Virus record (IMG/VR): IMGVR_UViG_3300035698_005189
Location: 1-64,000 of that record
Reading direction: 5' to 3' (one strand)
Source of the DNA: a virus
Length of the DNA: 64,000 bases
In this document: positions 1 through 64,000 of the stretch, piece after piece
Numbering within the stretch: the stretch's first letter is position 1
Layout of the letters: each line of letters starts with the position of its first letter
Program-made: the position numbers and the translations under genes
Notes under the pieces: model-generated
Database searches by the model: none
What the model was told of the DNA's origin: nothing
What the model saw: only the letters and a program-made list of their open reading frames with translations

Positions 1-2254
1 CCCCATCGGTGTTGTAGCGGACCGTGTTCTGGATCAAGAGGCGGGCGTGCCTCGTGTTGAGCGCCTGCGCCAGGGTCTTCGCGTCTGCGAAGGTTGTGGC
101 GGCGGGGGCTCCGAGAACGACGTCACGCTCGGACCTACCTGCCCCAGCCATGTAGGCGGCGTGGGCGACGGCAGCCGCGTGAACGGCCGGGTCGGTGGTC
201 AGTGGGCAGACGGTGTTGACTCGCTCGCCCTTCAAGAGGTCCAGGGCGGCCTGCCAGTGCGCGAACATCGTCACGCCTTCGATCCCGCCGGTGAGGAACA
301 CCGGGCTGGTCGTGTTGGAGGGCGCACCCGTGGCAAGGGCGGCGGCGGCGGCTGTCACCAGCTCGCCTGTGTTGAGGACCTCCACGATGCGGTAGAGCAC
401 GGCGGCGAAGTCGAGTTGCACCGAGAGACAGGTGGCGGCGGCAGCCAGGTCCATGTCAGCGATCAGGAAGGCCGAGGCGTCACCAGCCTCGAGGGTGGCA
501 GCCCAACCGTCCAGAGCGGCGAGAACTTCGACGACGTCTCCCACGGTGTCGTAGTCAGCGATGGCCATGTCAGCGCAGGTGGCCGAGATGGTGAGCGTCC
601 GGGCCGGGTCGACGTGGCCGATGGCGAATCCGGTCACCTCACGCCAGGTGGACACGCCGGGGGCAGCGACTGCACCTGTGCAAGTGATCAGCTCAGTCTG
701 GGTGCTGAGGTCGGGGGCGACACCGACCGCCATGATCTTCGGGACACCGGCCCCGTCAAGAATGGCGGAGATGGTTGTCGAGTCAACCCGGAAGTTGTCG
801 ACGGCGATGAAGCCGGCGGACAAGCTGAGGGCAGCGACGGAGAACAACGCGACTGCGGGGTCGGCCCCGTAGACTGTCAGGGTGCCGGCGCAGGCGACGT
901 TGAGGACCACAGCGAAGACTTCACCCCAGGTCCCGACGGTGGCGACAGGGACAGCGCCGGTAAGCACTACCGACTCGACCTGAGCGATTCCGCCTACGGT
1001 GGTCCCGTAGATGGTGGCGATCTGGGTCAGGTCGGCCGCTCCTGCCGTCATGGTGACGACGTCTCCGGAGTCGAAGATGATGCCGGTAGTCGTGACCACG
1101 ACGGGCGCGGTGACGAGGCCAAGCCCGTAGGCGACAATGCTCTCCCAGGTGGTCGCGCTTGGAACGGGGGCCACACCGTTGAGGGTGAGCAGCTCGATCT
1201 GGGGTGCTCCGCCGAGGGCGGTGCCTATGACCAGCATCGTATCCACACAGGCACCGTCGGCTTCGACGGTGAACCCGCTGCCGTCGGAGGCCGATACCCC
1301 GAGTGAATCGGTGAGGACTTTCGCGCCTTGCTCCGTCTCTCCGATGGCGAAGGAGTAGTTGAGGGTCATCGCACCGACGTCGGAGACGGTGATGGGGGCC
1401 GCGCCGATGGCGGCGGACGAGAGGACCGCCCCGTAGACGTCGGTCCAGTCGATGGCCCCTACGACCGGCACAGCTGCGGTGAGGACCAGGGTCTCGGAGG
1501 TCGGGAGGCCAGTACCGTTGTCCACGCCGTAGAGGGTGATGCTCTGGAGGTCGCCTGCCCCACCTACGACGGAGGCCTTGGTTCCTGCAACCCAGACGCC
1601 TGCCTTGTCGGCCGACAGTCCGGGCTCATCGTGGGTGCCGATGTAGTCGCCACCCAGACCGAGACCCAGAGAGGCCTTGGCCAGCAGGGCGATGACGCCG
1701 GTCGCCGGGTCGATAGCCACGGTAGCTGCGGTGGGCCCGTTGACGCCCGGGGTGAACTCGGCGGAGAAGATGGGGTCGATGCCGACGTCGTCGTACTCTT
1801 CCTCGGTACCGCCGAGAACGACCGTGATGAGCTTCCCGCCGAGGGTGCCAGTGCCGACCTCCACGTTGATCTGGGTCGTGAAGAGGCCCCAGTCGGCCGA
1901 GGTCAGCTCCAGGGCGTTGCCGGCCCCGTTGGCGAGGGTGAGCAGCGACTGCGTGGATGGGTTGACCTTGACAAAGACGAGCGACTGCGCTCCGCCGGGG
2001 ATGTCGTCATCCTTGGACGGGTCGAACAGGAAGTTGCCGGCCTCGAGCAAGTCGCCCGAGCGGTAGGTCTGGCGGACACGTCCGGGAGCCGTCACGGGGG
2101 TAAGGACACCAGGGGCTCCGCCTTCGGCTTCGCCGAGGACCGCCACGATACCAGAAGCACCGAGGCCGATCCGGGACATGCCGGACGCGTCTACCTCGGA
2201 GTAGGAGCCGGGAACATGGGTGACCCGCCCGTTGAAGAAGATGCTCGTGGCCAT
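1..2254 (-). CDS. Contractile tail sheath protein (3' end runs off the window, >750 aa)
   Basis: Absent from the ORF track because it has no stop in the window. Manual translation from the ATG at 2254 gives MATSIFFNGRVTHVPGSYSEVDASGM...GIVAVLGEAEGG...LVFVKVNP, and near the window edge WQAALDLLKGERVNTVCPLTTDPAVHAAAVAHAAYM...ERDVVLG; both are typical sheath segments. It lies downstream of the neck genes. Confidence 0.9.
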   Translation of the reverse strand, partial: MATSIFFNGRVTHVPGSYSEVDASGMSRIGLGASGIVAVLGEAEGGAPGVLTPVTAPGRVRQTYRSGDLLEAGNFLFDPSKDDDIPGGAQSLVFVKVNPSTQSLLTLANGAGNALELTSADWGLFTTQINVEVGTGTLGGKLITVVLGGTEEEYDDVGIDPIFSAEFTPGVNGPTAATVAIDPATGVIALLAKASLGLGLGGDYIGTHDEPGLSADKAGVWVAGTKASVVGGAGDLQSITLYGVDNGTGLPTSETLVLTAAVPVVGAIDWTDVYGAVLSSAAIGAAPITVSDVGAMTLNYSFAIGETEQGAKVLTDSLGVSASDGSGFTVEADGACVDTMLVIGTALGGAPQIELLTLNGVAPVPSATTWESIVAYGLGLVTAPVVVTTTGIIFDSGDVVTMTAGAADLTQIATIYGTTVGGIAQVESVVLTGAVPVATVGTWGEVFAVVLNVACAGTLTVYGADPAVALFSVAALSLSAGFIAVDNFRVDSTTISAILDGAGVPKIMAVGVAPDLSTQTELITCTGAVAAPGVSTWREVTGFAIGHVDPARTLTISATCADMAIADYDTVGDVVEVLAALDGWAATLEAGDASAFLIADMDLAAAATCLSVQLDFAAVLYRIVEVLNTGELVTAAAAALATGAPSNTTSPVFLTGGIEGVTMFAHWQAALDLLKGERVNTVCPLTTDPAVHAAAVAHAAYMAGAGRSERDVVLGAPAATTFADAKTLAQALNTRHARLLIQNTVRYNTDG

Positions 2255-2257
2255 GGG

Positions 2258-2659
2258 CTACCTCGCGTCGGAACGGTTGGGGCGATGGTTGCCGCCACCC
2301 GGACCACGACGATGGCCGTGGATGGCGCGGGAGGCGAACTCGTCGAGAAGAGAAAGCCACTCGGTCCGAGGGCGACGGGTGGCGGGCTCGCCGCGCTGCC
2401 TGAGCCAGGCCATGAACGCCTGGCCACCACCAGCGAAGGCCTTGCAGGCCTCACCGGCGGACATGGCGGAGACGGACGGGGCCCGGGCGGAGGGCTTGCG
2501 GGCCCCAGCGACTCCGGAGTGCGGGGCGGGCGTCCTCTTCGTGGTCTTCGGGAGGGACCCAGGCGCGAGGGCGGCGACACCACTACGGGGCGGCGTCGGG
2601 GTCTTCGGGGGCTTTGGGGCGGTCTTCTTGGGCATGGGAGCCTCCACGGTTGGGATCAT
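2258..2659 (-). CDS. Small basic hypothetical protein upstream of sheath (probable start MPKK near 2635)
   Basis: Fills the gap in the minus-strand tiling, with a GGAGG RBS before MPKK. Confidence 0.55.
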   Translation of the reverse strand: MIPTVEAPMPKKTAPKPPKTPTPPRSGVAALAPGSLPKTTKRTPAPHSGVAGARKPSARAPSVSAMSAGEACKAFAGGGQAFMAWLRQRGEPATRRPRTEWLSLLDEFASRAIHGHRRGPGGGNHRPNRSDAR

Positions 2660-3324
2660 AGTACAAACGGCGCGACTCCGCCCCCCGCGGCCTCATGCGA
2701 GACGGCTACTGAGGTGCCTCTGGCTTCCGGGTCGCCTGAGATGGCTGCCTGGAGCTTGGCCGAGCCAGTCCCGTCGGGACCGCCGCTGAGTTCTTCGAAG
2801 TCGATGGATACGGTCAGTCGTCGGACGTACAGACTCGCAGGGGTGAACCTGGGGTCGGGTACAAGCTCGGAGCCCTGCAGGTCGGGGTTGTCCATCCCGA
2901 CGGATGGGAAGGCCCGGGTGGCGGCCCGCATGATCGCGCGTAGGACGCGATAGTACCACGCGCAGATGTCGGGGTGCTCGGCGTAGACGAGGATCGTGTA
3001 GTTGCCCTTGACCCACCAGTGGAGGTCAGTACCTACGACCTCGTCTCCGTCGAGGAAGGCTTCTTCGCCGGCCCCTATGTAGTCCCCCGCGTTCGTCTCG
3101 GACGTCATCACGACCGCGTAGCACGGCATCGCTGTGTCGCGGCGGGCGTGCCCAGCGAATACGTCGGGAGGGTTGGTGCCCCACCGAGTCTTCGCTGAGA
3201 TCAGTTCGTCGGCGGGGAGGCTCTGGAGGACGTCATCGAGGATGGTCACGTCAGCTGTGATGGCGGCCACACCCAGCCGGACGAAGCGAAGGATCTCTCT
3301 GTCTGGGGCTGAGTTGGTGGTCAT
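2656..3324 (-). CDS. Tail terminator / tail completion-like neck protein
   Basis: Position between neck genes and sheath; segments 'PCYAVVMTSE' and 'LYVRRLTVSIDFE' fit the terminator fold. Confidence 0.6.
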   Translation of the reverse strand: MTTNSAPDREILRFVRLGVAAITADVTILDDVLQSLPADELISAKTRWGTNPPDVFAGHARRDTAMPCYAVVMTSETNAGDYIGAGEEAFLDGDEVVGTDLHWWVKGNYTILVYAEHPDICAWYYRVLRAIMRAATRAFPSVGMDNPDLQGSELVPDPRFTPASLYVRRLTVSIDFEELSGGPDGTGSAKLQAAISGDPEARGTSVAVSHEAAGGGVAPFVL

Positions 3325-4136
3325 CGTGACTCCGTGAGGGCTGCGATAGCGTCCTCGATCAGAATGTCGGCCTCTGCCTGAGCCTCATCGTGGGCTTCCT
3401 CGAAGAGGTGGTGACCCTCGATGCCTGGGTGCAGCCAGGCCTGCGGGTCGGAGTTGGTGCTGACGGCGCGGAACGTCGTCTGGGATGGCTGGCGGGCGCT
3501 GGCGTAGGTCTTCGCCTTTCGTACCATACCGGCGAAGACGTCCGACTTGTGATGGGGCTTGAGTAGCCCGGCCTGGCCTGACGGGAGGCGACCGCCCCAG
3601 GATGTCTTCTCACCGGGCATCCCTGTGGTAGGCTCCAGCTCCTTCACGTCAGCAGCGATGTCGCGCCCGAGAGCGGCTGCCTCCTCCGTTGACCGATCCC
3701 CAAACTCCTCGAAGCCGCCCTCGGACGCAACAAAGTTACGAATATACGCGCTGCCCAGCGCCGGGGCGTTGTCGCCCGAGGCTCCCGGGAGCATATGGCG
3801 GAAGGGGACCACGTTCATACGACCCCCGTCAGCGGTGGCCTTGGAGTTCTTACCGGCCAGGAGCCAGATCTTCATGTCGCCGCCTTCCCAGCCCTGCTCG
3901 ACGGCGTTGGGCAGCCAGCCAACCAGGGTGATCGTAGAGGAGACTCCCCGGAAGTCCTCAGCGAATACGGCCTCTGACAGGCCAGCGATGTACTCCGCTG
4001 CGGTGGAGCCCAGCCCCTCGAGGGCCAGGCGCTCGATGGCGTTGCGTGAGGTCCTGGCGACGTCCCGAACCAGGGTACGCCAGATCTCGGTCTCGGCAGC
4101 GAACTGCGCGGGAATGTCGACTTCGACGGAGATCAC
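3321..4136 (-). CDS. Neck / virion morphogenesis protein (Twort-like neck protein)
   Basis: Segments 'NVVPFRH' and 'TFRAVSTNSDPQAWLHPG' resemble Herelleviridae neck proteins; synteny. Confidence 0.6.
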   Translation of the reverse strand: MISVEVDIPAQFAAETEIWRTLVRDVARTSRNAIERLALEGLGSTAAEYIAGLSEAVFAEDFRGVSSTITLVGWLPNAVEQGWEGGDMKIWLLAGKNSKATADGGRMNVVPFRHMLPGASGDNAPALGSAYIRNFVASEGGFEEFGDRSTEEAAALGRDIAADVKELEPTTGMPGEKTSWGGRLPSGQAGLLKPHHKSDVFAGMVRKAKTYASARQPSQTTFRAVSTNSDPQAWLHPGIEGHHLFEEAHDEAQAEADILIEDAIAALTESR

Positions 4137-5008
4137 GATCCCACCTTGTGAGTCATAAAGTCGAGTTTGGCCTGGAACGTCGTCGGGAACTGGCGCGGCC
4201 CTCGCTTCCCGGCCTTGGCTGTCCCGGCGGGCAGTCGCGCTGCGTTGACCGTGAACACACCTGACTCGACGACCCAGACAGGACGGCAGATGTAGTGAAC
4301 GACATACAGGACGTCGACGGCAGGGCCCCGCCCGATCAGCCAGGTGAGCTTGGCTGGCTGGGTGTGGGTCTGCTCACTCAGGACGTAGTCGGTACCCTCA
4401 ATATAAACGGAGTCATCGTCAGCTACGACGTTGATCTGGATCGGCTCGTACCGGAGGGCTGCCAGTTGCTCGTCCTTGGGTCGGCCGAAGTAGCCTACGG
4501 GGACGGACAGCGCGGCGTCACGGCGGATCAGCTGGGACCAGACCATCTCTTGCTCGATGCCGACGAAGTAGTCACCCGGGCCGACCTTCATCTCCGTCTG
4601 CACCGTGAGGGTGGCCTCGCCCGTGGCGAGCGGGGTAGTCTCGACGGTACCGTCTACGCGGGTCCGGGCGGACGAGAAGATGGCGTGAACCTTGGCGGCT
4701 TCGTAGCCGCCGTAGAAGTGGGTGTCGCCGATGTACAGGTCCCGCCGGGCCGATAGGTCTGGGCTGACGTGCCACTCGCCCGTACCATGGCAGCGATGGC
4801 AGTTGGGGTCGCCATACTCCTGCCGGTCAGCGCCAGCGCGACACGGGCAGCCGAGTGTCCGCTGCCACAGGAACAAGAGCCCGAGTCCCTGGATGGTCCG
4901 GGCCACCCCATCGAGGTCGACGAACGGGAGCGGCGTTGTCCTGTGGTTCTCGCCTGGGACGTCTCGCCGACCGCTTACGGTCCGGGCTCTGGTAGGCGGC
5001 GTCGCCAT
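4133..5008 (-). CDS. Head closure / neck protein with CPC...CxxC zinc motif
   Basis: 'GCPCR...PNCHRCHGTG' is characteristic of Twort/SPO1-like neck proteins; synteny. Confidence 0.65.
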   Translation of the reverse strand: MATPPTRARTVSGRRDVPGENHRTTPLPFVDLDGVARTIQGLGLLFLWQRTLGCPCRAGADRQEYGDPNCHRCHGTGEWHVSPDLSARRDLYIGDTHFYGGYEAAKVHAIFSSARTRVDGTVETTPLATGEATLTVQTEMKVGPGDYFVGIEQEMVWSQLIRRDAALSVPVGYFGRPKDEQLAALRYEPIQINVVADDDSVYIEGTDYVLSEQTHTQPAKLTWLIGRGPAVDVLYVVHYICRPVWVVESGVFTVNAARLPAGTAKAGKRGPRQFPTTFQAKLDFMTHKVGS

Positions 5009-5009
5009 C

Positions 5010-6365
5010 TCAGGACACTACCATCTTGATCGTCTTGCCAAGGCGAGCCTTGATGGCCGGCAGCAGCTCCTTGATCTCTTTCTGGTACTCGATGATCCGA
5101 GCACCGTAGCCGGCGTTGGTGGCCGATGACGTCGTGTTGATACTCTGCGACAGTCCCGGCACCGACAGGCTCCAGCCAGCCAGGCCTGCACCACCGACGA
5201 GGTCGCCAGCGATATTGAGGGCACCGATGGAGGCGGCCATACCGATGAGGTGCCTGATGTCGTCGGGGGCCTCACCTGGCTCGAAACCAGCGCGATAGTC
5301 CACCCGCCACACAGACGGAACGACCTGGACTCCACCGTGCCACATCGGCATAAGCTGGCCAGGGATCAGGAGGACGTCTGCGATGGAGCCCTGCCCGGGA
5401 ACCACCTGCACGACGCCCCTCGCACCGCCATCCTGCAGCACGATCCAGCGGGAGTCGATCTCGGCCCCTTCGGTCATGGCGGGGTAGCGGAAGGCGAGCT
5501 TGTCGACTCGGATGACCGGCCAGCTATGCAGCTGAAGGTAGCCCCAGGCAGCCCAGTCCTGGCCTCGGTGGTCGTGCGTCTCTTCGACGATATCCGTGGC
5601 GGTCAGGACTACATCCAGCTCGCCCTCGGCCCACCGGATGGCGGATCGGATGTACTGCTCGAGCATGGAACGGGGGAAGGGGTTGCCTTCTCCATCCATG
5701 AGTCGCACGCCGAAGAGGTACGTCTCCGTCAGTTCTGCCACGGACAGGACGAGGTCGTCAACCAGGGCTTCGGTGCCGGGTAGTGGGTCGCACGAGTCGG
5801 ACTCAACCAGACTGGCCGTATCCAGGTAGTGCGATCGGTACCACGAGGCCGCTGTGCCGGCGTCGTCGGTGAGAAGATACGACACGGTGGCTGCGTACAG
5901 GTCCAGTGCGTCGACCTCGACCCAGGGCCCGACGGCGGACGCCCCGCGCTCGACGACGATGGTGTCGAACCGGGACCGGACGGTCGGAAGGCGTAGCACA
6001 CCGATGTGAATCTCGACGTGGTCAGCCCCGTCGGCATCGGTGTAGGGGGAGGCCTGGGTGACCTCGGGGACGAGACCAAGCAGCTCGAAGGAGACGGTAC
6101 TCGTCGCCGGGGCTATGAAGACTTCGTCATAGGCGAGCGCCGGGATATCGAGACGATACGCGTAGCCCTGCAGGGCGTTGACCGAGAACTCCCCGGCGGC
6201 GTTGGTGAACGTCTCTACCGGGTCCATGACGACACCGAAGCCACCACGGGCCTCTGGCGTGTCAAGGTCGCGTTGGTGAGGCGACAGCCTCACTACGATA
6301 TTCTCAACGCCGGTCCCGGTGGCGTCTACCACCGTGCCGACGATGGCGACGACGGCGGGGGCCAT
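5010..6365 (-). CDS. Head-tail adaptor with N-terminal beta-sandwich extensions
   Basis: C-terminal half is adaptor-like (YIRSAIRWAEGELDV...VDYRAGF...PDDIRHLIG...SLSVPGLSQS). N-terminus 'IVGTVVDATGTGVENIVV...TNAAGEFSV' resembles a carboxypeptidase-regulatory-like domain. Confidence 0.65.
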   Translation of the reverse strand: MAPAVVAIVGTVVDATGTGVENIVVRLSPHQRDLDTPEARGGFGVVMDPVETFTNAAGEFSVNALQGYAYRLDIPALAYDEVFIAPATSTVSFELLGLVPEVTQASPYTDADGADHVEIHIGVLRLPTVRSRFDTIVVERGASAVGPWVEVDALDLYAATVSYLLTDDAGTAASWYRSHYLDTASLVESDSCDPLPGTEALVDDLVLSVAELTETYLFGVRLMDGEGNPFPRSMLEQYIRSAIRWAEGELDVVLTATDIVEETHDHRGQDWAAWGYLQLHSWPVIRVDKLAFRYPAMTEGAEIDSRWIVLQDGGARGVVQVVPGQGSIADVLLIPGQLMPMWHGGVQVVPSVWRVDYRAGFEPGEAPDDIRHLIGMAASIGALNIAGDLVGGAGLAGWSLSVPGLSQSINTTSSATNAGYGARIIEYQKEIKELLPAIKARLGKTIKMVVS

Positions 6366-6368
6366 GGC

Positions 6369-6836
6369 TTAGCTCGCTGTCTGGTGGCGAACGCCCCTGA
6401 CAGTCAGGCGGGAGTTGGCCGCGTTGGTGCCGGGGGTCCATCCACGGAATCGCATATATTTACCGACCGTCGGGATACTGAACCCGAGGGCGATCACTAC
6501 GCCTGACGTGATGACGTAGTTGTGGGGTGCCACCACGCCTGCGATCTCTTCGGAGAGGCCGAACCAGTCGACGCCGTTCCACGACGTCTGGACAGCGACA
6601 GTGGCCCCGGTGGTGGCGGTGCCGGCTGTGTAGTCGACGAGAACGGTGAGGGCCTCGTACCCGAGGACCGCGACCTTCTCGCCCCAAGCCGATCCGGCAG
6701 GAGCCAGGACCGCGTTGATCTCTTCGAACTGGACGTGCAGGTCAACCGGAAGCCGGTCGGTATAGCGCGTCCGGCGCAGCTCATGCGATCGGAGGGCGGG
6801 GGTCTGCGACTGGGGAACACGGACGGGGGGCGGCAT
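6369..6836 (-). CDS. Putative virion structural protein (beta-sandwich)
   Basis: 'VQTSWNGVDW...KYMRF' pattern; lies in the structural operon. Confidence 0.5.
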   Translation of the reverse strand: MPPPVRVPQSQTPALRSHELRRTRYTDRLPVDLHVQFEEINAVLAPAGSAWGEKVAVLGYEALTVLVDYTAGTATTGATVAVQTSWNGVDWFGLSEEIAGVVAPHNYVITSGVVIALGFSIPTVGKYMRFRGWTPGTNAANSRLTVRGVRHQTAS

Positions 6837-6854
6837 AAGCTACCTTCGGCGCGA

Positions 6855-6880
6855 TAGGGAGGGCGACACCGCCCTCCCTA
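6855..6880. terminator. Perfect 11-bp intergenic hairpin (terminator or RNA stabiliser)
   Basis: tagggagggcg-acac-cgccctcccta just after the stop at 6888; no strong U-tract. Confidence 0.45.
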
Positions 6881-6887
6881 CGACGAC

Positions 6888-7655
6888 TTACGGGGTGGCG
6901 GTGACGACGCTGGTGGCGCCGGGGACAGCCACGGAGTACGCGAAGTTCTTGGCACCGTTGGGCATCGAGGTGGGCGAGAAGCCCATCGACTGCGCGGTAT
7001 TGTCGAAGGTGGCGTCCTCGGTGACACCGTTCACAGCCACGCTGCCGACGGGCTTCACCGGGGTCTCCAGGATGCCGAGCTTGTGCCAGGTGTCGATGGA
7101 AGCAGTCTGACCACCGGCACCGATCAGCTTGCACTCGGCGGCGGTCACGGTCTTGAAGACCTTGGTCGTCTGCACGGCGAAGCCGGGGTTGTCTGCCACG
7201 ATCTCGACGCAGGCCTGGTCGCGGATGTCAGTACCAGTCACGGTCACATCGCCACCATCCCAACCACCGCTAAAGGTCAGCGACAGGTTGCGTGGGACAT
7301 CGGGGTCGGTGAAGGCACCGGGGAAGTTGACGTTGACACCGGTCGCATAGGCGGCGTGGACGGCGCCGACACCGTCGGCGAGGGGGGCGACGATCTCGCC
7401 GCTGAAGATGTCCTCGACGTCGGCGGCATCTTCGAAGGTGGCCTTGGAGTCGAGGCCCTGATCCCAAGCCGCGCCATCCCAGATGTACTCGCTACCGGCG
7501 ATTGCTCCGCCGATACCGATGATCTTGGAACCGATGGGTCGGGTCCAACCGGTGATGGCCTCGGGGGTGCCGGTGGCGGGGGCATCGCCGGAACCATGCT
7601 CGATCGAGGGGGCACCGTCCTGCCGGAAGGTGAAGCGGGTGTGTACATAGGCCAT
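6888..7655 (-). CDS. Putative capsid decoration / structural protein, paralog A
   Basis: Shares 'FTxPxVPRN...GGD[VI]T[VL]TGTD...TKVFKT[VI]T...HKLG' with 7689..8477; downstream of MCP. Confidence 0.6.
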   Translation of the reverse strand: MAYVHTRFTFRQDGAPSIEHGSGDAPATGTPEAITGWTRPIGSKIIGIGGAIAGSEYIWDGAAWDQGLDSKATFEDAADVEDIFSGEIVAPLADGVGAVHAAYATGVNVNFPGAFTDPDVPRNLSLTFSGGWDGGDVTVTGTDIRDQACVEIVADNPGFAVQTTKVFKTVTAAECKLIGAGGQTASIDTWHKLGILETPVKPVGSVAVNGVTEDATFDNTAQSMGFSPTSMPNGAKNFAYSVAVPGATSVVTATP

Positions 7656-7688
7656 TGTGGTACTCCGTAGAGTGGGGGGTGTAGTGGC

Positions 7689-8477
7689 TTAGATGACGAC
7701 AGCCCAGCTGTAGTTGTGGGAGGCGTTGGGAAGGGTGGTCGGGCTGAACCCGTGGTAAACGTTGTCCCAGACTGCTGCCTCGGAGATCGCATCGACGGAG
7801 AGGAGACCGAGGGGGGAAGCCATGACCTTGGGGACACCGAGCTTGTGGCCCCAGCCGATTGTGGCACCATGACCACCACCGCCGGCTCCGACGAGTTCGT
7901 TGACAGCACCGGTGATGGTCTTGAAGACCTTGGTACCGACCACGAGGAGGCCGGCGGCGTCGGCGACGACTTCGGTGATGGGTGCGTCGAACTGGTCGGT
8001 ACCCGTCAGGGTGATGTCGCCACCAGCCCAGGCACCTTCGAAGGAGATAGTCGCGTTGCGAGGTACAACCGGGGAGGTGAAACCACCAACCCAGATCCCG
8101 CCTGCGACGTTGTCCTCTTCCCGGGCGGCGACGCCAACCGCCGAGTCAGCGGCGGGGGCTGCGATAGTCCCGGTGTGCATCTGGACGGCGGCGGAAAGCA
8201 GGGAGTCAGCGCTGGCCAAAGCAGCCTGGAGGCCGCCGGGAGGGAAGTAGGTCAGCAGGCCTTCGACATCGATCTCAGTCGCGTCGTGCTTGGAGGTTCC
8301 ACCGTTCTCGTGGGTAGTGATCTGCAGCTGGGTCGCAGCGGTGACCACGCCGACTGCGGTCGCGTAGGAGTTCAGCAGCAAGCCGAGGTCGATGCCCTGA
8401 CGATTACCGAGGCTGGGCTCGTTGTCACGGAGGAAGCGAAGCTCAGCGGCGGAGAGGATGTAGGTGGGGGCAGGCAC
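7689..8477 (-). CDS. Putative capsid decoration / structural protein, paralog B
   Basis: C-terminal domain paralogous to 6888..7655. Confidence 0.6.
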   Translation of the reverse strand: MPAPTYILSAAELRFLRDNEPSLGNRQGIDLGLLLNSYATAVGVVTAATQLQITTHENGGTSKHDATEIDVEGLLTYFPPGGLQAALASADSLLSAAVQMHTGTIAAPAADSAVGVAAREEDNVAGGIWVGGFTSPVVPRNATISFEGAWAGGDITLTGTDQFDAPITEVVADAAGLLVVGTKVFKTITGAVNELVGAGGGGHGATIGWGHKLGVPKVMASPLGLLSVDAISEAAVWDNVYHGFSPTTLPNASHNYSWAVVI

Positions 8478-8480
8478 GGG

Positions 8481-9185
8481 CTACTCCTTCGACGCCTTCA
8501 CGGCGTAGGCGGATCGGATGGCATCGACGAGAGCGGCCTTGGGCTTCGTGGCCCGCTCTTGCGGAGTGAGGTCAAGGTGGAGTCCGTCGGCGAGGGCAAG
8601 CCACTCGCGGATGGTCAGGTCGCTCACCTTATCGGGGATGGGCGTCTCAGCCGCATCCGGGGCGTGCGTGGGAGGCTCCTGCTCGACCACAGCCGCTGGG
8701 GGTGGGGGCGGCCGACGCAAGGGCGCGGGAGGAGCCTTCGGGGGCGTGGGGGCGGCCTTGGGGGCTTCGTCCACGGGAGGCTCGGGTTCCGGAGCGACGA
8801 CGGGAGGCTTGGGTTCCGGCTCTGGGGCCTCGTAGACGGGGGTACCGGGCGGGATCTCGATCTCGACATCCTCACTGGTGACACCGACGTCGCCTTCTTC
8901 TGTGATGAGGGCAGGCGGAGAGGGCTCCAGGTCAGCCACGACAGGCTCATCGGGGACAAGCACCGGCTCGGCCTCGACGACGTGGAAGCAGGCTCCCCCA
9001 GCTGGCGAACCAAGCTCGGCTGCGTCATCCGGGTGACACCCGGGCTCGGCAGACGCCACGCCTCCATCGAGGTGGTGGAGGCGAAGGGTACTCGGGTCGA
9101 CCAAGTACAGTCGGCCATCGGCCACACCGCCTACGCGCTGGCCGCGTAGGTGGTTGAGCTTGGCAGTGACGATAATCAGGTTCAC
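8481..9185 (-). CDS. Pro/Glu-rich protein with small C-terminal helical (Rho-N-like) domain
   Basis: Immediately follows MCP; PEPEP linker; C-terminus 'SDLTIREWLALAD...KAALVDAI'. Confidence 0.5.
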   Translation of the reverse strand: MNLIIVTAKLNHLRGQRVGGVADGRLYLVDPSTLRLHHLDGGVASAEPGCHPDDAAELGSPAGGACFHVVEAEPVLVPDEPVVADLEPSPPALITEEGDVGVTSEDVEIEIPPGTPVYEAPEPEPKPPVVAPEPEPPVDEAPKAAPTPPKAPPAPLRRPPPPPAAVVEQEPPTHAPDAAETPIPDKVSDLTIREWLALADGLHLDLTPQERATKPKAALVDAIRSAYAVKASKE

Positions 9186-9223
9186 AAAGCCCTCCCGGAG
9201 GGGTCTGACTCGCTAATGGCGGT

Positions 9224-10699
9224 CTACGCCTCGGCACCCGTGGGCAGCTTGCCGACGTTGACGAAGATGCCGTTCTGCAGAGGCTTCATGATCTGGAGAG
9301 CGCCGTACAAGATTTGCATCCAGCGCACGGACGAATCCACGATCGCCAAGGGAATCTTGGTGAAGGGTGCGAGCTGCTTCCACTTCAGGACGTCGGCCTG
9401 CTGCGAGAGCATGTAGGCACGACCCGTGTCGGGCAGGAATCGGTTGACGTCGACCAGGGTCTGGACGGCTGCGGTGCGCGGGATGCGAAGGATCAGGCGG
9501 CAGGAGGCGGCGGTCCCGTTGATGTCGGACCGGTAGACCTCGTAGTAGGAGGTGTTCGGGCCGTTGTCGGTCACAGCAAGGCTGACCTGATCGGCGGCGG
9601 ACACCACGACGGCTGCGGAGAGCGCTGGGGCGCTCTTTCCGTAGCGGCTGCCGGCGACGACCTTGTAGATGTAGGTACCGGCGTCGGCAGCGGTCCAGAA
9701 GGTCGTGTTGGCTCCCGCGTAGGCCGGGCTGGTCGGCGCGGCGATGGTGGGGGTCAAGGGGCGGGCGGTCGCACGACCGATACCGGCTGCGACCGGGATG
9801 GTCGAGCGCGGGATCATGATCGAGGAGTTGAAGTCGATCTCACCGAAGGGGGTCACGATGGCATTGATGGCGACGCCAGCCTTGCCCTTGGCCCCGATGG
9901 TGGTGCGCTCCTTGGGGTACAGGATCTTGGAGAGGTCCTTGGCGATGCCGGTATCCATCCAGAGATCCGAGGGGGCACCGTAGTTCGGCTCGGCGATGAG
10001 CCGCTCCGTCATGTCGGTGATGTAGTCTTCGGACATAGGCTGGCCGCGCATGTCGATGACGTTGACCTCGTCTTCCCAGCCGGAGAGCTGGCCGTCGTCG
10101 AGGGCGGTGTTGCCCCAGGCGCTGGTCAGGAGCTTCTCGAGGCCATCGAACTGGATGGACACGAGCGACTCGTCGCCGGTGAACAGGGCGCGTTCGAGCT
10201 GGCGCAGGATGTGGAGGGTACCGTTGACCGTCTCACGAGCGACCGCGTTGCCGTGGGCGGCCTTGATTACCGACATGACATGCGTCACGCGGCGGGTCGT
10301 GCCCAGGAACTTGATCTTGGTGTAGTTGCGGCTGTAGGTCGAGTCGTCCTCTTCCGCCAGGTCGCCTTCACCCATGAAGACCGCGTCGGTGGAGCCGTAG
10401 GCCTCGAGGCGGTTGTACTCCTCGACGGTGTTGTAGGCTGCGTCCTTGGCCAACGCCTTCCAGAACTTGATATCCTTCGCTGCGAAAGTGGTCGTGAAAA
10501 GTGTCGCGTCCAAGGACTCGACGCGAAGTGGGAAACCCTCACCGGCGGCGGTACCTGGGTTGTTGATGTCGTCACCGGCGGTCAGAGCCTTGTTCAGCTC
10601 AGCGACGTCGCCGGGAGAGGTCACGCATGCGACGTCACCGGGCTCGGTGCTGGCACCGAGGTAGTCACGCCAGGAGACGGAATCGAGATTGGGAAGCAT
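9224..10699 (-). CDS. Major capsid protein (Herelleviridae/Twort-like)
   Basis: 'ELNKALTAG...PLRVESLDATL...AYNTVEEY...FDGLEKL', inserted beta domain 'GTYIYKVVAGSRYGKSAP' and C-terminal 'QLAPFTKIPLA...LYGAL'; follows protease and scaffold. Confidence 0.92.
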   Translation of the reverse strand: MLPNLDSVSWRDYLGASTEPGDVACVTSPGDVAELNKALTAGDDINNPGTAAGEGFPLRVESLDATLFTTTFAAKDIKFWKALAKDAAYNTVEEYNRLEAYGSTDAVFMGEGDLAEEDDSTYSRNYTKIKFLGTTRRVTHVMSVIKAAHGNAVARETVNGTLHILRQLERALFTGDESLVSIQFDGLEKLLTSAWGNTALDDGQLSGWEDEVNVIDMRGQPMSEDYITDMTERLIAEPNYGAPSDLWMDTGIAKDLSKILYPKERTTIGAKGKAGVAINAIVTPFGEIDFNSSIMIPRSTIPVAAGIGRATARPLTPTIAAPTSPAYAGANTTFWTAADAGTYIYKVVAGSRYGKSAPALSAAVVVSAADQVSLAVTDNGPNTSYYEVYRSDINGTAASCRLILRIPRTAAVQTLVDVNRFLPDTGRAYMLSQQADVLKWKQLAPFTKIPLAIVDSSVRWMQILYGALQIMKPLQNGIFVNVGKLPTGAEA

Positions 10700-10756
10700 G
10701 GCTGGGCTCCAGCGTCAGAGGGCGATAGTCGCGGTGTTGACGGGTGAGGGGGAGTG

Positions 10757-11647
10757 CTAAAAGGCTTTGCCGAGGTGGACGCGGACAGCGGCCTCGACGT
10801 TGGGGGGCAGCTTGCCCGAGGTCTCGAAGAGGGCGGTCGCAGTCCCAAGGGTCTGGATCGCGCCCAGGTCACCGGCGGCGTCGGCCTTGATGACGAGGGT
10901 CTCGAGGGCACCCTTGACTTCGCTCTTGGTGAACTGCTGGTCTTCGGTTCCGCCGGTGGCCCCACGGGCGGGCTGTCGGACGGAGCGGGGGTCGGCGGTC
11001 TTGCCTCGGGGCGCGGCGGGGGTGGCTTCGACGACGCCGAGGCGCTGGGCCAGGGACTTGAGCAGCCGCCCCTGGATGACGGCGTTCTCGGCGACGGCGC
11101 GAGCCACGCGGCCCTGGGCCTTGACCAGCTCGAGGGTCCGGTGGTCGCCTTCGAGAACGCTCGTACCGAGGGCGTCGATTCGGCTGCCGATGCTGTCGGC
11201 CATCGCCTTGAGGACGTCGGAAGCGTCGAACATGTTGCCGACGTCCTCGTCATCGACGAGGGTCTCGGTGAGCGACTTGTTGAGGGCCTCACCACCGCCG
11301 GCGGGGGTACCCGTCCAGATGGCAGCCAGCTCGGTCTTCTCGGCCTTGGAGATGGTGCCGTCGACATGCTTGGCCGTCAGCTCTTCTTCGCGCTGGCCGG
11401 CGGGGTCCAGGCCCTGCTCAACGGCGGCGTAGTCGGCGAGGGCCTTCTGCAGGTCGTCACCACTGAGGCCCTTGCCGGTATCCTCGTCCTCTTCCTCGGC
11501 TTCGGGGAGGGCGTCGTAGTCTTCGGCAGTGACGGTGTCGTCGGCGCCTGCGGACTTGGCCATCTTGGTGTACTCGGAGAAGGGGAGCCCGGCGGGACGC
11601 TTGCCGCCCTTGACGATGCCGTAGGCCTTTTTGTAGGTCATGTTCAT
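10757..11647 (-). CDS. Putative capsid scaffold protein
   Basis: Acidic and helical, between protease and MCP, with many hydrophobic-x-K-[AS] sites (LQKA, LNKS, LLKS, FTKS, VIKA). Confidence 0.7.
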   Translation of the reverse strand: MNMTYKKAYGIVKGGKRPAGLPFSEYTKMAKSAGADDTVTAEDYDALPEAEEEDEDTGKGLSGDDLQKALADYAAVEQGLDPAGQREEELTAKHVDGTISKAEKTELAAIWTGTPAGGGEALNKSLTETLVDDEDVGNMFDASDVLKAMADSIGSRIDALGTSVLEGDHRTLELVKAQGRVARAVAENAVIQGRLLKSLAQRLGVVEATPAAPRGKTADPRSVRQPARGATGGTEDQQFTKSEVKGALETLVIKADAAGDLGAIQTLGTATALFETSGKLPPNVEAAVRVHLGKAF

Positions 11648-12438
11648 TAGTCGCTCCGTTCGGCGGTGTCGAGGATTGTTTCGATCGTACGGTATGAAAG
11701 GTCGGGACGCCAGCGCTTGAGCGCTACGCGGGATTCCGCCTTGGTAAGCCGTACCGGCTCGGTCGTGATCTCACTGATGGAGGCTGCGACCGCGTCGGCC
11801 CACTCTTCGGCGTAGGCGAGTTCGGTGATATCGTCCAGAACCCGGAGGGCCCCGCCGTCCCCAGCGGACCCACCGGCTCGAGAGTCGAACGACTCTGAGG
11901 ACGGGTAGCCGGCGGACAGTGCCTTGGCGAGCACCGAGAGGTGAGTCTCTCCGTTGACGGGAACATGGGTGATGGCGACGTTGCGGACACGGGCGGATGC
12001 AATCTTGCTCGTGTCGCTTGGGTCGCGGCGGCCGACCTTCCCCTCGATGGAGAAGCCGAGTCGCCTGGGAGTGCCCTTCAGTGCCTTGGCCTTATCCCAG
12101 AGGGCCCGTCCAGGTACGTCGTCGAGTAGGTAGCCTTCGGTCCACCAGCCCCGGTGCTCCGCTACGGTCCCGTCGGGGAGGCTGGCTCCCTTTTCCACGA
12201 GCCTGGCAGCGATCGGGTAGCCGAGGATGTCTACGGTCTTGTTGCCGTGGTTGTCGTTGTACCAGCCGATGTCGAGGAACTCGGAGAAGTCCAGGCCGTC
12301 CTGTACGACGGTCTCATCCTGTTTGTCGAGTCCCTCCGTAGAGACAATCCCACCGATACGCAGGGGATTCGCGTCGCCGGCCTTCTCGAAGGCGACAAGC
12401 GATGCGAATACCTGGAATCCGTTGGAGTCGGTTGGCAA
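11647..12438 (-). CDS. Prohead (capsid maturation) protease
   Basis: 'STEGLDKQDETV', 'NDNH', 'LGFSIEG', 'NVAITHVPVN' are herpes/HK97-type prohead protease motifs as in Twort-like phages. Confidence 0.9.
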   Translation of the reverse strand: MPTDSNGFQVFASLVAFEKAGDANPLRIGGIVSTEGLDKQDETVVQDGLDFSEFLDIGWYNDNHGNKTVDILGYPIAARLVEKGASLPDGTVAEHRGWWTEGYLLDDVPGRALWDKAKALKGTPRRLGFSIEGKVGRRDPSDTSKIASARVRNVAITHVPVNGETHLSVLAKALSAGYPSSESFDSRAGGSAGDGGALRVLDDITELAYAEEWADAVAASISEITTEPVRLTKAESRVALKRWRPDLSYRTIETILDTAERSD

Positions 12439-12491
12439 CAGGCTCTCGGCCGGTGCCCCTTGCCAGTTAGGCGGGCCTGTCGGTCGCTCCA

Positions 12492-12520
12492 GTTATACGT
12501 CGCCTCATCCCAGGCGTCCA
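12492..12520 (-). promoter_or_regulatory. Sigma70-type promoter for the protease-scaffold-MCP operon
   Basis: Minus strand TGGACG-N17-TATAAC, directly upstream of the protease gene. Confidence 0.6.
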
Positions 12521-12738
12521 GCCCTTGCCACGAGGCCTGGGCTGGCGTCCTGAATATCAGCCATATCGTCCGCCATGGTTCCGCCCGTCACCACGACGAC
12601 GTCGGCCCCGCAGCGCTGGCAGGGGCCGTGTACTCGCCCTGTCTCCGGGTCGACCAGGACGATCCCGATACGGACCTTGAGGCCACCCTCAGACGAGGCA
12701 CCGCCGATGGAGCGGTGACACCCAGGACAGCGAATCAT
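12505..12738 (-). CDS. Small zinc-ribbon protein (77 aa)
   Basis: MIRCPGCHR...GPCQRCG; the ATG at 12738 overlaps the upstream stop. Confidence 0.65.
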   Translation of the reverse strand: MIRCPGCHRSIGGASSEGGLKVRIGIVLVDPETGRVHGPCQRCGADVVVVTGGTMADDMADIQDASPGLVARAGRLG

Positions 12739-13040
12739 TAGACGACCCGCAGATCCAGGTGGAGGGCAATGGACGCCACGCGGGGCGACATGGGAGCCCC
12801 GACCTCCGCAGCAGCCCGGGCGGCACCGACGAGGATGACCCGAAGCGCGGCTGCGCCGTTGTGCTTCATGATCTTCGTACAGGTGTCCTGGGCCTCGAGG
12901 ATCACGCACAGCCGAGCGATGTGGTCCGGATGAGGCTTCGACTCGGCCAGCCGGCGGAACGGCTCCGGGTCGACGAAGGCGTCGGGCCAGGTGGTCAGCA
13001 CCGAGTCGAGGTCGAATCCTACCGGGATGGTGGGGGCCAT
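12738..13040 (-). CDS. Hypothetical protein
   Basis: Tiles between neighbours, with RBS. Confidence 0.6.
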   Translation of the reverse strand: MAPTIPVGFDLDSVLTTWPDAFVDPEPFRRLAESKPHPDHIARLCVILEAQDTCTKIMKHNGAAALRVILVGAARAAAEVGAPMSPRVASIALHLDLRVV

Positions 13041-13042
13041 GC

Positions 13043-16000
13043 CTACCTCGGGGTCTGTGGGGTCTGTGGGGCGCTGAGACGTAACCCGGGGATGGCCTTG
13101 GCGAGGTCCAGCCTGGATGCCGAGGACACGTCCTCTGCATGTACGGTGTCGTAGTGGAGCGGGTCCCTGATGGCGACGCCGGCTTGGACGTCCCGCATCA
13201 CAGTCTCATTGACGACCTGGCGGGCGCGGCTGGTGGCGCGGACCGATACCTCGGTCAGCACTGGGTACTGGCGCTCGTAGCCGGCGTGGACCGTCTGATC
13301 CTTGGTGCCCTTCTGCTTGTCGCCCTTGATGGTGACCGTCTTCGGCATGACACACGACACACCGAATCGCGTCACGTTGACGAGATACTTCTTGGTCTTG
13401 AGGATGGCGCGGTCGGTTGGGCTGAGTTCGTCGATGACGGCTCGGGCGATATCCTGGTCAGTCACAACCACTCCGCCGGGGGCGGCCCGCATGGAGGCAC
13501 CGACGCGCACCCGGCGCTTGTCGATATAGCTCATGATCTCGTCGGCCCTGATAGCCAGGTAGATCGCAGTCGGATCAAGGGAGGACGTACCCTCGAGGAC
13601 GTACTCGGCCCCGGCGAAGGCGGCCCGGTCCTCTGGGCTCAGCTTGTCGATCGCTGCGGTGACGGCAGCCACGGCGCTGTCGGTGAGAGCCACCGGGTCG
13701 TCGTAGGTCCCGACAGCCGGGTCGGTGGCCGTCACGCCGCCGATGGGGAAGTCGATGACGTTACCCGACCCACCTGGGATCGGCGTGGTCTTCAGGTCCT
13801 CCAGGACGGCGGCTGCGTGCTCCGTCCCAAGGGTGGCGGCGACGTTCGCCTTGTTCGACAGGGCGGCCCACTCCTTGACCTGGGTGTCTGTGGGGTCGTT
13901 CGTGTCGCTGTGAACCATCATCGCGGCCGACTGGCTGGCGATGACCCGGCACGCGGCCTCGATGCTCTGCGTCGGCAGCTGCTTGCTGGCGTATTCGCCG
14001 AAGCTGAGGGTGAGGCCCTTCACCTCGCCCTGAGGGGCTCCACGCGGGGCAGGGCGGAAGGCATCGGGTTCCATCTCCTTGAGCTTGGTCACCGGGCCTG
14101 GGGTCGTGACGATATCCTCGACGTTGACCCACTTGTAGCCGGTGGCTCCGTCGGCCTCCTTGTACGACACTGGGACCACGGAGAACTTGGGGGACTCGCC
14201 AGGGGCGGCCTCGGTATCGAAGCGAGCCTCGGGTCGCTCCGGGTCGGGAGCGAGGTCGCGGTTCATGAACGCGACTCCGGTCGCACCGGCTGGGACACCC
14301 AGGGCTGAGACGATCCGGTCATCCTTGAGGGACTGACGGACTGCCGGCGGGAGCATACGAGCGCAGCGCGTGATCCGCTGCATCTCGGAGGCGGGGGAGC
14401 CGAGCGAGTCATACATGGCCAGCTCGGTGGCGTTGCCGAAGTTGAGGCCGACCTGGGCGGCGTCGGAGCACACAATGGCTTCGCAGTTGTTGAAGACGTC
14501 GCGCTTCTTCGGTGTCAGGGCCTCCGTGGTGGTGGCCTCCTTCTTGACGATCCCGGCGTACTCTTCCTTGAGGACCGCGTAGGCTTCCTTGCCGGCGGCG
14601 AAGGCGGCCTTGGCTTCCTTCTGCTCTTCGGGGGTCTTCTTATTGAGGTCGATCAGAAGGTCGTTCGGGTCACCAGCCAGGGCCATCTCGCGGAGGATAG
14701 CCGCCGATCGCTTGGTCCCGTAGAAGTACTTTTGAACCGCGTTGGGCCCGGACCCGTCGACCCAGAAGGCCTCCGGGGCATCGATCTTGAACTGCTGCCT
14801 GATCTTCTTTCGCGTGTCGTCGGTGAACTGGCTCATCTTGATGCCGGTTTCGTCTACCTCACCGGAGTAAGCGACCCACTTTCGGCCCCGCCCGAGCTTG
14901 TCCACGAAGACAGAGGTCTCCATGTCGCGCCCGAGCCTGTCCTTTACCTTCTTGAAGATCTCGGCGTTCAAGTCGCGGTTGCCTGTGTAGGTGGACCCGA
15001 TGTAGGTCACGAAGTAGCGACCGTTAGGGGAGGGTCCGGAGTCGGCTGGGTCGTAGTGCGGGCTACCCTCGATGGACTCGTTGACGTCCCTGAAGCCCAT
15101 CGTCCTCATGGTGGCCTCCATGGTACGACACCCGTCGAGGATGCCCCCAGCCATCATCACGAGTTGGCGGCGGCCCTCGGGCCCGTCGATGCCGCCTGGC
15201 CCATGGAACTGACCGACCCAGCCGGCCAGCTGCTCGGCCTTGGCGTTGCCGACCACCATCGCTACGTCGGCCTTGGCGCGCTCGTCACGGTGGCCGGGGT
15301 CGAAGATGCACGAGACGCGGGCCGCGACCTTCTTCTGAGCCACCCAGGTCGCTGCTCCGTCATCCTGGTTGACGACCACGCACTCCCCGACATGCTGCCC
15401 GGCCTCATGGGCCTCGGCGGTGGCTTCGGCGTCGTACTTGAACAGCGGGGGCTCCCACTCCTTCTTTTCAGTCGCTGACAGGCCACGGTCAGGCCTGACC
15501 CCGGCGTTGCCCTTGACGTCCACGATATCGCCTGGCTTGACCTTGTCGAAGCCACCGGCGCTCCTGGGCTTGCCGGTGTCCGGGTCGATGTCCTCGGGAC
15601 GGTAGAGAAGGTGGAGCGAGCCACGGGTATCGGACACCCAGCCCTCGCCCTCCATCACTGTGACGCCGCCGTAGGTTACGAAGTCGTGGTGGATGGTCTG
15701 GTCGGGTCGGATGCTCATGAGGCGCGACACCTCAGCTGGGTCGGACCCATCCTCGGTGGCGATCTGCTTGATGGTCTCGGGCATCCCCATGACGACCACG
15801 CGCTCAGACGGCTGGCCTTCGTCGTCGACCACGACGGCTACGCCCTTCTTGCCGATAAGCTCCCGGGCGCGGCGCTGGATCTCGATCGCCTTGTCGATGT
15901 CTGGGTCTGGCGGGGCGGGGGTGTCGGACCCGCGACAGCGGATACCGAGGGGACCCGCCTCCGGGTTCTGCACCTTGCGGGGCCAGCCATCGGCTCGCAT

Positions 16001-19000
16001 GGCCTTCAGTTGGGCCTTCGTGATCTTGGTACCAGCCACAGCACCGTAGTCGGCTCCGATGATATCGCGGAGGTGGAGCGTGTAGACGTCGGCCTCACCG
16101 GGACCACCCTCGAGGTCGGTGACCTCAGGCCAGCGACCAGCCCACTTGCCCCTGATCTTCTTGTCTGTGAACCAGTCAGGAGACCGAGTGTAGAAGTCGC
16201 CCTTGATGGCGTTGTCACCGGCGGACCGGCTGATCTGTACAAACTTCGAGTCGGACTGCGGCTTGTAGGCCGGGCAGTTGGAGATGGCCTTGGCTGCCAG
16301 GACGTTGCGCTTCGCGTCTCCGCTGAGGCCACGGAGTTCGTCTGCGCCGACCCAGCCACCCTCTGTGATCTTGTCCTTGTCGGCGTCGGTGAGCTTGGCC
16401 AGGTAGGCTGCGTACAGGATCGCCTGCGTGCCGGTCATATGGGCAAAGTGGGTCTCGTCCATGCGGGTAGCTGGGAGGGCCTTGCCCTTGACATCCTTCG
16501 TAGTGACGATGTGAGTCCAGCGACCGATGGTAGCGGCCACTTCCTCCCGCTTCTCGGGCTTCACGGAGATCTTCGGCCCAGCCGTTGCGGCCCCGGTGAG
16601 TCCGGGTACGACCGACTCTTCGAGGTACTCCTCGACGAAAGAATTGCGACTCATGCCGCCCCACTGCTCACCACGCGACAGGATCTTGACGTACTCGAGG
16701 AAGTCGGCGGGGCTGGTGGTCATCGGCGTGCCCGTCATGAGCACGACCATCTTCATCTTGTCGTTCCACCGGCGGAGGGCCTTGTTGCGGAGCGACGTGG
16801 AGGACTTGAGCCCGAGATGGGCTTCGTCTCCGACGAGGCCGTCGAAGCCAGCCGCGATGAGCTTATCTTCGTTGAGGGCCCAGTACTCGGGCCCGACTAC
16901 GACTGTGTCCTTACCGTAGGTCCCATTCTCGACACCCTTGAGGAAGGCGTCGGCTGGGATGTCGTTGGAGCCGGCCCCGACGACATGGCAGCCTACCGTG
17001 GTGAACGTATCGGAGGCTTCCCGCCACTGGTCCACGGTGTTGAGGGGAGCGACGATGATCACCTTCTTAGGTGCGTCGGGGTGGCGCTGGGTCGGATCGG
17101 CTGGGTCAAGGAGCGCCATCATCGTGCGAGCGCAAGTCAGGGCTGTTACGGTCTTGCCGGTCCCCATGAAGTGACCCAGTAGTCCTCGTCCCGCGTTGTC
17201 GAGGACGAGCTGGGTGCCGGCGGCCTGGTGGTCGGCCAGGGTGAAGGGCACCCCGTTCGGGAGGACGGCTCGCAGGCCTGTGGGGGCGAGGACGCCCGGG
17301 ATGCCGGCGGCCAGGACCTTGGGGTCGATATCGCGTAGCTCGAGGATGTGCTCCTTCTTAACGGCGCGGGCAGCGATCTCGTTCAGGTGGTCGGCCCTGT
17401 CGCGTAGGATGGCTTCGGCCTCTGAGGTAAGCGACAGACCGCCAACGGTCTCGCGGAGATTGGCGAACCCGGCGATAGACACGACCAGCGCGCTACCTGG
17501 CCCCTTGTGCTTATCAATCCGGTTGATGCCTGGCAGCTCCATAAGGTCGCCGTCATTCACACGACCCGACGCAGGGGTCAAGATCCGGAGTTCAGATGCG
17601 ACCACAGCGCCAGTCCGCTTGTCGACTTCGTCATGGCGGTAGATAAGTAGGCCGTCGGCCAGCCGCTCGGGGGTGGTCCCGGGAGCCACGGGGCGGACGG
17701 TCCGCCTGATCTCGTCCTGAGAGAACCGGACAAGACGACGCCCGGCGGCTCCGCCGCCTCCGACGCCGATGAAGATGTGTCGGTCAGGCCAGTCCTCAGC
17801 TGTCCAGTCCTCGACGTTCTCATCGTGGTTCTTGGTAGCAGGGTCGAGGATCGCAGTCTTCCAGTCGCGGTGAGCGGCGTCTTCTGGGTACCACCCAGGC
17901 AGTAGGCCGCCTCGCATGAGCTTCACTTCGGCCTTGGTGGGCTTGAAGGGTACAGGCGGCTCACGGTCGCTGCGCTGGAGTTCCTGGGGGTCGCCCTCGG
18001 CTGACGGTGGCATCCGGTCCCAGCCCGGGGGCGACGGCTTCTCGCCAGCCGGCTTGCCGGGCTCGATCCCGGTGTACTTGGCGATAACGTCCTTACCGCT
18101 CTTCCGGTCGAGTTCGGCTGGGGAGGCCTCGACGACGACGTTGTCGTATTTCTCGGGTACCCACTTCTCGCTGCGGACAGCAGGCTTCTTGATCCTGATC
18201 TTTTCGCCAACCACTGGCGCACGCGATACCTCGGTTCCGCCGAGCTTGACGACCGTCTCCCGGATGGTGTCATCGGGGACGGGGGTCGAGATGATGATAC
18301 CACCTTCGCCGTCGAGGATGGGGTCAGCGTCGTAGCCCTTGGCTATCAGGGCGGCGGCGAGTGCCGTGAGCCCGGCCCGGGTCTTGTCGTTCTTCTTGGG
18401 CTCCTTGGGGGTGCGATTCTTCGCCTTCTTGCCCGGCTTCTTGGGTACGACCAGCCGCAGGTTGGCGGGCTCGATCTTTACTCCGGTACCGCTGTAGGTG
18501 ACGTGGACGAGGGATTGGTCTTTCTTGATTCCCAGCTCATGGCCCATCGCCTCGAGGTCGGCCTTGATGCGATACGCCAGATCCTTCGACGCGGTCCGGT
18601 GCTCACCGGGGGTCGCTGGGACATGCTCGACGTCGGTGTGGCGGTAGCCGCCCACAATCCGGCCCTGACCCAGGAGGTCGTCGAGACGAGGCTCCTTCTT
18701 GCCGGTACGACGCTCCCACTCGGTACCGAGCAGTCGGGGCTGACCCCGCCCGTCAAACTCGACCTGGACGTGGAAAAGGTGACCGGTGTCGCCGCCGGTA
18801 GTATCGGTTGCGACCGAGATCCAGGCACGACGACGCTCCGAGGCGGCCTTTTTGCATAGATCCTGCAGGTGCTCGGGCGAGCGGACGTCTTCGAAGCCGC
18901 CGGGGGTCAGTAGCTCTCGCCACATCGGGGACTCGATGAAGAAGCGACCGTGACGACCGTCCTCCCCGGACGTATCGGCCAGGACGTCTATCGCAGTCTT

Positions 19001-20950
19001 GGTGCCGTCCGGGTTGTCGTTCAGGTAGGTGATGCGGGCCCGCCGGGGGAGCATGGAGCCATCGGCTTGCTTGTCGAGGATCAGCTGGTTCGCCAGGAAC
19101 TTGCCGGTAGTCGGGTCCCTGGTGACCTCTCGCATAGCGTGTCGTGTATTCTTGGTCAGCCAGCCCTTGAGGGCCTCGGCGTGAGCCTCGGGGGTGGTCG
19201 CAGCGCGGAGGGCGTCCCACTCCCGATGGCCTGCGGCGTCGAAGGCGTCATAGGCGAACGTTCCTGACTTCTGTCTAAAGTCGTTGGCTGTGATCTCGAC
19301 GGGAAGGTGGGGGAGGGCGGCCTCGGCCTCGGTGGCGTCTTTGCCGAAGGCGGTCCGTCCCAGCGCCCGGAGGTACTCGTTGAGCTGACGGCGGCGGAGG
19401 GCCTTGATGTTCTTGGGGTCCCGGGAGTCGAACCCCATGAGGTCGGCTACGTCTGCGTGCTCGTCTGGGAGGGCGTCCTGGTTCAGGTACCACCAGGCCT
19501 TCATCGTGGTGAGCGGGTTGCCGTCTCCGTCGTACATCTCCTTGAGTTCGCCGATGCGTGGGCGGACCTTGGAGGCCTCGGGGTTGGTCGGGTCCCAGCC
19601 CATGACTGGCTTGTCTGGGGAGATGGGGCCGACTCGCATGAACATGGTTCGACCGGATACGCTCATCTCGTAGAAGCGGTCGTAGTTGCCCTGGTTGCCG
19701 GTGGCTTCCCGGTTCGGTGGCGGCATCTGCAGGAACCCGGTCGCTGGCGGGCTTTCGGAGACACGGAGGGCTGTGGCGACAGCCGTCTCCTTGGTTTTCC
19801 ACCAGGCCAGCCGGTCATCGTCCTTGGCCATGTCGAGGATGCCGACACACCAGTCGGCCTTCTTGGCAGCCTCCCGGGCGGCAGCTGGGTTGGTACCAGA
19901 CAGGCTCTCTGCGATGGCCAGGTGCTTGGCTTGGCCTGCCTCATCGGTCGCCAGGGGGCGGAGGACGTCTTTACCGAAGAACGACCTGAAGAACTCGTAA
20001 GCCCCAGGCGCGGCGACAGCGAGGTCGTGGGGGTACATCACAGCGGCAGTGAACGACTCAGCCCAGCGCTCGAAGTCATTCGTCAGGGAGTAGGGGGTGA
20101 CGCCCTTCTCCTTATCGCCGCCATCTCGCATGAACTTGATCCAGTCAGCCCAGACAGGTCCGTCGTAGTCTTTGTTGACGTCCCGCGCCTTTTCGCCTCC
20201 GTGAGCCCCGAGCTTGTTGTGTACGGCGTGCGCCATCTCGTGTACGAGGCACTCGACCATGAACGCCGAGCCCTTCATTCGGTGGCCCCAGCCGCCCTGG
20301 CACTTGTCATCGAGGATGGTCAGGTCTGTGACCATGTCGCCATTAGCGTCGTAGGAGGGGGAGGCCAGGCCTGCCCAATTCACGCCGTTGATCTTCTTTC
20401 GTCCCCGGGGGTCCTCGTCGGCGGTCGTGAACTTGATGTTACGAATCAGGCCATCGAAGTTGTCCCGAATGATGGGCGGGAGCAGTCGCTGGGCGGTGTC
20501 GACGGCGCGGTAGTTGGAGATCTGGGCGCCATGCGGATCGTCAGGCTCGGTGTCGCCGCCGTTGTAGAGCTTGTTGATCCCGTTCTCGTACACCTTCTCC
20601 GCCTGCTTCGACAGGACGATGTGAGGCGGCTTCTCCCAGCCCAGGTAGGCCTCGAGGTACTCCGATGACAGGGCCGATAGTCGCTTTCGGGCTCCCTCAG
20701 TCTCCGGGTTCTCCTTGGCGAAGTCGGCCTTGGTCCGATGCACCAGCTTCTGGTGGGTCGCATCGGCTGCTGTGACGTCGGCAGCGAGGCGCTCCATCCA
20801 CTTCCGGCGCTTGTTGTCGTCTGGGTAGTAGTAGACCCACGCGAGCTTCCCGTTGACCATTCGCCTGACGCGCTTCCAGTACTTGTGCGACCGTGAGGTG
20901 CCACGCGAGAAGCCACTGGCGGCCTTTGCGATGCTGAGTCCGGGCTTCAT
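13043..20950 (-). CDS. Giant polyvalent protein: zincin metallopeptidase + SNF2/SF2 helicase (DarB-like, no methylase seen)
   Basis: HEMAH...YSLTNDFERWAESF (zincin); GHFMGTGKT (motif I), DEAH (II), TGTP (III), SDAAQVGLN (V), QRITRCAR (VI). Confidence 0.85.
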   Translation of the reverse strand: MKPGLSIAKAASGFSRGTSRSHKYWKRVRRMVNGKLAWVYYYPDDNKRRKWMERLAADVTAADATHQKLVHRTKADFAKENPETEGARKRLSALSSEYLEAYLGWEKPPHIVLSKQAEKVYENGINKLYNGGDTEPDDPHGAQISNYRAVDTAQRLLPPIIRDNFDGLIRNIKFTTADEDPRGRKKINGVNWAGLASPSYDANGDMVTDLTILDDKCQGGWGHRMKGSAFMVECLVHEMAHAVHNKLGAHGGEKARDVNKDYDGPVWADWIKFMRDGGDKEKGVTPYSLTNDFERWAESFTAAVMYPHDLAVAAPGAYEFFRSFFGKDVLRPLATDEAGQAKHLAIAESLSGTNPAAAREAAKKADWCVGILDMAKDDDRLAWWKTKETAVATALRVSESPPATGFLQMPPPNREATGNQGNYDRFYEMSVSGRTMFMRVGPISPDKPVMGWDPTNPEASKVRPRIGELKEMYDGDGNPLTTMKAWWYLNQDALPDEHADVADLMGFDSRDPKNIKALRRRQLNEYLRALGRTAFGKDATEAEAALPHLPVEITANDFRQKSGTFAYDAFDAAGHREWDALRAATTPEAHAEALKGWLTKNTRHAMREVTRDPTTGKFLANQLILDKQADGSMLPRRARITYLNDNPDGTKTAIDVLADTSGEDGRHGRFFIESPMWRELLTPGGFEDVRSPEHLQDLCKKAASERRRAWISVATDTTGGDTGHLFHVQVEFDGRGQPRLLGTEWERRTGKKEPRLDDLLGQGRIVGGYRHTDVEHVPATPGEHRTASKDLAYRIKADLEAMGHELGIKKDQSLVHVTYSGTGVKIEPANLRLVVPKKPGKKAKNRTPKEPKKNDKTRAGLTALAAALIAKGYDADPILDGEGGIIISTPVPDDTIRETVVKLGGTEVSRAPVVGEKIRIKKPAVRSEKWVPEKYDNVVVEASPAELDRKSGKDVIAKYTGIEPGKPAGEKPSPPGWDRMPPSAEGDPQELQRSDREPPVPFKPTKAEVKLMRGGLLPGWYPEDAAHRDWKTAILDPATKNHDENVEDWTAEDWPDRHIFIGVGGGGAAGRRLVRFSQDEIRRTVRPVAPGTTPERLADGLLIYRHDEVDKRTGAVVASELRILTPASGRVNDGDLMELPGINRIDKHKGPGSALVVSIAGFANLRETVGGLSLTSEAEAILRDRADHLNEIAARAVKKEHILELRDIDPKVLAAGIPGVLAPTGLRAVLPNGVPFTLADHQAAGTQLVLDNAGRGLLGHFMGTGKTVTALTCARTMMALLDPADPTQRHPDAPKKVIIVAPLNTVDQWREASDTFTTVGCHVVGAGSNDIPADAFLKGVENGTYGKDTVVVGPEYWALNEDKLIAAGFDGLVGDEAHLGLKSSTSLRNKALRRWNDKMKMVVLMTGTPMTTSPADFLEYVKILSRGEQWGGMSRNSFVEEYLEESVVPGLTGAATAGPKISVKPEKREEVAATIGRWTHIVTTKDVKGKALPATRMDETHFAHMTGTQAILYAAYLAKLTDADKDKITEGGWVGADELRGLSGDAKRNVLAAKAISNCPAYKPQSDSKFVQISRSAGDNAIKGDFYTRSPDWFTDKKIRGKWAGRWPEVTDLEGGPGEADVYTLHLRDIIGADYGAVAGTKITKAQLKAMRADGWPRKVQNPEAGPLGIRCRGSDTPAPPDPDIDKAIEIQRRARELIGKKGVAVVVDDEGQPSERVVVMGMPETIKQIATEDGSDPAEVSRLMSIRPDQTIHHDFVTYGGVTVMEGEGWVSDTRGSLHLLYRPEDIDPDTGKPRSAGGFDKVKPGDIVDVKGNAGVRPDRGLSATEKKEWEPPLFKYDAEATAEAHEAGQHVGECVVVNQDDGAATWVAQKKVAARVSCIFDPGHRDERAKADVAMVVGNAKAEQLAGWVGQFHGPGGIDGPEGRRQLVMMAGGILDGCRTMEATMRTMGFRDVNESIEGSPHYDPADSGPSPNGRYFVTYIGSTYTGNRDLNAEIFKKVKDRLGRDMETSVFVDKLGRGRKWVAYSGEVDETGIKMSQFTDDTRKKIRQQFKIDAPEAFWVDGSGPNAVQKYFYGTKRSAAILREMALAGDPNDLLIDLNKKTPEEQKEAKAAFAAGKEAYAVLKEEYAGIVKKEATTTEALTPKKRDVFNNCEAIVCSDAAQVGLNFGNATELAMYDSLGSPASEMQRITRCARMLPPAVRQSLKDDRIVSALGVPAGATGVAFMNRDLAPDPERPEARFDTEAAPGESPKFSVVPVSYKEADGATGYKWVNVEDIVTTPGPVTKLKEMEPDAFRPAPRGAPQGEVKGLTLSFGEYASKQLPTQSIEAACRVIASQSAAMMVHSDTNDPTDTQVKEWAALSNKANVAATLGTEHAAAVLEDLKTTPIPGGSGNVIDFPIGGVTATDPAVGTYDDPVALTDSAVAAVTAAIDKLSPEDRAAFAGAEYVLEGTSSLDPTAIYLAIRADEIMSYIDKRRVRVGASMRAAPGGVVVTDQDIARAVIDELSPTDRAILKTKKYLVNVTRFGVSCVMPKTVTIKGDKQKGTKDQTVHAGYERQYPVLTEVSVRATSRARQVVNETVMRDVQAGVAIRDPLHYDTVHAEDVSSASRLDLAKAIPGLRLSAPQTPQTPR

Positions 20951-21255
20951 GGGCGGCTCCCACCGACGGATGCGTCGGGGATGGCGTAGCAGGCGTGAGC
21001 GAAGTGGAGCGGGTGGCCCGGCTCCACGAAACCCCGGCCCTCAGCGATGCTTCCGTCCTCGAGGGTTTCCGAGGTCCGGGCGATCGTGGGGGCGGCGATA
21101 ACGTCGTGGACTGCGGCCAGGAACGACCCGGTAGCCACGTCTGGATCATGGGAGTCGACAGTAAACGATCCGGCTCCCGCCTTGGTGATGCGACAGGCCC
21201 ACCGCCGGAACGGGGCCGACGGGTACTCGCGCCAGAGGTCTACTGAGTCGGACAT
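20947..21255 (-). CDS. Hypothetical protein
   Basis: Tiles with an ATGA overlap onto the giant gene. Confidence 0.55.
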   Translation of the reverse strand: MSDSVDLWREYPSAPFRRWACRITKAGAGSFTVDSHDPDVATGSFLAAVHDVIAAPTIARTSETLEDGSIAEGRGFVEPGHPLHFAHACYAIPDASVGGSRP

Positions 21256-21259
21256 GCGA

Positions 21260-23371
21260 TTACCTCGTGCCGGTTCCGTTCTTGAAGAGTGCGGTCATCA
21301 TACCAGACAACCCACCGCTGGGCTGCTTTGCGTTGACGTCGTGGACCGTCCCAGGGGCGCTAATAGCCAGCTCTGGATCTACTTCCGTGTGAGCGGTCAT
21401 CGCTCTAAACTGAGCAATCCGCTCCTTGTCGCGCTGCTGCATGTATGCTCGTCTGGTCGACTCGACCTGCGACGGCGTGCTCGTGCCGGCTACTTCGGCG
21501 TCGAGCTGGGCTCCTACGGCATCGGCTGTGCCAGCCCGGGAGGCGGCCTGGTAGACGTAGACTCGCTCGTCGGTGCCGAATCGCTCCTTGAGGTCACGGT
21601 GCGATGGGCCCGAGGCCTCGAACTCAGGCCAGACCTCTTCGGAGGCCACCCACTGGTCGATCCGGTCCCGGAACGACGCATCGCGTGCGGTGGCGACTCG
21701 CTTGAAGCTCTCGGTTGCTGTGTCGAGCGCAGCGGCGGCTGCCCTGCGCTTGGTCGGGCGGGACTTGCCCTCGGCGAGCCCCAGCGCCTCTGCGACGTCA
21801 TCGAGGGAGCCTGGCTCGCCGTCATTGTCGAGACCGAACCTGACCCGGAGGGCTGTGCGGTTGTCGCCGTCGGCCATGGCCCCGAGGACGTCGTCTACTT
21901 CCTCCCTGACGTGGAGGGCGGTGCCGGCTGTGTAGGCCCCAGCCCCGCTCATCGGTAGGATGGCTTCCTGGTGGATGAGCCACTCTTCATTTCCGACCAC
22001 CCGGTCGCCACGGACGAGGTCGCCCAGGGTGTGGACGAGTTGCACCTTGCCGGGGTGGTCCTTGCCGAGTTCGTCCCCGTTGGGGGTCTTGATCTTCCAG
22101 GGACCGTCGGGGACCTCTTCGGAGCCCTGGTCGATGGTCTTACCGTCGTCGGTGACGTAGTTGCCGAGGTCCTTGCCCTGGTAGACGTCCCGCTTCTTCA
22201 GTCGCCATTCCGTAGCGGTCTTCTCCGGGGTCGGCTCGATGCCGAGGCCCTTCTTGCGGGCTCTGGTCCTGGCAGCGATGAGCCCGCCGATTACCTTCAT
22301 CTTCCTGTCGGGGATGGTGATGCCGGCCCCGAGTTCGGTCCGGGCCGCCTGCAGGGCGTAGGTCATGGCGAAGTCTTTGGCGTGCCCCAGGAATGGGGAG
22401 CCTCCTCCGTACGTCGACAGGCCCATCGCGAATCCGTAGTGGGCTCCGCCCAGAAGCTCTTCGTACGCGGCGGATGGGCCGCCTCCGGGAGCTACGCGTG
22501 CGATACCGTACCGCTGAGCGATACGCTTGGCTGCCCCGTGGATGAGCGGACGAAACTCAGCGAGCGTGGCAGCCTGTTGCTGCTTGGGGACCGCTACGCC
22601 GTCCCGCCACTTGCCGAGCGAGTTCTTCACCCGCAGGACAGCGAAGCCGCTGTGCTCCATGTCGTGCAGGATGGTGCCGGGCTCTGCGCGTGACTCAGCG
22701 AAGGGCTTGAGGCGACGAGCGGCGTCGGACACCGGGCCCTCTTCGGATGGCTTTTTGGGAGGCTCCACATTTACCGGCCTGCGCTGAGGCGGGGGCGGAG
22801 GTGGCTGGTGGCGCTTAGGAGGCGGGGGCGCGTCCTCTGGGGGCTTGGGTGGCTTCGCCTTCGGCTTCGGCGACTCCCGGCGGAGGGGGACGAGAGTAGT
22901 CTCCCTGGCCAGGTGGTGGCTGCCGGGGCTGGTGACCGAGGTCACCCAGACACCGCCTTCGGGCGCGGCGGCGTGGTCCGGGGTGACCCGGTAGAGGCCC
23001 TGCCTGCCTCCGACCTCAACGACGTCGCCGGCCTTCACGTTCTCGTAGGTCCTGGTGGGGTCGCGTTCCCAGGGGTGGGCGTCGTGCTCACGGTGTCCTG
23101 GGTACCAGTACTCGTAGCCCTTAGAGCCCTTGGCCTTCTTACGATATCCGCCCTTCTTGCCGCCGGGGATGGCTGCCCAGCCAGCGCCGGGTGGGGCATG
23201 AATCGCCTTGCTCAGGTCGGCCTGAGATTCCTCAGCTGCGATCTCGTCCCAGGCCTCACGGAGGCCGGCGGGGACGGGGTACCACTCGACATCGCGGGTT
23301 CCGTCGTCAGCGAAGTCACCGTCAACCATCCGAGGGTCCACCGGGACCGGGAGGGCTGCTACCTTGGCCAT
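21260..23371 (-). CDS. Divergent sigma70-family factor with long N- and C-terminal extensions
   Basis: Region 2 'EFRPLIHGAAKR...YEELLGGAHYGF...FLGHAKDF', region 3 'ITIPDR...GIEPTPEKTA', region 4 'VDDVLGAM...RTALRVRFGL...SLDDVAEALGL'. Confidence 0.8.
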   Translation of the reverse strand: MAKVAALPVPVDPRMVDGDFADDGTRDVEWYPVPAGLREAWDEIAAEESQADLSKAIHAPPGAGWAAIPGGKKGGYRKKAKGSKGYEYWYPGHREHDAHPWERDPTRTYENVKAGDVVEVGGRQGLYRVTPDHAAAPEGGVWVTSVTSPGSHHLARETTLVPLRRESPKPKAKPPKPPEDAPPPPKRHQPPPPPPQRRPVNVEPPKKPSEEGPVSDAARRLKPFAESRAEPGTILHDMEHSGFAVLRVKNSLGKWRDGVAVPKQQQAATLAEFRPLIHGAAKRIAQRYGIARVAPGGGPSAAYEELLGGAHYGFAMGLSTYGGGSPFLGHAKDFAMTYALQAARTELGAGITIPDRKMKVIGGLIAARTRARKKGLGIEPTPEKTATEWRLKKRDVYQGKDLGNYVTDDGKTIDQGSEEVPDGPWKIKTPNGDELGKDHPGKVQLVHTLGDLVRGDRVVGNEEWLIHQEAILPMSGAGAYTAGTALHVREEVDDVLGAMADGDNRTALRVRFGLDNDGEPGSLDDVAEALGLAEGKSRPTKRRAAAAALDTATESFKRVATARDASFRDRIDQWVASEEVWPEFEASGPSHRDLKERFGTDERVYVYQAASRAGTADAVGAQLDAEVAGTSTPSQVESTRRAYMQQRDKERIAQFRAMTAHTEVDPELAISAPGTVHDVNAKQPSGGLSGMMTALFKNGTGTR

Positions 23372-23372
23372 G

Positions 23373-24863
23373 CTACACGTCCTCGAAGAGAGTCGGATTC
23401 GCCCCGGCCCGCTCCACAGCCCACTTCCGGAATACTTCGGGGTGGATGTAGGAGGCCCGGGCGACAGCTGGGGTATTGTTGATCAGGGAGGCGACCTTCT
23501 TGGATGCGACGAACATGGCCTTAGCCAGGAGGCGCTTATCGCTCTTGGTGTCACCCGTGAGCGGCGGAGGGGTGTCGGTGGCGTTGATGGATCGCTCCGC
23601 CTCCTTCGTCGCCAGGATTGTCCGCAGATCCTTCAGGTACATCCCAGCGGGGAGGATGTCGCGCGACGCAGCGAGGGCCGCTCTGCCGAACAGCGGACGG
23701 TTGCGATGGCCGCCTCCCTTGGTGTAGTGGGACACGGCCTCAGCGATAGCCTTGTTCCTGATCGTGGCGGTGTTGGTCTTGCCCTGTTTCCCGACGAAGT
23801 CGAACTTGACCACGTTGCCCTCGACGGAGACGTGAGCCGACGTCAGGGTGGAGACGCCGTAGCGGCCTGCCAGCATCCCTGGCCCACCAGGCCGGAGGCC
23901 AGTCTTGGCGATAATCGCAGTGATAAGCGCGGCCTGATGGTGACGCGACCCAGGCTCGGCCCGGGACAGCTTCGACTGGATGCCTCGCACGATCTTGGGG
24001 TGGTCCTCGATAAACGACTGGACGCGGGCCCACTTGGCGGCGTCGGAGGCAGCGTGGAACTCGGGGGTATACCCGGACTGCGGCCGACCGGCCCTGTCTT
24101 TCCATCGGATGACAGCCGTCTTGTGCGGGTCGCCGTCGAGGCGCATGGTGATGGCTGGCAGGGGGATGGCGGCCTCGGGCAGCTTGCTTACGCCGAGGGC
24201 CTTCAGTCGCGCCAGGACGTTCGGATGTAGCTGGGAGCCTGGCGGGCGGTGCTTCTCGGGCTTCTTGGGTCGCCCTCGCGTAGCGGGAGCCCCAGCCTTC
24301 CACGGGATCGTATGCTTGGCGTCGGCCCACTTACCGCCTCGAGGCCCGATGAAGGGGCCGCCCGACTTGGCCAGGATGATGGCGGCACCGAGGGAGGCCT
24401 CACCTGAGGCAACCATGGCCCCGAAGTCATCGAGGGAGATCTCGGTGACCCCGGCTACGGCCTTGCCTCCCAGCGGGTGATGGGCGCAGAAGGCGTCGAG
24501 GGCTGCATCGCGGTCTGGGAACCACAGGAAGATCTTGTCTTCGTCATACCCGATAGCGCTGGGGTCGTAGTCTTTCTGGTGAACGACGTAGACCATTTCG
24601 TTGGTCGGGTCGGGTCCGACGTAAGCATCCACAGGCTGCCCATCGGCCCCGAGAGTGCCTTCGACCTCGCCGTACGGGAATCGCATCACGGCGGCCCACG
24701 GCTTGCCCTCCGGGTCCCGGCCCCGCCGGACCTGGCCGGCTGCGTTCTCGACTGCGACGGTGACGCAGGGCGAGATGGCTATGCGGCCGACGAAAGGGAA
24801 CGGGTCCCGGTTGGGGCTTGGGGGAGGGAGCATGGCCCGGCCACCCTTCGACGCGATGATCAT
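23373..24863 (-). CDS. InPase (inorganic pyrophosphatase-like) domain fused to DNA topoisomerase IB
   Basis: N-terminal 'ENAAGQVRRG...PYGEVEGTLGADGQPVDAYVG...VVHQ...YDEDK'. C-terminal Topo IB catalytic set: TGLRPG, FVGKQG, KDLRT, NNT, ASYIHP. The start at 24863 overlaps the MuF stop (ATGA). Confidence 0.88.
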   Translation of the reverse strand: MIIASKGGRAMLPPPSPNRDPFPFVGRIAISPCVTVAVENAAGQVRRGRDPEGKPWAAVMRFPYGEVEGTLGADGQPVDAYVGPDPTNEMVYVVHQKDYDPSAIGYDEDKIFLWFPDRDAALDAFCAHHPLGGKAVAGVTEISLDDFGAMVASGEASLGAAIILAKSGGPFIGPRGGKWADAKHTIPWKAGAPATRGRPKKPEKHRPPGSQLHPNVLARLKALGVSKLPEAAIPLPAITMRLDGDPHKTAVIRWKDRAGRPQSGYTPEFHAASDAAKWARVQSFIEDHPKIVRGIQSKLSRAEPGSRHHQAALITAIIAKTGLRPGGPGMLAGRYGVSTLTSAHVSVEGNVVKFDFVGKQGKTNTATIRNKAIAEAVSHYTKGGGHRNRPLFGRAALAASRDILPAGMYLKDLRTILATKEAERSINATDTPPPLTGDTKSDKRLLAKAMFVASKKVASLINNTPAVARASYIHPEVFRKWAVERAGANPTLFEDV

Positions 24864-25819
24864 TTCTTCCTCCTGACGAGCCTGCCGGCTACGCCGATAA
24901 CGGTCGGGACCGCCTGGCCAGACCTCCAATCCTCGGGAAACCGTAACATATCGGGAACGCGGAGCATCGAGCAGGCGCACCAGGGATGCATCGTGCCCAC
25001 CACGGCCTGCCAGTCGGCTTGCTTGCGACCGACGTTGGTTCCATTGTCGGTAAGATCGTCCAGGTAGAAGATCCGGGGGACACCACCCGAGAGGTAGAGT
25101 CGGATGCAGTGAGGGCAGGCGGTCGCACGCGGGAGCTTGTAGACGCGCTGGCGGCGGCCCTGCGGGGCGGACTCCTGCCACCGGGCGGCCTTGCCTTCCT
25201 GCACTGTGTTCTGGAACTCGGTCTGAGCTATTCGCTGCAGGTCACGGGTCCAGTCTTTAGTGAGGTGTCCCATGTCGCTCGTCATGCGGCTGACGGTGGA
25301 GCGGAACTGGCCGTCGAGGAAGTCGTCGGTCAGGCCTTCCTCCGCCCCGATCTCCTTGAGGCGGGCGGACGCATCCTCGTCGCCAAACCTGGCGGCCACG
25401 ACATCGCGCATGATGCCCCGGAGGCGGCGGTCCAGCGCGGCGTCGGCTTCGACGAGCATCTTGCCGGTGGCCTCTTCGACCCGGTTGCCCAGGCCGACGA
25501 CATACTGCGCGGCACGGGCGGACGCGATCTCAGCTGAGAGGCGCTCTTCCCGAGTCTGCGGGATCGGGCGGTCAGCGAAGTGCGCCATACCAAGATCGTA
25601 TCCGGGGCTGCCGCTGGCGGCGATGGCTGTCCCGGCGGCGAACACAGGAGCCACCAGGCCAGGCGACGCGTCCTCAACGAGTCCGAGCCCAACGGCTGCA
25701 CGCCAGTCGAGCTTGGTGGCGGAGGACTTGCCTCCGATGGCGGCGGCGGCAGCCGCGTGGTTCCGTCTGAGGACCTCGGCTACGCGTCGTCGCACCTCTG
25801 GGGTGACGAGGCGGGCCAC
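24860..25819 (-). CDS. MuF / SPP1 gp7-like head morphogenesis protein
   Basis: 'LQRIAQTE', 'ACPHC', 'HPWCAC' motifs; downstream of portal. Confidence 0.85.
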   Translation of the reverse strand: MARLVTPEVRRRVAEVLRRNHAAAAAAIGGKSSATKLDWRAAVGLGLVEDASPGLVAPVFAAGTAIAASGSPGYDLGMAHFADRPIPQTREERLSAEIASARAAQYVVGLGNRVEEATGKMLVEADAALDRRLRGIMRDVVAARFGDEDASARLKEIGAEEGLTDDFLDGQFRSTVSRMTSDMGHLTKDWTRDLQRIAQTEFQNTVQEGKAARWQESAPQGRRQRVYKLPRATACPHCIRLYLSGGVPRIFYLDDLTDNGTNVGRKQADWQAVVGTMHPWCACSMLRVPDMLRFPEDWRSGQAVPTVIGVAGRLVRRKK

Positions 25820-25823
25820 CGGG

Positions 25824-26117
25824 TCAGCCTGCGAAGATCTTGATGAGCGCGATGGTGCCTGGGATAGCCCCAGCCCCGACCCAGGCGAGCTTGCTGATCC
25901 AGGCTGCCCCTACGGCCTTATCGCGTAGGACTGTGAGGGTCTCGACCTTGGTCTTGAGTTCGGCAATCTCGCCCTGCATAGAGACGACGTTGTCGCTGAC
26001 ATGGCAGCCACGGCAGAGAATCTCGACCTCGCCGATGCGCTCTGCCATCCGGTCGATCTTACCCTCGAGCCTCTCCAGCATCGTGTATACCCTGTCAAGT
26101 TCGTCTGCCATGGTCAA
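25824..26117 (-). CDS. Coiled-coil protein with C-terminal hydrophobic anchor (XhlA/holin-like)
   Basis: Heptad N-terminus 'LERLEGKIDRMAERI' and hydrophobic C-terminal tail. Confidence 0.45.
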   Translation of the reverse strand: MTMADELDRVYTMLERLEGKIDRMAERIGEVEILCRGCHVSDNVVSMQGEIAELKTKVETLTVLRDKAVGAAWISKLAWVGAGAIPGTIALIKIFAG

Positions 26118-26407
26118 ACTCCGTCAGGGTCGTGGACCTCCGCCAAGATCTCAGCGATCTCAGCGAGGGCGAGGTCCATGGCACGACGGTAGATGTCAAC
26201 CGCCGCAGCGGTGGCTTCTCTGACTACCTCGTACCGTGGTTCGGCGTCGACGGGGACCGCTACGCGGGACCCACCAAGAGCCTTGACTGCCTCGTCTGTC
26301 CAGCCTGCGTCCGCACCATCGGCGACGGCGGCTGCACGGAGGGCGACCACGGCTCCCCCCGGGTCCCTGGCGAGAGACCCGGGAGCAGCTTCGACCGCCA
26401 GCCTCAC
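26114..26407 (-). CDS. Hypothetical protein
   Basis: Tiling with an ATGA overlap. Confidence 0.55.
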   Translation of the reverse strand: MRLAVEAAPGSLARDPGGAVVALRAAAVADGADAGWTDEAVKALGGSRVAVPVDAEPRYEVVREATAAAVDIYRRAMDLALAEIAEILAEVHDPDGV

Positions 26408-26410
26408 CGA

Positions 26411-26941
26411 CTACTCGGAGCTGGTGAAGGCGGAGGAGACGTTGGAGATGGCCGACCGGGTCGTGAAGTCGATCACGCCGTTGATGGCGGTATCGGCGGT
26501 CCGGTTCAGGGTCCAGTCGCCGAGGCAGGTCCAGTTGTCCGCATAGCCGAGGGAGGTTTCGACTTCGGCGTCGGTGGGTGCGACGGCGAGGCCGGCACCG
26601 GCGGGGGTACCCCAGACCACGCCGAGGACGGGGGTGTCGTTGTCGGCACCGGTGGCGAGGACGATGCGACCCACGATCTGGCCGGGGTTGGCCATGATGG
26701 CGACGGGCGACACGGTCTGCGCGTTGATGAACTCGAGGCTGTGCTTCAGCCCCTGCACCTTGGCGAAGAGGGCCTCGAGGTCGAGGATGGCGACACAGGC
26801 AACGGCACCGCTGCCTTGGGTCAGGGTGTCTTCGACAGGCACGCCGCCTTCGATGACACGATTGAACTCGAACGCGGCCTGCGCGTTGAGGAAGTCGAGG
26901 ACCTGCTGCGACTGCGCGGCGAGGAGTGCGGGGCTACCCAT
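26411..26941 (-). CDS. Hypothetical (possibly structural) protein
   Basis: Strongly biased codons like MCP; good RBS. Confidence 0.6.
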   Translation of the reverse strand: MGSPALLAAQSQQVLDFLNAQAAFEFNRVIEGGVPVEDTLTQGSGAVACVAILDLEALFAKVQGLKHSLEFINAQTVSPVAIMANPGQIVGRIVLATGADNDTPVLGVVWGTPAGAGLAVAPTDAEVETSLGYADNWTCLGDWTLNRTADTAINGVIDFTTRSAISNVSSAFTSSE

Positions 26942-26971
26942 GATGGATCTCCAGGGGGTGTTGGGTCAAGG

Positions 26972-28627
26972 TCATACGTTGATCTCGTATCGAGTCACCC
27001 GCGCCGGGCGGGCTGGCCACTCTGACCTTATGGCCTTCTCAGCGGTGTCGTCCAGCTCGTCGCCCCAGGCACCGTCCCCGTCCTCGGGACTGAAGTCGAA
27101 GTCGGCATCGGATGCCTCGTCCTCCTGAGCCGGTTCGCCAGGCGCTCCGGGCTCACCAGGACCACCCGACCCGCCGCCCATGTCGGGCTGCTCTGCGGCT
27201 TCCTGGGCTTGCTTGTTCTGGAGCCAGGTCGGGTCGAGGATGATCTCACCGAGCCCGTCAGGCATCGGCTCCATCCCGGCGGAGTCGCGGGCTTCGTCGA
27301 CCGTAACGAAGACCTTGGTCTGCTTGGCGAGAAGTTCGGCTTCGGCGTCGGGGCCCTTCTCGGACAGGCCCACGGGGACCGCCTCGAAGTCGTCGTCGAG
27401 CTGCCGGACGAAGTAGGTGTTGAGGCACTCGAAGAGCCACTCGACCAGCGGTCGCAGACCGAGGTCGCGCGACGCCTTGAGCTTCTCTTCGATGGACGAC
27501 TGACCCATGGCCCCAGACTGCCCGGTGTTCCCGTAGCTGAAGTTGACCTCTTCGGGTGCGATCTGGAACCGGGCGCAGACGACCTTGATCAGGAAGTCCA
27601 GCCAGGAGCTGTACTCCATATCACGATTCGACATCTGCATGTTAATCCACTGCAGCTCTTCGGCGTTCGTGATCGGGGTGCGCCAGGCGTTGGATACGCC
27701 GCTGACCATCGCGTGCCACTGGCGGCGGAAGCCGTCCAGCTGGCGCGACGGGATCGGGCCCTTGAAGTTGAGGATTCCCTTGGTCGCTGAGCCCTGTGAG
27801 AAGAAGCGACGATTGTACTCCATACCCCACAGGAACCCCGTGATCTCACGGACCAGGGTCTCGATCTCGGAGATGCCGTAGCCGTAGGCATGTAGAGACG
27901 TCCTGGGGTTGCGGGTGCAGAACGCCATCTCGTCTGGGGCGAAGTCGGCGAAGACCGACCCGTTGATGACCTGGACGGCGTAGGGGTCGCCTGACGACCG
28001 TGTGCCTGGGTCCAGCAGGCGGATGGTGTCGGCTGCGAGTAGGGACAGGTAGGCCGGCTGGCCCTTCCGGTTGCGTACGATCTCGAAGGGGGCCTGGTCC
28101 CAGATCAGGGAGTTCTCGACCATCATGCGGCCGAAGGTCCGGAGGGGTACGCCGTCCTGCGGGCGGTTGTCTGGGACCACGCCGGTCGTCAGGAGCAGCG
28201 CCTCCAGCTCACCGGCTCGCTTGTCGGAGGCCCGGGTGACCTTGGCCTTCTTGTCGCGGAGGCGGACCCGGAAGCCAGCCCCATGGCGATCCTCGGGCTG
28301 GACAAGGAACGTCGCCACCTGATTCGCCCGGACCTTGATGACGTCGGCGACGACAGGTACTCCACGACCGATCATCTCCATAGCCCCGTAGGACAGCGAC
28401 GTCGGCCGCTCCCGGTAGCCCATGGCAGCGACGAGGTCGAACGGGTCCCAGTGGAGCCCCTTGGGAGCCTCTTCGGTATCCTTGACGTTGCGGGCGGGGC
28501 TCGTGATGGTCCCGGGGTCGGCTGGCTGCGCCGACCGTGGGGCCTTGCTGATGGAGTCCTCCACGGCGACCGTAGCCCGTCGGGCCACGGCTCCGCCGAG
28601 AGATGTGAGGTCGTCGCGCAGGCCCAT
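26972..28627 (-). CDS. Portal protein (Twort-like)
   Basis: 'RNPRT...YGYGISEIE', 'NRRFFSQGSATKGIL', 'DMEYSSWLDFLIKVVCARFQIAPEEVNF', 'SRDLGLRPL', 'TVDEAR'. Confidence 0.92.
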   Translation of the reverse strand: MGLRDDLTSLGGAVARRATVAVEDSISKAPRSAQPADPGTITSPARNVKDTEEAPKGLHWDPFDLVAAMGYRERPTSLSYGAMEMIGRGVPVVADVIKVRANQVATFLVQPEDRHGAGFRVRLRDKKAKVTRASDKRAGELEALLLTTGVVPDNRPQDGVPLRTFGRMMVENSLIWDQAPFEIVRNRKGQPAYLSLLAADTIRLLDPGTRSSGDPYAVQVINGSVFADFAPDEMAFCTRNPRTSLHAYGYGISEIETLVREITGFLWGMEYNRRFFSQGSATKGILNFKGPIPSRQLDGFRRQWHAMVSGVSNAWRTPITNAEELQWINMQMSNRDMEYSSWLDFLIKVVCARFQIAPEEVNFSYGNTGQSGAMGQSSIEEKLKASRDLGLRPLVEWLFECLNTYFVRQLDDDFEAVPVGLSEKGPDAEAELLAKQTKVFVTVDEARDSAGMEPMPDGLGEIILDPTWLQNKQAQEAAEQPDMGGGSGGPGEPGAPGEPAQEDEASDADFDFSPEDGDGAWGDELDDTAEKAIRSEWPARPARVTRYEINV

Positions 28628-28629
28628 GG

Positions 28630-28992
28630 CTACCCCCGGGCGAGGATGGAGAGGGGGTCGACGAGTCGGCCACTGGGGGAGCGGACGGGCGCTCCCCGGT
28701 TGTCGATGGCGCCCACGGTGGCAGCCTTGACGACCGGCGCAGCCTCGAGGCCTGGGCCCCGGGTCCGGTCGCCCATGGTCAGGGCGGCCTGAGCGGTGTA
28801 GTCCGGAGCGACGTCGTAGCTGCAGACACCGACGAGGAGCGGTTCGGCCTTGACGACCTGCTCCACAGCCGCAGGGCTATCGGCCACGACAGGGGCCACC
28901 GGGGCGGCTTTGACGAGGTCGGGGTCGGCGGGGGATACGCGGGCGGGGTGGCCAGCGGTGAGGATGGCGAGTGCGAGGCGGTCGGTGGTCAT
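28630..28992 (-). CDS. Small protein with three V-K-A motifs
   Basis: DLVKAAP, QVVKAEP, PVVKAAT. Confidence 0.55.
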   Translation of the reverse strand: MTTDRLALAILTAGHPARVSPADPDLVKAAPVAPVVADSPAAVEQVVKAEPLLVGVCSYDVAPDYTAQAALTMGDRTRGPGLEAAPVVKAATVGAIDNRGAPVRSPSGRLVDPLSILARG

Positions 28993-31550
28993 TCTCTGCT
29001 CCTGAGTGTGGCGACCAGTTCGGTGGCCTGGCTGGTATTCATGCGGACCTCGTCATCGCTGACAAAGGAACCGGCGGGGACGGGGCCGAGGTCGCCGACG
29101 TCGCCCTTGATGACGACTGTCTCGTCATCGTGGTCTACCGTCATGCCGCCGAGCGACTTGACGAGGTTGCCGATGACGGCGGCCTTGGCGGCTGCCTTCT
29201 TGGCTTCGCCGCCCAGCCCGAAGTACCGGCGGACGGTCGTCTTGTGCTTCTTGGTGCCGTGGACAGCCGACAGGAGGCTGCCGGCGGTACTATGGACGGT
29301 GCCCTTCCAGCGGAAGGAGCCACCAGCCAAGACTTCGGCGTGACGATGGTCTTCGCCGTGTTCCTGGGCGTGACGGTCCCTGACCCGCAGGACCATGCCG
29401 GGCTGCAGGTCGTCTCGGTGGCCGTGCTCGTTGGTGGCGTGGGCCGCTCCGCGCTTCGGGCCCTTGGGGAGGGAGGGGGTCTTCTTCTTGGGTGGAGTCG
29501 GCTTCTTGGGTGCGACCTTCTTCTTGGTCGGCGACGTGTGAGCGCCGGCCTTGGTGCTGGCTCCATCCGCCATGTCGGAGCTGTACTCAGCCTCGATCCT
29601 TTTGCTACTGGACCCGCCGATAGCGTCCATATTGTCACGAGCGGCGGCTTCGTGGGCGCGGGCTGCGGCGGTATGCTTGGTTGCTCCCTTGGTGTCACCG
29701 GCGGCTCTGAGCTTCTTAGCCGATGCATGATGTGTGCCGGCTGTGCTCTGGTGGGCGTCTGCTTTCACGGTGTGAATCTTGCGGGACTTACTGCCTGGTG
29801 TGGGCTTCGCTGGGGGCTTGTGGCCGATAAGGCCGACGACGTCTGGGACCTTAGCTGCGGTCGCCTCACGACTGGACACAGACGCGGCCTCGGACGCGGC
29901 CTCGGCCCTCTTCGAGACGCGGAAGATCCCCTTTCCGCCAGCGTGGGCGGCTGCTGCCTCGTCGTGGGCCATGGCTGCCGTGTAGTGCGCCAGTGCGGCT
30001 GTCCTACCGGCGATGCCGGCGGCACTACTTCCGCTGCCGGCCTCGTCCTCGTGGCTGGCGGCCTTCTCCCTGTGCTCTGCAGCCTGGCGGCCGTGGTGGT
30101 GGGCGGCCTCGTTCACGGGCTTCTGGGTGCCTGTCTTGGGCTCTGTGTACTGGTACTCCCAGCCAGCCCCCTTGCGGCGTCGCTGTCCACCGTGCTTACC
30201 CCCAGGGATCGCTTGCCAGCCGCCTTCAGCCTTCACGATAAACCCGGAGTCGGCGGTCTGGGTACGGGGGAGAAGGAGGCGACCGGAGGTCGTGAGCATG
30301 GGGTTCGACATGGACTTTCGCACCTTGCTGGCGACCTTGTCGGACGCCGTTACGATCTTGCCGTGGTTGCGGTGGGCGAAGGCTGAGCCCATCGCAGCAC
30401 CGGCGGGACCCAGGAGGACGGCTCCCACAGTCGCGCCGAGGGCGAGGACTGCGAGGGTACGCAGGCTGTGGCCAAGAACGGACAGGCCTGCGCGGGTCGG
30501 ATGGGAGCGGCTGTGTCGTGCCTGGTGGCGGAGGGCAGCGATTTGCTTGAGCAGTTTCGCGTGCTGGGCCTTGTGCTTCCCGCCCGGGTCCAGGGTCTCC
30601 TCGATGGTCTTCGTAGTCCGCTCGACGACATGGGCGGCCCCAGCCAGCGACGCCGCCTCACGGGGGTCGGTCGGTGGCTGGTGGTCTTCGTCGGTCAGGT
30701 CGGCTGGCTCTACGACGCCGGCCCAGGCTGCGATGTACGCCGCCTCGTCGACAGGGGAGGTGTCAGCCCCGTCTGCGGGCTCAGGACCGGCTGGGGTATT
30801 GCCAGGGGCCTCCGACGGTGCTCCCGGGGCGGGGGCTGCGCCCAGCTTCTTGCCGGACGCCTTCTCCATTCGCGTCACGAGGGCGTCGAGGTGCTCCATC
30901 GTGTGGCCGGGCTTGAGCTTCCCACGGATGCGGATGCCGGCGGACTTCGCCTGCTTCCGGATCTCGCGGAACCGGGCGGCGACCTTAGGGTCGGCGTCGC
31001 CCTTGGCTGGGGGAGTGACCTTGTCGCCCTGGATCGGCTCACCGGGCTTCCTGCCTGGCAGGTTAGACGACCCGCCCCGCCAGTACTCGTACCCGTTGCC
31101 CTTCTTGCGGCGAAAGCTGCCCTTCTTGCTCCGGGGTGCCGGCTCCCAGCCAGCACCCGGGGGCCCAGCCTTCCTGAGTCGCACGCCATGGTCGATGACC
31201 TGGGGCGCGAGTGAGTCGGGAATGCCGGCCTGGCGGAGGACCTTGGGGACGTCGAATAGCTCGCAGGCGTCGTTCGCTACAGCATCGATGACGTTGGCCA
31301 GCTGCCGGGCGGTGGAGACGTCCAGACCGAAGGCGGACGCGGCCTCTTCGGCTGACTCGAAGTCGCGCTTGATGGGGCGCTGCTTCGGTCGCTCGGTCAC
31401 TGGGAACTTGGCAGAGAGCCACGCAGCCCGGTCAGGGTCGTTGACGTCATGCCAGACCCTATCGTCAAGTTCGGGATGCTTGCCTGTGGCGCGGCGTCGG
31501 GAGTCAGGGATCACAGTATGGACCTCCGACCTAATGTTACGCCGTCCCAC
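28989..31550 (-). CDS. 853-aa multi-module protein (two cargo motifs, hydrophobic segment, His/Ala helical repeats, RAMA/DUF2924-like C-terminal domain)
   Basis: Between terminase and portal; C-terminal 'PGMVLRV...AEVLAGGSFRWKGTVHSTAGSLLSAVHG...YFGL'. Confidence 0.7.
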   Translation of the reverse strand: MGRRNIRSEVHTVIPDSRRRATGKHPELDDRVWHDVNDPDRAAWLSAKFPVTERPKQRPIKRDFESAEEAASAFGLDVSTARQLANVIDAVANDACELFDVPKVLRQAGIPDSLAPQVIDHGVRLRKAGPPGAGWEPAPRSKKGSFRRKKGNGYEYWRGGSSNLPGRKPGEPIQGDKVTPPAKGDADPKVAARFREIRKQAKSAGIRIRGKLKPGHTMEHLDALVTRMEKASGKKLGAAPAPGAPSEAPGNTPAGPEPADGADTSPVDEAAYIAAWAGVVEPADLTDEDHQPPTDPREAASLAGAAHVVERTTKTIEETLDPGGKHKAQHAKLLKQIAALRHQARHSRSHPTRAGLSVLGHSLRTLAVLALGATVGAVLLGPAGAAMGSAFAHRNHGKIVTASDKVASKVRKSMSNPMLTTSGRLLLPRTQTADSGFIVKAEGGWQAIPGGKHGGQRRRKGAGWEYQYTEPKTGTQKPVNEAAHHHGRQAAEHREKAASHEDEAGSGSSAAGIAGRTAALAHYTAAMAHDEAAAAHAGGKGIFRVSKRAEAASEAASVSSREATAAKVPDVVGLIGHKPPAKPTPGSKSRKIHTVKADAHQSTAGTHHASAKKLRAAGDTKGATKHTAAARAHEAAARDNMDAIGGSSSKRIEAEYSSDMADGASTKAGAHTSPTKKKVAPKKPTPPKKKTPSLPKGPKRGAAHATNEHGHRDDLQPGMVLRVRDRHAQEHGEDHRHAEVLAGGSFRWKGTVHSTAGSLLSAVHGTKKHKTTVRRYFGLGGEAKKAAAKAAVIGNLVKSLGGMTVDHDDETVVIKGDVGDLGPVPAGSFVSDDEVRMNTSQATELVATLRSRE

Positions 31551-33180
31551 CTACTTCGTCCACGGCCCCGAGGCCAAACCAGTCGGTCCCTGATCCGTCG
31601 TTAGGGTAGTCGTCGGCTGGCGCGACTGCTGGGACGTCCCCGACCATGTCCCCGGAGCCGGTCTCGTCGACAAGGTCGAAGGCGTCTCCGATGGCGGCTG
31701 CACGGTCGGCCATCCAGAGGGCCATCACAGTGTCATCGTGGGCCCCGACGCCCTGCAGCTTGCCCTGCGCCCACGAGAACGATGTCATCTCACCGATCCA
31801 GAGGCTGACCAGCTCGCGTGTCTCTTCGGCCCAAGCGATCCTGAACTTCCCATTCTCGAGAAGCATCCGTAGGGCGGGCACGCCCTGGTCGAGGGCATTC
31901 TTGTTCGACGAATAGGTCTTCTGCATACCACGCCGCATAGTCGAGGCCTGCTTGGCGCCTCCGCGACCCGTCGTGTAGAAGGCCTTGATGGGGACGTCCG
32001 ACTCCTGTACGACCATGTCAGTAATCACGCGTTGGTACTGATTCGCTTCGCAGAAGACGAGCCCACAGCCGTACTTACGCGACAGGCTGACTATGATGTC
32101 GATCTGGGTCTGGTAGCCGATCCCCTGGCGGCGGACAATATCGACGATGTATCGGTCCCCATTCTCAGCCACTGCGATGACGAAGCACACGAACCAGTCA
32201 GCCTTGGCTGATGCGGACAGGGCGAGGTCGACCCCCATGTAGGTCGCGCAGTTGTTAGCCCGCCAGTACGAGCCCGGGAGCCCGAGCGGATAAGGGAGCT
32301 TGACTCCGGGCGTGTCGAAGAGGGTGGACGGGAATAGCGATGAGTCGTCCGAGATGGGCGTGCAGAGCAACTCACGCGACCAGCGGAGCGACGAGCCCAG
32401 GATGCGCTTCTTGACAGCCAGGGCGGGGAGGTCGTAACGCGCCGGCCAGAGGGGGTCGCCCTCGGGGCCGATAGCTGGGTGCTTGCCGACACTGAACTCA
32501 CCCGTCTCTTCCAGGTGCGCGTACAGGTCCTGAGCGTGGAACGGGGTGCCGACCACGATGAGCTGACCGCCGGGGACGATCATGGGCTCGATGGCGGACA
32601 GGAAGTAGTCGATGGCCTTCTTTCGGACGGTGTAGCTCCACAGGTGGTCATCGTTCAGGACGTCGTCGGCCACCGCCCAGAATGGGTGGCCACCACGAAC
32701 GCGAGTACCGAAGCCACGGGCGCGGATCTCGGAACCGTTGGCGAACCGGAGGGCGCGGGCTGTGTCCTTTTTCAGGGGCAGGAGGTGAGCCAGCTTCGGG
32801 TTGCCGTACTCACCGAATTCGCCATCGCCACAGACCTCAGCGCGGATCTTGGCGAGGTGCTCCTCGGCCTGGGTGGATGTGGCCGAGAAGATGTACCCCA
32901 GCGACCTGGGGGCCTTGATGTCGGCCATCCAGATCGGGTATGCGAAGTCGAAGAAGTAGCTCTTGCCGTGGTCACGGGCGGCCAGCTCGAGGACGCGCCG
33001 GGACGAGCCCAGCGTGTCTCCCCAGTCGATGTGGTGGGGCCCAAGGATGAATCGCCCACCGTAGGCGGGCGGCCCTCTGAGGGTCTCGGAGGCGTAGAAG
33101 GGCAGGTAGGAGCGACGCATCGACTCGTAGTCGGTGCGCCACTTAGGGTCGTCGAGCCTTTTTGCCCTTGCTGCATCCAC
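31537..33180 (-). CDS. terL: Terminase large subunit
   Basis: Walker A 'AARDHGKS', Walker B 'VADDV', 'VGTP', nuclease 'MGVDLA' and 'HDDTVMALW'. Confidence 0.95.
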   Translation of the reverse strand: MDAARAKRLDDPKWRTDYESMRRSYLPFYASETLRGPPAYGGRFILGPHHIDWGDTLGSSRRVLELAARDHGKSYFFDFAYPIWMADIKAPRSLGYIFSATSTQAEEHLAKIRAEVCGDGEFGEYGNPKLAHLLPLKKDTARALRFANGSEIRARGFGTRVRGGHPFWAVADDVLNDDHLWSYTVRKKAIDYFLSAIEPMIVPGGQLIVVGTPFHAQDLYAHLEETGEFSVGKHPAIGPEGDPLWPARYDLPALAVKKRILGSSLRWSRELLCTPISDDSSLFPSTLFDTPGVKLPYPLGLPGSYWRANNCATYMGVDLALSASAKADWFVCFVIAVAENGDRYIVDIVRRQGIGYQTQIDIIVSLSRKYGCGLVFCEANQYQRVITDMVVQESDVPIKAFYTTGRGGAKQASTMRRGMQKTYSSNKNALDQGVPALRMLLENGKFRIAWAEETRELVSLWIGEMTSFSWAQGKLQGVGAHDDTVMALWMADRAAAIGDAFDLVDETGSGDMVGDVPAVAPADDYPNDGSGTDWFGLGAVDEVGGTA

Positions 33181-33186
33181 CAGCGA

Positions 33187-34374
33187 CTATCCCCCGGGCG
33201 GGGGTGGTGGCGGCTTCCTCTTGGTCGCCTTCTTGCGCTTCTTCGGCTTCTTGGCGGCGGGGGCGGCCTCTTCGACGCCACCTTCGTCGAGGCGGAGGGG
33301 CATGGTCAGTACCTCGACCTGGACTTCGCCGCCGCCCCAGACGATGACGCCCTGAAGGGGTCCGTTGACGGACAGGGCGAGGATGTCGCCGCCGGCCTTG
33401 GCGATGACGCCTGCTGCCAGCGACATGGCTGCCGGGGAGATCCCGAAGAGCACTCCCTCAGCCAGGGTAGCGACGTCGGCCTCCCCGTCGGGCTTGCCCT
33501 CGACCTCCACGTCCCCGACGAACTCACCGATGCCGGTGGCCGTGGCTCCACTCGAGCCCTGGCAAGCGATGCGTCGGCCGCTGACGGTGATACGGAAGGC
33601 TACCAGGGGATTGTCGGCCACAACGGAGGCACGGTCGAACATACCCGCTAGGACCTTCCCAGCGACGTCCACCCTGACCCGGGCTGCGTCGTTGCGCTGC
33701 GCGACCAGGACATTCTCGACGGCGGAGTCGGGCCACTCGAGGCCGATGCCGGTACACCAGCGGATCTGACCGGAGGACGCCTCGCGTACGAAGACCCGGT
33801 GGTTGTCCAGGGAGAACTCGCAGTCTCCGCGCAGGCCAGCGAGCGTGTCGGCCGGCATGGTGAAGGGCTCGGGCAAGACTCCGCCCTTCCATGCGACCGC
33901 AACCGTGGTGGCCGAGGCCGCCGCAGTCCATTCGTGGTGGAAGCGGATGCCGCTCAGGGCGTAGGCTGCGGCGTCGCGTGGGGCTGCCCCGGCTGCGATG
34001 GCAGCGATAGCCGACATCTCAGCGCCGGTGACCTTGACCCAGCCCTCGGTTGGGATGGGCGGCGGAGCCGCCACGGCCTCTTCTTCGAGGACCTGTAGGG
34101 TGTATCGTCCTCCGGAGCCTTCGACGACCAGCCGGTCACCCTTGCGGGACAGGGTGGGCTCGTTCAGGGCCTTTACCATCTTGGCCAGGGTCGCACAGTC
34201 CACGGCGGCGCTGACGGTTGCTGCCTCGCACGGGATGCGGACGCCTGACTCCACGTTCTGGGCGACGATGTGACCGTCTCCCAATACCGCGCAGTTCAGG
34301 CCGTTGTCGGGTCGGCTGGCGGCGTACTTGCCGGCCACACCGAGAGCAGAGTTGAGGTCCATGCAGATCTCCAT
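33187..34374 (-). CDS. DNA polymerase III beta-clamp-like sliding clamp
   Basis: ~390 aa with 'ALSGIRF', 'WPD' and C-terminal 'LTMPLRL', echoing DnaN; K/P-rich tail. Confidence 0.6.
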   Translation of the reverse strand: MEICMDLNSALGVAGKYAASRPDNGLNCAVLGDGHIVAQNVESGVRIPCEAATVSAAVDCATLAKMVKALNEPTLSRKGDRLVVEGSGGRYTLQVLEEEAVAAPPPIPTEGWVKVTGAEMSAIAAIAAGAAPRDAAAYALSGIRFHHEWTAAASATTVAVAWKGGVLPEPFTMPADTLAGLRGDCEFSLDNHRVFVREASSGQIRWCTGIGLEWPDSAVENVLVAQRNDAARVRVDVAGKVLAGMFDRASVVADNPLVAFRITVSGRRIACQGSSGATATGIGEFVGDVEVEGKPDGEADVATLAEGVLFGISPAAMSLAAGVIAKAGGDILALSVNGPLQGVIVWGGGEVQVEVLTMPLRLDEGGVEEAAPAAKKPKKRKKATKRKPPPPPPGG

Positions 34375-34443
34375 GGAGTTGCCGGGGGCCTGTGTCGTCG
34401 CGCGTGGGGTCGGCGGTCACCTCGTCACCATAACCCAGAACGA

Positions 34444-34480
34444 GCCAAGGCCCGGGAGCGATGTGCTCCCGGGCCTTGGC
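34444..34480 (-). terminator. Intrinsic terminator-like hairpin (perfect 16-bp stem)
   Basis: gccaaggcccgggagc-gatgt-gctcccgggccttggc, followed on the minus strand by TCGTTCT. Confidence 0.7.
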
Positions 34481-34644
34481 GGTGGTCTGTGCTATCCTTC
34501 CTCGTCATCATCCATGTCCTCGAACTCGTCGCGCTGCAGGTCGGTGCCAGCGATGATGTCGGCAAACACCCTGACTCTTGGGCGGCTCCCCGGCGGTGTA
34601 ACCCGTCGTGACGCGCACCCGACTCGTACGCGTCTCCAAAAGGT

Positions 34645-34977
34645 TTAGGCGGCGTGGACGTTGATGATCTTGCGGCCCTTCACGTCGACGAGGTCGGTGA
34701 TGGCGTTGACACTGGCCAGCGCGAGGTGGTCACTGTCCTGGTCGGCGTCCACGAGGCCGATGGTCAGGAGGATGTTCATGGCCACGAAGTCTACGAGGTC
34801 GCACTCTTCTTCGACGATGACCCACTCACCGAAGACACCCGTCTCGAGGTCGGCGCGGCGTACGCGGATGTAGCCAGACCACTCGTCGTCTTTGTTGTCG
34901 TCGAAGCGCTCGATGAGGATGCGGGTGGCGTCAATTTCGAGGGTCTCGGTGGGCAGGGCGGCTGCGGTCTCTGGCAT
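34645..34977 (-). CDS. Acidic hypothetical protein (possibly extends to 34492)
   Basis: GGAG RBS; lies directly downstream of repeat copy 1. Confidence 0.65.
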   Translation of the reverse strand: MPETAAALPTETLEIDATRILIERFDDNKDDEWSGYIRVRRADLETGVFGEWVIVEEECDLVDFVAMNILLTIGLVDADQDSDHLALASVNAITDLVDVKGRKIINVHAA

Positions 34978-34980
34978 AAC

Positions 34981-35062
34981 GACTCCGTGATGGTTGGCGG
35001 CGGGACACTCCCGCCTTCACCAATATAGGGAGTGCGCCCAGCTACGCCGTGATCATTCGTCT
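34981..35062 (-). promoter_or_regulatory. Repeated promoter/leader element, copy 1
   Basis: 40-bp core 35023-35062 is 38/40 identical to 41274-41313; followed on the minus strand by a hairpin, CCAACC and a GGAG RBS. Confidence 0.75.
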
Positions 35063-35380
35063 CATGTTTTCTGCAGCGTGCCCAGCTATTCGTCTTAGGG
35101 CAGTCTCCAGGTCCATGTCCCCGGCCCGGACCTCGTCGGCCAGCACCTCGACCCAGGCATCCAGCGCACCCAGCTCCACGACAGGCGGGGGAGGGGGGAC
35201 GCCCAGCCAGAGGGCGAGGCCGTTCGCTACCTCTACGTCGTCGGTGGCCTTGGCGTAGGCGCGGAGTGCGACGACGGCAGCGGGGTCCCTGCCCGGCACC
35301 AGCACGAAGGCCTCCCGATCACCCAGCGGGCCCCGGTGGTGGTGGACTACGCTGAACTTACCAGCGAGCCAGCCGCTCAA
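35042..35380 (-). CDS. Hypothetical protein
   Basis: 'FVLVPGRDPAAVVALRAYA' is a common small phage protein pattern. Confidence 0.6.
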   Translation of the reverse strand: MSGWLAGKFSVVHHHRGPLGDREAFVLVPGRDPAAVVALRAYAKATDDVEVANGLALWLGVPPPPPVVELGALDAWVEVLADEVRAGDMDLETALRRIAGHAAENMRRMITA

Positions 35381-36018
35381 GGGAGGACCTGTACGAAGCC
35401 GGCTGCCTCAGCTGCAAAGAGGGCGCGGAGGATACCGGACTCGATGAGGTCCACGACCTCGGGCGGGTAGCCCAGCAGCGTGATCTGGGTGTTGGGTCCG
35501 ACGGGCGTCACGATCGGCGGGGGCACAATGAGGGCCTCTGCCGGGGTGTCGTCGGCCAGGACCGCCACAGGCTCCGACTTCGAGGCGGCCTTGTGGGTCG
35601 TCTGCTTGGGGAGCCACTCCTGACGACGGATGGACTCGGGGAGGCGGGGCGGGGGCCAGTTGGCTGGCGTGGTCTGGCCCCAGCACTCGGCCGGTGTCTC
35701 GTCGTAGGGACCGTAGGCGTTGAAGAGGGCGATCCAGCGTACGCGAAGCCGAGCTTCGCCCGTGCCCACGGTACCCCACCACGTCGCCCCATCCGACTTC
35801 CGCTTCCTGAACAGGCGGAAGCGCCCGGGCGACGCGTCGGCCCGGGTGATGGCGCTCCGAAGGGTCTTGTGCCAGCGGTCGGCTGGGACGCGGGCCAGGT
35901 AGCGCATCGCTTCGGTGGCTTCCTCGGTCGTGGCGTCGTCACCCCTGACTGGGAGGCCCCGTACCTCAGCGAAGGTCAGGGCGACGTAGCGATCGGTTTC
36001 TACCTTCTTGCGGGCCAT
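35377..36018 (-). CDS. Hypothetical protein
   Basis: Tiling, RBS GAGGT. Confidence 0.6.
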   Translation of the reverse strand: MARKKVETDRYVALTFAEVRGLPVRGDDATTEEATEAMRYLARVPADRWHKTLRSAITRADASPGRFRLFRKRKSDGATWWGTVGTGEARLRVRWIALFNAYGPYDETPAECWGQTTPANWPPPRLPESIRRQEWLPKQTTHKAASKSEPVAVLADDTPAEALIVPPPIVTPVGPNTQITLLGYPPEVVDLIESGILRALFAAEAAGFVQVLP

Positions 36019-36392
36019 GGCTCACCTCTGCAGTGTAGTCGCCGCTCAGCCGTCTGCTGGCTTCGTCATGTAGCCCCGGAGCATTTCCCGGGGGTCGGAT
36101 AGTACAGATCCGCCCTCGCCTGTGGTAACGGTCACGATCGGCACACCAAGGGCAGCACCGGCTCCGTGCAGCGCCGCGATCCCGTCGGGTGAGCCATTGC
36201 CGATCTCTGGAACGAGCACGGCTCGCAGTTTACCCTTTTCCGCAGCCCGTCGGCATAGCTCCCCAGCCTCGGAGGCTGTCGTCAAGGTACAAGGGCTCTC
36301 CATGACCCACCCTGTGCTGTCCTTAGACAGCACAGAGGCGATGAGGCCGATGCGGGCGGGGATGGCTCCAATCCAAAAGTCAGTAGGGAGCG

Positions 36393-36896
36393 TCATGGCT
36401 TCCTCGGCTTTCGACCGCGTGGCTTGCGGTCGTACGGGCGTTCCCGATGGGGGTGGACCTTCTCACGGCGGAGGCGGGGAGCAAGCTCGGCGTCGGCTGT
36501 GTCCCAGCATCGCTGGCCTGCCGGTGCCTTGCACGTCGGGCAGTCGTAGGCTGACCGGCGGGCGTCCCACTGGAGATCGTGGGCCTCGAGGTAGCCCAGA
36601 GCCTCTGCGATAGCGGAGTGTATGTCCCGCACCACGAGGCTGCTGGCTGTGACGATCATCGGCTTCCACGGGGCCTCTGTGGTCACGACCACTGGAACCC
36701 CCGTCGCGTAGGCAGCAGCCGCAAGGCACTCGCCGTAGGCGTTCGTCGGGCCGACCAGGATCACCTGGGCTGCGCGCATGGCCAGGATCTGGTCGTCGAG
36801 GGTTGGCTCGCAGCAGGGGCGGCCCATATACCCGGCCAGCTCGAGTGCCTCGTGGGCTAAGTCAGGCACGTTGCCGATGTCGAGGAAGTGAGCCAT
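36393..36896 (-). CDS. Nucleoside deoxyribosyltransferase-like domain + C-terminal zinc finger
   Basis: 'AMRAAQVILV...AAAYATGVPVVV'; 'CPTCKAPAGQRC...HRER'. Confidence 0.4.
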   Translation of the reverse strand: MAHFLDIGNVPDLAHEALELAGYMGRPCCEPTLDDQILAMRAAQVILVGPTNAYGECLAAAAYATGVPVVVTTEAPWKPMIVTASSLVVRDIHSAIAEALGYLEAHDLQWDARRSAYDCPTCKAPAGQRCWDTADAELAPRLRREKVHPHRERPYDRKPRGRKPRKP

Positions 36897-37465
36897 TATC
36901 GTCTCCCGAGATACTTGAGCATCCGCGTCTGCAGGTCGACGGGGCGGAGGGTCGGCTCCGGGTGGCCGCAGACAGGGCAGCGACGGTCAGCGATACGGCC
37001 CGAGGGGGTGGAGTCGCTCTCGTCAGCGCGGGGGTAGGGGTGGGCTGGGCGGCTGCATACCGCGCAACGGGGGCCGAGAGCCTCCCGCTTTGGCTGTGCC
37101 GCCTTCTGGGGCGTAGCGGCTCCCGCCTGGGTGAAGACTCGGGCACCGTCCCAGGTCGCGGGGAGGCCCTGCGGGATATCGGTCGCAGCTGGGACTACTG
37201 CCACGACGACGTCGGCCTTGGCTGGCTTCGTGGCCTCCAGGATAGCGACCTTCCAGTCATCCTCGGTGAACGGGTATGAGACGGAGACGACGCGCCCCCG
37301 CGTAGCCAGCTCGAGGCCGACATCGGTGGGCGTCACGGAGGCTGTCGGGTCCTCCACCTCGTCGCACACGATGAGGGTCAGGGCGGCCTCGGCATCCTCG
37401 TGGTCCGACGGCTCTCCGCCGACCAGCCAGGCGAAGACCTCCAGGTAGTCGGTAATTGTCCTCAT
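36896..37465 (-). CDS. Hypothetical protein with C-terminal CxxC...CxxC
   Basis: CAVC, CPVC. Confidence 0.55.
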   Translation of the reverse strand: MRTITDYLEVFAWLVGGEPSDHEDAEAALTLIVCDEVEDPTASVTPTDVGLELATRGRVVSVSYPFTEDDWKVAILEATKPAKADVVVAVVPAATDIPQGLPATWDGARVFTQAGAATPQKAAQPKREALGPRCAVCSRPAHPYPRADESDSTPSGRIADRRCPVCGHPEPTLRPVDLQTRMLKYLGRR

Positions 37466-38166
37466 GATCGTCTCCCAAGAAGGTGCTCAATATCCATGAT
37501 GCTGAGGCCTGAGCCTCTGAGTCGGGCTTCCGTGACCATACCAGACACCTGCAGCTCACGATTACCGAGGGTGACGTCCCACGCGAGGCCGACGTTGTGC
37601 CTAATCACGCACAGGGCGATAGTCGGGCGGCTGGCCGGTAGTCGCAGGCTGCGCTCAACGGACGGATGACTCGCACCGACCAGGGTGGCGTACACCCGGA
37701 TGGCCCGCAGGGCGTCTTCGTCTGTGAGCGAGACCAGGCGAACCGGGCGTGCGGCTGTGGGCTTCTCAGCGAGCTTCGCCTCCAGCTCCCGCTCCTTCTT
37801 ACGAAAGGCAGCCATGACGACCTTCTGCTGGCTGTCCACCCGCGAGCGGTCCCGGGCGGCCTTGTCGAAGGCCTTGTTGGCGGCGCGCAGGGCGGTCCGG
37901 GAGTCCTCCAGCTCAACCTCGGTCTCGCGCCAGCCCTTGGCTACGTCGGCTGTGCGCTTCTTCTGGTCGTGTAGTTCGGTCCGGAGGGCTGTGACGGCAG
38001 CCTCCCTGGTGGCGTCTGCGCTCGGAGGGAAGTCGGGAACATCCGTGTCGTCAGGGACCGGGTCCTCGTCGGCCCGCGGTGCTCGGTTCCTGCGGCGGGC
38101 CTCCATAAAGGCATCGTCGCCAGCGGTGGACCAGGGACGGGGGCCCGGGCGTGGAGGGTTGGTCAT
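37462..38166 (-). CDS. Coiled-coil hypothetical protein
   Basis: Heptad-rich centre; tiling. Confidence 0.55.
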   Translation of the reverse strand: MTNPPRPGPRPWSTAGDDAFMEARRRNRAPRADEDPVPDDTDVPDFPPSADATREAAVTALRTELHDQKKRTADVAKGWRETEVELEDSRTALRAANKAFDKAARDRSRVDSQQKVVMAAFRKKERELEAKLAEKPTAARPVRLVSLTDEDALRAIRVYATLVGASHPSVERSLRLPASRPTIALCVIRHNVGLAWDVTLGNRELQVSGMVTEARLRGSGLSIMDIEHLLGRRS

Positions 38167-39108
38167 GCGATCATCCCGGCCGCGATCATCCTGGCCACGG
38201 CGTAGGTGGTGTCGTCTTTCCAGGCAGCCCCGGAGGGCGCAAGGAGTTCGGGGTTAGGGAGGGCGGGGACGAGGTCGGACGCGTACCACCACTGGGTGAA
38301 CGGCCGGCCGTTGGGGCTGACCAGGGGCCGGTGCTTTACGAGGTACTCCGTCTCGCCCGGGCCTATCGGGTGGCGGACACTGACGACCACTCCCGCCCGG
38401 GAATCGCCCAGGCCAGGTGCGTGGCCATCCCGACCGGCAAAGCGACGAATCCGCATGAGCTGAGACGCGGTCCCCTCTGTCGTGGCCTCTTCCCACAGGG
38501 CGGCCCGGAGGCAGACTTTCTCGCCTTCTACGAACTTGCACATAGCGGAACGATCACCCACAGGACACCTCCTGTCCGGTTAGTCGCTGGTAGACGCCCT
38601 GGGCTGGTCGTCACCGACGGCGTTTACGAGGCCTCATGCAGGACATATCGGCTACCGTGTTGCCCCGCTCGGACTTGCCGGGGACGTTGATCCCGAGGTC
38701 GGCGCAGTGCTCCCGTGCCCACCAGCCCTGAACGAGTAGGCAGCTGGGGCCGTCGAAGCCGATGATGACCGAGCGGGGGACGAAGACGGCCTTCCCGTCG
38801 AGCAGGCGCATCTTGCGCGACTTGACTCGTTCCTCGAGGATAGGGGTATCGGGGTCGAGTTGAACTCTCATCGCATCCTTCCATCTGTGCAGATCCCGGG
38901 AGAGGCGCAGAGGCGTCGTGTCGTCAGGCAGCAGTCCCCGTTGACGTAGTAGACACACTCGGTCGCTGGGGCGCCGACGGGCTCGGCTTCAACGAGAACG
39001 CGCCCTACCTCGCAGATCTCGGTGAGATCGCAGGGTAAGGCGCGCAGGGCGGACCGGGAGCAGGCGCAGAGCCCGTTCGGTCGCCGATAGAGGCAGGCAG
39101 CCGTCATG

Positions 39109-39780
39109 TCAGCAGCCCACGACGTAAGCGATGAGCCACGCAGCGAGGGCCAGACAAGTGAAGACCAGGGCGGCTCCCGCTGACTGGAGCCGGGACTCGG
39201 GGCTGCGGGGGTGGATAGGCTGGGGGTCGTCGTCAGGTCCCTCGGTCGGCCAGACTTCGCACAGGTCCACGACCTCCGGAGGGATGCGGTCGGGTACTGG
39301 GAGGTCGTCGGGACGCCCGACTCCCTTGTAGTTGTAGTTCCCATGCCGCACAGCCGAGTCGCAGGCTGCGTGGGCGGCGTTGAAGGCGGGGTGCTCGCGC
39401 TCGGCCTCAGCGCAGGGGGTGCAGATCTCGGACCCGTCGAAGAAGGAGCCGGTCGTGGTACGGGCGGCGTTGCGACAGGTCCCGCAGGTGCCGGTGTAGT
39501 CCATCGGCTCGATGGCGGGGGCGTTGAGCCCGAGCATCCAGGCTGCGGAGAGATGAGTCATGGTCTCGGGTCGGCCGCCTTGGGGATTCCAGACCACGAG
39601 GCCCGGGTGCTCCGGGTCGTAGACCAGGAGCCCGGTGAGGCCGCCAAGCCGTACCACGATGCGGTCGGAACAGTCGGGGTCCACAGCCAGGCTGACGGCG
39701 CGGAGGGCCATACCTTCGTAGACGGTCGAGCAGCCAGAGGACTGGACACGGAAGGAGTCGGCGAGGGAGCGTCGGTTCAT
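39109..39780 (-). CDS. Hypothetical protein with Zn-finger and C-terminal TM
   Basis: CGTC...CTPC; hydrophobic C-terminus. Confidence 0.55.
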   Translation of the reverse strand: MNRRSLADSFRVQSSGCSTVYEGMALRAVSLAVDPDCSDRIVVRLGGLTGLLVYDPEHPGLVVWNPQGGRPETMTHLSAAWMLGLNAPAIEPMDYTGTCGTCRNAARTTTGSFFDGSEICTPCAEAEREHPAFNAAHAACDSAVRHGNYNYKGVGRPDDLPVPDRIPPEVVDLCEVWPTEGPDDDPQPIHPRSPESRLQSAGAALVFTCLALAAWLIAYVVGC

Positions 39781-39794
39781 GCGGGATCTCCTGT

Positions 39795-39818
39795 GCCCCC
39801 TCCGTCGTCGGAGGGGGC
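39795..39818. other. Intergenic 10-bp hairpin
   Basis: gccccctccg-tcgt-cggagggggc. Confidence 0.45.
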
Positions 39819-39834
39819 GGGGGTGTAGTCGTGG

Positions 39835-40323
39835 TTAGTACTCGCCGCTGTGGTGGCCGTACTCGTCGGGGTCTTCGATGCTGCAGCCCATCGTGTCGTT
39901 GTAGGCAGCGCAGCCGCCACCCATCCCCGCCATCATGGCGTTCTCGCGCCGGTCGTTGGCGTCGTCGATGCTGTCCTGCTCGTCATCGGTGAGCCAGAAG
40001 CCGAAGTCGGACCCGTCTCCCTCGTGGGTGCCGAAGCGGATGCCCTCGATCTCGTAGGTCCGTAGGATATCGTCGATGAGGTCGGACACCGTCTCCAGGT
40101 CCCACTCGGTATCGGTGGCCTTGGAGCGCTCCACGCCGCCGAGGATGGCCTGGCACGCGGCCTGGAAGCCGACGAGGTAGGGGGTGTCGGCCTTCGGGGT
40201 CCAGGTGCAGGCTTCGAGGAGGTTGGTGGCTCCCGTGACGTAGGCAGCCAGGACGGCCGCTTGGCGAAGGTCACCGTGCGACACGGTACCGATGATGTTG
40301 AGGGTAGATCCGTGGGTGGTCAT
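39835..40323 (-). CDS. Acidic early-type hypothetical protein
   Basis: 'FGTHEGDGSDFGFW' motif; start MTTHG after GGAG. Confidence 0.6.
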   Translation of the reverse strand: MTTHGSTLNIIGTVSHGDLRQAAVLAAYVTGATNLLEACTWTPKADTPYLVGFQAACQAILGGVERSKATDTEWDLETVSDLIDDILRTYEIEGIRFGTHEGDGSDFGFWLTDDEQDSIDDANDRRENAMMAGMGGGCAAYNDTMGCSIEDPDEYGHHSGEY

Positions 40324-40324
40324 G

Positions 40325-40669
40325 TCAGGCTCCAGGCGCGGCTGGTGGGGTGTTTCGGAGGTCTTCGGGGAGGATGGCGCGGTAGGCGTCACGCGCCGAC
40401 TCGTCGGGGCGGAGGTTGGCGGCTTCGCGGAGGGAGGGGATGTGGTCCCGTAGGTACGAAGCGACGGTAGCCGCCTCGATGAGCTTCAGCGACTCCGAAG
40501 ACTGCGGCGCGTAGGCCCGACCCGTCTGCTCGGCCTGCTCGGCGGCCTTGCTCAGGCCGTCGGCCAGGTTGCGGGCGCAGTTGATGAAGTCGTTAACGGC
40601 GCGGGTGTGTGTCCGCTCGGCGGAGATGACTGCCTGCAGTAGGTAGGCTCGGGACTGAAAGGCGTTCAT
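40325..40669 (-). CDS. Hypothetical protein
   Basis: Tiling. Confidence 0.55.
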   Translation of the reverse strand: MNAFQSRAYLLQAVISAERTHTRAVNDFINCARNLADGLSKAAEQAEQTGRAYAPQSSESLKLIEAATVASYLRDHIPSLREAANLRPDESARDAYRAILPEDLRNTPPAAPGA

Positions 40670-40670
40670 G

Positions 40671-40988
40671 TCAGGTTCCTTGAGAGTCGTAGGGGCGGGG
40701 GAAGTTGATGGCGTCTGCGGACCACGCGACGAGCTGGGCAGCCGTCATGCGGGGACCGTCAAAGGACAGGCGGAGGTCAGGGCCGACGTCGAGCTTGAAG
40801 GTGAAGTCGCTGGTGATTCCGCCGACGTTGCCCCGGGGCGGACCCCAGCGGAGGATGTGGACGGCTCCGTTGATCGTGCCCCGGGCGTACTCGCGACCCT
40901 CGGTGTCGTACGCCATGACCTCACGCTCCCGACCGCAGCGGTAGTGGCGGCCGACGGACGGGGAGACGAGGTGGTTGGTGGTGCCCAT
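40671..40988 (-). CDS. Hypothetical protein
   Basis: Tiling. Confidence 0.5.
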   Translation of the reverse strand: MGTTNHLVSPSVGRHYRCGREREVMAYDTEGREYARGTINGAVHILRWGPPRGNVGGITSDFTFKLDVGPDLRLSFDGPRMTAAQLVAWSADAINFPRPYDSQGT

Positions 40989-41227
40989 TAGACTGCCTGG
41001 GGGTTGACGGTGGTTTCGAGGGTGATCTTGTGGCTGGTCACGGAGGCCTCACCGGCTGCGGCGGGGCGAGCGTCCTGCAGTGCGATGGCTGCCTCGCAGT
41101 GCCCGATGAGGGTTCCGAGGTAGACGTCGGTGAAGACGAAGGCACCGTCGCCGTGGTCGTTGATGTCTTCAGAGACGGAGAGGCACTCGGCGGCGAGGGC
41201 GCGCATGGCGGCAGTGAGGTTGGACAC
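40988..41227 (-). CDS. Hypothetical protein (GTG start after repeat copy 2)
   Basis: GGAG-tcacc-GTG at 41227, in frame with track ORF 40988..41338. Confidence 0.55.
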   Translation of the reverse strand: MSNLTAAMRALAAECLSVSEDINDHGDGAFVFTDVYLGTLIGHCEAAIALQDARPAAAGEASVTSHKITLETTVNPQAV

Positions 41228-41230
41228 GGT

Positions 41231-41313
41231 GACTCCAGTCGGTTGGTGACGAGGAGAGTCCTCGTCTTCAACGATATAGGGAGTGCGCCAGGCTACGCCG
41301 TGATCATTCGTCT
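41231..41313 (-). promoter_or_regulatory. Repeated promoter/leader element, copy 2
   Basis: See copy 1. Confidence 0.75.
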
Positions 41314-42080
41314 TCGATAAGTCCCCGGACACCCCCACCTACGGCCTTTTTATCGCTGTGCAGGGCCAGGCTCCTTCCGGCCTCGTACGCGTCTTGATTC
41401 CACCCGTCTCCGGAGCCGAACCCACGACCTGAACCGGCGCTGAAGGTGTAGTTTGAGTCGACCCACTCGCTGACCTTTGCGCGGCGGTCGAGGACGAGGG
41501 CGTAGTCTTCAGCGTGGTCGCGCTTGACTTCACGAGTCAGCTCCGTGAACTTCGACTCGAGGCCAACCACCGCTGTCTCACGGTACTCGTGGCTGGCGTC
41601 CCGTCTACGACTGGGATCAAAGAACCGCCCAGCGCGGAGGGTGTCTACTTCGAGGTCGAATACATACGAACGAGCCAGGGTATCGATCTGCGCGGCACAG
41701 ATCCCGTACAGCTCCTTAGCCATATGGGTATCGGACTGGTGGCCGTGAAACTTCCAGATCGGGGTCCCTTCGTGGTACGACGCCCGTAGGCCGACGTAGT
41801 CCGATACCGCCTGGGCGAGGGAACGCTTCCACCCTGACGTAGTGCGATACCGCTTCCTGCGCTCTTCTCGCGTGGACAGACACAGCCCGTCAAACCTAAG
41901 GGTCAGGCTGATCAGCGGGTCGGTGGAGAGATCCAACGAGTCGACGTCGTGCTGCGATACCGCGTGCTCCAGCATCATCTCCATGGCCCGGCGGGCAGCC
42001 TGCTCCGCTTCGTTACCCTCGGAGCCGCCAGCGAGTGCCTGCAGCTTCTTGATCCGAGTCAATACCTTCTGCGACTTCAT
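41304..42080 (-). CDS. DUF2786 domain-containing protein
   Basis: 'KVLTRIKKLQALA...NEAEQAARRAMEMMLEH'. Confidence 0.8.
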   Translation of the reverse strand: MKSQKVLTRIKKLQALAGGSEGNEAEQAARRAMEMMLEHAVSQHDVDSLDLSTDPLISLTLRFDGLCLSTREERRKRYRTTSGWKRSLAQAVSDYVGLRASYHEGTPIWKFHGHQSDTHMAKELYGICAAQIDTLARSYVFDLEVDTLRAGRFFDPSRRRDASHEYRETAVVGLESKFTELTREVKRDHAEDYALVLDRRAKVSEWVDSNYTFSAGSGRGFGSGDGWNQDAYEAGRSLALHSDKKAVGGGVRGLIEDE

Positions 42081-42081
42081 A

Positions 42082-43068
42082 TCAGTCCTCCTCGCCGATT
42101 GCTGTGGCGGCGTCGAACCAGTCGCGCGTCCGCATGAGCTGCCTCATCGTCGCACGCCTCTTGTTGATCTGTTTATGGAGCCTCGCGTACAGTGTCGCGT
42201 CGAAGTATTCGCCGACGCTGCTCCGTACCATGTCAACGGTGTCGTCTGGTGAGAGGGCGTCAAGCTCCCACGCGTCCTCGACGCCGAACCGCTCGCAGTA
42301 CTTGTCGAAGTCGGCCGACGTCTGCTTTGCTGGGAACGGAGGGAGGTCGCGCTCGAGCGCCTGCTCCAGCGTGATGCCGATCCGCCTGAACTCCAGGGGG
42401 AAGGGTCGCTCACTGAGGCCCATGAACGTCCTGACGGTCCGCTCCGCTGTCTCCGGGATTCTGATCCCTGTCGGGTCGTGGTCGCCGAAGTACAAGACGA
42501 CGGAACGCTTCGCCATGCCCCGATGGAAGGCACCGGCTGAGTCCCGCCATCCGGCTTCGTTGTCGATCCCATGTATGCGACCAGCCCCGACGAGCCACTC
42601 GTATAGCGAGGCATGGGACGGGTCCCCTCGGCACGAGAAGCACGACACACCCAGTTCACGACATACGGGCTCAAAGACCCCGGCCAAAGCGTCTTTCTCG
42701 AACCAGACAGAGACGTGAACCGGCTGACCGAACCACATATCGCGGTGAAGGTACTTATCTGGGAGTCGCTTCACGGCTTCAGCTGCACGGATCAGGGCGT
42801 TGTCTACCTTCGTGTCGCAGCGCGTAGCCACGCCGGGGCGGACGTATCGTGTCCTGTCTACGAGGGCGTTGAGCGGGAACCCGCCACGGAGCCTCTCCCG
42901 GGACAGGACGACCTTGAAGCGTTCGTACACTGCCCCGTCGGAGGGTACGAGCTTCCTGACCACAGCCTGGTAGTATAGGCCTCGAAGGGTGAGACTCCAT
43001 CCGCGTGCCCGGTACTCCGCGCAGACGCGGTGAGCTATCTCAAGGACGCGTTCAGTCGGGATCGTCAT
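42082..43068 (-). CDS. Topoisomerase VI-A/Spo11-like winged-helix + TOPRIM protein
   Basis: 'TLRGLYY', 'WFEKDAL', 'YFGDHDPTG', 'WELDAL'. Confidence 0.75.
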   Translation of the reverse strand: MTIPTERVLEIAHRVCAEYRARGWSLTLRGLYYQAVVRKLVPSDGAVYERFKVVLSRERLRGGFPLNALVDRTRYVRPGVATRCDTKVDNALIRAAEAVKRLPDKYLHRDMWFGQPVHVSVWFEKDALAGVFEPVCRELGVSCFSCRGDPSHASLYEWLVGAGRIHGIDNEAGWRDSAGAFHRGMAKRSVVLYFGDHDPTGIRIPETAERTVRTFMGLSERPFPLEFRRIGITLEQALERDLPPFPAKQTSADFDKYCERFGVEDAWELDALSPDDTVDMVRSSVGEYFDATLYARLHKQINKRRATMRQLMRTRDWFDAATAIGEED

Positions 43069-43988
43069 CTTTGGTGACCTCGGCTACGACGCGAGCGGCG
43101 GCCTCATCGGCTGCAGCCTCCAGCATCGCGGAGAGGCGCTTGGCGTCCTCACTCAGTCGCTGAGCCCAGTTCTGGGCTCGTTGTACTACAGGAATAGCTA
43201 CGGCTGAGTCACCAGCGGCTCGTGTTTCGAGCCAGCGACGGAAGGCCCAGGCCTCAGGTTGTGCCTGCCCCATGGCTTCAGCGACGGCTTCAACCAGGAG
43301 GGCGGTGCGCTCGTGTTCCCGGCTGGACCGGTCCCGGCGATTGTCTACCGCATCTTGAACAGCCCGACCCAAGACCTTCTCAGCGAAGGCTACCAGTCCG
43401 TCCTCGTCAATCGCCGCCCCAGCCAGGAGCCAGGAGGCCTTGCGCGGCACTGGCTTCGTCTCGCCGTGCAGGCCTGACCAGCCGGAAGCACGACGGGCCA
43501 CCGCGGCCAGGGTCTCACGGGGGACGGTGGAGCCGACGTCCCGCTGGGTGGCGTGCTTCTTGATGACGAGGCCACCACGGTTGAGCACCAGGAGCCCCCA
43601 GCCCTCTGGGACCTCGGAGATGTCGTTGACGACGCCCGGACCTACGGCGAACCAGCACTCGTCGCACATCTCCCTCATGAGGGCGCGCTTCTCGGGCTGG
43701 CGCAGCTCCCTGGTGAAGTCGCCACGCGATCTCTTGATCTCGTAGCCGATCATGCGGCCTCGGACAGCGCTCCAGCAGTGGATGGCCAGCACATCCCACG
43801 ACCGACTGGTCAGGCGGCCTTGGCCGGTGCCCGGAACGAACTCATCGAAGACGGCCCACTCACCGCGCTCCTGAGGGTGCCTGCCCCGTAGGAGGCCCCG
43901 TATGGCTCCCGTGCAGTCCACGGGCGGCCAGGGGTTTTTTGGGAGGCTCTTGTTTTTGACTGGGGGAGGGGGGACGGCCTTACCCATG
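43052..43988 (-). CDS. MmcB-like PD-(D/E)xK nuclease
   Basis: 'DVLAI...GYEIKRSRGDF...CDECWF...EVPEGWGLL'; start inferred at MGKAV. Confidence 0.7.
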
Positions 43989-45260
43989 GAGATCTCCCCA
44001 CCAGCTGACCACGTCGCCTGCGATAGCCTCGCCGACCTGGACACAGACAGCGTTGCCGGTCCCAGCGAGTCGGTCCTGGCGGTCGAGGGTGTCCTCGGGT
44101 CCGCCCCAGGTGGACAGGCTGGGAATGTCAGCCCAGGCCCGGGAGGGCGCATCGGCCATCGACTCGCCCTCGGCGGCGGTCCAGCCTTGCGGGAACCCCA
44201 TGAGCCACTCGTTGTAGGAGGGCTGCATGATCCCGCCGTCGTCTGGGAGCTTCGAGGGCTTGCGCTGGGCCTCCAGAAGCTGAGGGCCGGCTCCGCCGAG
44301 TCGTGGGTCCAGGTAGACGCCCCGCTCAGCGATCTTGCGGGCCGTCCGGTGACAGGTCTCGGTCATCACGAATGACCACAGACGACGGGCCTCAGCGAGC
44401 ATGGCCGGGTAGTCCGGGAGCTTGGCCTTGCGGACGGCCTCAGCGATCTTCTGGACGTGGTAGGCATGGCCTGCCGTCGTCAGGCTCAGGTAGTTGTAGG
44501 CCTCGAAGCTGAATCGTCCGAAGGCGGTCGGCGTCGGGATGCCGTTGTGGTACGCGACGACGGAGGCAGCCTCGTGGGCCGGGAGTGAGGTCAGGGCTCC
44601 CTTCTCCCGGATCAGCCACCACGGATCGCACGCGTGCTTCGGGGTCGGGTGGAGTACTCGGCAGGTCGTCAGGACCCCCGACTCCCAGCGACCAGCCAGG
44701 GGCCAGTTGCCGTGGCGGCCCGGGATGGCTGATGTCTGGTGAGACACCTCCCAGACGGGAGGGAGGCCACGCTGGCGACCGATGAGGAAGATCCTGACCC
44801 GCTGGTGGGGTCCGCCCACAGCCGACACGGACAGGGGCTGCCATTCTACATCGTAGCCGTTGTCGTCGAAGGTGGTGAGGACGGCCTCGAGGGTCCGGCC
44901 CGAGTCATGCGCCACGATGGCGAACGGGTTCTCAGCCACAATAGCTGTCGCGCCCAGGGACCGGCCCAGTCGGATGTAGTCCCCCCAGAGCCAGCGCTCG
45001 TCATCCTGGCCCTTGCGGGGCCCGGCGTTGCTGACGGGCTGACACGGTGGGCCGCCTGAGAGGATGTCGCACTCCCCAAGGTCGGCTGCCGTGACCTTGG
45101 TCACGTCGGGGAAGCGGACCACATCGGGCCAGTGCCGTCCGAGCACACGACGAGGGTAGTCGCCCAGCTCGATAAAGGCCGTATGCGACCCGCCTGCGCG
45201 ATGCCAGCCCAGGGCGAGGCCACCGACGCCAGCGAACGACTCTACTACGCGGGGCTTCAT
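43980..45260 (-). CDS. C5 DNA cytosine methyltransferase
   Basis: FAGVGG (I), GPPCQ (IV), ENP (VI), QRVR (VIII), GNAV (X); start MKPRV at 45260. Confidence 0.92.
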   Translation of the reverse strand: MKPRVVESFAGVGGLALGWHRAGGSHTAFIELGDYPRRVLGRHWPDVVRFPDVTKVTAADLGECDILSGGPPCQPVSNAGPRKGQDDERWLWGDYIRLGRSLGATAIVAENPFAIVAHDSGRTLEAVLTTFDDNGYDVEWQPLSVSAVGGPHQRVRIFLIGRQRGLPPVWEVSHQTSAIPGRHGNWPLAGRWESGVLTTCRVLHPTPKHACDPWWLIREKGALTSLPAHEAASVVAYHNGIPTPTAFGRFSFEAYNYLSLTTAGHAYHVQKIAEAVRKAKLPDYPAMLAEARRLWSFVMTETCHRTARKIAERGVYLDPRLGGAGPQLLEAQRKPSKLPDDGGIMQPSYNEWLMGFPQGWTAAEGESMADAPSRAWADIPSLSTWGGPEDTLDRQDRLAGTGNAVCVQVGEAIAGDVVSWWGDLHG

Positions 45261-45538
45261 GCGACAGCGTGCATGTCGAAGTCGAGAAGGGCCTCTCCCG
45301 GGACATCCTCTGCCATGCGGTCGGGCCCGATCCAGGCCTCCACAGCGACGAGGGTCTCTTCGCTGCCGCCAGTAGCTCCGGAGGTGGGGAGGGCGCCGTC
45401 GCCCGACTCCCCACCACGCAGCCACCAGCGGGAGTCGCCCTTGGCCTGCGCGTGACCGAGCATGAGCCGCTGTGGGCCTGGCTCCACGCCGAGGGAGCGT
45501 GCGATACGTCGGAGGCGGAGTTGATAGTCGTTGAGCAT
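45257..45538 (-). CDS. Hypothetical protein
   Basis: Tiling with an ATGA overlap. Confidence 0.5.
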   Translation of the reverse strand: MLNDYQLRLRRIARSLGVEPGPQRLMLGHAQAKGDSRWWLRGGESGDGALPTSGATGGSEETLVAVEAWIGPDRMAEDVPGEALLDFDMHAVA

Positions 45539-45546
45539 GGAGTCTC

Positions 45547-46158
45547 CTACCAGAATACGAGGCGGCCGGGCGGGCTGATCCAGGAGGCGCTGACCTCACC
45601 CGGGTACGGGAGCAGCAGTCGCGCTGCGTGAACAAGGTCCAGTCGGTGGCGGTGCCTGAGTTCCTCTGGGTGGTAGCAGAGCACGGGGCTCTCGCCTACA
45701 ACCGCAGACCGGCTTTCGCTCACGTAGAGGTGCTGGACCTGTGCGGGGTCCTGGCCAATATCGCGCTGGGTGGTCCGGGCGGTGGAGTGAGCGATCAGGG
45801 TAGTGTCGGCGTCAATTCGGGCGGCGGCGAAGTTGGCAGCGCACGTCAACGGAGCGAAGGTCTCACATACGAGCACCGTGAGGCCACGGCGAAGGCACCG
45901 GACCCCCATCTCCCAGGCCGTCCGACCGGCCATACAGGCAGCGAAGGGTAGCTTGCCAAGGTCGCCTTCCTGCGGGGAGGCACCAATCGGCCAGTCTGTG
46001 CGAATACCGATAGGCCCAGGGCAGCGATACCGGTTGGCCTCACGCCAAATCTCCTGCACAAGGTCGCCCTCGTCGGTCACCTCGTGCTGGCGGGCGCACA
46101 GGCGCGGGCCCATGGCAGCGACGTTGGCCCGGTGGCGGTCGATCTTGCGCCAGATCAT
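45547..46158 (-). CDS. Hypothetical protein
   Basis: Tiling with an ATGA overlap. Confidence 0.5.
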   Translation of the reverse strand: MIWRKIDRHRANVAAMGPRLCARQHEVTDEGDLVQEIWREANRYRCPGPIGIRTDWPIGASPQEGDLGKLPFAACMAGRTAWEMGVRCLRRGLTVLVCETFAPLTCAANFAAARIDADTTLIAHSTARTTQRDIGQDPAQVQHLYVSESRSAVVGESPVLCYHPEELRHRHRLDLVHAARLLLPYPGEVSASWISPPGRLVFW

Positions 46159-46862
46159 GGCTTCTTCGGGTTGACGTACTCGTCTACCTGGAGCCACATT
46201 CCCTCCTGGGCCGTGTCGACAGGCGGAGAATCGACAGGCTTTGTATCGTCGTAGAGCTTGTCCGTGAGGTCCTTAGCAAAGGCCGCCGATGGCTCTTCGT
46301 GCTTGCAGCCCGGGTACAGGCACTCATCCCCATACGGGTAGGCGGAGCACATCGATGGGCGGTCATCGTAGATGGTGCAGAGGCTACCGTCGTGGTGGCG
46401 ACAGGTGTACCAGTGCCGATGGGGGGCCGCAGCCTTCCCGTCGGACTGGACGTCCGACCACTCGAGGTAGATGACCATCTCAGCGATCTGGTGGATGTCC
46501 CGCCGTGGCCGGAAGGGGTGGTCGATGCCGGCTACACTCGTCCAGGTGTCGGGGTAGTCCGTGCCATCGCCATGGGCTGCAGCGAAGGCAGCCAGGTCGT
46601 CGGGGCTGAGTTCGAGGTTGAACCGCTTGCAGCAGGCACCGTTGCAGCCACCCGTAGGCGACGGCGCGGGTGTGGCCTCCGGGACCAGCTGGATGAGGCC
46701 AAGGGGGTCGTCTGGGTCGAGCTTGGCCAGCCCGGCTGTCGTGTCCGGGTCGGTGCAGACGACCATGGCTTCGCCGGCCATCACAGCTCGGCTGTCCTCG
46801 TCGTTCAGAACCACCGTGTCGCCCTCAACACCTTCAAACGATACTTCGATGGTGCGGGTCAT
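46155..46862 (-). CDS. YkgJ-family cysteine cluster (CxxxCC) protein
   Basis: 'CNGACC...CRHHDGSLCTIYDDRPSMCSAYP'. Confidence 0.8.
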   Translation of the reverse strand: MTRTIEVSFEGVEGDTVVLNDEDSRAVMAGEAMVVCTDPDTTAGLAKLDPDDPLGLIQLVPEATPAPSPTGGCNGACCKRFNLELSPDDLAAFAAAHGDGTDYPDTWTSVAGIDHPFRPRRDIHQIAEMVIYLEWSDVQSDGKAAAPHRHWYTCRHHDGSLCTIYDDRPSMCSAYPYGDECLYPGCKHEEPSAAFAKDLTDKLYDDTKPVDSPPVDTAQEGMWLQVDEYVNPKKP

Positions 46863-47206
46863 TCGCCGACCCTCTGGGCGGAGTACTCGGGGACAGACCG
46901 GCCTGCTACGGCGTACTCGATCCAGGGACCTTCCTCGTCGTCTTCGGACAGCTTCCGGAGTCGGATGTGGGCGTCGCTGCCGCCTACGATGTCGTAGTCC
47001 CCTTGGGCGTCCTCTTCCTCAGCCCACCGTTCGGCGACTGCAGACGGGTCGCTCCCGTGGACCGTAGTACAGTCCTCCCACTCGGGATCGGGGGTGGGCT
47101 TACGATCTGGGTCGTAGTTCCAGTCGCGCTGGATCTCCCAGACGATACAGGGGCAGGCAGTGAGGCCCTTGTACTGGCCACAGCGACCGCAGAAATTGTC
47201 ACTCAT
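46859..47206 (-). CDS. Hypothetical protein
   Basis: Tiling, RBS. Confidence 0.55.
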   Translation of the reverse strand: MSDNFCGRCGQYKGLTACPCIVWEIQRDWNYDPDRKPTPDPEWEDCTTVHGSDPSAVAERWAEEEDAQGDYDIVGGSDAHIRLRKLSEDDEEGPWIEYAVAGRSVPEYSAQRVGE

Positions 47207-47417
47207 GGAGCACTCCTAATAGCGAGTGGTGCGTGTCTTACTGCGTGGACGTAGATGGCAGCCACCCAGACGACCCCGGACTTATTGGGGATGGCCGGGG
47301 CGTTGAGGTCAGGCACGACCACGAACGAGCAACCAAAGGCGAACCCACCGCCACCCAGCCAGCCGTACCAGGCCTCTTGGTCCGATACGCCGCGCGAGAT
47401 CTTGACCCGGATTCGCA

Positions 47418-47987
47418 TTAGATGCGGGCCTGGCGGCGGACGCAAGGGACACCAGCCTTCTTGACGAGGTCGAGGACTTCGTCGGGTGTTTCGTGGACCC
47501 GCCAGACGTGGTCGTCAACGGGGTACGCCTCTCGGAACAAGTCGTTGTCTCCGGGTTCGGCTACCTGTAGCCAGCGCGGTCCCTGCCAGACGAAGGTGGA
47601 GCCGTGGTGGAGGTCGTCGTGCTCAGCCTTGGCGGAGGCGATGACGTCCTCCATGAGGGCATCCCACGCAGTCTGCTCGGACTCGAGGCAGTCGTGGGCG
47701 TAGGCCCGGACGGCAGCCTCGTGCGCCCTATGGGAGTTGGCTATGGCGTCGTATTCGTCCCGCGTGACCGTCTGCTCAGGGGAGCGGCTCAGACGGTCGT
47801 CTGGGACTTCGGTATTAGCCCGATCAAAGTGCTTCGCGCTGGGGTGAGTCGGTCGTACCCCGTGCTTCGGGTGCTTGATCGGCACCACGAACCGGACTGG
47901 GTCGGCCGGCTCGAAGGAGATCGTGCCCGCCTGGACATGGAAGGCGACAGGACCTGTGCGCGGGCCTCGGTGGAGTTCGATCAGCAT
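47418..47987 (-). CDS. Hypothetical protein
   Basis: Tiling. Confidence 0.55.
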   Translation of the reverse strand: MLIELHRGPRTGPVAFHVQAGTISFEPADPVRFVVPIKHPKHGVRPTHPSAKHFDRANTEVPDDRLSRSPEQTVTRDEYDAIANSHRAHEAAVRAYAHDCLESEQTAWDALMEDVIASAKAEHDDLHHGSTFVWQGPRWLQVAEPGDNDLFREAYPVDDHVWRVHETPDEVLDLVKKAGVPCVRRQARI

Positions 47988-48050
47988 GACAGCCTTGGGG
48001 TCGGGGTCGGGCCCCCTGATCGTCGCCCCTCCCGACCCCGGTCCTGTCGC

Positions 48051-48791
48051 CTACAGTGCGTTGGCTCGCGCCTCGAGACGTTCCCTCGTGATGGGCCCGA
48101 CGATACCGTCTACCTGCAGTCCCTCGTGTCTCTGGAAGGCTTGGACGTTCGCATAGCCGAGGGCGGTGAGGGCAGCCGTCACCTGGGCCTGGGTGACCAG
48201 GGCGACGCCGATCTCACGGTGAGAGTCGGCTGCCTCGACCATGGCGCGGAGGGTGTCGCCTGGGCAGGCGGGCTTGCCGAGGGCGTAGTGGCCGGTGTAC
48301 TCGAACTCCGGGCCCCACAGCTCTCGCACAGCCAGGAACACAGAGGCGACGGCGCGCATCTGGGCTGCGGTGGGCTCCGAGGCGGGGTGGTTGTCGCTCG
48401 TGAAGTCACCGACGACGAGCACAGCCAGGAAGTCTGCGTTCTCATCCCCGGCCCGGGTGCGAGTGCCCTGGCTCCAGGTGGCTACGTCCAGGTCGTGGCA
48501 GAGGACGACCTGACCTTCGTCGGTGACAGCCAGGGTGTAGAGGATGCCGGGGGCTCCACCCCCGCTCGTGGGGACGTGGCACTCGTCGCTGACGTGGTAG
48601 TCAGCGATGGCCTGGACCCGACTGACTCCGCCGGACCGCCCTGCGCTGTGGTGCAGGCACAGGCCTGCGATGGCGTCGGGGGCGCGCTCTGCGAAGCGCC
48701 TGGTGGGATGAGTCGGGAAGCTGCCCCGACGATCGAGGACAGCGAGACCCTGACGGACCAGAGCCTCAGCGAGCTGGATGGTGGTGGGCAT
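48051..48791 (-). CDS. Endolysin: N-acetylmuramoyl-L-alanine amidase (Amidase_2) + peptidoglycan-binding domain
   Basis: 'LCLHHSAG', 'TGHY...ACPG', 'AFQRHEGLQVDGIVGPIT'; GGAGG RBS before the ATG at 48791. Confidence 0.88.
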   Translation of the reverse strand: MPTTIQLAEALVRQGLAVLDRRGSFPTHPTRRFAERAPDAIAGLCLHHSAGRSGGVSRVQAIADYHVSDECHVPTSGGGAPGILYTLAVTDEGQVVLCHDLDVATWSQGTRTRAGDENADFLAVLVVGDFTSDNHPASEPTAAQMRAVASVFLAVRELWGPEFEYTGHYALGKPACPGDTLRAMVEAADSHREIGVALVTQAQVTAALTALGYANVQAFQRHEGLQVDGIVGPITRERLEARANAL

Positions 48792-49016
48792 GGGGAGCCT
48801 CCTGTCTGGGGTTCGGTCGTAGGTTACCACGGCAGCCACCGATCGTGCCAGTGGCCTGACGTACGAACGCCCCCTTCGAGGCAGGGGGCTAACGGCGTTC
48901 GTCGCCGACGCGATGCTGTGCGGTCTGTACATGCGGGAGCGTCTGCCCCCGGAGGGCCGACCAACCGGCTCCCAGGATTACTGGTCAGGGGTCGCGTGCC
49001 CCGTCAAGGATGGCCC

Positions 49017-49172
49017 TCAGTCGTAAAATGGGTCGTAGCTGCCGCCGACAAGGGCCTCTCGCTTGGCGGTGGCCTCGTGCTTCTGGGCGATCCGGGCCAG
49101 GGTCTCGGCGACTGCCTCGACACGATCGAGTTTCTCTTGTACTTCGCGGAGGCGATCGTGGTGGTCACTCAT
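49017..49172 (-). CDS. Small coiled-coil protein (51 aa, not in track)
   Basis: MSDHHDRLREVQEKLDRVEAVAETLARIAQKHE... Confidence 0.45.
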   Translation of the reverse strand: MSDHHDRLREVQEKLDRVEAVAETLARIAQKHEATAKREALVGGSYDPFYD

Positions 49173-51578
49173 CGGGGTTGTCCTTGGACTCGAATAGGCT
49201 GAAGAGGTTGAGGGCGATGATCAGGATGACGAGGACAGTCTTCATCGCTCGGTCCCTCACAGGGCCCACGCGGTAAACATGCGTCGCTCGCGTGGAGTCA
49301 GGGTGAGGGCCTTGCGCTCCGCGTGGGAGGGGTGGTAGGCGTCGAAGTCGGTCACCGACCTGTCGAGGGCCTCCCGGCAGGCGCGGGCTGCGTGGGCCGC
49401 CGCGATACGGACCTCCGCCTCACGGAGGGCGCGGTTGGTGGCTTCGTCGGCGAACACGGCCTCATCGACATGCTCAGCCAGCACCTTGTCGGGGTCGGCC
49501 TTGGGCTTGGGCCGGCGGATGCCACAGCGCTGCGCGTAGGCCTGTCGCTTGCGAATGGGTGCCAGGGCTGCCTCACGGCGGGCCTTGGAGCGACGTCGGC
49601 TGGTCTTACCCACGAGGCACCGCCGGGGCGGGGTACTCGCCCAGCTTCAGCGACACAGCCCAGAGGATGTACTCCCCGCGCAGTGGGATGCCCTTCGCCG
49701 ACTTCTCCCCGGTGAGGGCGCGGCGGTTGCCGACCAGCCAGTACTCGAAGCGATCACGGTAGACAGCGACGTCTACCGACCCCATCTCGCTTTCGAGTTG
49801 GGCCGGACCCACGAGCGTCCCCAGTGGGAGGCTGTTCATGTCGGCTACGGTCTTACGAGTGTTTACGGCGCGGCGCTCGTCGACTCCACGCCTGAAGGGA
49901 CCCATCCGCATTTCTACGACGCGGCCATCGTGGCGACCCCAGACTTCCTTCGTGGGGCTGGAGAGCTGGGTGTCCATGGTGGGGCGTCGCACTGGTGCAG
50001 GGGGAGGTGCGGAACGGGCGGGCGGGGGCGGGGGAGGTGGATGGTTCACGATTCGTCCTATACGGTGAGGGAGAGGCCCTTACGACGAAGGAGGCCGAGG
50101 CGGGCGTTGCAGGCTGCGCGACCGCACCCAGGGACTCCGATCAGGCCACCATCGGCAGGCGGGTCGCAAGGGAGGGTCTGCTGTGGCGGCCCCTCGAGGA
50201 TGACGTCTTCGGCGGCGGTCCACCGGGCACGAGGGGCGGGGACCGGCACACCAGCGAGGGCGGCATCCATGGCGCACACGATAGACGCCGTCTCGGTAAC
50301 GAGGTCAGCAAAGTCGGCCTCGGTCTTCACCGTCCAAATTTGCTTGACCGTGGTGGAGAGGCCGCGCACCTTCACGGTCATGGACACCGAGTCGCCATTG
50401 ATGGACCGGACTCCGTCGACCCCCACGACGTACCAGCCCCAGGGGAGGCGCTTGACGATCTGGCTCGAGGCCCGGCTCGCCAGGTCAGCGACGGCGTGGC
50501 GGTAGCGTCGGCCCGTGTCCTGGTTGGAGTACTCGGCCTCCCTGAGCTGCCGACGGAGGTCAGCGACATTCGGGGACTGCGGGGACTGCTGCGGGGCACT
50601 GATGAGGGCCAGGGCGGCGACGAGGCTGAGCATGGTTTCTCCGTGCTGGCCTGAGTAGTCGCCCGGAGCCCCGTGCGTCCTGTCGTCTACTCGAACCACT
50701 TGAGCGCCAGGGACTCTTCGCTGAGCTGTGAGCACACCAGGCACAGCCGATGGCCGTCTCCCCAGCAGTCGCCGTGGCCAGCGACCCCGGCCTCGTACCG
50801 GGAGCACTCGTCCTCAGCCGTGGGATTGGCGACGTGGTGCTCTCGCCCGGGCTTTCCTGGGGGCGGCTCCACGCGTGCCTTGGCCTTGGCGACGAGATCG
50901 GTCGCCCGGGCGCGGATACGGTCACGCAGACCCACTACACCCTCGCCTTGCGGTAGCCCGCGTCGTCATCCCATGCGGCTCCGATGGGTGTGCCTTCGCC
51001 TTCCTGTGCAGCGTCGTACGCGGCGAAGATCTTGGCGGCAGCCTTCTCGACAGAGACCTCCGTGATTGCCTGGTGTTGGGTGACGTAGCAGCATTTACCG
51101 TCGACGCGTCGTGTCACCGTGTATATCGCTGCCACAGGGCCGAACGAAGCCGAGTAGGCGTGGTCAACACCGATCCAGACCTGACCACGAGGCGGGGTGT
51201 CCCCGTAGCCGGTCCCGAGTGTCGGGTCGGGCCCGGGCTCACCCATAGCTGGGACGATGTCGGGGGTAGTCTCCATCATCCGTCGGATGTCTTCGGGGTC
51301 GAAGAAAGGACCTTGGTCAGCCAGCTCATGAGCGACTCCCCGGCAGTGCGAGCTTCATGCGGAGGATATGGGCCTGAGCCAGCAGGTCACCAAGCTCCAG
51401 CATGACGACGGGATTGGCCCGGTTGGGGATCGTGCCGCCGCCGGGCAGGGTGTGGCTGTAGATGCTGGCTCGCTTGGCCTTTGACAGCTGGCCGTCCCGT
51501 GCGATCTGGGCAAGGGCCTCGGCGCGGAGTGTCTCGGTCGGGACTGCTGACAGGTCATGTCTGCGATAGGAGTCATGG

Positions 51579-52769
51579 TCACCTCACGCTACCATCGTCG
51601 CGCTCCCAAGACCGCTTGCGGGCCGACTCGAACCTCTGTCGCACGAGCGCCATGAGGTCCAGACCTTCCGCCTCTGCCATCCCCAGCAGGACGATTGCTA
51701 CGTCGGCCAGTTCGTCGGGCAGGTGCCCACGGGTGGACGGGCGGATATCCTGGTCGGTCTTGAGCACCACACGAGCAACCTCGCCGCACTCCTCGGCCAG
51801 GCACAACGCCTGCTGCAGCCTGGTCGGCTTGCCGAAGGTGGTGTCGCGCCACATCATGATCTCATGCTGGAGGGATACATTGTCGCTGACTGGGGGAGTT
51901 GGTACGAGCGTAGTCTCAGCCACCACAGCGATACAGCCATCCGGTATCTCTACAACCGGGATCTGCGGCGGAGCGACCACGACTACGCAGCCTCCGCTGT
52001 CCCCAGCGACCTCCCTCGGGGCGGGGCGGTGAGCGACAGGCCGGTTGAGCCAGACGACTTCGACCTTGTCGGGCGGGGGCCCGGGCTTCTCTCCGATACC
52101 AGCCGCCAGCCGCATCTTGTGCCACACCGGCCAGTCGACCTTGATCCGGGTGATACCAGACCGCAGCCCGCGCCGGACGATACCGCAGGCACCGGCCTCT
52201 TCGGCCACGACACGCCGGATGGTGCTGTCTCCGATACCGAATCGCTCCCGCAGGGCTACACGGCTTCCGGCGGTCAGAGCAGCGGGGTCGCGCAGGAGCA
52301 CGGCACGCACTCGGCCCCGGGCTGCCTTGGTGGCGGGGGCCTCCCCTCGGGTGCCTCTGGGCTTCCCGCGCTTGGGGGTGGCGCGTGGGGCAGGCTTGGC
52401 CTTCCGGGCGGCCTTGGGCTTTACAGGAGCCTCCTGCTTTGCCTTCTTGGCGCGTGGGGCGCGTGGCTGGACGGGTGGAGCCCGCTTGGGACCGACCAGG
52501 ACCCGCTCACAGGCGGCGTTGAAGCGACCGACGTCATACGACAGCACCTCGACTGGGACGTAGGCCTTCTTGGCTGCCTGGCTCCAGCGCTCCATCGTGG
52601 TCTGTGGGAGGTCGGGCGAGATCAAGACAGCCCGTAGTCCCTTGGTGACACCGACTGGAGCCATGCGGCCACGGATCAAGTCGGGCTTGACCTGTCGCTC
52701 AGCCAGCTTCGGCATCCACTCCCAGGGGACGTGGGAAACAAGCAGGACACGGGTCGGCTGGGCGCTCAT
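51579..52769 (-). CDS. Protein with C-terminal MazG-like nucleotide pyrophosphohydrolase domain
   Basis: 'LAEECGEVAR...DELADVAIVL'. Confidence 0.8.
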   Translation of the reverse strand: MSAQPTRVLLVSHVPWEWMPKLAERQVKPDLIRGRMAPVGVTKGLRAVLISPDLPQTTMERWSQAAKKAYVPVEVLSYDVGRFNAACERVLVGPKRAPPVQPRAPRAKKAKQEAPVKPKAARKAKPAPRATPKRGKPRGTRGEAPATKAARGRVRAVLLRDPAALTAGSRVALRERFGIGDSTIRRVVAEEAGACGIVRRGLRSGITRIKVDWPVWHKMRLAAGIGEKPGPPPDKVEVVWLNRPVAHRPAPREVAGDSGGCVVVVAPPQIPVVEIPDGCIAVVAETTLVPTPPVSDNVSLQHEIMMWRDTTFGKPTRLQQALCLAEECGEVARVVLKTDQDIRPSTRGHLPDELADVAIVLLGMAEAEGLDLMALVRQRFESARKRSWERDDGSVR

Positions 52770-53275
52770 CGCTGCCTCCGGAGGGCGCGACGGAGTCGGG
52801 TCATCCCACGGGCGATGGTTTGGTGTAGGGCGAGCCGAGCCTCGAGGTCGGCTACGCGGGTCCGGCAGGCATACTCGGACACGACCAGCCGCGGGACAGC
52901 CGCCTCGGCCACCTTGGCTCGTGCGACTGCCGTGTCTACAATAGTTTCGGCGGCATCGAACCGGGTTGCGTCTTGCGCCTCCAATGCCGCGATATCAGCC
53001 ACGAACCTATCCGAAGCGGCTCGGCTTTCAGCAAGCTCGGTCGTCAGCTCCTCCACCAGAAGCGCAGCCTCGGTAGCCCGCATGTTGGCAGCGACCCGCA
53101 ACCGCTCGAGGGACTGGAGGCAACCATCGTCCGGGTCCGGTGCGCCGGCTTTGACGAACCAGACGACTGCGGTGTCGGTGAAGCCGACAGCGTCACTCAG
53201 TCGCCCGGCGGTGGCAGCGGTCAGCGCTGACTGCAGGAAGCCGATGGCCTCCCGGATGGGCTCGTCTGCTGCCAT
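52766..53275 (-). CDS. Coiled-coil hypothetical protein
   Basis: Tiling, RBS. Confidence 0.55.
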   Translation of the reverse strand: MAADEPIREAIGFLQSALTAATAGRLSDAVGFTDTAVVWFVKAGAPDPDDGCLQSLERLRVAANMRATEAALLVEELTTELAESRAASDRFVADIAALEAQDATRFDAAETIVDTAVARAKVAEAAVPRLVVSEYACRTRVADLEARLALHQTIARGMTRLRRALRRQR

Positions 53276-53283
53276 ATCGGCTC

Positions 53284-53725
53284 CTACTGGCCGTAGCCGG
53301 TGTCGGGCTGGCCGTGGGGGTAGAGGTCGGGCTCGAGGCCCATAGGTGCTGCGTCGCCGCTGGCGGGCCCGGTGTCCTCGGGGACGTGGGGCGGTGGCTC
53401 GTGGAGAGGGCCGCCGATGATGAGAGGCACCGGACCCGTGCGGACGGGCGCACCACCGACCGGAGCGATGGGCTGGTCTGCGAGGGTACGGGGCTCCACG
53501 AGGTCTTCGAGTTCAGGCAGGACACCTGCGTCGCCCAGGCTGGTCACGAACGAAGCGATGGCCTGGCCAGGTGTGGTCTGTCCACCGACGCCACCGACAC
53601 CGGTTCCGATCAGGAAGGTGATGAGCAGCTGAATGAGCCGCATCCACCAGTCGCGCTTGGCGCGTCGGTCGGCGTACTCCAGCCGGGCGATGTCGAGGTC
53701 TTCGTGGTCGTGGGTCTTGGTCATG
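53284..53725 (-). CDS. Membrane-anchored hypothetical protein
   Basis: MTKTHD... with TM 'LIQLLITFLIGTGVGGVG'. Confidence 0.5.
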
Positions 53726-53788
53726 CTGTCCTCCAGGGGCGGCAGGATCACTCCGCCGCCGTGGCTCATATGGCTCCAGACCATAGTA

Positions 53789-54277
53789 TCACGACCCCGA
53801 CGGTCGGGCCCCGACTGGGAGGTTGCTGGGGGCGGGAGCGACCGGCAGCTCTTCGAAGGGGCTCGGGCAGGGCGGGTTGGTATGGGCTGGGCCGGGAGGC
53901 GGGGCGAGCACAACCAGCTGGTTGTCGTCCCCGACCGTCCGGACCTCCCGCGTCCCGGTGAGTAGGGACGCGATGACCAGCAAGAGCGCACCTTCGATGT
54001 CGGCCGCCGTAGCGTGCGCGGTCGTGTCGGCCAAGCCGGACTCGAGCCTCTTCCAGCTCTCGGCCCCGATGCCGTCCAGGCCGACCATCTTCTCGATGAT
54101 TACGCCGTTGCCTCGGACGGAGGTACCTGTGACCACGCGGTAGCGGTCGTCGTCGCCGTAGGACCGCTCGACCGCGATCTCGAGGACTGCTTGGGGTCTG
54201 CGTAGGTCGCGCCCGTGGTATCGCTGGTTCGTAGCGAATCGGATGGTGGTAGGCGTACTTTGGGGGTGGCGAGGCAT
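53789..54277 (-). CDS. Hypothetical protein
   Basis: Tiling, RBS. Confidence 0.5.
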   Translation of the reverse strand: MPRHPQSTPTTIRFATNQRYHGRDLRRPQAVLEIAVERSYGDDDRYRVVTGTSVRGNGVIIEKMVGLDGIGAESWKRLESGLADTTAHATAADIEGALLLVIASLLTGTREVRTVGDDNQLVVLAPPPGPAHTNPPCPSPFEELPVAPAPSNLPVGARPSGS

Positions 54278-54286
54278 GTCGGCTCC

Positions 54287-54475
54287 CTACAGGCAGTCGC
54301 GGTCGGGACAGGGGATGGCGATCTGGGGGTCTTCGGTGATGTCCACGACCACATCATCCTCGATGAGGTCCCAGTGCGGGACGAAGCCGGTGTCGGCGGT
54401 GTCGGTCGTGGTGCCTGTGTCGGTGTCGCCGCAGGCGACCACGAGGGACAGGGTGAGGGCGATGATGCGGGTCAT
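54287..54475 (-). CDS. Small lipoprotein
   Basis: MTRIIALTLSLVVAC lipobox followed by GDTDTGTTTDTADTG. Confidence 0.7.
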   Translation of the reverse strand: MTRIIALTLSLVVACGDTDTGTTTDTADTGFVPHWDLIEDDVVVDITEDPQIAIPCPDRDCL

Positions 54476-56396
54476 GTCGGCTCCTGGGAAAAGGGCGATC
54501 GGTCCCGCACCCAAGGCGCACCATCAGGAGTCGTTTACCGACGCCGGGCGGGCGGGGGACCTCTCACACAGGGTCTGTCGCTTGTCGCCGTGGAGGTCTG
54601 CTCGCGCGTGAGGGGCTGCGGGGGACTCGCCCCAGACCCGCCCCCTCGTGCATCGCATTCCGATAACACGAGTCGCTGGCCTACGACCCCCTCCCAGTCA
54701 TCCCCTCAGAACGGGTCGCCATCGGGTCCCACTGGCGGGGCCAGCCATCGCTCGCCATTGCCCCCAGCCGACGCCGACTCCCGTCGGTCCTGCTCCAGCA
54801 GCCACCGACCCACTGGGGACGCCGCTGTAGCGAATCGCGTTAGGTCCACGACCCAACCCGATCGGAATGTGGCGCTCACGCGGCCACTCGGCAACGTCCT
54901 GCCGACTCGTACCCCAAAGGGGCACGCGGCTGGGCTGCACTCCAGGCGATCCAGTGCAGCACGAACACGGGGGGCGACCGAGTCCCACAGCCCGTCAGGG
55001 TCCCTGCCCTCATCATCCAGGTCCAGCATGAGCCTGACGTTGGATGAAGTGAGGGCCTGCATGGTTATCGCAGCCGCAGCTCGTGCTACGCCTGTCGTGC
55101 TCTGGGGTCTGCTGGGGGTACTCATCTGCGTGTCCTCGAGGGAAGGGGCGCGTATTTCGCGGACCACTACCGGGTATTTCCACATCGGTCGTTCGTATGG
55201 TGGGCCGCCGTGCTCGACGACGTCGGCGAATAGCCTGGCTTCCACGTCGTCACCCACCTCACAGGCCCCGGGCGGGATCGGGTCGGTGGGCCTGGCCAGG
55301 AACATGATGCCGGAGTAGTCGTCATACCACCAGCGAGGGCGCGGCCGAACGGCACCCATCGGCACAGCCCGGTCGTGCGACTCAAAACGCCTCACCCGTG
55401 CTCCGCCTGCCACTTCCAAAGGCGATCATATGCCTCGGTCACGGCTGGGCCGCACGGGATGGCCTTGTGGGTCGTGGCGGGGGCGTCGTCGAGTAACTTC
55501 GCGTCGCCGACCTTCTGGGTCGTCTGGAGGGCGGACCACAGCTGCCGGGCGACTACGACGCTGCGGCTGCCGTTGCCAGCCGATAGCGTGAGAACCCAGG
55601 TACCCGGCCGACCCGACTCGAACCAACCTGGACCGCAGACCAGGAAGGTCGCCTTGGTCCCCTGGTACCAGCGACCTGGGATCAGCACGACACCCTTGTA
55701 GGATGTGGGGTGCTTGGGGGTCCGGTACCTCATGCTGACATTCCTGCAAGGATATAGCGGAGGATGACTGCCTTCGCCGTCGCTATGTCGGTATCGCCTG
55801 TCTCGGCCAGTCGGTATCCGAGTCGGGCGTGGGTGATAGCCAAGGTGTCGCTGTCCCACGGGCGGCGGTGGTCTACACAGGCGACAGCCTTATGTAGGCG
55901 ACCAGCCCTGCCCTGCTGTGGGGCAGGGATGCTGCCTGAGTAGACCGCGTAGGCGGAGTCGGACACCAGCGCTGCTCGCACGACCTTCTCCAGTGCGGGG
56001 GTGAGGTGTGGTGGTGGTGCTACGGCTTTCGCCATGGGTGCCTCCAGTCGACTGTCGGGTTGCAGTACTTCGGCCAGTCGTCGTACATCGACTCGGTGCC
56101 GGGGCCGATCGTGGGTAGGTCCAGTCCAAACTTAGGCAGGGGACGTCGCAGGTTCCCGTCGAGCAGCGACAGGATGGTTGAGGCGACGACGTTGGTGGCG
56201 GCCAGCCTGCGCTCTTCCTCGGTGTCCCCGGGTGGCGGTTCGTCTACTGCGTAATGATGGGCGATCATGGCCACGAGACGAAGGAAGTCCTCCCGAGGCG
56301 TGACGACCTCCGGGAGGACTGGTAGGGTAGGCTTGGCGACCGGTAGGGGCGGCGGGCTTGGTGGGGCGGGCGCTGCCCATACCGGAGGCGGAGGAC

Positions 56397-57239
56397 CTAC
56401 GCTGGGTCGGGATCGGGAAGGTGGGGGCGGAGGTGCGCTACGCATGGGGGCTCCTGGGGCTCACCCTCTTCGTCGCCGCCGGGGGCTGGGGGCGTGTCGC
56501 CCCATCCCGTCTTCAGGGGCTGGTGATGGAAGCACATCGGCGGCGGCGGGTCGTCGGATGCGTGGGCCGCCACGACGAGGCCCGTACCCTTGGCGTCCAA
56601 TTCGACCGTTGACCACGAATACTGCGGCAGACGGAACCGCGTCTCGAGGAAGGCGATCACGGCCTTCTCTTCGGCCTCCAGCATGGTGGTCGCGGTGTCA
56701 CCCACGAGGGCATCCATCGCTCCCGGCGTCAGGAGGGATGGGTCCACGGCCAGGCCGATCTGCCGGTAGGCAGCTCTCGCGTACGACTCCACCAGGCGAT
56801 GGCCAGTGAGCGGGTCCCGGTAGGGGTCATCCCACTCGGCCAGGTGCAGGACGGGGACGCCGACGCTCGTGGCGTAGGCTACCTCGTGCTGCAGGCCTTC
56901 GCTCGAGTGTAGAGGCGCTCCCTGCCAGAACTGATCGGCCAGGCCGATGAGGACTTCGTCATCCTTGAGCCAGTCGATGGCGGGGCGATCTGGGATGAGT
57001 CCACCTTCGACCACGAGGTCGGTGTGAATCCACGACAAGACGACGTAGCCGGCGTTGATGGCCAGGCCGACGAGGCTCAGGTAGCGACCGACGTTCCGGT
57101 CATGATCCCCCCACTCCGGGATGCCGTCGCCGCGCAGGGGGTGGCCGATGTACACGGTCGGCTTGCGGAGCCGCTTGCGTAGGGTCTTGGGCTCTTCGTC
57201 TTCGGCGGTGGTCGGGTCGGGGATGACTTCGGTCTGCAT
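56397..57239 (-). CDS. NDT-like (DUF4406/DUF1937-type) domain protein
   Basis: 'VYIGHPLRG...SSEGLQHEVAYATSVGVPV'. Confidence 0.6.
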   Translation of the reverse strand: MQTEVIPDPTTAEDEEPKTLRKRLRKPTVYIGHPLRGDGIPEWGDHDRNVGRYLSLVGLAINAGYVVLSWIHTDLVVEGGLIPDRPAIDWLKDDEVLIGLADQFWQGAPLHSSEGLQHEVAYATSVGVPVLHLAEWDDPYRDPLTGHRLVESYARAAYRQIGLAVDPSLLTPGAMDALVGDTATTMLEAEEKAVIAFLETRFRLPQYSWSTVELDAKGTGLVVAAHASDDPPPPMCFHHQPLKTGWGDTPPAPGGDEEGEPQEPPCVAHLRPHLPDPDPA

Positions 57240-57244
57240 GGGGG

Positions 57245-58108
57245 CTACCTCGGGGGTGGTCCGGATCTGGTGGGGGTCACTGACTCTGTCGCTTCGAACC
57301 ACGTTGGTCTCATCGATGGGCGGTTCGTGGTGAGCCATTCGGTCTGCTGCTTCGAGAAAGTTCGCTTTTGTCCACGTCGCTCACTGTCGAGGTTGGTCTC
57401 GTACCAGCCCGGACCCATGAGGGAGGCCAGGGGTCGCGCTTCCGATATCAGCACGACAGCCCCGCGTGAGGACCACACCAGGAGGCACTCCCGGAGGTCC
57501 TCGGCGTAGATGTTATTCGCGTAGCCGGTCGTGTCCCGGTAGCTGGGGTCGGCGAATACCACGAAGCCACTGCAGTCGGCTGGGATCGGGACGTCAATAC
57601 CCGATGTATGGAAGGCGCGCACAGGCACCGACCACTTACGAAGCCGAGTGACCAGCTTCCGTGCTGTCGGGCCGTGGGCGTTGAACCCGCTCTCGGGCTG
57701 CCCGGCCCTGAACGACCTGGAGGCGCACAGGAGCCACCGGGCGGCTGCCTCCGTACGCAGGTCGAGGTCGGGCGAGGTCAGGTCGTCGTATCCGATGGTG
57801 TTGAGGCGCAGCCAGAGGGGCTTTGGTTCCTCATCGCCCCAGGAGCGGATCAGGGTAGCGACCGCGTCGACTCCGCCGGCTGTGCCGAGGATGTCGTGGA
57901 CTGCGCCCCAAGGGCCGGGGTCGCTCAGCCAGATCTCGTCGGCCCCGAGGCCGGACCGTAGGCCTGCGACGGCGAAGATGGGGTCGGCGTAGCTGCGCTT
58001 CCCGCCCATATACGAGATGGGCGGGTTGGCTTTGCCTCCGCCGTCGAGTCGCTCAGCCAGGGCGGCACTGCCGGCGCACATCTCAAACCATACGAGAGGG
58101 CGCTTCAT
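57245..58108 (-). CDS. Dam/D12-class N6-adenine DNA methyltransferase-like protein
   Basis: 'SYMGGK', 'FEMCAGSAA', 'VFADPSY', 'LISE', 'EWLTTN'. Confidence 0.75.
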   Translation of the reverse strand: MKRPLVWFEMCAGSAALAERLDGGGKANPPISYMGGKRSYADPIFAVAGLRSGLGADEIWLSDPGPWGAVHDILGTAGGVDAVATLIRSWGDEEPKPLWLRLNTIGYDDLTSPDLDLRTEAAARWLLCASRSFRAGQPESGFNAHGPTARKLVTRLRKWSVPVRAFHTSGIDVPIPADCSGFVVFADPSYRDTTGYANNIYAEDLRECLLVWSSRGAVVLISEARPLASLMGPGWYETNLDSERRGQKRTFSKQQTEWLTTNRPSMRPTWFEATESVTPTRSGPPPR

Positions 58109-58977
58109 CGCTTCTTCCTGTGGGTCATGTCTACGACCGTGGGACGGGGCGGGGGACCGACGGGAGCCCCAGCACCAGGCTCAGCGAAGCGAGCCACGAT
58201 GGACGAGTCGGCTACGGCAGATACGCGGGCGTTGGCACGATCGGCCCACCACGGGCGGATCTCGGAGCCCAGCACCGACATACCACAGCGACTGGCTCCC
58301 GCGAGTAGGGCACCCGTCCCGCTATGCGGGTCGATGCAGAGGGCCCCAGGCGTCCCGTACCGGGTCGCAACCCACTCCGCGAGCCAGACCGGCTTCTCCC
58401 CTGAGAGGCGGTCCTCACCGTCTGGGGCACCCGGGCAGCGCAGTCTGGCTGAGGGTGGCGCGGTGGGTCCCTCGAGGAAGTTGTGGCCCTCACGATGCAT
58501 CCCCATCCAGTTGAACTTGGACTTCGCCCCGTCACGCCTGACCACGATGGCGATCTGCACACCTGACAGGGGGCGGGCCCGGCGGAGGGTTGGGGCTGGG
58601 TTGGTGACGTGCCACGCCAGGAAGTAGGCGTCGGTCGTACGGGGGTCGGCCTTGGCTACGGCGATAATCTGGGAGAACTGGACGTCGGAGCACCAGATCA
58701 CGGCATGGCCTCCCGGCGTCAGGACGCGCAGCCACTCGTTGAGGTGAGGCCGGAAGTCGTACGGGGCTACGTCGTAGCACCCTCCGCCCATTACGGCCTT
58801 CCCGCCGTGAGTCGACTTCGCCTTCGCTGAGGCTGTGTTGGAGCCGAAGGCATCGATGACCAAGGCGGACGTGTCGAGGTTGTAGGGGACGTCCACGCTC
58901 ACGAGATGGACCGAGCCATCGTCGAGGGTCGGGTACAGCACCTCGAGTGCATCACCAGCCAGGATTCGACGACTCAT
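58105..58977 (-). CDS. Beta-class (N4C/N6A) DNA methyltransferase
   Basis: 'GDALEVL...DVPYN...RVLTPGG...EKPVWL...IDPHSGTG'. Confidence 0.85.
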   Translation of the reverse strand: MSRRILAGDALEVLYPTLDDGSVHLVSVDVPYNLDTSALVIDAFGSNTASAKAKSTHGGKAVMGGGCYDVAPYDFRPHLNEWLRVLTPGGHAVIWCSDVQFSQIIAVAKADPRTTDAYFLAWHVTNPAPTLRRARPLSGVQIAIVVRRDGAKSKFNWMGMHREGHNFLEGPTAPPSARLRCPGAPDGEDRLSGEKPVWLAEWVATRYGTPGALCIDPHSGTGALLAGASRCGMSVLGSEIRPWWADRANARVSAVADSSIVARFAEPGAGAPVGPPPRPTVVDMTHRKKR

Positions 58978-59200
58978 GCTGGACTCCCGAAGCGGGCGGC
59001 GGTGCAGGCCTTGGCCGCCAGCTCGACGGTGACGACGTCGGCAGGAGACCCTTCGCGCTTGGCGACACGGGCCTGGGCGGCCAAGACTCTACGGACTCGC
59101 CAGGGCAGTGAGGCGGCTGCCTCACCGACAAGGTCGTCGGCGTGGGACTCTGACGGTAGGGCCCTCAACGCGACACAGACAGGGCAGGTACACTGGGGGC

Positions 59201-59956
59201 TCATTTTTCCTCCACGGCGACAGCGGTCGCCACGGTAACGGGGGCTGCGACGGCTCGCTTGGCGGCAATCTGGCGGGCGAGGGCTGTGTACTCGGCCTCC
59301 TCGAGAAGGTCGGGGACGGCGGGGCCCAGGGACCCTGTACCTGTCGCGGTTGCCGCCGCAGGTGCTGCCGCCTGCGCGGCGGTAGCGGCGGCTGCGGTGG
59401 CATCCGAGATCCGCTGTCGCTTGTCCGACCGATGCTTGTCCAGCCGGATCATAGCCGAAGCCATGCCCTCGAAGGTATTCGCCCCGACGGCGTCTTCGCC
59501 GGTCATCCTCTTCAGGCCCTCAGCCCAAATCGTATTCAGCTTGTCCAGCTCATCCAGCTCACGACCGACCGCGTCGCTGGCGGCGTAGGCGAGGACGCGC
59601 CCCTGGATGTGCCTCCAGTGCGCTGCCCGGCGGTCAGGCCATCCGTCCCGGGTCGCCCTCTCAGCCGTACGGGGCAGGCTGATGACGTCCTTAGCTAATG
59701 CCGACTCGGGCCCGTCGATGCGGGTGGACTCCCACGCCTGCCGGATCGTTATGTCCGGGTCCTGCATGTAGGCCAAGAAGACAGCCATCACGGCTCGCTG
59801 TCCTGGCTTGCCTCCCCGCATGTCGATGACCGCGACCCCGCGCTCGAGTACTGTACGCGGGGGTGGGGGCGGGGGCGGGGTATGTCGCCGCCCCACGCTA
59901 CCTCCGGACCGGGGGCGGGGGTGCGCGGTGTCGCTTGGGTCCGGTGAGCCACTCAC
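59201..59956 (-). CDS. Helical DNA-binding protein, candidate terminase small subunit
   Basis: HTH-like N-terminal part followed by 'ERATRDGWPDRR' and helical oligomerisation-like segment; weak. Confidence 0.35.
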   Translation of the reverse strand: MSGSPDPSDTAHPRPRSGGSVGRRHTPPPPPPPRTVLERGVAVIDMRGGKPGQRAVMAVFLAYMQDPDITIRQAWESTRIDGPESALAKDVISLPRTAERATRDGWPDRRAAHWRHIQGRVLAYAASDAVGRELDELDKLNTIWAEGLKRMTGEDAVGANTFEGMASAMIRLDKHRSDKRQRISDATAAAATAAQAAAPAAATATGTGSLGPAVPDLLEEAEYTALARQIAAKRAVAAPVTVATAVAVEEK

Positions 59957-60587
59957 GACCGAGGACGTTGATGGGGTTGCCCTTGGTGACTCGGTTGAAC
60001 ACCTGGCGCTGCTTCTCGCGGAGGTCGGTGAGGCGGAGGGTCCCGGCCCTGAGCTTGGCTTCGTCTATGACGACGGCCGCCACAGCCACGGCATCGCAGA
60101 GGTCCTCTGCGACCGAGGGGTGGAGGTCAGCCAGGAGTGTCCGATCTGGGAAGTAGCGCACGGTCGCCTCCCGCATGTCGGGCTTGTCCGCGTTGGCGTT
60201 GTCGGCGACGTACATCTTGACTGATGAGGGGTCGATCGTCCTGAAGGGCCTGGAGGCCTTGTGGAGTGCCAGGCGACCGGCTCCGCCAATCTCACCAGAC
60301 TCGTGACCACGACCCGAGCCGAAGGAGTAGCCCTCCAGCCCGTAGAAGTCGGCCTCGGCGGCGGGGACCGCCACAGCCAGCCACGTCTCCACACCCAGCA
60401 GTCGGTCCACGCCCCACTGCTCCTTGTCCTTTGTCGTACGCAGGAGGCGAGTTACCCTCCCGCCTCCCTTCTTCACAGCCGCCTGCGTCAGCGAGTAGGC
60501 CCACCAGTCAACCAGTAGGCCTGTGTGATAGTCCACGACAGCGATGGCTCCGTGGTTGGGGGATACGTCGAGTCCAGCTACCCTCAT
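59898..60587 (-). CDS. ruvC: RuvC-like Holliday junction resolvase
   Basis: 'VAGLDVS', 'LEGYSFG', 'SVKMYVADNANADK', 'DLCDAVAVA'. Confidence 0.85.
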   Translation of the reverse strand: MRVAGLDVSPNHGAIAVVDYHTGLLVDWWAYSLTQAAVKKGGGRVTRLLRTTKDKEQWGVDRLLGVETWLAVAVPAAEADFYGLEGYSFGSGRGHESGEIGGAGRLALHKASRPFRTIDPSSVKMYVADNANADKPDMREATVRYFPDRTLLADLHPSVAEDLCDAVAVAAVVIDEAKLRAGTLRLTDLREKQRQVFNRVTKGNPINVLGREWLTGPKRHRAPPPPVRR

Positions 60588-62449
60588 GAGACAGTCTCCT
60601 CGACGACGGTAGAGTCGTCTTCTCCACGGGTCACTCTCACCGACCTGGGCATGGAGGCCGACAGTCGGGGGTCATGGTCTACGACAACGACGTCGGCCAC
60701 ACCGACCGCTGCGATAGCAGCGGCTACGGAGGACTTACCGGCCTCATCGAGCCCGGAGAATACTTCCTCGTCAAGGACAAGAAGCGAAAGGGGCGACGCC
60801 CCGAGGGCTGAGAAGGCCCCGGCCACGGCCAGGTCGGCAGCCAGGTTGACCCGCCGCCGCTCGCCGCCGGACAGCGCCATGAGGGCGCACTCTTCCGGCT
60901 TCCCGCTCCTGAGATCAGTGACCACAGTCCGGATCTCGTCTTTCTGGGCTCCGCGTGCGGTCTTGCGGGTGGCGGGGAATGCGATCTCGAAGGCCCCATC
61001 GGACAGGGCGACGAGCCATCGGTTGGCGTCCGTAGCGATGGCCGACAAGGCGGCCTCGGACAGGTGAGCCCTGACGCCCTTAGGGCCCAAGGCAGCTTCC
61101 CATCCGGCGGCAGTGTCGCGTGCGCGTCTGGCCTGGCTGGCGGCGTAGGCGACCTGAACCAGGAGGCGCTCATCTCCGCGCAGCTTGGCCTCGGCGTCGC
61201 TAACCAGGCCGGTGTACGGGTTCTCGGCTACCTCGGCGTCAGCCAGGGTCCTGCGGGCTGTCGTCAGGGCGGCGTCGGCCAGGGCGACGGTGGAGGCTTC
61301 CGGGCGGGAGAGGGCCCGCAGCTGGGTGCTGTGGGCGACTGTCTCAACGCGCAGCCACTCGAGCGCGGAGTCCCGGGTGGCGACTGCGTCGGTGTGATAG
61401 GCCTTCAGGGCAAGGCACGCTTCGGCCTGGGTCGCCTGGGCGGTGCGCTCGGTGGCGAGTTCGGTAGCCAGGTGGCCATCGGCCCGGACCGACTCACCGC
61501 AGGTCGGGCACGGGTCCCCGACCTTGACGGCAGCCAGCTTCGCCACGGCAGCGACGTGGGCCCGGGAGGTGGCGGCTGCGATCCCGTGAGCCCGGGAGGC
61601 TTCGTTAACTGCGTCGTCGTAGGGTTGCCGGTTCAGTGACGGGGCCTCGGCCTCCTTGGCGAGAATCGCCGCAGCCAGGGTCTTGCCGGCTGCGTCGGTC
61701 GCGTGGGCAGCTGCCAGGACAGCCTCGCAGGCAAGGACAGCAGAGAGGGCTTCGGCTACCCTGGTGTCCCGTCCCTCGGCCCACGAATCGGCTCTGGCAC
61801 GGATGGCGTTGACATCGGACGCCTCCACGCGGGCCCGTACGCCTCTCTCGCGCTCACCCAGGATGGCTGCCTGGCCTTCGTGCGACTTGCGGGCCTTGGA
61901 AGCTGCAGCCCGGTAGGGCTCCAGGCGCTCGGCCCCGCTGACGGCATCCACGATCTCGCGCTTCTTGGCGTCGGTCGCCTCAGCAAACGACCACGGATCT
62001 CCCTGACCACGGAGGACGGTCCTGCAGAAGACTTCGTGTGTCCCGATCATGGCGATAAGCCCAGCCTCACCACCAGGCATCGGCTCCCATGTCTTGCCGT
62101 CCTGAGAGGCCTCGTAGATCGCTTCCTCGGCCTTCCGACCACGGCCCCGGGTCCTGGTCACCTGCAGCAACCAGTCGCCGTCGCGCATGATGACTGCGAC
62201 ACAGCAAGACTTGGACCCACGACGAATCACGGAGGCACCCGACGCGCAGGACGTACCAGACCCCATCCGCTCAGGCGCTGCCTTGCCGTAAAGGCACCAG
62301 GCGAGGGCCTTGCTCGCCATCGTTGACTTGCCGGCCCCGTTCGGGCCTGTGACGGCCACCGGACCACGACCCCCGAGGGTCAGGGTCTGCGTACCGGCTA
62401 CAGGTCCGAAGTCGGTAACCTCTACGCTTTCCAGGGTCAGTCGCTTCAT
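60584..62449 (-). CDS. sbcC: SbcC/Rad50 (T4 gp46-like) ATPase
   Basis: 'GPNGAGKS', zinc hook 'CPTCG', 'LSGGE', 'LVLDE'. Confidence 0.92.
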   Translation of the reverse strand: MKRLTLESVEVTDFGPVAGTQTLTLGGRGPVAVTGPNGAGKSTMASKALAWCLYGKAAPERMGSGTSCASGASVIRRGSKSCCVAVIMRDGDWLLQVTRTRGRGRKAEEAIYEASQDGKTWEPMPGGEAGLIAMIGTHEVFCRTVLRGQGDPWSFAEATDAKKREIVDAVSGAERLEPYRAAASKARKSHEGQAAILGERERGVRARVEASDVNAIRARADSWAEGRDTRVAEALSAVLACEAVLAAAHATDAAGKTLAAAILAKEAEAPSLNRQPYDDAVNEASRAHGIAAATSRAHVAAVAKLAAVKVGDPCPTCGESVRADGHLATELATERTAQATQAEACLALKAYHTDAVATRDSALEWLRVETVAHSTQLRALSRPEASTVALADAALTTARRTLADAEVAENPYTGLVSDAEAKLRGDERLLVQVAYAASQARRARDTAAGWEAALGPKGVRAHLSEAALSAIATDANRWLVALSDGAFEIAFPATRKTARGAQKDEIRTVVTDLRSGKPEECALMALSGGERRRVNLAADLAVAGAFSALGASPLSLLVLDEEVFSGLDEAGKSSVAAAIAAVGVADVVVVDHDPRLSASMPRSVRVTRGEDDSTVVEETVS

Positions 62450-63444
62450 GGTCCGGCCTCCGTCATCCCGAGTTCGTCTGCGGCGTAGGCGAGCATGTCT
62501 GCCGGGTCGACCTGCAGCGGGTCGGGGCCGTGGGTCCTGAGCACCCATCGGATGGCAGCCTCTTCGGGGGTGTCGCCGCGCTCGACGACGCCCCGGCTGG
62601 AGCCGGTGGCGGCTGCGGTGAGGATTGGGACCCCAGCCAGGCCGGCATCGGCTATGGTCTTCGCGTGGACGTCGGCCTCCTTCCGGGTGGCCGTGGTCAC
62701 TACCCTGACCTTGTCGCCCTCGCGCACCCAGTCTGGTCGCACGGGGGCTCCGTCATCCGGGTTCCATCGGATCGTGCAGTGCCTTGGGGCTCCGATATCA
62801 CCGAAGGCGACACGGCTGGGGGCGGACCCGAGGGCGGTGTCCGGCGTCACGACCAGGAACCCCTTGGTGTGGCCCTCTTCGGCAAAGGTCCGCTCGTAGG
62901 GTGAGCCGCAGTAGACGACGCGACCGACATTCTGGGGGGCGTGGTAGTGGCCAGCGATAACAACGCCCTTGGGGACGACGTCGCCCGTAGTGTCCCGCCG
63001 AGCCGAGTTCTGGTAGGCACCCCTGAAGGCTGCGTGGGTCCAGGTCAGCGGGTGAGGTGAGAGGGGTAGGGAGTCGCGGGCGGCAGCGAAGCCGCCAGCA
63101 CCGGGCCACGGAACCATCGCCCCGACCTCCGTCTCTACGGGCGCGGTTACGACCGTGACTCTGGGACCGGAGAGCAAGGTCAGCGGGGTACCCCCGCAGG
63201 GAGCGATGTCGTGGTTCCCGGTCACGAGCCAGACGTGCCCAGGCCAGTCCCGCAGGCACTCGACAAGGGCGAAGACCGTGGGAACGTGCAGGGTGTCGGC
63301 CTGGTCGAAGATGTCGCCGCAGACCACGAGGTCGGCCCCGTCGAATGTCTGGGCGTGGGCCCGCATGACGCGGAAGGCCTCGACGACCCAGCCGATAGTC
63401 ATCGGGGTGACGTGAAGGTCGGCTGTGCCGAATACGTGGCGCAT
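62446..63444 (-). CDS. sbcD: SbcD/Mre11 (T4 gp47-like) nuclease
   Basis: 'ADLH', 'GDIFD', 'GNHD', 'GHYH', 'YCGSP'. Confidence 0.92.
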   Translation of the reverse strand: MRHVFGTADLHVTPMTIGWVVEAFRVMRAHAQTFDGADLVVCGDIFDQADTLHVPTVFALVECLRDWPGHVWLVTGNHDIAPCGGTPLTLLSGPRVTVVTAPVETEVGAMVPWPGAGGFAAARDSLPLSPHPLTWTHAAFRGAYQNSARRDTTGDVVPKGVVIAGHYHAPQNVGRVVYCGSPYERTFAEEGHTKGFLVVTPDTALGSAPSRVAFGDIGAPRHCTIRWNPDDGAPVRPDWVREGDKVRVVTTATRKEADVHAKTIADAGLAGVPILTAAATGSSRGVVERGDTPEEAAIRWVLRTHGPDPLQVDPADMLAYAADELGMTEAGP

Positions 63445-63446
63445 AG

Positions 63447-64000
63447 TCACCTCGCCTCGAGGTAGAGGCCCCGGAGGGTCAGCCACAGCCGGGGGTCCTC
63501 AGACATGAGATTCGAGAGGGCGGTCCAGCCTCGGAATGACCGATTCGCTGCGCCCAGGATGGAGGGGTCTGTGAAGCTCGACCAGCCACCGCCGACCCGG
63601 ATGATTCCGCGCATCTTGAGGTCTTCGTATACAGCCCAGGCGTTGTCGGCACCACGACCGAAGATCAGGCCATACTTTTCGGTATGGAATGGCGACTCGA
63701 CCTTGTTCTTGGGAATCCTGATACGGACGATCTGCCCCATAGGTACGGGGTGGCTATCCTTGGCCGAGCCGGGAGGCAGGACTTCGCCGATCTTGTCAAC
63801 CTCGATCCGGACGGTCGAGTGATACTTGATGCCGCCTCCGCCGTAGGTCTCGGACGAAGGCCCGTAGGTGTTGCGGCCCATCTTGATCGTCTCATAGCGC
63901 TGGTTGACGAGCACAAAGGCGATAGCCTCATCATCGATCAGCTGGATGAGGCGTCGCAGGTTGGATCGGATGACCTTGGCAGCGGCTGCCGGGTGGACGT
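63447..64000 (-). CDS. recA: RecA/UvsX-like recombinase (5' part outside window)
   Basis: 'LVNQ...ETYGGGGIKYHSTVRI...KNKVESPF...GGGWS'. Confidence 0.9.
   Translation of the reverse strand, partial: VHPAAAAKVIRSNLRRLIQLIDDEAIAFVLVNQRYETIKMGRNTYGPSSETYGGGGIKYHSTVRIEVDKIGEVLPPGSAKDSHPVPMGQIVRIRIPKNKVESPFHTEKYGLIFGRGADNAWAVYEDLKMRGIIRVGGGWSSFTDPSILGAANRSFRGWTALSNLMSEDPRLWLTLRGLYLEAR

Follow-up and report, generated by a model that had tools for sequence, protein, structure and literature searches.

A putative virion-borne set of sigma70-family factor, type IB topoisomerase and zincin-SNF2 protein in the head module of an uncultured SPO1-related phage

To our knowledge, phages take over host transcription by using a host sigma factor for their early genes, by injecting a complete polymerase (N4, phiKZ) or by injecting modifying enzymes (T4 Alt). 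Among eukaryotic viruses, poxvirus cores hold a virion type IB topoisomerase alongside an early transcription apparatus that includes their own polymerase; a likeness to them implies no homology of the packaging system. The cleavage motif of phiKZ and SPN3US ends in Glu. In these two phages, the head takes up transcription machinery along with many further proteins, which are trimmed at a short consensus motif that also occurs in the capsid protein and are then ejected (PMC10052503, PMC7411985, PMC5694885); the machinery packaged is a complete multisubunit polymerase without a sigma factor (PMC7824862). The internal proteins of T4 and Alt, the latter of which retargets host RNA polymerase, carry a short N-terminal leader that is cut off by the head protease, and the cargo is injected with the DNA (PMC9026906; PMC5512222). 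Very large SF2/SNF2 helicases encoded with structural genes have also been found in virions, namely DarB of P1 and the 1715-aa SF2 helicase encoded among the structural genes of the Thermus phage Lalka27a (bioRxiv 10.64898/2026.04.20.719267).

The closest described protein architecture is that of the polyvalent proteins, for which a role as injected early effectors has been proposed and in which InPase is a phage-type domain regarded as virion-packaged (Iyer et al. 2017, PMC5512222). InPase, zincin-type peptidase and SNF2 ATPase domains and a MuF-like neighbour among late head genes are common to that system and the locus reported here. The polyvalent catalogue (PMC5512222) is without sigma70 or Topo IB modules ('sigma' is not mentioned at all and 'topoisomerase' occurs in a reference title only), and we found no description of such modules in polyvalent proteins in the literature. 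The closest described head module is that of the SPO1 group (Herelleviridae), in which the gene order is portal, protease, scaffold and major capsid protein (MCP), the motif h-x-K-[A/S] (h, hydrophobic) is present in the products of all four, and the protease gene directly follows the portal gene with no gene between them.

Here, we analyzed a window of 64,000 nucleotides (positions 1 to 64,000 of IMG/VR record IMGVR_UViG_3300035698_005189) from an uncultured phage with a 98-kb genome, to which none of 50,697 GenBank phage records proved closely related. The ORF map showed a run of minus-strand genes from 34374 to 9224 with several ATGA overlaps and a largest gap of 66 nt; the head-module genes are all co-oriented, and their stop and start codons overlap or nearly abut (all gene and site coordinates below are on the minus strand). 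The run opens with a clamp-like gene (33187-34374) and the gene for the large terminase TerL (31537-33180; 547 aa; Pfam Terminase_6C, 2.5e-5), which marks the upstream border of the head module and has counterparts of 38-64% identity in related loci. Then come g853 (28989-31550), encoding a modular protein of 853 aa, the small gene g120 (28630-28992), the portal gene (26972-28627; 551 aa; Pfam Phage_portal, 2.8e-23), g176, g97b and g97a, a MuF-like gene (24860-25819; 319 aa), the InPase-TopoIB gene (23373-24863), the gene for a sigma70-like protein of 703 aa (21260-23371), g102, the gene for a zincin-SNF2 giant protein of 2635 aa (13043-20950), g100 and a Zn-ribbon ORF of 76 aa (12505-12735). 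The run ends with the head maturation protease (11647-12438; phrog_1028, 6e-35), which had no Pfam match and no sequence relative in PDB, a scaffold-like protein of 296 aa (10757-11647) and an SPO1-like MCP (9224-10699; phrog_752, 8e-79) that is approximately 35% identical to MCPs of the SPO1 group. The order portal, protease, scaffold and MCP is thus shared with SPO1, whereas in the clade reported here approximately 14.5 kb of putative cargo genes lie between portal and protease and g853 lies between TerL and portal. An earlier note on this DNA had described the cargo and head genes as co-oriented and tightly coupled, which the ORF map, the overlaps and the domain matches bear out. It had also placed four cargo genes between the MuF-like gene and the protease; this is correct for the sigma-like, InPase-TopoIB and zincin-SNF2 genes, but not for g853.

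The same note had suggested looking for this gene order in other phages, and the portal-to-protease cargo block was indeed conserved in at least 12 uncultured phages: portal, MuF-like, InPase(-sigma), g102, giant zincin-SNF2, g100 and protease genes kept their order in at least 12 contigs of IMG/VR, with identities of 24-45%. Of 43 relatives, 34 have an InPase domain ahead of the sigma module in the same chain; there the module forms the C-terminal unit of multidomain proteins of 820-1650 aa, some of which additionally carry S-AdoMet lyase or SAP domains. Judged by domain composition, the InPase-sigma fusion is a polyvalent-protein architecture. Several unrelated effector domains together with a hallmark domain and a structural context, by which polyvalent proteins are recognized, were found both in the window (zincin with SNF2, InPase with TopoIB) and in the relatives (InPase with sigma), and the multidomain chains of the relatives, at 820-3000 aa, resemble polyvalent proteins. 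In contrast to the latter (PMC5512222), the chain in this phage is split into several coupled ORFs and its joints bear a conserved unit of h-x-K-[A/S/G] plus a hairpin.

The 703-aa sigma-like protein matched no Pfam family even at E up to 10, nothing in PHROG and nothing by tblastn against the 50,697 GenBank phage records, and PF04545 and PF04542 gave zero matches across the 98-kb genome. Among the 43 relatives, the Pfam r4, r4_2 and r2 models matched only 3, 2 and 1, respectively. When the family profile was compared with PDB, it matched SigA/RpoD only, with region 4 at 7.8e-5 and a weak but collinear match of regions 2-3 to SigA residues 169-269; NCBIfam RpoD matched residues 486-537 (3.5e-4). 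For the AlphaFold model (pLDDT 82), the top 50 Foldseek matches were sigma factors without exception. The similarity covers residues 230-570 (21662-22684), over which VIA gave a Z of 8.3, and T. thermophilus SigA residues 90-421 were spanned at a Z of approximately 8, with a high rmsd because the domain arrangement differs. The sigma4 domain alone was superposed on 3hug_E with all 73 of 73 residues aligned (VIA; Z 7.2, rmsd 3.2 A). By profile and predicted structure, residues 230-570 match only sigma factors and would belong to the sigma-70 family. The pattern of regions 2.1-2.2, responsible for core contacts, is retained. In region 2.3, whose aromatic residues serve promoter melting, no Trp is aligned with the Trp dyad, although the alignment is weak there and this position also varies among many alternative sigmas. 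The model also contains an extra N-terminal beta-barrel, an internal beta-insert and C-terminal helical domains. The family is large and apparently without annotation: 388 clusters at 50% identity were collected at E up to 1e-3 (some via the tag described below alone) and 84 at E up to 1e-30. Searches of the 98-kb genome gave neither a second sigma domain nor a T7-type RNAP, and a sigma encoded solely in the last-transcribed module is most easily explained by action in the next cycle.

Matching promoters were sought in the same genome. A sigma70-type promoter scan gave chance-level results. A 40-bp element (35023-35062 and 41274-41313) had just two copies in the genome, and its core 12-mer was not enriched (8 matches versus 5.3 expected). 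Intergenic k-mer enrichment yielded nothing convincing. This promoter search, a crude one overall, thus gave no repeated motif specific to the phage, and the scans for promoters and terminators leave room for internal promoters.

The InPase-TopoIB protein begins at an ATG that overlaps the stop codon of the MuF-like gene (ATGA), giving 496 aa; the 602 aa of the raw ORF list include an in-frame upstream extension. Its InPase domain is of the polyvalent-protein type (24411-24764; Pfam PF18823, 2.3e-27, 96 bits versus a cut-off of 26.8) and, in a PDB sequence search, matched the C-terminal part of the portal gp19 chain of Pa193 (7e-12). Since the matching residues 636-758 of gp19 lie outside the built model (PDB 9B41, residues 94-528), this match supports a fusion to portal and says nothing on capsid position. 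The acidic signature D-x-D-x-x-D reads D-G-Q-P-V-D in the window, with Gln in place of the central active-site Asp, where relatives have D or E; the window InPase may therefore be catalytically weakened. The type IB topoisomerase catalytic domain (23421-24251; Pfam PF01028 Topoisom_I, 8.5e-16, 58.4 bits versus a cut-off of 23.7) was aligned with PDB 2f4q (Deinococcus TopIB) at 9e-15. R, K, R, N and Y were all aligned, so that the domain keeps, on sequence grounds, a complete catalytic pentad, the roles of which we take to be those of the Deinococcus enzyme. Against GenBank phages, this domain alone gave one weak match, to an uncultured 485-kb phage.

In the giant protein, zincin-like motifs (HEMAH at residue 237 and ExxAExF at residue 294; 20051-20242) were followed by an SNF2-type ATPase (14354-17224; Pfam SNF2-rel_dom, 2.5e-12, 46.9 bits; Helicase_C, 2e-5, 25.1 bits). 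HExxH and the downstream ExxAExF were kept in 12 homologues of 24-42% identity; since residues 1-800 gave neither a family HMM match for zincin nor a Pfam match at E up to 10, the zincin call rests on these conserved motifs. PDB contained no sequence relative of residues 1-1200. The SNF2 motifs, with GTGKT (Walker A) at residue 1263, DEAH at residue 1375 and Helicase_C at residues 2154-2199, are intact. Like DarB and the Lalka27a helicase, this putative virion protein is a very large helicase encoded with structural genes; it differs from them in having no methylase and in having an N-terminal zincin, a tag and K-[A/S] at both ends.

The remaining neighbours are less clearly assigned. No match was obtained for g853 in Pfam or PHROG, and ESM Atlas gave nothing usable. 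It has a hydrophobic segment near residues 366-393 and a C-terminal half rich in Ala and Lys, is similar to the N-terminus of the sigma-like protein (BLASTP, 5e-8) and has homologues between TerL and portal in related loci L018, L021, L022 and L028-L033; it is possibly membrane-active. The 319-aa protein is a weakly supported candidate for MuF head morphogenesis: the TIGR01641 match reaches an E of 0.18 only, and 12 family members matched neither Pfam nor PHROG. A Foldseek search of BFVD with its model (pLDDT 69) returned intein-bearing homologues (2e-9), a 'phage head morphogenesis domain' (5.9e-3) and then weak MuF-like matches, and in related locus L019 the MuF-like protein is fused to InPase.

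A common site links the head proteins with the cargo (a proposed cleavage position is marked by an arrow). Among the head proteins, it marks those that are ordinarily processed by a head protease. The propeptide border of the MCP reads L-N-K↓A-L-T-A-G (10574-10603), and L-N/R-K↓A-L-x-A-G is kept in five relatives (42-65% identity) and in SPO1. The scaffold has 10 h-x-K-[A/S] sites versus 1.5 expected from shuffles; scaffolds of relatives have 6-12 such sites, and that of SPO1 has 11 when h-x-K-[A/S/G] is counted. The protease carries L-A-K↓A-L-S-A-G after its catalytic domain (11905-11937), kept in relatives and SPO1, and the portal has I-S-K↓A in its N-terminus (28532-28558), where the SPO1 portal has L-S-K↓A. 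Three V-V/L-V-K-A sites in g120 gave 3 h-x-K-[A/S] matches versus 0.35 expected, and TerL has none. It should be noted that h-x-K-[A/S] also scores high in an unrelated protein, rich in Ala and Lys, from another part of the genome, and that no report of experimental K↓A cleavage in SPO1-like phages was found in the accessible literature.

In the cargo proteins, the site is coupled to a short tag. The sigma-like protein has L-S-K↓A plus tag variant A (PPG-x-GW..IP-GGK-x-GG-x-R...YWYP; 23096-23215; motif HMM 1.2e-17), which is modelled as a beta-hairpin (E76-79 and E86-89; pLDDT approximately 84) behind a low-confidence leader. Between its two domains, InPase-TopoIB has L-A-K↓S plus tag variant B (GGP-F-IG-x-RGGKW...IPW; 24300-24374), and h-x-K-[A/S/G] immediately precedes each of nine instances of this variant in the genome and related loci. 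The giant protein has I-A-K↓A plus tag variant C at its N-terminus (GF-x-RG...HKY-x-+R...GK-x-x-W-x-YYY; 20822-20932), kept in 12 homologues with the site itself present in all 12 of those examined, and L-A-K↓A plus a short tail at its C-terminus (13046-13105), where K-[A/S/G] and a hydrophobic tail of 10-20 aa occurred in 11 of 12 distinct homologues examined (the exception being L016/L017). Two tag copies lie in g853 (31071-31178 and 30141-30239; motif HMM 1.8e-10 and 3.9e-10). The claim that all four cargo proteins carry such a site followed by a Gly-rich, basic and aromatic peptide is therefore borne out, with the sites now located. Overall, 45 of the 55 distinct tag instances have this site in front of them, compared with 17% of background windows, and within this genome variants A (by HMM), B and C (by pattern scans) are confined to head-module proteins. 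In some relatives, a Q-x-G-L/M-F-G element is inserted between site and tag. A 40-aa tag query gave no match in GenBank phages. Enrichment of sites inside the cargo proteins was considered and rejected (giant protein, 6 versus 9.3 expected; sigma-like protein, 1 versus 2.3), and four internal sites in the giant protein would need to be buried.

We propose that the portal-to-protease block encodes head cargo that would be synthesised alongside the structural proteins, enter the prohead, be processed at h-x-K↓[A/S/G] by the head maturation protease and be released into the next host along with the DNA. Each cargo unit would consist of a leader or carrier, a cut site, a basic/aromatic beta-hairpin tag and an effector, the carrier being a short peptide, a leader of roughly 55-125 aa or an InPase domain. 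After entry, the sigma70-family module would bind host core RNA polymerase and steer it to phage promoters, the type IB topoisomerase would relax the incoming DNA, and the zincin peptidase and SNF2 translocase would counter restriction or strip host proteins off the DNA, as has been proposed for DarB. The fourth effector would be g853, with membrane activity as one possibility. That the cargo proteins are made late, loaded into the head, trimmed and injected is in our view rather likely; packaging, cleavage, ejection, late timing and sigma activity are what we infer here from the genes. The earlier reading of the locus as a packaged takeover kit is partly supported, being strengthened by the shared site grammar, the synteny and the InPase fusions, and weakened by the lack of motif enrichment in the cargo, the weak MuF assignment and the lost InPase Asp. 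Trimming at a capsid-shared motif and ejection of head-loaded proteins would resemble phiKZ and SPN3US, although the motif here ends in Lys and, of the transcription machinery, only a sigma-like factor would be carried, with use of the host core enzyme. Removal of a leader before injection would resemble T4, although leader and motif differ from those of T4 and, where Alt is a modifying enzyme, the effector here is a sigma-like subunit.

It is also conceivable, but unlikely, that the cargo proteins are unpackaged late or middle intracellular enzymes that merely reside in the head operon, with the sigma driving late transcription via an unrecognised internal promoter, TopoIB and SNF2 processing or packaging concatemeric DNA, and the tag serving as a DNA- or partner-binding hairpin. 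Described phage sigmas, such as SPO1 gp28/gp34 and T4 gp55, act intracellularly, and those of jumbo phages are likewise treated as intracellular (PMC7824862); the absence of site enrichment in the cargo and the uninformative promoter scan also fit such a role. However, an InPase-sigma fusion amid other effector domains suits a late-transcription factor poorly, the cargo site is identical to that at the MCP border and flanks the giant protein on either side in nearly every homologue examined, and the position of the block between portal and protease is kept among the syntenic phages. Quite unlikely, in our judgment, is a packaged sigma-like module that confers no promoter specificity and acts as a decoy or inhibitor of host core polymerase or of a host factor (shut-off), or as a tether of the DNA end to polymerase. 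The retained core-contact pattern without the Trp dyad, the extra domains and the failure to find a repeated promoter motif would agree with this, but the promoter search was crude, and the full sigma2-to-sigma4 arrangement, including an HTH that matches -35-binding domains at the Z and rmsd given above, is conserved across the 388 clusters (with the tag-only members noted).

The function of the joints can also be read differently. K-[A/S] could simply belong to a conserved tag domain and mark no cut site. Alternatively, K-[A/S/G] plus hairpin would be a domain joint cut after entry by a host protease or the giant protein's own zincin, which we consider very improbable. The polyvalent-protein model does give processing to MPTase domains (PMC5512222), the giant protein has a conserved zincin motif, and Q-x-G-L/M-F-G might be a second recognition element. 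Nevertheless, the match of the joints to the sites of capsid maturation favours the head protease over the MPTase: the K↓A-L-x-A-G context recurs at the border of the MCP and behind the protease domain, and it is found as well in SPO1, where no zincin of this kind is encoded between portal and protease.

Taken together, the shared tag and the capsid/scaffold motif suggest that the phage particle brings along a starter kit for transcription. It is possible, though somewhat less likely than not, that a large SPO1-related uncultured clade delivers a capsid-borne sigma70-family factor together with TopoIB and a peptidase-translocase, which would place host core polymerase under phage control from entry. 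If this is true, the unit of leader, h-x-K↓[A/S/G] and hairpin tag would be a code by which head cargo in general is addressed and cut; it would provide a sequence rule for spotting such cargo in metagenomic phages and could be used to pack foreign proteins into capsids. In carrying TopoIB, the virion would resemble poxvirus cores. The sigma-like protein would be the first known virion-borne sigma factor, and its injection would be a fourth and cheaper route to the takeover of host transcription.

The source record (98,094 bp, with terminal repeats and an estimated completeness of 100%) contributes its first 64 kb as the window, which has a G+C content of 66% and carries nearly all genes on the minus strand. 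The major capsid protein (MCP) was ∼35% identical to capsid proteins of SPO1-group myoviruses, and no close cultured phage was found among 50,697 GenBank phage records. On the minus strand, the head module starts with a clamp-like gene, the large terminase (TerL), g853, g120 and the portal, and continues with three small ORFs (g176, g97b and g97a) and a MuF-like protein of 319 aa. These are followed by InPase-TopoIB (496 aa; 23373-24863), the sigma-like protein (703 aa; 21260-23371), g102, the giant zincin-SNF2 protein (2635 aa; 13043-20950) and g100, and finally by a 76-aa Zn-ribbon ORF, the protease, a scaffold-like protein and MCP. InPase-TopoIB starts with an ATG overlapping the stop of the preceding gene, and all intergenic gaps in the module are 66 nt or less. 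Simple scans, which carry little weight as the host is unknown, gave no convincing candidate for an internal sigma70-type promoter or for a terminator on the minus strand in the module. Gene order, domain matches and motif positions thus confirmed the block of co-oriented, tightly coupled genes with sites and basic peptides described in the earlier note. The 76-aa ORF (12505-12735, minus strand) contains two Cys pairs (CPGC ... CQRC), has a start ATG overlapping the g100 stop and occupies most of what appears as a 299-nt gap separating g100 from the protease; a similar-sized gap is present at this position in related loci. A 40-bp element occurs on the minus strand at 35023-35062 and 41274-41313 (38/40 identical), the only two copies in the 98-kb genome; the first precedes the clamp/TerL head module by ∼650 nt, and the element's core 12-mer was not enriched in the genome.

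In SPO1, the portal gene is directly followed by protease, scaffold and MCP, whereas ∼14.5 kb separates portal and protease here; this segment is therefore, as judged from sequence comparison, an addition specific to this clade. The synteny search proposed in the earlier note showed a conserved block: at least 12 IMG/VR contigs, with protein identities of 24-45%, share the order portal, g176, g97b, MuF-like, InPase(-sigma), g102, giant zincin-SNF2, g100, protease and scaffold. InPase-sigma fusion is the usual arrangement: in most of these contigs, a protein of 820-1650 aa starts with InPase and has the sigma module as its final unit, and InPase was present in 34 of the 43 sigma-family members. 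Some members add further domains, including S-adenosylmethionine lyase, a classic early anti-restriction function (4/43), and SAP (4/43). The location of TopoIB varies among relatives: it is fused behind InPase in locus L018, as in the window, stands alone behind a tag upstream of the portal in L008 (variant B, see below), and, in the more distant phage of L034, has structural genes nearby. Such shuffling of units between tags is how polyvalent proteins behave.

InPase, Topoisom_I, SNF2-rel_dom, Helicase_C, portal and terminase all exceeded Pfam cut-offs, and protease and MCP had strong PHROG matches. The closest PDB relative of TopoIB was Deinococcus TopIB (9e-15), with which all five catalytic positions (Arg, Lys, Arg, Asn and Tyr) were aligned. 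In the giant protein, the SNF2 part contains GTGKT and DEAH; the N-terminal region had no HMM match, and its zincin-type HExxH with a downstream ExxAExF was kept in 12 homologs (24-42% identity). Because Gln replaces the middle Asp or Glu found in relatives, the window InPase (signature D-G-Q-P-V-D, 24650-24670) may be catalytically weak, and it may act as a carrier instead of an active enzyme. Assignment of the 319-aa protein as MuF-like is unproven: its sole such HMM match was TIGR01641 (E 0.18), 12 members of its family had no Pfam or PHROG match, and a fold search with its model (pLDDT 69) gave 'head morphogenesis domain' at 5.9e-3 followed by weaker MuF-like matches. The two best BFVD matches to this model were annotated as intein/Hint-bearing. 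A 660-aa homolog (L015:1585-3564, plus strand) carries an intein-like insert, whose final H-N immediately precedes the conserved Cys of H-P-W-C-x-C.

Several independent lines point to a sigma identity for the 703-aa protein, which had no Pfam match of its own. Word search identified 6 homologs; profile search identified 388 clusters at 50% identity (E up to 1e-3), some of the weaker of which match the tag alone, and 84 when E was limited to 1e-30. A small number of relatives reached the Pfam threshold for Sigma70_r4, r4_2 or r2. Against PDB, the family profile matched only primary sigma factors (region 4 at 7.8e-5; regions 2-3 matched collinearly but more weakly). The AlphaFold model (mean pLDDT 82, alignment of 43 sequences) had sigma chains of RNA polymerase holoenzymes as all of its best 50 Foldseek matches (best E 1.7e-3, probability 0.96-0.99). 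In VIA-align, residues 230-570 matched nearly the whole of T. thermophilus SigA (Z about 8), and a sigma4-only match had Z 7.2 and rmsd 3.2 Å. The model further contains a hairpin at residues 76-89, a beta-barrel at about 100-165 and a Pro-rich linker; a beta insert spans 404-439, and residues 580-697 form a C-terminal helical domain. Family members share the region 2.1-2.2 pattern; the region 2.3 Trp dyad of SigA was not paired with Trp in a weak profile alignment. Searches of the genome revealed neither a further sigma domain nor a T7-type polymerase; its other large genes encode PolA, RecA, SSB with GYF repeats, CobT, an SbcC-like protein and a helicase. The SSB-like protein (L035:3044-4588; genome 65044-66588) has a GYF_2 domain (5.7e-8).

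The putative head-protease cut-site motif, h-x-K-[A/S] (h, hydrophobic), occurs in MCP at residue 37/38, where the context L-N/R-K|A-L-x-A-G is kept in five relatives (42-65% identity) and SPO1 and the preceding leaders diverge among relatives. The scaffold contains 10 sites versus 1.5 expected from shuffles, its counterparts in relatives 6-12, and the SPO1 scaffold 11 when counted as h-x-K-[A/S/G]. Sites were also found just behind the protease domain, in a context resembling that of MCP, close to the portal N-terminus, and in g120 (three). The motif was absent from TerL, the MuF-like protein and most tail proteins. This distribution is what we would expect for the recognition site of a head maturation protease; a literature search found no published experimental mapping of such cleavage in SPO1-like phages. 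It should be noted that motif count alone is no marker of head proteins, since 7 sites versus 2 expected occur in a protein of 204 aa beyond the window (L035:14271-14885; genome 76271-76885) that has an Ala/Lys-rich helical stretch. Within the four putative cargo proteins (g853, InPase-TopoIB, the sigma-like and the giant protein) the motif was not enriched, which fits proteins surviving a protease-filled prohead but gives no positive support.

Every cargo protein has one site immediately before a Gly/basic/aromatic hairpin peptide, or tag. Variant A is found only three times in this genome (once in the sigma-like protein, twice in g853), variant B between InPase and TopoIB, and variant C at the N-terminus of the giant protein. 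Searching with a variant A HMM gave 63 instances, 55 of them distinct, across this genome and 31 related loci; two or three per chain are frequent, and the ORFs reach 3066 aa. Within 30 residues upstream, h-x-K-[A/S/G] was present for 45 of the 55 distinct instances versus 17% of control windows, a difference whose nominal p-value is inflated by common descent. A site directly preceded all nine variant B instances, and variant C lay within about 10 residues after a site in all 12 distinct giant-protein homologs examined. The C-terminal end of the giant protein has a conserved K-[A/S/G] and a short hydrophobic tail. In more distant phages (L020, L025 and L026; ORFs of 2112-3066 aa), several domain joints have Q-x-G-L/M-F-G, which might be a second recognition element, after the K-[A/S] site and before the hairpin. 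In g853, a long hydrophobic Gly/Ala-rich segment (residues about 366-393; 30370-30460) sits between the two tags and might allow the middle fragment to enter a membrane; low complexity and abundant Ala, Lys and His characterize the C-terminal half.

MuF, InPase, MPTase and SNF2, which the earlier note took as typical of polyvalent proteins, are indeed listed among phage-type polyvalent-protein domains by Iyer et al. (2017; PMC5512222), who consider InPase proteins to be packaged; neither sigma nor Topo IB is mentioned there. In Pseudomonas phage Pa193, an InPase domain belongs to the portal gp19 chain (PDB 9B41), in a part left out of the built model, and PB1-like phages gave the same portal/minor-head matches. 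Lalka27a virions hold an SF2 helicase of 1715 aa whose gene lies among structural genes (bioRxiv 10.64898/2026.04.20.719267), and PMC10052503, PMC7411985 and PMC5694885 describe ejection proteins of SPN3US and phiKZ heads, a virion polymerase among them, as being trimmed by the prohead protease. Literature searches on sigma packaging or on Topo IB in phage virions found nothing relevant.

The proposal that these enzymes travel in the head was borne out in part: site/tag grammar, synteny and InPase fusions fit it, while loading, cutting and injection are steps that we infer. That the cargo genes encode late enzymes which are not packaged appears unlikely. Two other alternatives alter single steps of the head-cargo reading and do not replace it: a packaged sigma-like protein might bind RNA polymerase without conferring promoter specificity, which we consider quite improbable, and the zincin, rather than the head protease, might perform the processing, for which the chance seems slim. 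Injected polyvalent and ejection proteins are already known; the presence of a sigma70-family module or Topo IB in this class, like the present tag-and-cut grammar, is undescribed in the accessible literature. The most economical reading, which we hold to be somewhat probable, is that these proteins are head cargo, which would be built as leader, cut site, hairpin and effector, loaded late and then injected.

Follow-up and report, generated by a model that had tools for sequence, protein, structure and literature searches.

Predicting from sequence which phage proteins are packed in the virion and injected is hard; the signals on which T4, P1 and the giant phages rely are idiosyncratic and have no consensus in common. 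In T4, the internal proteins IPI-III and Alt carry the capsid targeting sequence (CTS), described as a short N-terminal, transferable signal for head-packed, injected proteins (Mullaney & Black 1996, as cited in PMC9024508 and PMC10052503). In P1, an N-terminal signal of at most 30 residues on DarB, a giant methylase/helicase polyvalent protein, suffices to send a reporter into the capsid, and the signals of the Dar proteins share no consensus (PMC9024508); the DarB CTS is presumably retained, since its removal is not reported there. In SPN3US, phiKZ and 201phi2-1, the prohead protease acts on many head proteins, internal or ejected, cutting them at A-X-E and their propeptides at multiple sites (PMC10052503). 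Lastly, the polyvalent proteins of phages and conjugative elements are predicted to be co-injected with DNA; it was proposed that they are processed via their own zincin-like metallopeptidase domains, and tags between their modules were not described (Iyer et al. 2017, PMC5512222). The present analysis concerns an uncultured lineage that marks its predicted cargo with recognisable tags just downstream of a head-protease-type site.

The window, i.e. the whole stretch of 64,000 nucleotides that was analysed, is part of the complete genome of an uncultured phage (98,094 bp, about 98 kb). We scanned the window in all six frames and the full 98,094-bp genome with a profile, and found exactly three copies of a motif of about 30 residues (type-1 tag, consensus PPGxGW..IPxGKxGGxRRR..G.YEYWYP), carried by two head-module proteins (Table 1). 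Each copy starts about 2-4 residues past an [LIV]xK↓A site (the arrow marks the predicted cut), copy 3 abutting its site. The nucleotide identity among the three copies is 49-67% and different codons are used at about 26-42% of the identical residues. A recent intragenomic DNA duplication was ruled out because of this codon divergence. Judging from the low E-values and the codon-level divergence between copies, the motif is real and under selection. The sequence-only reading had placed three copies at these positions, and all three are indeed present there on the minus strand. The two "looser analogues" that it had added are also real, and relatives have them as well, downstream of sites of this kind, but they belong to separate tag classes (types 2 and 3).

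Table 1. Head and cargo genes of the window, with the predicted protease sites and tags that they encode
Feature	Position	Strand	Remarks
Major capsid protein (MCP)	9224..10699	-	phrog_752; LNK↓A site at 10586-10597
Acidic scaffold-like protein, 296 aa	10757..11647	-	11 [LIVMF]xK[AGS] sites
Head maturation protease	11647..12438	-	phrog_1028; LAK↓A at residue 170
P0004, giant 2635-aa HExxH (zincin) + SNF2 helicase protein	13043..20950	-	sites at residues 7 and 2616
IAK↓A site + type-3 tag SHKYWKRVRRMVNGKLAWVYYYP	20822..20932	-	N-terminus of the zincin/SNF2 protein P0004
P0001, 703-aa sigma-like cargo protein	21260..23371	-	one type-1 tag; residues 53-91 are the LSKA site + tag copy 1
Type-1 tag copy 1 PPGAGWAAIPGGKKGGYRKKAKGSKGYEYWYP	23099..23194	-	P0001; genome profile scan E 8e-15
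Predicted prohead-protease site LSK↓A	23204..23215	-	4 residues upstream of tag copy 1
P0002, InPase-topoisomerase IB protein	23373..24863	-	start overlaps the stop of the MuF-like gene
LAK↓S site + type-2 tag GGPFIGPRGGKWADAKHTIPW	24300..24374	-	P0002; separates its InPase domain from its topoisomerase IB domain
MuF-like minor head protein	24860..25819	-	homologous to MuF-position genes of relatives
Portal protein	26972..28627	-	PF04860
P0003, 853-aa protein	28989..31550	-	between terminase and portal; two type-1 tags; residues 125-158 are the LRKA site + tag copy 2, residues 438-468 the IVKA site + tag copy 3
Type-1 tag copy 3 AEGGWQAIPGGKHGGQRRRKGAGWEYQYT	30144..30230	-	P0003; genome profile scan E 5e-15
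Predicted protease site IVK↓A	30228..30239	-	directly abuts tag copy 3
Type-1 tag copy 2 PPGAGWEPAPRSKKGSFRRKKGNGYEYWRG	31074..31163	-	P0003; genome profile scan E 6e-14
Predicted protease site LRK↓A	31167..31178	-	upstream of tag copy 2
Large terminase	31537..33180	-	

Among the proteins of this block, P0002 has the Pfam domains InPase and Topoisom_I, P0001 shows a weak likeness to RpoD region 4 (E 3.5e-4, far below the cut-off) and a hydrophobic stretch separates the two tags of P0003. The MuF-like protein has no match in Pfam; in some relatives, the gene in the MuF position is fused to a tag and an InPase module. The protease (P0007) has no match in Pfam or the PDB. Positions 26411-26941 encode a small protein that is conserved.

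Across 50 diverged copies, the type-1 tag hardly varies at G, P, GG, R and two Tyr, and its 30 residues carry a net charge of about +6 to +8. AlphaFold2 predicts a three-stranded antiparallel β-sheet (pLDDT 81), with the invariant Arg and the conserved Tyr/Trp on the predicted strands; for the type-3 tag, it predicts a β-hairpin. Relatives encode 22 distinct copies of the type-2 tag, 19 of them after a site, and 30 distinct copies of the type-3 tag, 29 of them after a site. Comparison of the three types with hhalign gave no significant relationship (best probability 32%, over a shared G-[WY]-x-Y-x-Y strand), and therefore they are treated here as analogues and not as homologues. At least three interchangeable tag classes fill the post-site position, and all three occur in the window. 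The tag is undescribed in Pfam, NCBIfam, PHROGs and the PDB: it has no family match in Pfam (E<=5), NCBIfam (E<=0.1) or PHROGs (E<=1e-3), and a PDB sequence search with the 50-copy type-1 profile gave chance-level matches only. A search of the ESM Atlas returned no usable match. Foldseek and VIA-align found no informative neighbour of the tag model, whose 32 residues leave such searches without power. In shape only, the predicted fold resembles the WW domain (PF00397), which also has 30-35 residues, a three-stranded antiparallel sheet, P-x-G-W at its start and, after a last strand rich in aromatic residues, a Pro. However, the centre of the tag is poly-basic, unlike that of the WW domain, and the Pfam WW model does not match the tag even at E<=5.

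The tetrapeptide that precedes the tags also occurs in the proteins that build the prohead. L-x-K-A is kept at the MCP propeptide boundary in the window phage, in four relatives and in Bacillus phage SPO1, the LNKA of the window MCP aligning with the LNKA of SPO1 gp6.1. The scaffold proteins carry 9-11 [LIVMF]xK[AGS] sites each (11 in SPO1, as in the window). In the C-terminal region of the protease, the LAK↓A of the window is conserved among relatives as LAK[AS] in four of five proteases, and the fifth has IAKA. No [LIVMF]xK[AGS] site was found in the five tail-side ORFs that were checked. The window phage thereby has the sequence hallmarks of Herelleviridae-like prohead-protease substrates: the tetrapeptide at the MCP boundary, many copies in the scaffold and one in the C-terminal region of the protease. 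It is very likely, from this distribution, that the phage's own prohead protease cuts at [LIVM]-x-K↓[AGS], and we infer cleavage at the K↓A sites on this basis. A literature search for an experimentally mapped MCP cleavage site in SPO1/Twort-like phages yielded nothing usable.

A search with the type-1 profile retrieved 459 protein clusters (E<=1e-3) among 1.84 billion (1.84e9), with up to six copies per protein. In IMG/VR, 25 loci hold 86 type-1 copies, and in 23 of these 25 loci, to which our counts of genomic context apply, the ORFs carrying the motif adjoin homologues of TerL, portal, MuF, protease or MCP. In the genomes of five relatives, all 24 type-1 copies lie in one head/cargo block of at most 23 kb per genome. 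Multi-module proteins typically have one tag ahead of each enzyme module, with a median tag-to-tag distance of 360 aa. The fused modules include SNF2, InPase, TopoIB/TopoI, N6_Mtase (methylase), ddrB-ParB, LPD1, ART-PolyVal, Zeta_toxin and SAM lyase; in total, 20 Pfam families were found in 36 proteins of tag-bearing relatives. A near-identity search of the region against 50,697 GenBank phages gave no match. Each tag type was also run against these phages by tblastn, with low power (queries of 40-60 aa, low-complexity filter on), and again nothing matched. Scanning 185,579 prokaryote genomes with the type-1 pattern revealed no occurrence, and with the type-3 pattern a single one, on a 98.8-kb scaffold of a Planctomycetota MAG; this scaffold and one of the IMG/VR loci (L012) represent the same phage. 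From these searches, the type-1 tag is widespread yet restricted to a lineage of uncultured tailed phages of about 100 kb.

Tag and site are strongly associated. A site lies at most 16 residues upstream in 141 of 258 type-1 copies (55%, against a background of 8.8%; p 3e-78), and the spacing from the Lys to the tag is sharply peaked at 2-5 residues. Conversely, 21% of all the sites in tag proteins have a tag next downstream, compared to 3.6% expected. Thirty-one of the 258 copies (12%) are located within 20 residues of the annotated N-terminus of the protein, several of them without any leader or site; this group and the previous one were counted separately and can overlap. P0004, P0024 and P0027 begin with leaders of only 7-9 residues, followed by a site and a tag. 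Between modules, the tags lie in Pro/Gly/Lys-rich linker regions. At locus L007, which has a C-terminal tag, a readthrough from this tag into the protease gene was considered and rejected, as a stop is followed by a spacer of about 60 nt that is closed in all three forward frames.

These data bear on several proposals of the sequence-only reading. The check that it had suggested, an HMM search of phage proteins, did retrieve an enrichment in head operons and diverse fused domains, and the modular nature that it had attributed to the motif is borne out by fusions to many unrelated enzyme modules and by confinement to the terminase-to-capsid block. Its statement that the motif always follows a K-A/S site holds for the three window copies but is too strong for the copies found elsewhere, of which only 55% do so. 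That the motif becomes the new N-terminus after cleavage, ahead of a functional module, is well supported in silico because the motif is modular, confined to the head block, fused to diverse partners and preceded by a prohead-protease-type site. Finally, the proposed analogy with the T4 CTS is at best functional. In the accounts cited above, the CTS is, like the tag, a short element tied to a prohead-protease site; this site reads L/I-x-E in T4 and [LIVM]-x-K here. However, according to the same accounts, the CTS is located upstream of the cut and removed, whereas the site is upstream of the tag in 3/3 window copies and in 141/258 elsewhere, so that the tag would be retained. Furthermore, these accounts describe about 10-20 unstructured residues present once per protein, whereas the tag is a conserved 30-residue predicted β mini-domain found before each module. 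The two share no sequence similarity.

Other known systems match the locus in part. The DarB CTS is likewise a short N-terminal signal on a polyvalent protein and, being presumably retained, provides a precedent for a retained tag, but it is unrepeated and has no link to a protease site; a comparison by eye of DarB residues 1-50 (NC_005856) with the tags revealed no shared motif. Polyvalent proteins (PMC5512222) have the same domain repertoire (InPase, ART-PolyVal, LPD1, ddrB-ParB, the methylase-helicase dyad, MuF fusions) and the same head-gene context. In the window and in tag-bearing relatives, multi-activity polypeptides with signature domains are encoded among packaging and head genes. 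None of the LPD families of Iyer et al. (2017) in Pfam matches the tag and, unlike in their proposal (PMC5512222), the predicted cut sites match those in the substrates of the prohead protease itself. The proteins of SPN3US, phiKZ and 201phi2-1 lose long N-terminal propeptides, with no common motif reported at their new N-termini (PMC10052503), and the P1 residue of their site is Glu instead of Lys.

The arrangement could be explained by a cassette composed of [LIVM]-x-K↓[A/G/S], 2-5 residues, the tag and an enzyme module, in which the tag would cap the N-terminus of each "cargo" (polyvalent-protein) module packaged in the virion. If the tetrapeptide is the prohead-protease site, head maturation would split separate precursors as well as multi-module polyproteins, and every resulting piece would start with a tag. 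The tag may then act as a handle that recruits each module and keeps it inside the head, binding the acidic scaffold/protease core before maturation and the packaged DNA after the exit of the scaffold; the released enzymes would stay in the capsid and exit with the genome at infection. The architecture itself, a site followed by a retained N-terminal tag on cargo modules, is highly probable. The role of the tag as a per-module handle for encapsidation and retention, the most probable of those considered here, is more tentative, and we consider it somewhat likelier to be wrong than right; the explanation as a whole, cut-and-retained cassette plus handle, is the best one and falls just short of an even chance. 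Several findings count against the handle. A pure targeting signal would be needed just once per polypeptide, but here each module of the polyproteins has retained a well-conserved copy of its own, which is not what such a signal predicts. For MuF-tag-InPase fusions, a route into the head is known already. For roughly one third of the copies, no site can be recognised within 16 residues, and two copies are located at the extreme C-terminus. A bolder version, in which the site plus one of the three tags (β-hairpins of about 25-30 aa) would be a universal portable cut-and-tag cassette, necessary and sufficient for capsid loading and host delivery of any module, is doubtful; if true, it would account for the free exchange of modules among polyvalent proteins.

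One copy per module would also suit a function after cleavage. The tag might thus be a sequence-nonspecific nucleic-acid-binding module that, in the infected cell, tethers the released enzymes to host DNA/RNA or to the incoming phage DNA, with no role in packaging. Its strong positive charge, its invariant Arg and the Tyr/Trp on its predicted strands fit this proposal, as do the many tagged modules that act on DNA (topoisomerase, helicase, methylase, sigma-like factor, nuclease). Small three-stranded sheets rich in basic and aromatic residues can bind DNA, as in AP2/ERF and the N-domain of the Tn916 integrase, an analogy that favours the same idea, and the likeness of the type-1 profile to the RNA-binding CDR-H3 of Fab BL3-6, although at chance level (E 1.2), shows a compatible chemistry. 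However, tags also precede modules whose substrate is not a nucleic acid (InPase, SAM lyase, Zeta-toxin kinase, ART), the Pfam, NCBIfam, PHROGs and PDB searches detected no similarity to known DNA-binding domains, and both the tight coupling to protease sites and the strict confinement to the head module would be left unexplained. We therefore regard such a role as improbable.

The coupling to the site is what would be expected from a substrate-recognition exosite or a folding "stopper" for the prohead protease, which would present the K↓A bond and set where processing ends, with no role after cleavage. The sharply peaked spacing, the exact prediction of one tag per cleavage site and even the very short leaders of P0004, P0024 and P0027, which still precede a site and a tag, agree with this. 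It is nevertheless quite unlikely: the sites of the MCP, scaffold and protease carry no tag, and therefore the protease does not need one; several of the 31 copies near annotated N-termini lack any leader or site; and a single exosite pocket would have to accept three unrelated tag classes. Alternatively, the exposed N-terminal mini-domain might make contact with the leading end of the DNA or with the portal/tail channel and thread large cargo out. The tag would be N-terminal on every cargo module after the predicted cleavage, and cargo proteins of 700-2600 aa must traverse a narrow channel, a passage established for N4 vRNAP and P1 DarB. However, a folded β-sheet is an odd leader for threading and we know of no comparable ejection signal; the data do not separate this role from retention, and we consider it very unlikely. 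Least credible, with hardly any weight, is the idea that the tag is passive, linking domains or keeping them soluble, and that it came along with shuffled cassettes and lacks a specific partner. The location in Pro/Gly/Lys-rich linkers between modules would fit, but the near-invariant residues of the 50 diverged copies, the confidently predicted fold and the conservation at the protein level despite codon turnover argue against it.

If the cut-and-retained cassette with its handle is correct, it would provide a sequence rule for spotting injected effectors, such as anti-restriction and takeover enzymes, in metagenomic phages. It would mean that processing of polyvalent proteins can fall to the prohead protease instead of to their own peptidase domains, and would account for the shuffling of modules between separate genes and fusions without loss of delivery. 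It would also offer a compact, transferable handle to load foreign proteins into phage capsids in laboratory systems. If the universal cassette holds, it would be a general sequence-recognisable marker of injected phage proteins in metagenomes.

The three type-1 tags (a basic, aromatic motif of ~30 aa) that the sequence-only reading had described in P0001 and P0003 were all recovered, and a profile scan of the complete IMG/VR genome (98,094 bp with direct terminal repeats, the window being its first 64 kb) identified only these three copies (E 5e-15 to 6e-14). Pairwise, they have 12–19 of ~30 residues in common, with a nucleotide identity of just 49–67%, and 26–42% of their identical residues are encoded by different codons. 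Since both nucleotides and codons have diverged, conservation operates at the protein-sequence level; a recent DNA repeat is ruled out as their origin. The tags lie in a head-morphogenesis module, in a window with 65–68% G+C whose minus strand carries nearly all genes. Its capsid protein shares 32–35% identity with those of SPO1-like Herelleviridae and its terminase at best 28% with cultured phages; therefore, this lineage is known from metagenomes only.

Features of the head-morphogenesis module in the window, listed from right to left
Feature	Position	Remark
Sliding-clamp-like gene	33187-34374	
Large terminase	31537-33180	
P0003	28989-31550	853 aa
Hydrophobic stretch of P0003	30360-30490	~35 residues (residues ~355-395), between its two tags
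ORF between P0003 and portal	28630-28992	120 aa; three [LV]VKA sites (2.5 per 100 aa)
Portal	26972-28627	
MuF-like gene	24860-25819	
ATGA overlap	24860-24863	MuF-like stop / InPase-topoisomerase IB start
P0002	23373-24863	InPase-topoisomerase IB protein
P0001	21260-23371	703 aa; RpoD-like stretch only weak
P0004 (giant protein)	13043-20950	2635 aa; HExxH + SNF2
Listed ORF between giant protein and protease	12505-13140	211 aa; Arg/Pro-rich; two CxxC pairs (CPGC...CQRC) in C-terminal part
Head maturation protease	11647-12438	
Acidic scaffold-like protein	10757-11647	
Major capsid protein	9224-10699	

The evidence for the tetrapeptide [LIVMF]xK[AGS] being a prohead-protease site, predicted to be cut after K, does not depend on the tags. 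At one aligned position, the end of an N-terminal segment that otherwise varies, the window capsid protein and those of four relatives carry L-x-K-A-L, and DALNKALEAG of gp6.1 from Bacillus phage SPO1 (L030, FJ230960 40130-46664) aligns with AELNKALTAG of the window capsid protein. In scaffold proteins the tetrapeptide occurs 9–11 times per ~300 residues (a density of 3.7 per 100 aa for the window scaffold), and gp3.3, the scaffold of SPO1, has 11 [LIV]xKS sites. Four of the five proteases end their catalytic domain with LAK[AS] and the fifth with IAKA, and none of five tail-side ORFs checked contains a site. We therefore infer cleavage at the tetrapeptide from sequence comparison; our literature search found no paper mapping cleavage experimentally at such sites. 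The Lys-specific pattern seems, from SPO1, common to this lineage and Herelleviridae, which are devoid of tags. The 120-aa ORF preceding the portal has a scaffold-like site density and no family match. The 211-aa ORF is probably not real as called, and its CxxC pairs suggest a small zinc-ribbon gene.

A profile of the three copies retrieved 16 matches from 5.8 billion proteins (best E 6e-17), and the IMG/VR scan identified 25 loci, in which a local HMM counted 86 copies. A 50-copy alignment revealed near-invariant G(W/F/Y), P, GG, R and two Tyr; its profile detected 459 proteins at E<=1e-3 (71 at E<=1e-10) among 1.84 billion cluster representatives, and a single protein can hold as many as six copies. 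None of these short motifs was seen in GenBank phages, which is weak evidence given their shortness. One relative, L029 (JALORE010000001.1, a 98,765-bp scaffold of a Planctomycetota MAG), is a phage genome with the same terminase and type-1 and type-3 tags as L012; its presence in that bin may hint weakly at the host or else reflect mis-binning.

Coupling to the site was counted over 258 type-1 copies in 158 representative proteins. A site lies <=16 residues upstream of 141 copies, the background rate for randomly chosen positions of these proteins being 8.8% (p 3e-78), with a sharp peak of K-to-tag distance at 2–5 residues; conversely, a tag follows 21% of all their sites (3.6% expected). Leu predominates at P3; at P1', Ala is commonest, followed by Gly or Ser. 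In all, 31 copies are located <=20 residues from the annotated N-terminus of their protein. Two are C-terminal, including that of a 2536-aa protein (L007:2483-10093), at its extreme end ~60 nt before the protease gene; the stop is real, and this spacer has no open frame. In relatives, a peptide Q-[LM]-G-[LM]-F-G / QLxLF, resembling the bacterial β-clamp-binding motif, often separates site and tag (L004:9263-18460, residues ~490 and ~1265; L012:7814-14149; L020:2372-9181; P0016 and P0027). It was not seen in the cargo proteins (those probably packed in the capsid) of the window phage, which has its own clamp-like protein.

The "looser analogues" of the sequence-only reading are both real, but constitute separate classes rather than type-1 tags. 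Type 2 (GP[FY]IGP[RK]GGKWAD..HTIPW), found ahead of topoisomerase IB in the window, is represented in our data set by 22 distinct copies, of which 19 come directly after a site. For type 3 (HKYxKR...G..[YW]xYxY), the class on the giant protein's N-terminus, there are 30 distinct copies, and 29 of them follow a site. Comparison by hhalign did not unify the three types (best probability 32%, last strand only), which can coexist in one protein such as P0073. Given the 50-copy alignment, AlphaFold2 predicted type 1 to fold as a three-stranded antiparallel sheet (strands at residues 6–8, 17–20 and 27–30; mean pLDDT 81); its prediction for type 3 is a two-stranded hairpin (pLDDT 86–90 in the hairpin). 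The type-1 outline (P-x-G-W ... aromatic strand ... P) recalls the WW domain, but the Pfam profile of that domain gave no match, and fold searches are powerless on so small a model. No entry of Pfam, NCBIfam, PHROG or PDB covers the tag, nor is it among the things described for polyvalent proteins (Iyer et al. 2017, PMC5512222).

The enrichment in head operons for which a test had been proposed was found: in 23 of the 25 IMG/VR loci, tag ORFs adjoin homologues of the window terminase, portal, MuF, protease, scaffold or capsid genes, and in five relatives' genomes (81–109 kb, CheckV completeness 61–100%) all 24 copies lie in one block <=23 kb. Tag-bearing proteins carry the classic domain repertoire of polyvalent proteins: SNF2 helicases, InPase, N6 methylase/Eco57I, ddrB-ParB, LPD1, ART-PolyVal, Zeta toxin, topoisomerase I, SAM lyase, PAPS reductase and DUF6582. 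Modules encoded by separate genes in the window are fused elsewhere, typically with one tag ahead of each (median tag-to-tag distance of 360 residues), as in P0012 (tag-TopoIB-tag-unknown-tag-sigma-like), P0027 (tag-ART, tag-unknown, tag-methylase-SNF2) and P0034 (InPase-tag-unknown-tag-SAM lyase-tag). MuF, tag and InPase form a single polypeptide in L008-L011 and L001. The hydrophobic stretch of P0003 is kept in its homologues P0009 and P0019, and P0003 may be a membrane-inserting ejection protein.

A cassette made of a protease site, a retained N-terminal tag and an enzyme module, on proteins encoded by the head module, is well supported in silico. We favor the tag as a recruitment-and-retention handle, which would first bind the acidic scaffold/protease core and afterwards DNA, because every separately encoded cargo protein of the window is tagged, structural substrates of the same protease are not, and P1 DarB offers the precedent of an experimentally established N-terminal signal of <=30 aa, presumably retained (PMC9024508). 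The main difficulty for this handle is that targeting needs one signal per polypeptide, whereas fusions keep one per module, which favors a post-cleavage role (retention, DNA tethering or ejection) or mere inheritance of the cassette. Unlike the T4 capsid targeting sequence, the type-1 tag is located downstream of the cut, which places it outside that class, although by analogy it may still serve the same end.

Follow-up and report, generated by a model that had tools for sequence, protein, structure and literature searches.

Phages that encode their own sigma factor or RNA polymerase typically use promoters that occur as low-copy, well-conserved repeats and that come to light when intergenic regions are aligned in pairs (PMC4331800). 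Examples are the promoter motif of phiEco32 gp36 (TAATGTATA), the likewise phage sigma-dependent promoters of Salmonella phage 7-11, and the two 43-bp repeats of Xp10 (PMC4331800). T4-type phages RB49 and phi1, in turn, carry promoter-early stem-loop (PeSL) cassettes (Arbiol et al. 2010, PMC2839356). Herein, we set these systems beside a repeated element in the 98-kb genome of an uncultured phage from a salt lake. Most likely, the element represents a known strategy, namely a phage's own non-standard promoter, in a new lineage.

Within the window (the whole stretch of 64,000 nucleotides that was analyzed), the element occurs twice as a direct repeat on the coding strand. As originally predicted, copies c1 (35023-35062) and c2 (41274-41313) are identical at 38 of 40 positions; the similarity extends to 46 of 51 (35012-35062 vs 41263-41313) with a longest exact run of 22 bp, and the 22-mer half of the repeat gave no match over 100 shuffles. 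Their near-identity over 40 bp could partly stem from recent duplication or gene conversion instead of constraint. The element had been taken to be two-copy, but a whole-genome motif scan revealed a third copy (c3, genome 77176-77215) beyond the window, with the identical 14-mer CGCACTCCCTATAT and an upstream block TGATCnCGG spaced as in c1 and c2. As an exact match, this 14-mer is present at three places in the genome, each time on the coding strand, and its best other match has three mismatches; in shuffled genomes, 14-mers present at least three times average 0.08. It is also the only motif common to several intergenic regions. A possible fourth copy (82985-82998, 9/14) was dropped, as it sits within a 151-aa HTH_36 ORF, and two other coding-strand TATAT sites (55752 and 58008) do not share the core.

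The element consists of block 1, (ACGA n)TGATC(A/G)CGG, a 10-bp non-conserved spacer, and block 2, the 14-mer (Table 1), with the block centers about 21 bp, or two helical turns, apart. Compared with c1 and c2, c3 retains 14/14 positions of block 2 and 8/9 of block 1 (as ACGA(+1 nt)TGATCgCGG), and 3/10 of the spacer. The three copies agree at each of the nine bases just 5' of TATAT; the box itself reads TATATT in c1 and TATATC in c2 and c3, and the bases 3' of TATA (T/C) are variable across the copies (TGG/CGT/CTA). The frequency of GATC as such is unremarkable (482 observed, against 565 Markov-expected). Each copy begins in or directly at the upstream gene's stop codon, 45-85 nt 5' of a Shine-Dalgarno (SD) sequence and start codon, and the region upstream is GC-rich coding DNA. 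The stop codons overlapped by c1 and c2 (TAG 35042-44 and TGA 41304-06) belong to unrelated ORFs in different frames, and the conservation is at the DNA level, both in line with the original prediction.

Table 1. Positions of the element copies and neighboring features in the window
Feature	Position	Strand	Remarks
Sigma-70-family gene, 703 aa	21260..23371	-	Candidate reader of the element; profile match
c1-unit hairpin, 16-bp stem	34444..34480	-	-39 kcal/mol, strongest in the genome; between 110-aa and clamp genes
First gene behind c1, 110 aa	34645..34977	-	pI 4.15; ORFan
c1 translation-initiation region	34975..34997	-	CCAACC 34992-97, GGAGTC 34981-86, ATG 34975-77
c1 leader hairpin, 7-bp stem, 3-nt loop	34999..35015	-	-12.2 kcal/mol; leader z -2.2
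c1 core block (block 2), CGCACTCCCTATAT	35023..35036	-	One of three exact copies; ends in the region's only AT-rich box
Upstream 112-aa ORF	35042..35380	-	Last 7 codons inside c1; homologues in L005, L006, L015
c1 upstream block (block 1), ACGAATGATCACGG	35047..35060	-	Same sequence in c2
Hairpin, 10-bp stem	39795..39818	-	1.46 kb downstream of c2
First gene behind c2, 79 aa	40988..41227	-	pI 4.44; ORFan; no paralogue of the 110-aa protein
c2 translation-initiation region	41225..41246	-	CCAACC 41241-46, GGAGTC 41231-36, GTG 41225-27
c2 leader hairpin, 8-bp stem, 3-nt loop	41248..41266	-	-12.8 kcal/mol
c2 core block (block 2)	41274..41287	-	Exact copy of the 14-mer
c2 upstream block (block 1)	41298..41311	-	Matches c1 block 1; 22-mer shuffle test
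Upstream DUF7168/DUF2786 gene	41304..42080	-	Stop codon inside c2

A second lineage carries the same arrangement. The related phage contig L015 (TerL 61%, 56% GC) contains two copies of GATCAC-N15-CACTACATA(TA)G, independently flagged as a repeat, in which GATCAC of block 1 keeps its distance and the block/spacer/block register is that of the phage. The stretch behind the box is similar as well (AGTGTAAGG vs TGGTGAAGG). The L015 element overlaps the end of its upstream ORF, has a CAACC-SD-ATG leader, and is syntenic, lying between the homologue of the 112-aa ORF and the clamp-TerL genes; behind copy b come three ORFans and, 5' of the clamp gene, a textbook terminator. In 1.48 Mb, the two-block pattern matches the coding strand at these five sites only, and both of its two reverse-strand matches lack the ATA box. 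A sequence-specific function, as opposed to recombination repeats, is favored by both c3 and the homologue in L015.

L015 is the one other lineage in which the element was found; it is absent from contigs L005, L006, L007, and L009-L011. A CACTCC-AG-CATAG stretch upstream of the L006 clamp gene was discounted (a post hoc pattern with no strand enrichment), and ACTCCTATATT in L017 falls within the coding start of a zinc-ribbon gene. GenBank phages gave no match at the DNA level, and their TerL matches were all distant. The closest TerL relatives (69-79% identity) are from long contigs. Single-protein searches of IMG/VR gave no matches, the clamp protein matching itself only, and no TerL relative was present among species-representative genomes. 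A 16-mer search of viral contigs returned three unrelated chance matches and the composite pattern none; among metagenome contigs, the composite pattern recovered the same phage only (99.8-99.9% identical).

We consider the element to be probably a promoter of a non-host-consensus type and, a little less firmly, a phage-specific bipartite promoter. Neither sigma-70 consensus promoters nor intrinsic terminators were called at any of the three copies, and no TTGACA-like hexamer lies 16-18 bp from the box. The expectation of a promoter-like signal with a TATAT box but no canonical -35 or host sigma-70 consensus was thereby borne out. Against a promoter stands the TATATC of c2 and c3, because a -10 hexamer usually ends in T. 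Nor is there a single register for the -35/-10 equivalents, the spacer measuring 18-22 by the bases counted. Transcription would start about 7 nt 3' of TATAT, that is, near 35015, 41266, and genome 77168. The RNA would then open directly with a short stem-loop, followed by a generic CCAACC-GGAG ribosome site.

Several traits are shared with phiEco32 and 7-11: few conserved coding-strand copies, located in short intergenic spaces with possible overlap of upstream gene ends, the lack of a host -35/-10 consensus, discoverability by pairwise intergenic alignment, and a divergent sigma-70-family protein encoded by the phage itself. There are also differences: those phages use a single 9-bp extended -10-like box, whereas the predicted promoter described here has two blocks and a free spacer, exists in three copies only, and is accompanied by a sigma gene that lies in the head module.

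A sigma-like protein had been suspected from the start, and it has regions 2 and 4, in which the segments for recognition of the -10 and -35 boxes carry altered residues. Pfam alone gave no match for it, and the single sequence reached an E-value of 0.009; a profile of 25 homologues, searched against the PDB, matched regions 2 and 4 of SigA/RpoD/RpoS at 1e-11. In that PDB alignment, the profile consensus has other residues in place of the WW melting dyad and of the 4.2 recognition helix. Judged by these matches, the phage encodes a true but divergent sigma-70-family protein. The most likely reader of the element would be host core RNA polymerase carrying this protein, and the complete chain from element to phage sigma is a tentative proposal, which we hold to be somewhat less probable than its opposite. 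A point against this reader is the location of its gene, 12 kb from c1 in the downstream direction, so that a sigma-dependent c1 would need a first supply of sigma, either as virion cargo or by read-through. More distant complete relatives contain the N-terminal domain of the sigma protein only. In L015, the place expected for the sigma gene falls beyond the contig; in the sigma-anchored viral contigs L089-L098, the relevant regions are outside their span.

Downstream of the c1 and c2 blocks follow TGAAG, a hairpin, CCAACC, GGAGTC, and ATG or GTG. The hairpins have the predicted positions and shape, but they are not of unrelated sequence as had been thought: in a hand alignment they differ by a single double change (G-C to A-T) and by the insertion of one A-T pair, and by this alignment they are homologous, with compensatory changes. 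These changes show the stem to be under selection. The c3 hairpin is unrelated (a 5-nt loop at another distance), and in L015 the leader hairpin is weak, so that it is not a defining part of the element. As the c1 and c2 hairpins lack a U-tract and are followed by CCAACC, they are not intrinsic terminators. A genome-wide Rfam search gave no match at gathering score, and a tRNA scan was also empty. In leaders of the Escherichia coli ompA type, a 5'-terminal stem-loop stabilizes the mRNA; here, a hairpin lies 0-3 nt from the predicted transcript 5' end with its stem maintained by compensatory changes, and it probably shields that end, although in this case both the start site and the stabilizer role are putative. 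CCAACC and GGAGTC, which had been listed among the features downstream of both copies, are generic ribosome-site features of the phage: CCAACC..GGAG occurs 13 times on the coding strand and twice on the opposite one, and GGAGTC stands before about 12 starts.

Each copy would launch a short unit of lineage-specific genes. The similarity between c1 and c2 ends at the start codons, and the encoded proteins are unrelated, yet small and acidic as predicted; the ESM Atlas yielded nothing usable for the 110-aa protein. The c1 unit would comprise this protein, the c2 unit proteins of 79, 105, 114, and 185 aa, and the c3 unit two ORFs, one of about 270 aa that contains a frame change and one of 300 aa. 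Downstream of c1, c2, and c3, a strong hairpin follows within 0.54, 1.46, and 1.76 kb, respectively (p about 0.004-0.02, at a threshold set post hoc), and each unit probably terminates at such a GC-rich hairpin. For c1, the hairpin at 34444..34480 is the probable end, and both L015 and L005 have intrinsic terminators at the matching place; for c2, the hairpin at 39795..39818 is a possible end. In the 6.25-kb interval between c1 and c2, only 1 of 13 ORFs has a homologue among 90 related loci. Elsewhere, the genome encodes a 2635-aa protein of the SNF2 helicase type.

Several other readings deserve consideration. Activator-dependent phage promoters classically have a -10-like box and no -35, and the late promoters of Mu (C protein) and P2 (Ogr) are of the activator-dependent kind. 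TATAT could likewise be a weak -10 for the host housekeeping sigma, with an activator on block 1 (about -45 to -32) and perhaps on block 2, which we regard as unlikely. The copies have this layout, their low number (three) resembles the four late promoters of Mu and P2, the TATATT of c1 agrees with TAnnnT, and a phage-encoded HTH_36 winged-helix protein (genome 82857-83312) is a candidate for the activator, which may be of phage or host origin. On the other hand, the invariant nine bases 5' of TATAT, of which CACTNC is retained in L015, form the spacer/extended -10 zone, which is not usually read by an activator, and the last -10 position is C in two of the three copies.

It is also conceivable, though quite improbable, that the element acts as RNA in read-through transcripts, a reading with which the selected stem would agree. 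As no terminator precedes any copy, read-through RNA must contain it. RNase E-type sites consist of an AU-rich stretch adjoining a hairpin, and here single-stranded UAUAU beside the stem-loop could be cut to leave a hairpin-protected 5' end. In another version, an anti-SD switch, base pairing of the core ACUCC with GGAGU of the SD would restrict translation to RNA that has been processed or that starts locally; in the centroid fold, ACUCC of c2 does pair with the SD, while the c1 core pairs with a hairpin arm. However, five nucleotides of complementarity to a generic SD are weak evidence, extended folds are no better than shuffles (z -1.5 and -1.0), no Rfam family matched, and L015 has no strong hairpin. 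RNA structure, moreover, offers no explanation for a free 10-nt spacer and a block 1 kept 35-45 nt upstream in two lineages.

Slighter still is the probability that the copies are scars of recombination or duplication without a regulatory role, be it the ends of a PeSL-like shuffled cassette or duplication remnants. The c1 and c2 repeats do bracket ORFans, the phage encodes an SbcD-like nuclease, and PeSLs recombine likewise (PMC2839356). The likeness to PeSLs goes further, with the same order of stop codon, promoter, stem-loop, SD, and start, and a position before ORFans in variable DNA as direct repeats able to recombine. PeSLs, in contrast, have a consensus sigma-70 promoter with an AT-rich upstream region (here there is neither), number about 50 per genome instead of three, use their stem-loops as terminators, and have demonstrated recombination products. 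The original prediction had offered recombination repeats as its alternative, which found no direct support: four metagenome runs of low coverage contained no joint skipping the interval and no variants within the elements, and in two further samples c2 stood in its normal context. A scar would not retain both blocks yet lose the spacer, nor recur at 77 kb and in L015 with the same register, strand, and pre-start-codon position. PeSL-like recombination between c1 and c2 may nevertheless occur as a side effect, because the interval is ORFan-rich and variable.

The N4 early promoter is a hairpin with conserved bases that is itself the promoter and is read by a giant virion RNA polymerase (vRNAP). 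A promoter for such a polymerase or a T7-like single-subunit enzyme is the most remote of the readings: the near-identical low-copy repeats of Xp10/T7-class phages, a contiguous invariant 14-mer whose core is 10/12 identical to T7 -12 to -1 (CGACTCACTATA vs GCACTCCCTATA), N4-like short stems with 3-nt loops at c1 and c2, and a TerL distantly related to that of N4-like phages are outweighed by free hairpin sequences that differ in c3 (in place and loop) and L015, post-TATA bases that are variable and not G, no contiguous -17 to +6 conservation with initiating purines, a second block 20 bp upstream, the myovirus nature of the phage (sheath and baseplate genes), and no vRNAP-like or other RNAP family (PHROG or Pfam) in about 60 proteins scanned (PF00940 too had no match, although control genomes were silent as well).

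We thus return to the phage-specific promoter, for which the genome offers its own sigma-70-family protein and a low-copy coding-strand motif unlike the host consensus; the original interpretation as a whole is partly supported, with its early timing and the sigma as virion cargo being putative. A bolder version, which we rate as doubtful and a shade less probable than the host sigma with an activator, holds that the three boxes are immediate-early promoters of a capsid-carried sigma that captures host core polymerase upon injection. It would then fire three short units that encode small takeover proteins, which are lineage-specific and in part very acidic. This would be akin to the N4 idea of a virion-delivered transcription factor acting on few dedicated promoters ("bring your own transcription"), with a sigma in the polymerase's place.

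In short, the element supplies a concrete DNA target for a divergent phage sigma without a known specificity, with five natural sites from two lineages, a free spacer, and constraint on both blocks. In addition, three small units of unknown genes, good candidates for host takeover, have their starts marked by it. Should the element prove to be a processing site or a host promoter that depends on an activator, it would be an ordinary regulatory element. If, on the other hand, the sigma reads these sites, a new promoter specificity would be defined, and, should this hold together with the cargo hypothesis, the takeover of transcription by a widespread family of uncultured phages of about 100 kb would be outlined.

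We predict, with moderate confidence, that the repeated element is a lineage-specific promoter. The original prediction had reported two copies, c1 and c2, and its account of this pair, coordinates included, was correct: pairwise alignment on the minus (coding) strand gives 38 of 40 identical positions, and both copies are followed 3' by TGAAG, a short hairpin, CCAACC, GGAGTC, and a start codon. The likeness even extends to 46 of 51 positions (35012-35062 versus 41263-41313), and a 22-mer half of the repeat had zero occurrences in shuffles. The count of two, however, did not hold. Scanning the whole genome (a contig of 98,094 bp, whose first 64 kb form the window) gave a third copy, c3, outside the window, with an identical 14-mer, CGCACTCCCTATAT, and with TGATCgCGG located 10 bp further upstream, just as far from it as TGATCaCGG is in c1 and c2. 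The exact 14-mer occurs only these three times, the next best match having 3 mismatches, and 14-mers occurring at least three times average 0.08 in shuffled genomes. An all-against-all intergenic comparison returned the core as the only shared motif besides the contig-end overlap.

Features of the element, its surroundings and a candidate reader ("genome" marks whole-contig coordinates)
Feature	Position	Strand	Remark
c1	35023-35062	minus	
c2	41274-41313	minus	
c3	genome 77176-77215		
Stop in c1	35042-44	minus	TAG, end of 112-aa ORF
Stop in c2	41304-06	minus	TGA, end of DUF7168/DUF2786 protein
c1 leader hairpin	34999-35015	minus	short
c2 leader hairpin	41248-41266	minus	short
Hairpin after 110-aa gene, before clamp gene	34444-34480	minus	16-bp stem, -39 kcal/mol; strongest of genome
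Strong hairpin after c2	39795-39818	minus	1.46 kb downstream
Strong hairpin after c3	genome 75392-75413		1.76 kb downstream
HTH_36 protein	genome 82857-83312		151 aa, 26.5 bits; alternative candidate reader of the element

All three copies begin at the stop codon of the preceding gene or inside it, c3 directly after the primase TAA, and lie 45-85 nt before an SD sequence and start codon. The genes ending inside c1 and c2 are, as had been claimed, unrelated and in different frames. When c3 is compared with c1/c2, block 2 (the 14-mer core ending in TATAT) is kept at 14 of 14 positions and block 1 (the upstream TGATC(A/G)CGG) at 8 of 9, together with an ACGA displaced by 1 nt, and the spacer at 3 of 10. 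Three free bases follow TATAT, and then TGAAG, TGAAG, and CGAGA in the three copies. Judged from its sequence, the element is a bipartite signal with block centers about 21 bp apart.

The leader hairpins of c1 and c2 do share their shape, as proposed, but their sequences are not simply different: the two are homologous and can be aligned, their differences being a double change that turns one G-C pair into A-T and the insertion of one A-T pair. Changes of this paired kind mean that the stem is under selection. The c3 hairpin is unrelated to these and positioned further downstream. CCAACC and GGAGTC, although indeed present behind both copies, are generic in this phage rather than special to the element: GGAG at most 25 nt after CCAACC is found 13 times on the coding strand versus 2 on the other, GGAGTC precedes about 12 starts, and relatives use CAACC..GGAGAC likewise. 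Genome-wide, short words also show a coding-strand bias (TATAT 12 vs 2; CTATAT 6 vs 0).

Relatives by TerL number in the hundreds, on contigs of about 100 kb, and 80 loci were used for comparison. The exact core of this phage is absent from these 80 loci, and the element was found in just one further lineage, L015 (TerL 61%, 56% GC), whose two-copy repeat (family D4) was flagged independently by the repeat search. It consists of GATCAC, a 15-nt free spacer, and CACTACATA(TA)G, and both copies keep the block/spacer/block pattern and register of this phage. Copy a overlaps an upstream ORF end, and copy b is followed 3' by AGTGTAAGG (TGGTGAAGG in this phage), a CAACC leader, AGGAGG, and ATG. Across the 1.48 Mb of related DNA searched, the two-block pattern has only five coding-strand sites, namely c1-c3 and the two of L015; the two reverse-strand matches both lack the ATA box, and a relaxed search added noise only. 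The element is syntenic in both phages, with the 112-aa-ORF family on one side and the conserved pair of clamp and TerL on the other. The ~220 nt between the L015 copies (L015:6557-6773) look non-coding, with stops in all frames and lower GC, and a small non-coding RNA may be transcribed from copy a.

Other relatives repeat intergenic cassettes of their own in front of small genes. Two loci (L009:2300-6530 and L010:3000-7250) carry 5-6 copies of CTGACGAG - hairpin - GAAACG - hairpin - CTTGGGAAGC - CAACC - GGAGACAATCATG, with an SD copy inside some second hairpins, and a third (L007:390-6850) carries 5-7 copies of terminator - hairpin - TGACGACAATCG - TGCATGGAGGCAC. The latter relative also has an 84-nt coding repeat (GGPYIGKRGGKWADPQHKIPWK-like), with four copies among the proteins encoded after TerL (L007:13639-16734).

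The two ends of the contig share exactly 127 bp (window 1-127; genome 97968-98094), and a 936-codon tail-sheath frame spans their junction, which makes the map circular and the "direct terminal repeat" an assembly overlap. Almost all genes of the phage are encoded on a single strand. Along the coding strand, c1 is followed by a 110-aa gene, a hairpin, clamp, TerL, portal, head genes including the sigma, and tail genes over the junction, then by helicases, DnaB, and primase. Next come c3, two ORFans, a hairpin, AAA ATPase, CobT/VWA, DNA polymerase, SSB, SbcD, methyltransferases, and endolysin, and finally c2 and small ORFans back to c1. The chance of a strong hairpin after all three copies is ~0.004-0.02, for a threshold picked after the fact. 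In L015, copy b precedes three ORFans and a textbook intrinsic terminator, with the clamp gene directly after. At the position syntenic to the hairpin before the clamp gene, an intrinsic terminator and then an isolated AT box (TGATATAGG; GCTATATACAGG) occur in L005 and L015; the arrangement suggests that this unit boundary is conserved and that clamp-TerL has a second promoter in front of it. Behind c3, the SD and ATG open only a 24-codon frame (genome 77017-77091; L084:13017-13091), after which a second coding-like frame without start codon runs for ~46 codons into a 204-aa ORF (genome 76271-76885). This frame change (-1/+2) near GCACCCAGGTCAAG stems either from an indel in the assembly or from a programmed shift.

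Which protein might read the element? As anticipated, no sigma-70-type promoter was called at any of the three copies; neither was an intrinsic terminator, and the genome held no Rfam families or tRNAs. The 703-aa protein (21260-23371) had no Pfam match. In phmmer against PDB sequences, its top three matches are sigma region 4 of SigB/SigA (E 0.009), and a profile of 25 homologues matches SigA, RpoD, and RpoS in regions 2 and 4 (E down to 1e-11), which bears out the sigma-like protein proposed before. By these matches, the phage encodes a sigma that includes both DNA-reading regions. In the profile consensus of the sigma alignment, two parts are replaced, the region 2.3 WW dyad and the region 4.2 recognition helix; this, we infer, fits a changed promoter specificity. 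The two-block signal, for its part, combines a -35/-10-like geometry with a non-standard consensus. That the phage sigma reads the element is a tentative proposal, somewhat short of an even chance; that a capsid-delivered sigma fires the three units at time zero is unlikely. The N-terminal domain of the sigma family (profile 19-144) matches the C-terminal part of a phage portal of solved structure (PDB 9b41 chain L, "gp19 Portal", E 7e-22) and shows a weak match to inorganic pyrophosphatase; more distant relatives carry it on other large proteins, the sigma part missing. Two small probable DNA-binding proteins, the 151-aa HTH_36 protein and a 94-aa neighbor (genome 82857-83597; L088:2358-3098), sit where the tail genes border on the helicase/DnaB block and are candidate regulators or replication initiators.

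Among known elements, the nearest are the promoters read by sigma factors that phages encode themselves. The promoters of the phiEco32 and 7-11 sigmas and of the Xp10 polymerase are likewise few, well-conserved repeats, found by the same approach of pairwise intergenic comparison (PMC4331800). An activator-dependent host promoter is a plausible though much less likely reading, one that gives no reason why the bases immediately 5' of the TATAT box are invariant. An RNA processing or anti-SD signal could draw on the core ACUCC, able to pair with the SD GGAGU, but a free spacer and a block 35-45 nt upstream kept in two lineages misfit RNA structure, and extended folds are not better than shuffles. 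Recombination repeats bounding a ~6.25-kb cassette, the alternative raised originally, found no direct support: four metagenome runs showed no joint and two further samples showed normal context, all at low coverage. The layout does resemble the PeSL cassettes (promoter-early stem-loops) of T4-type phages (PMC2839356), so recombination between copies may occur as a by-product; PeSLs, however, have a sigma-70 consensus and many copies, two defining features that the element lacks. A T7- or N4-type polymerase promoter, despite some sequence resemblance, is very improbable; no polymerase gene was found, with no T7-like domain matched in the phage (a weak search, its controls silent too) and no polymerase family among ~60 proteins scanned.

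As a promoter, c1 would drive the 110-aa gene and L015 copy b the three ORFans. The first genes behind c1 and c2 are acidic, as predicted (pI 4.15 and 4.44), and not paralogues. The genes behind the elements are lineage-specific: across 90 related loci, none of the first genes has a homologue, and of the 13 ORFs lying between c2 and c1 a single one does. Read-through from the copies into the large gene modules is possible. Under a short-unit model, the units look like small, separately driven sets of accessory genes.
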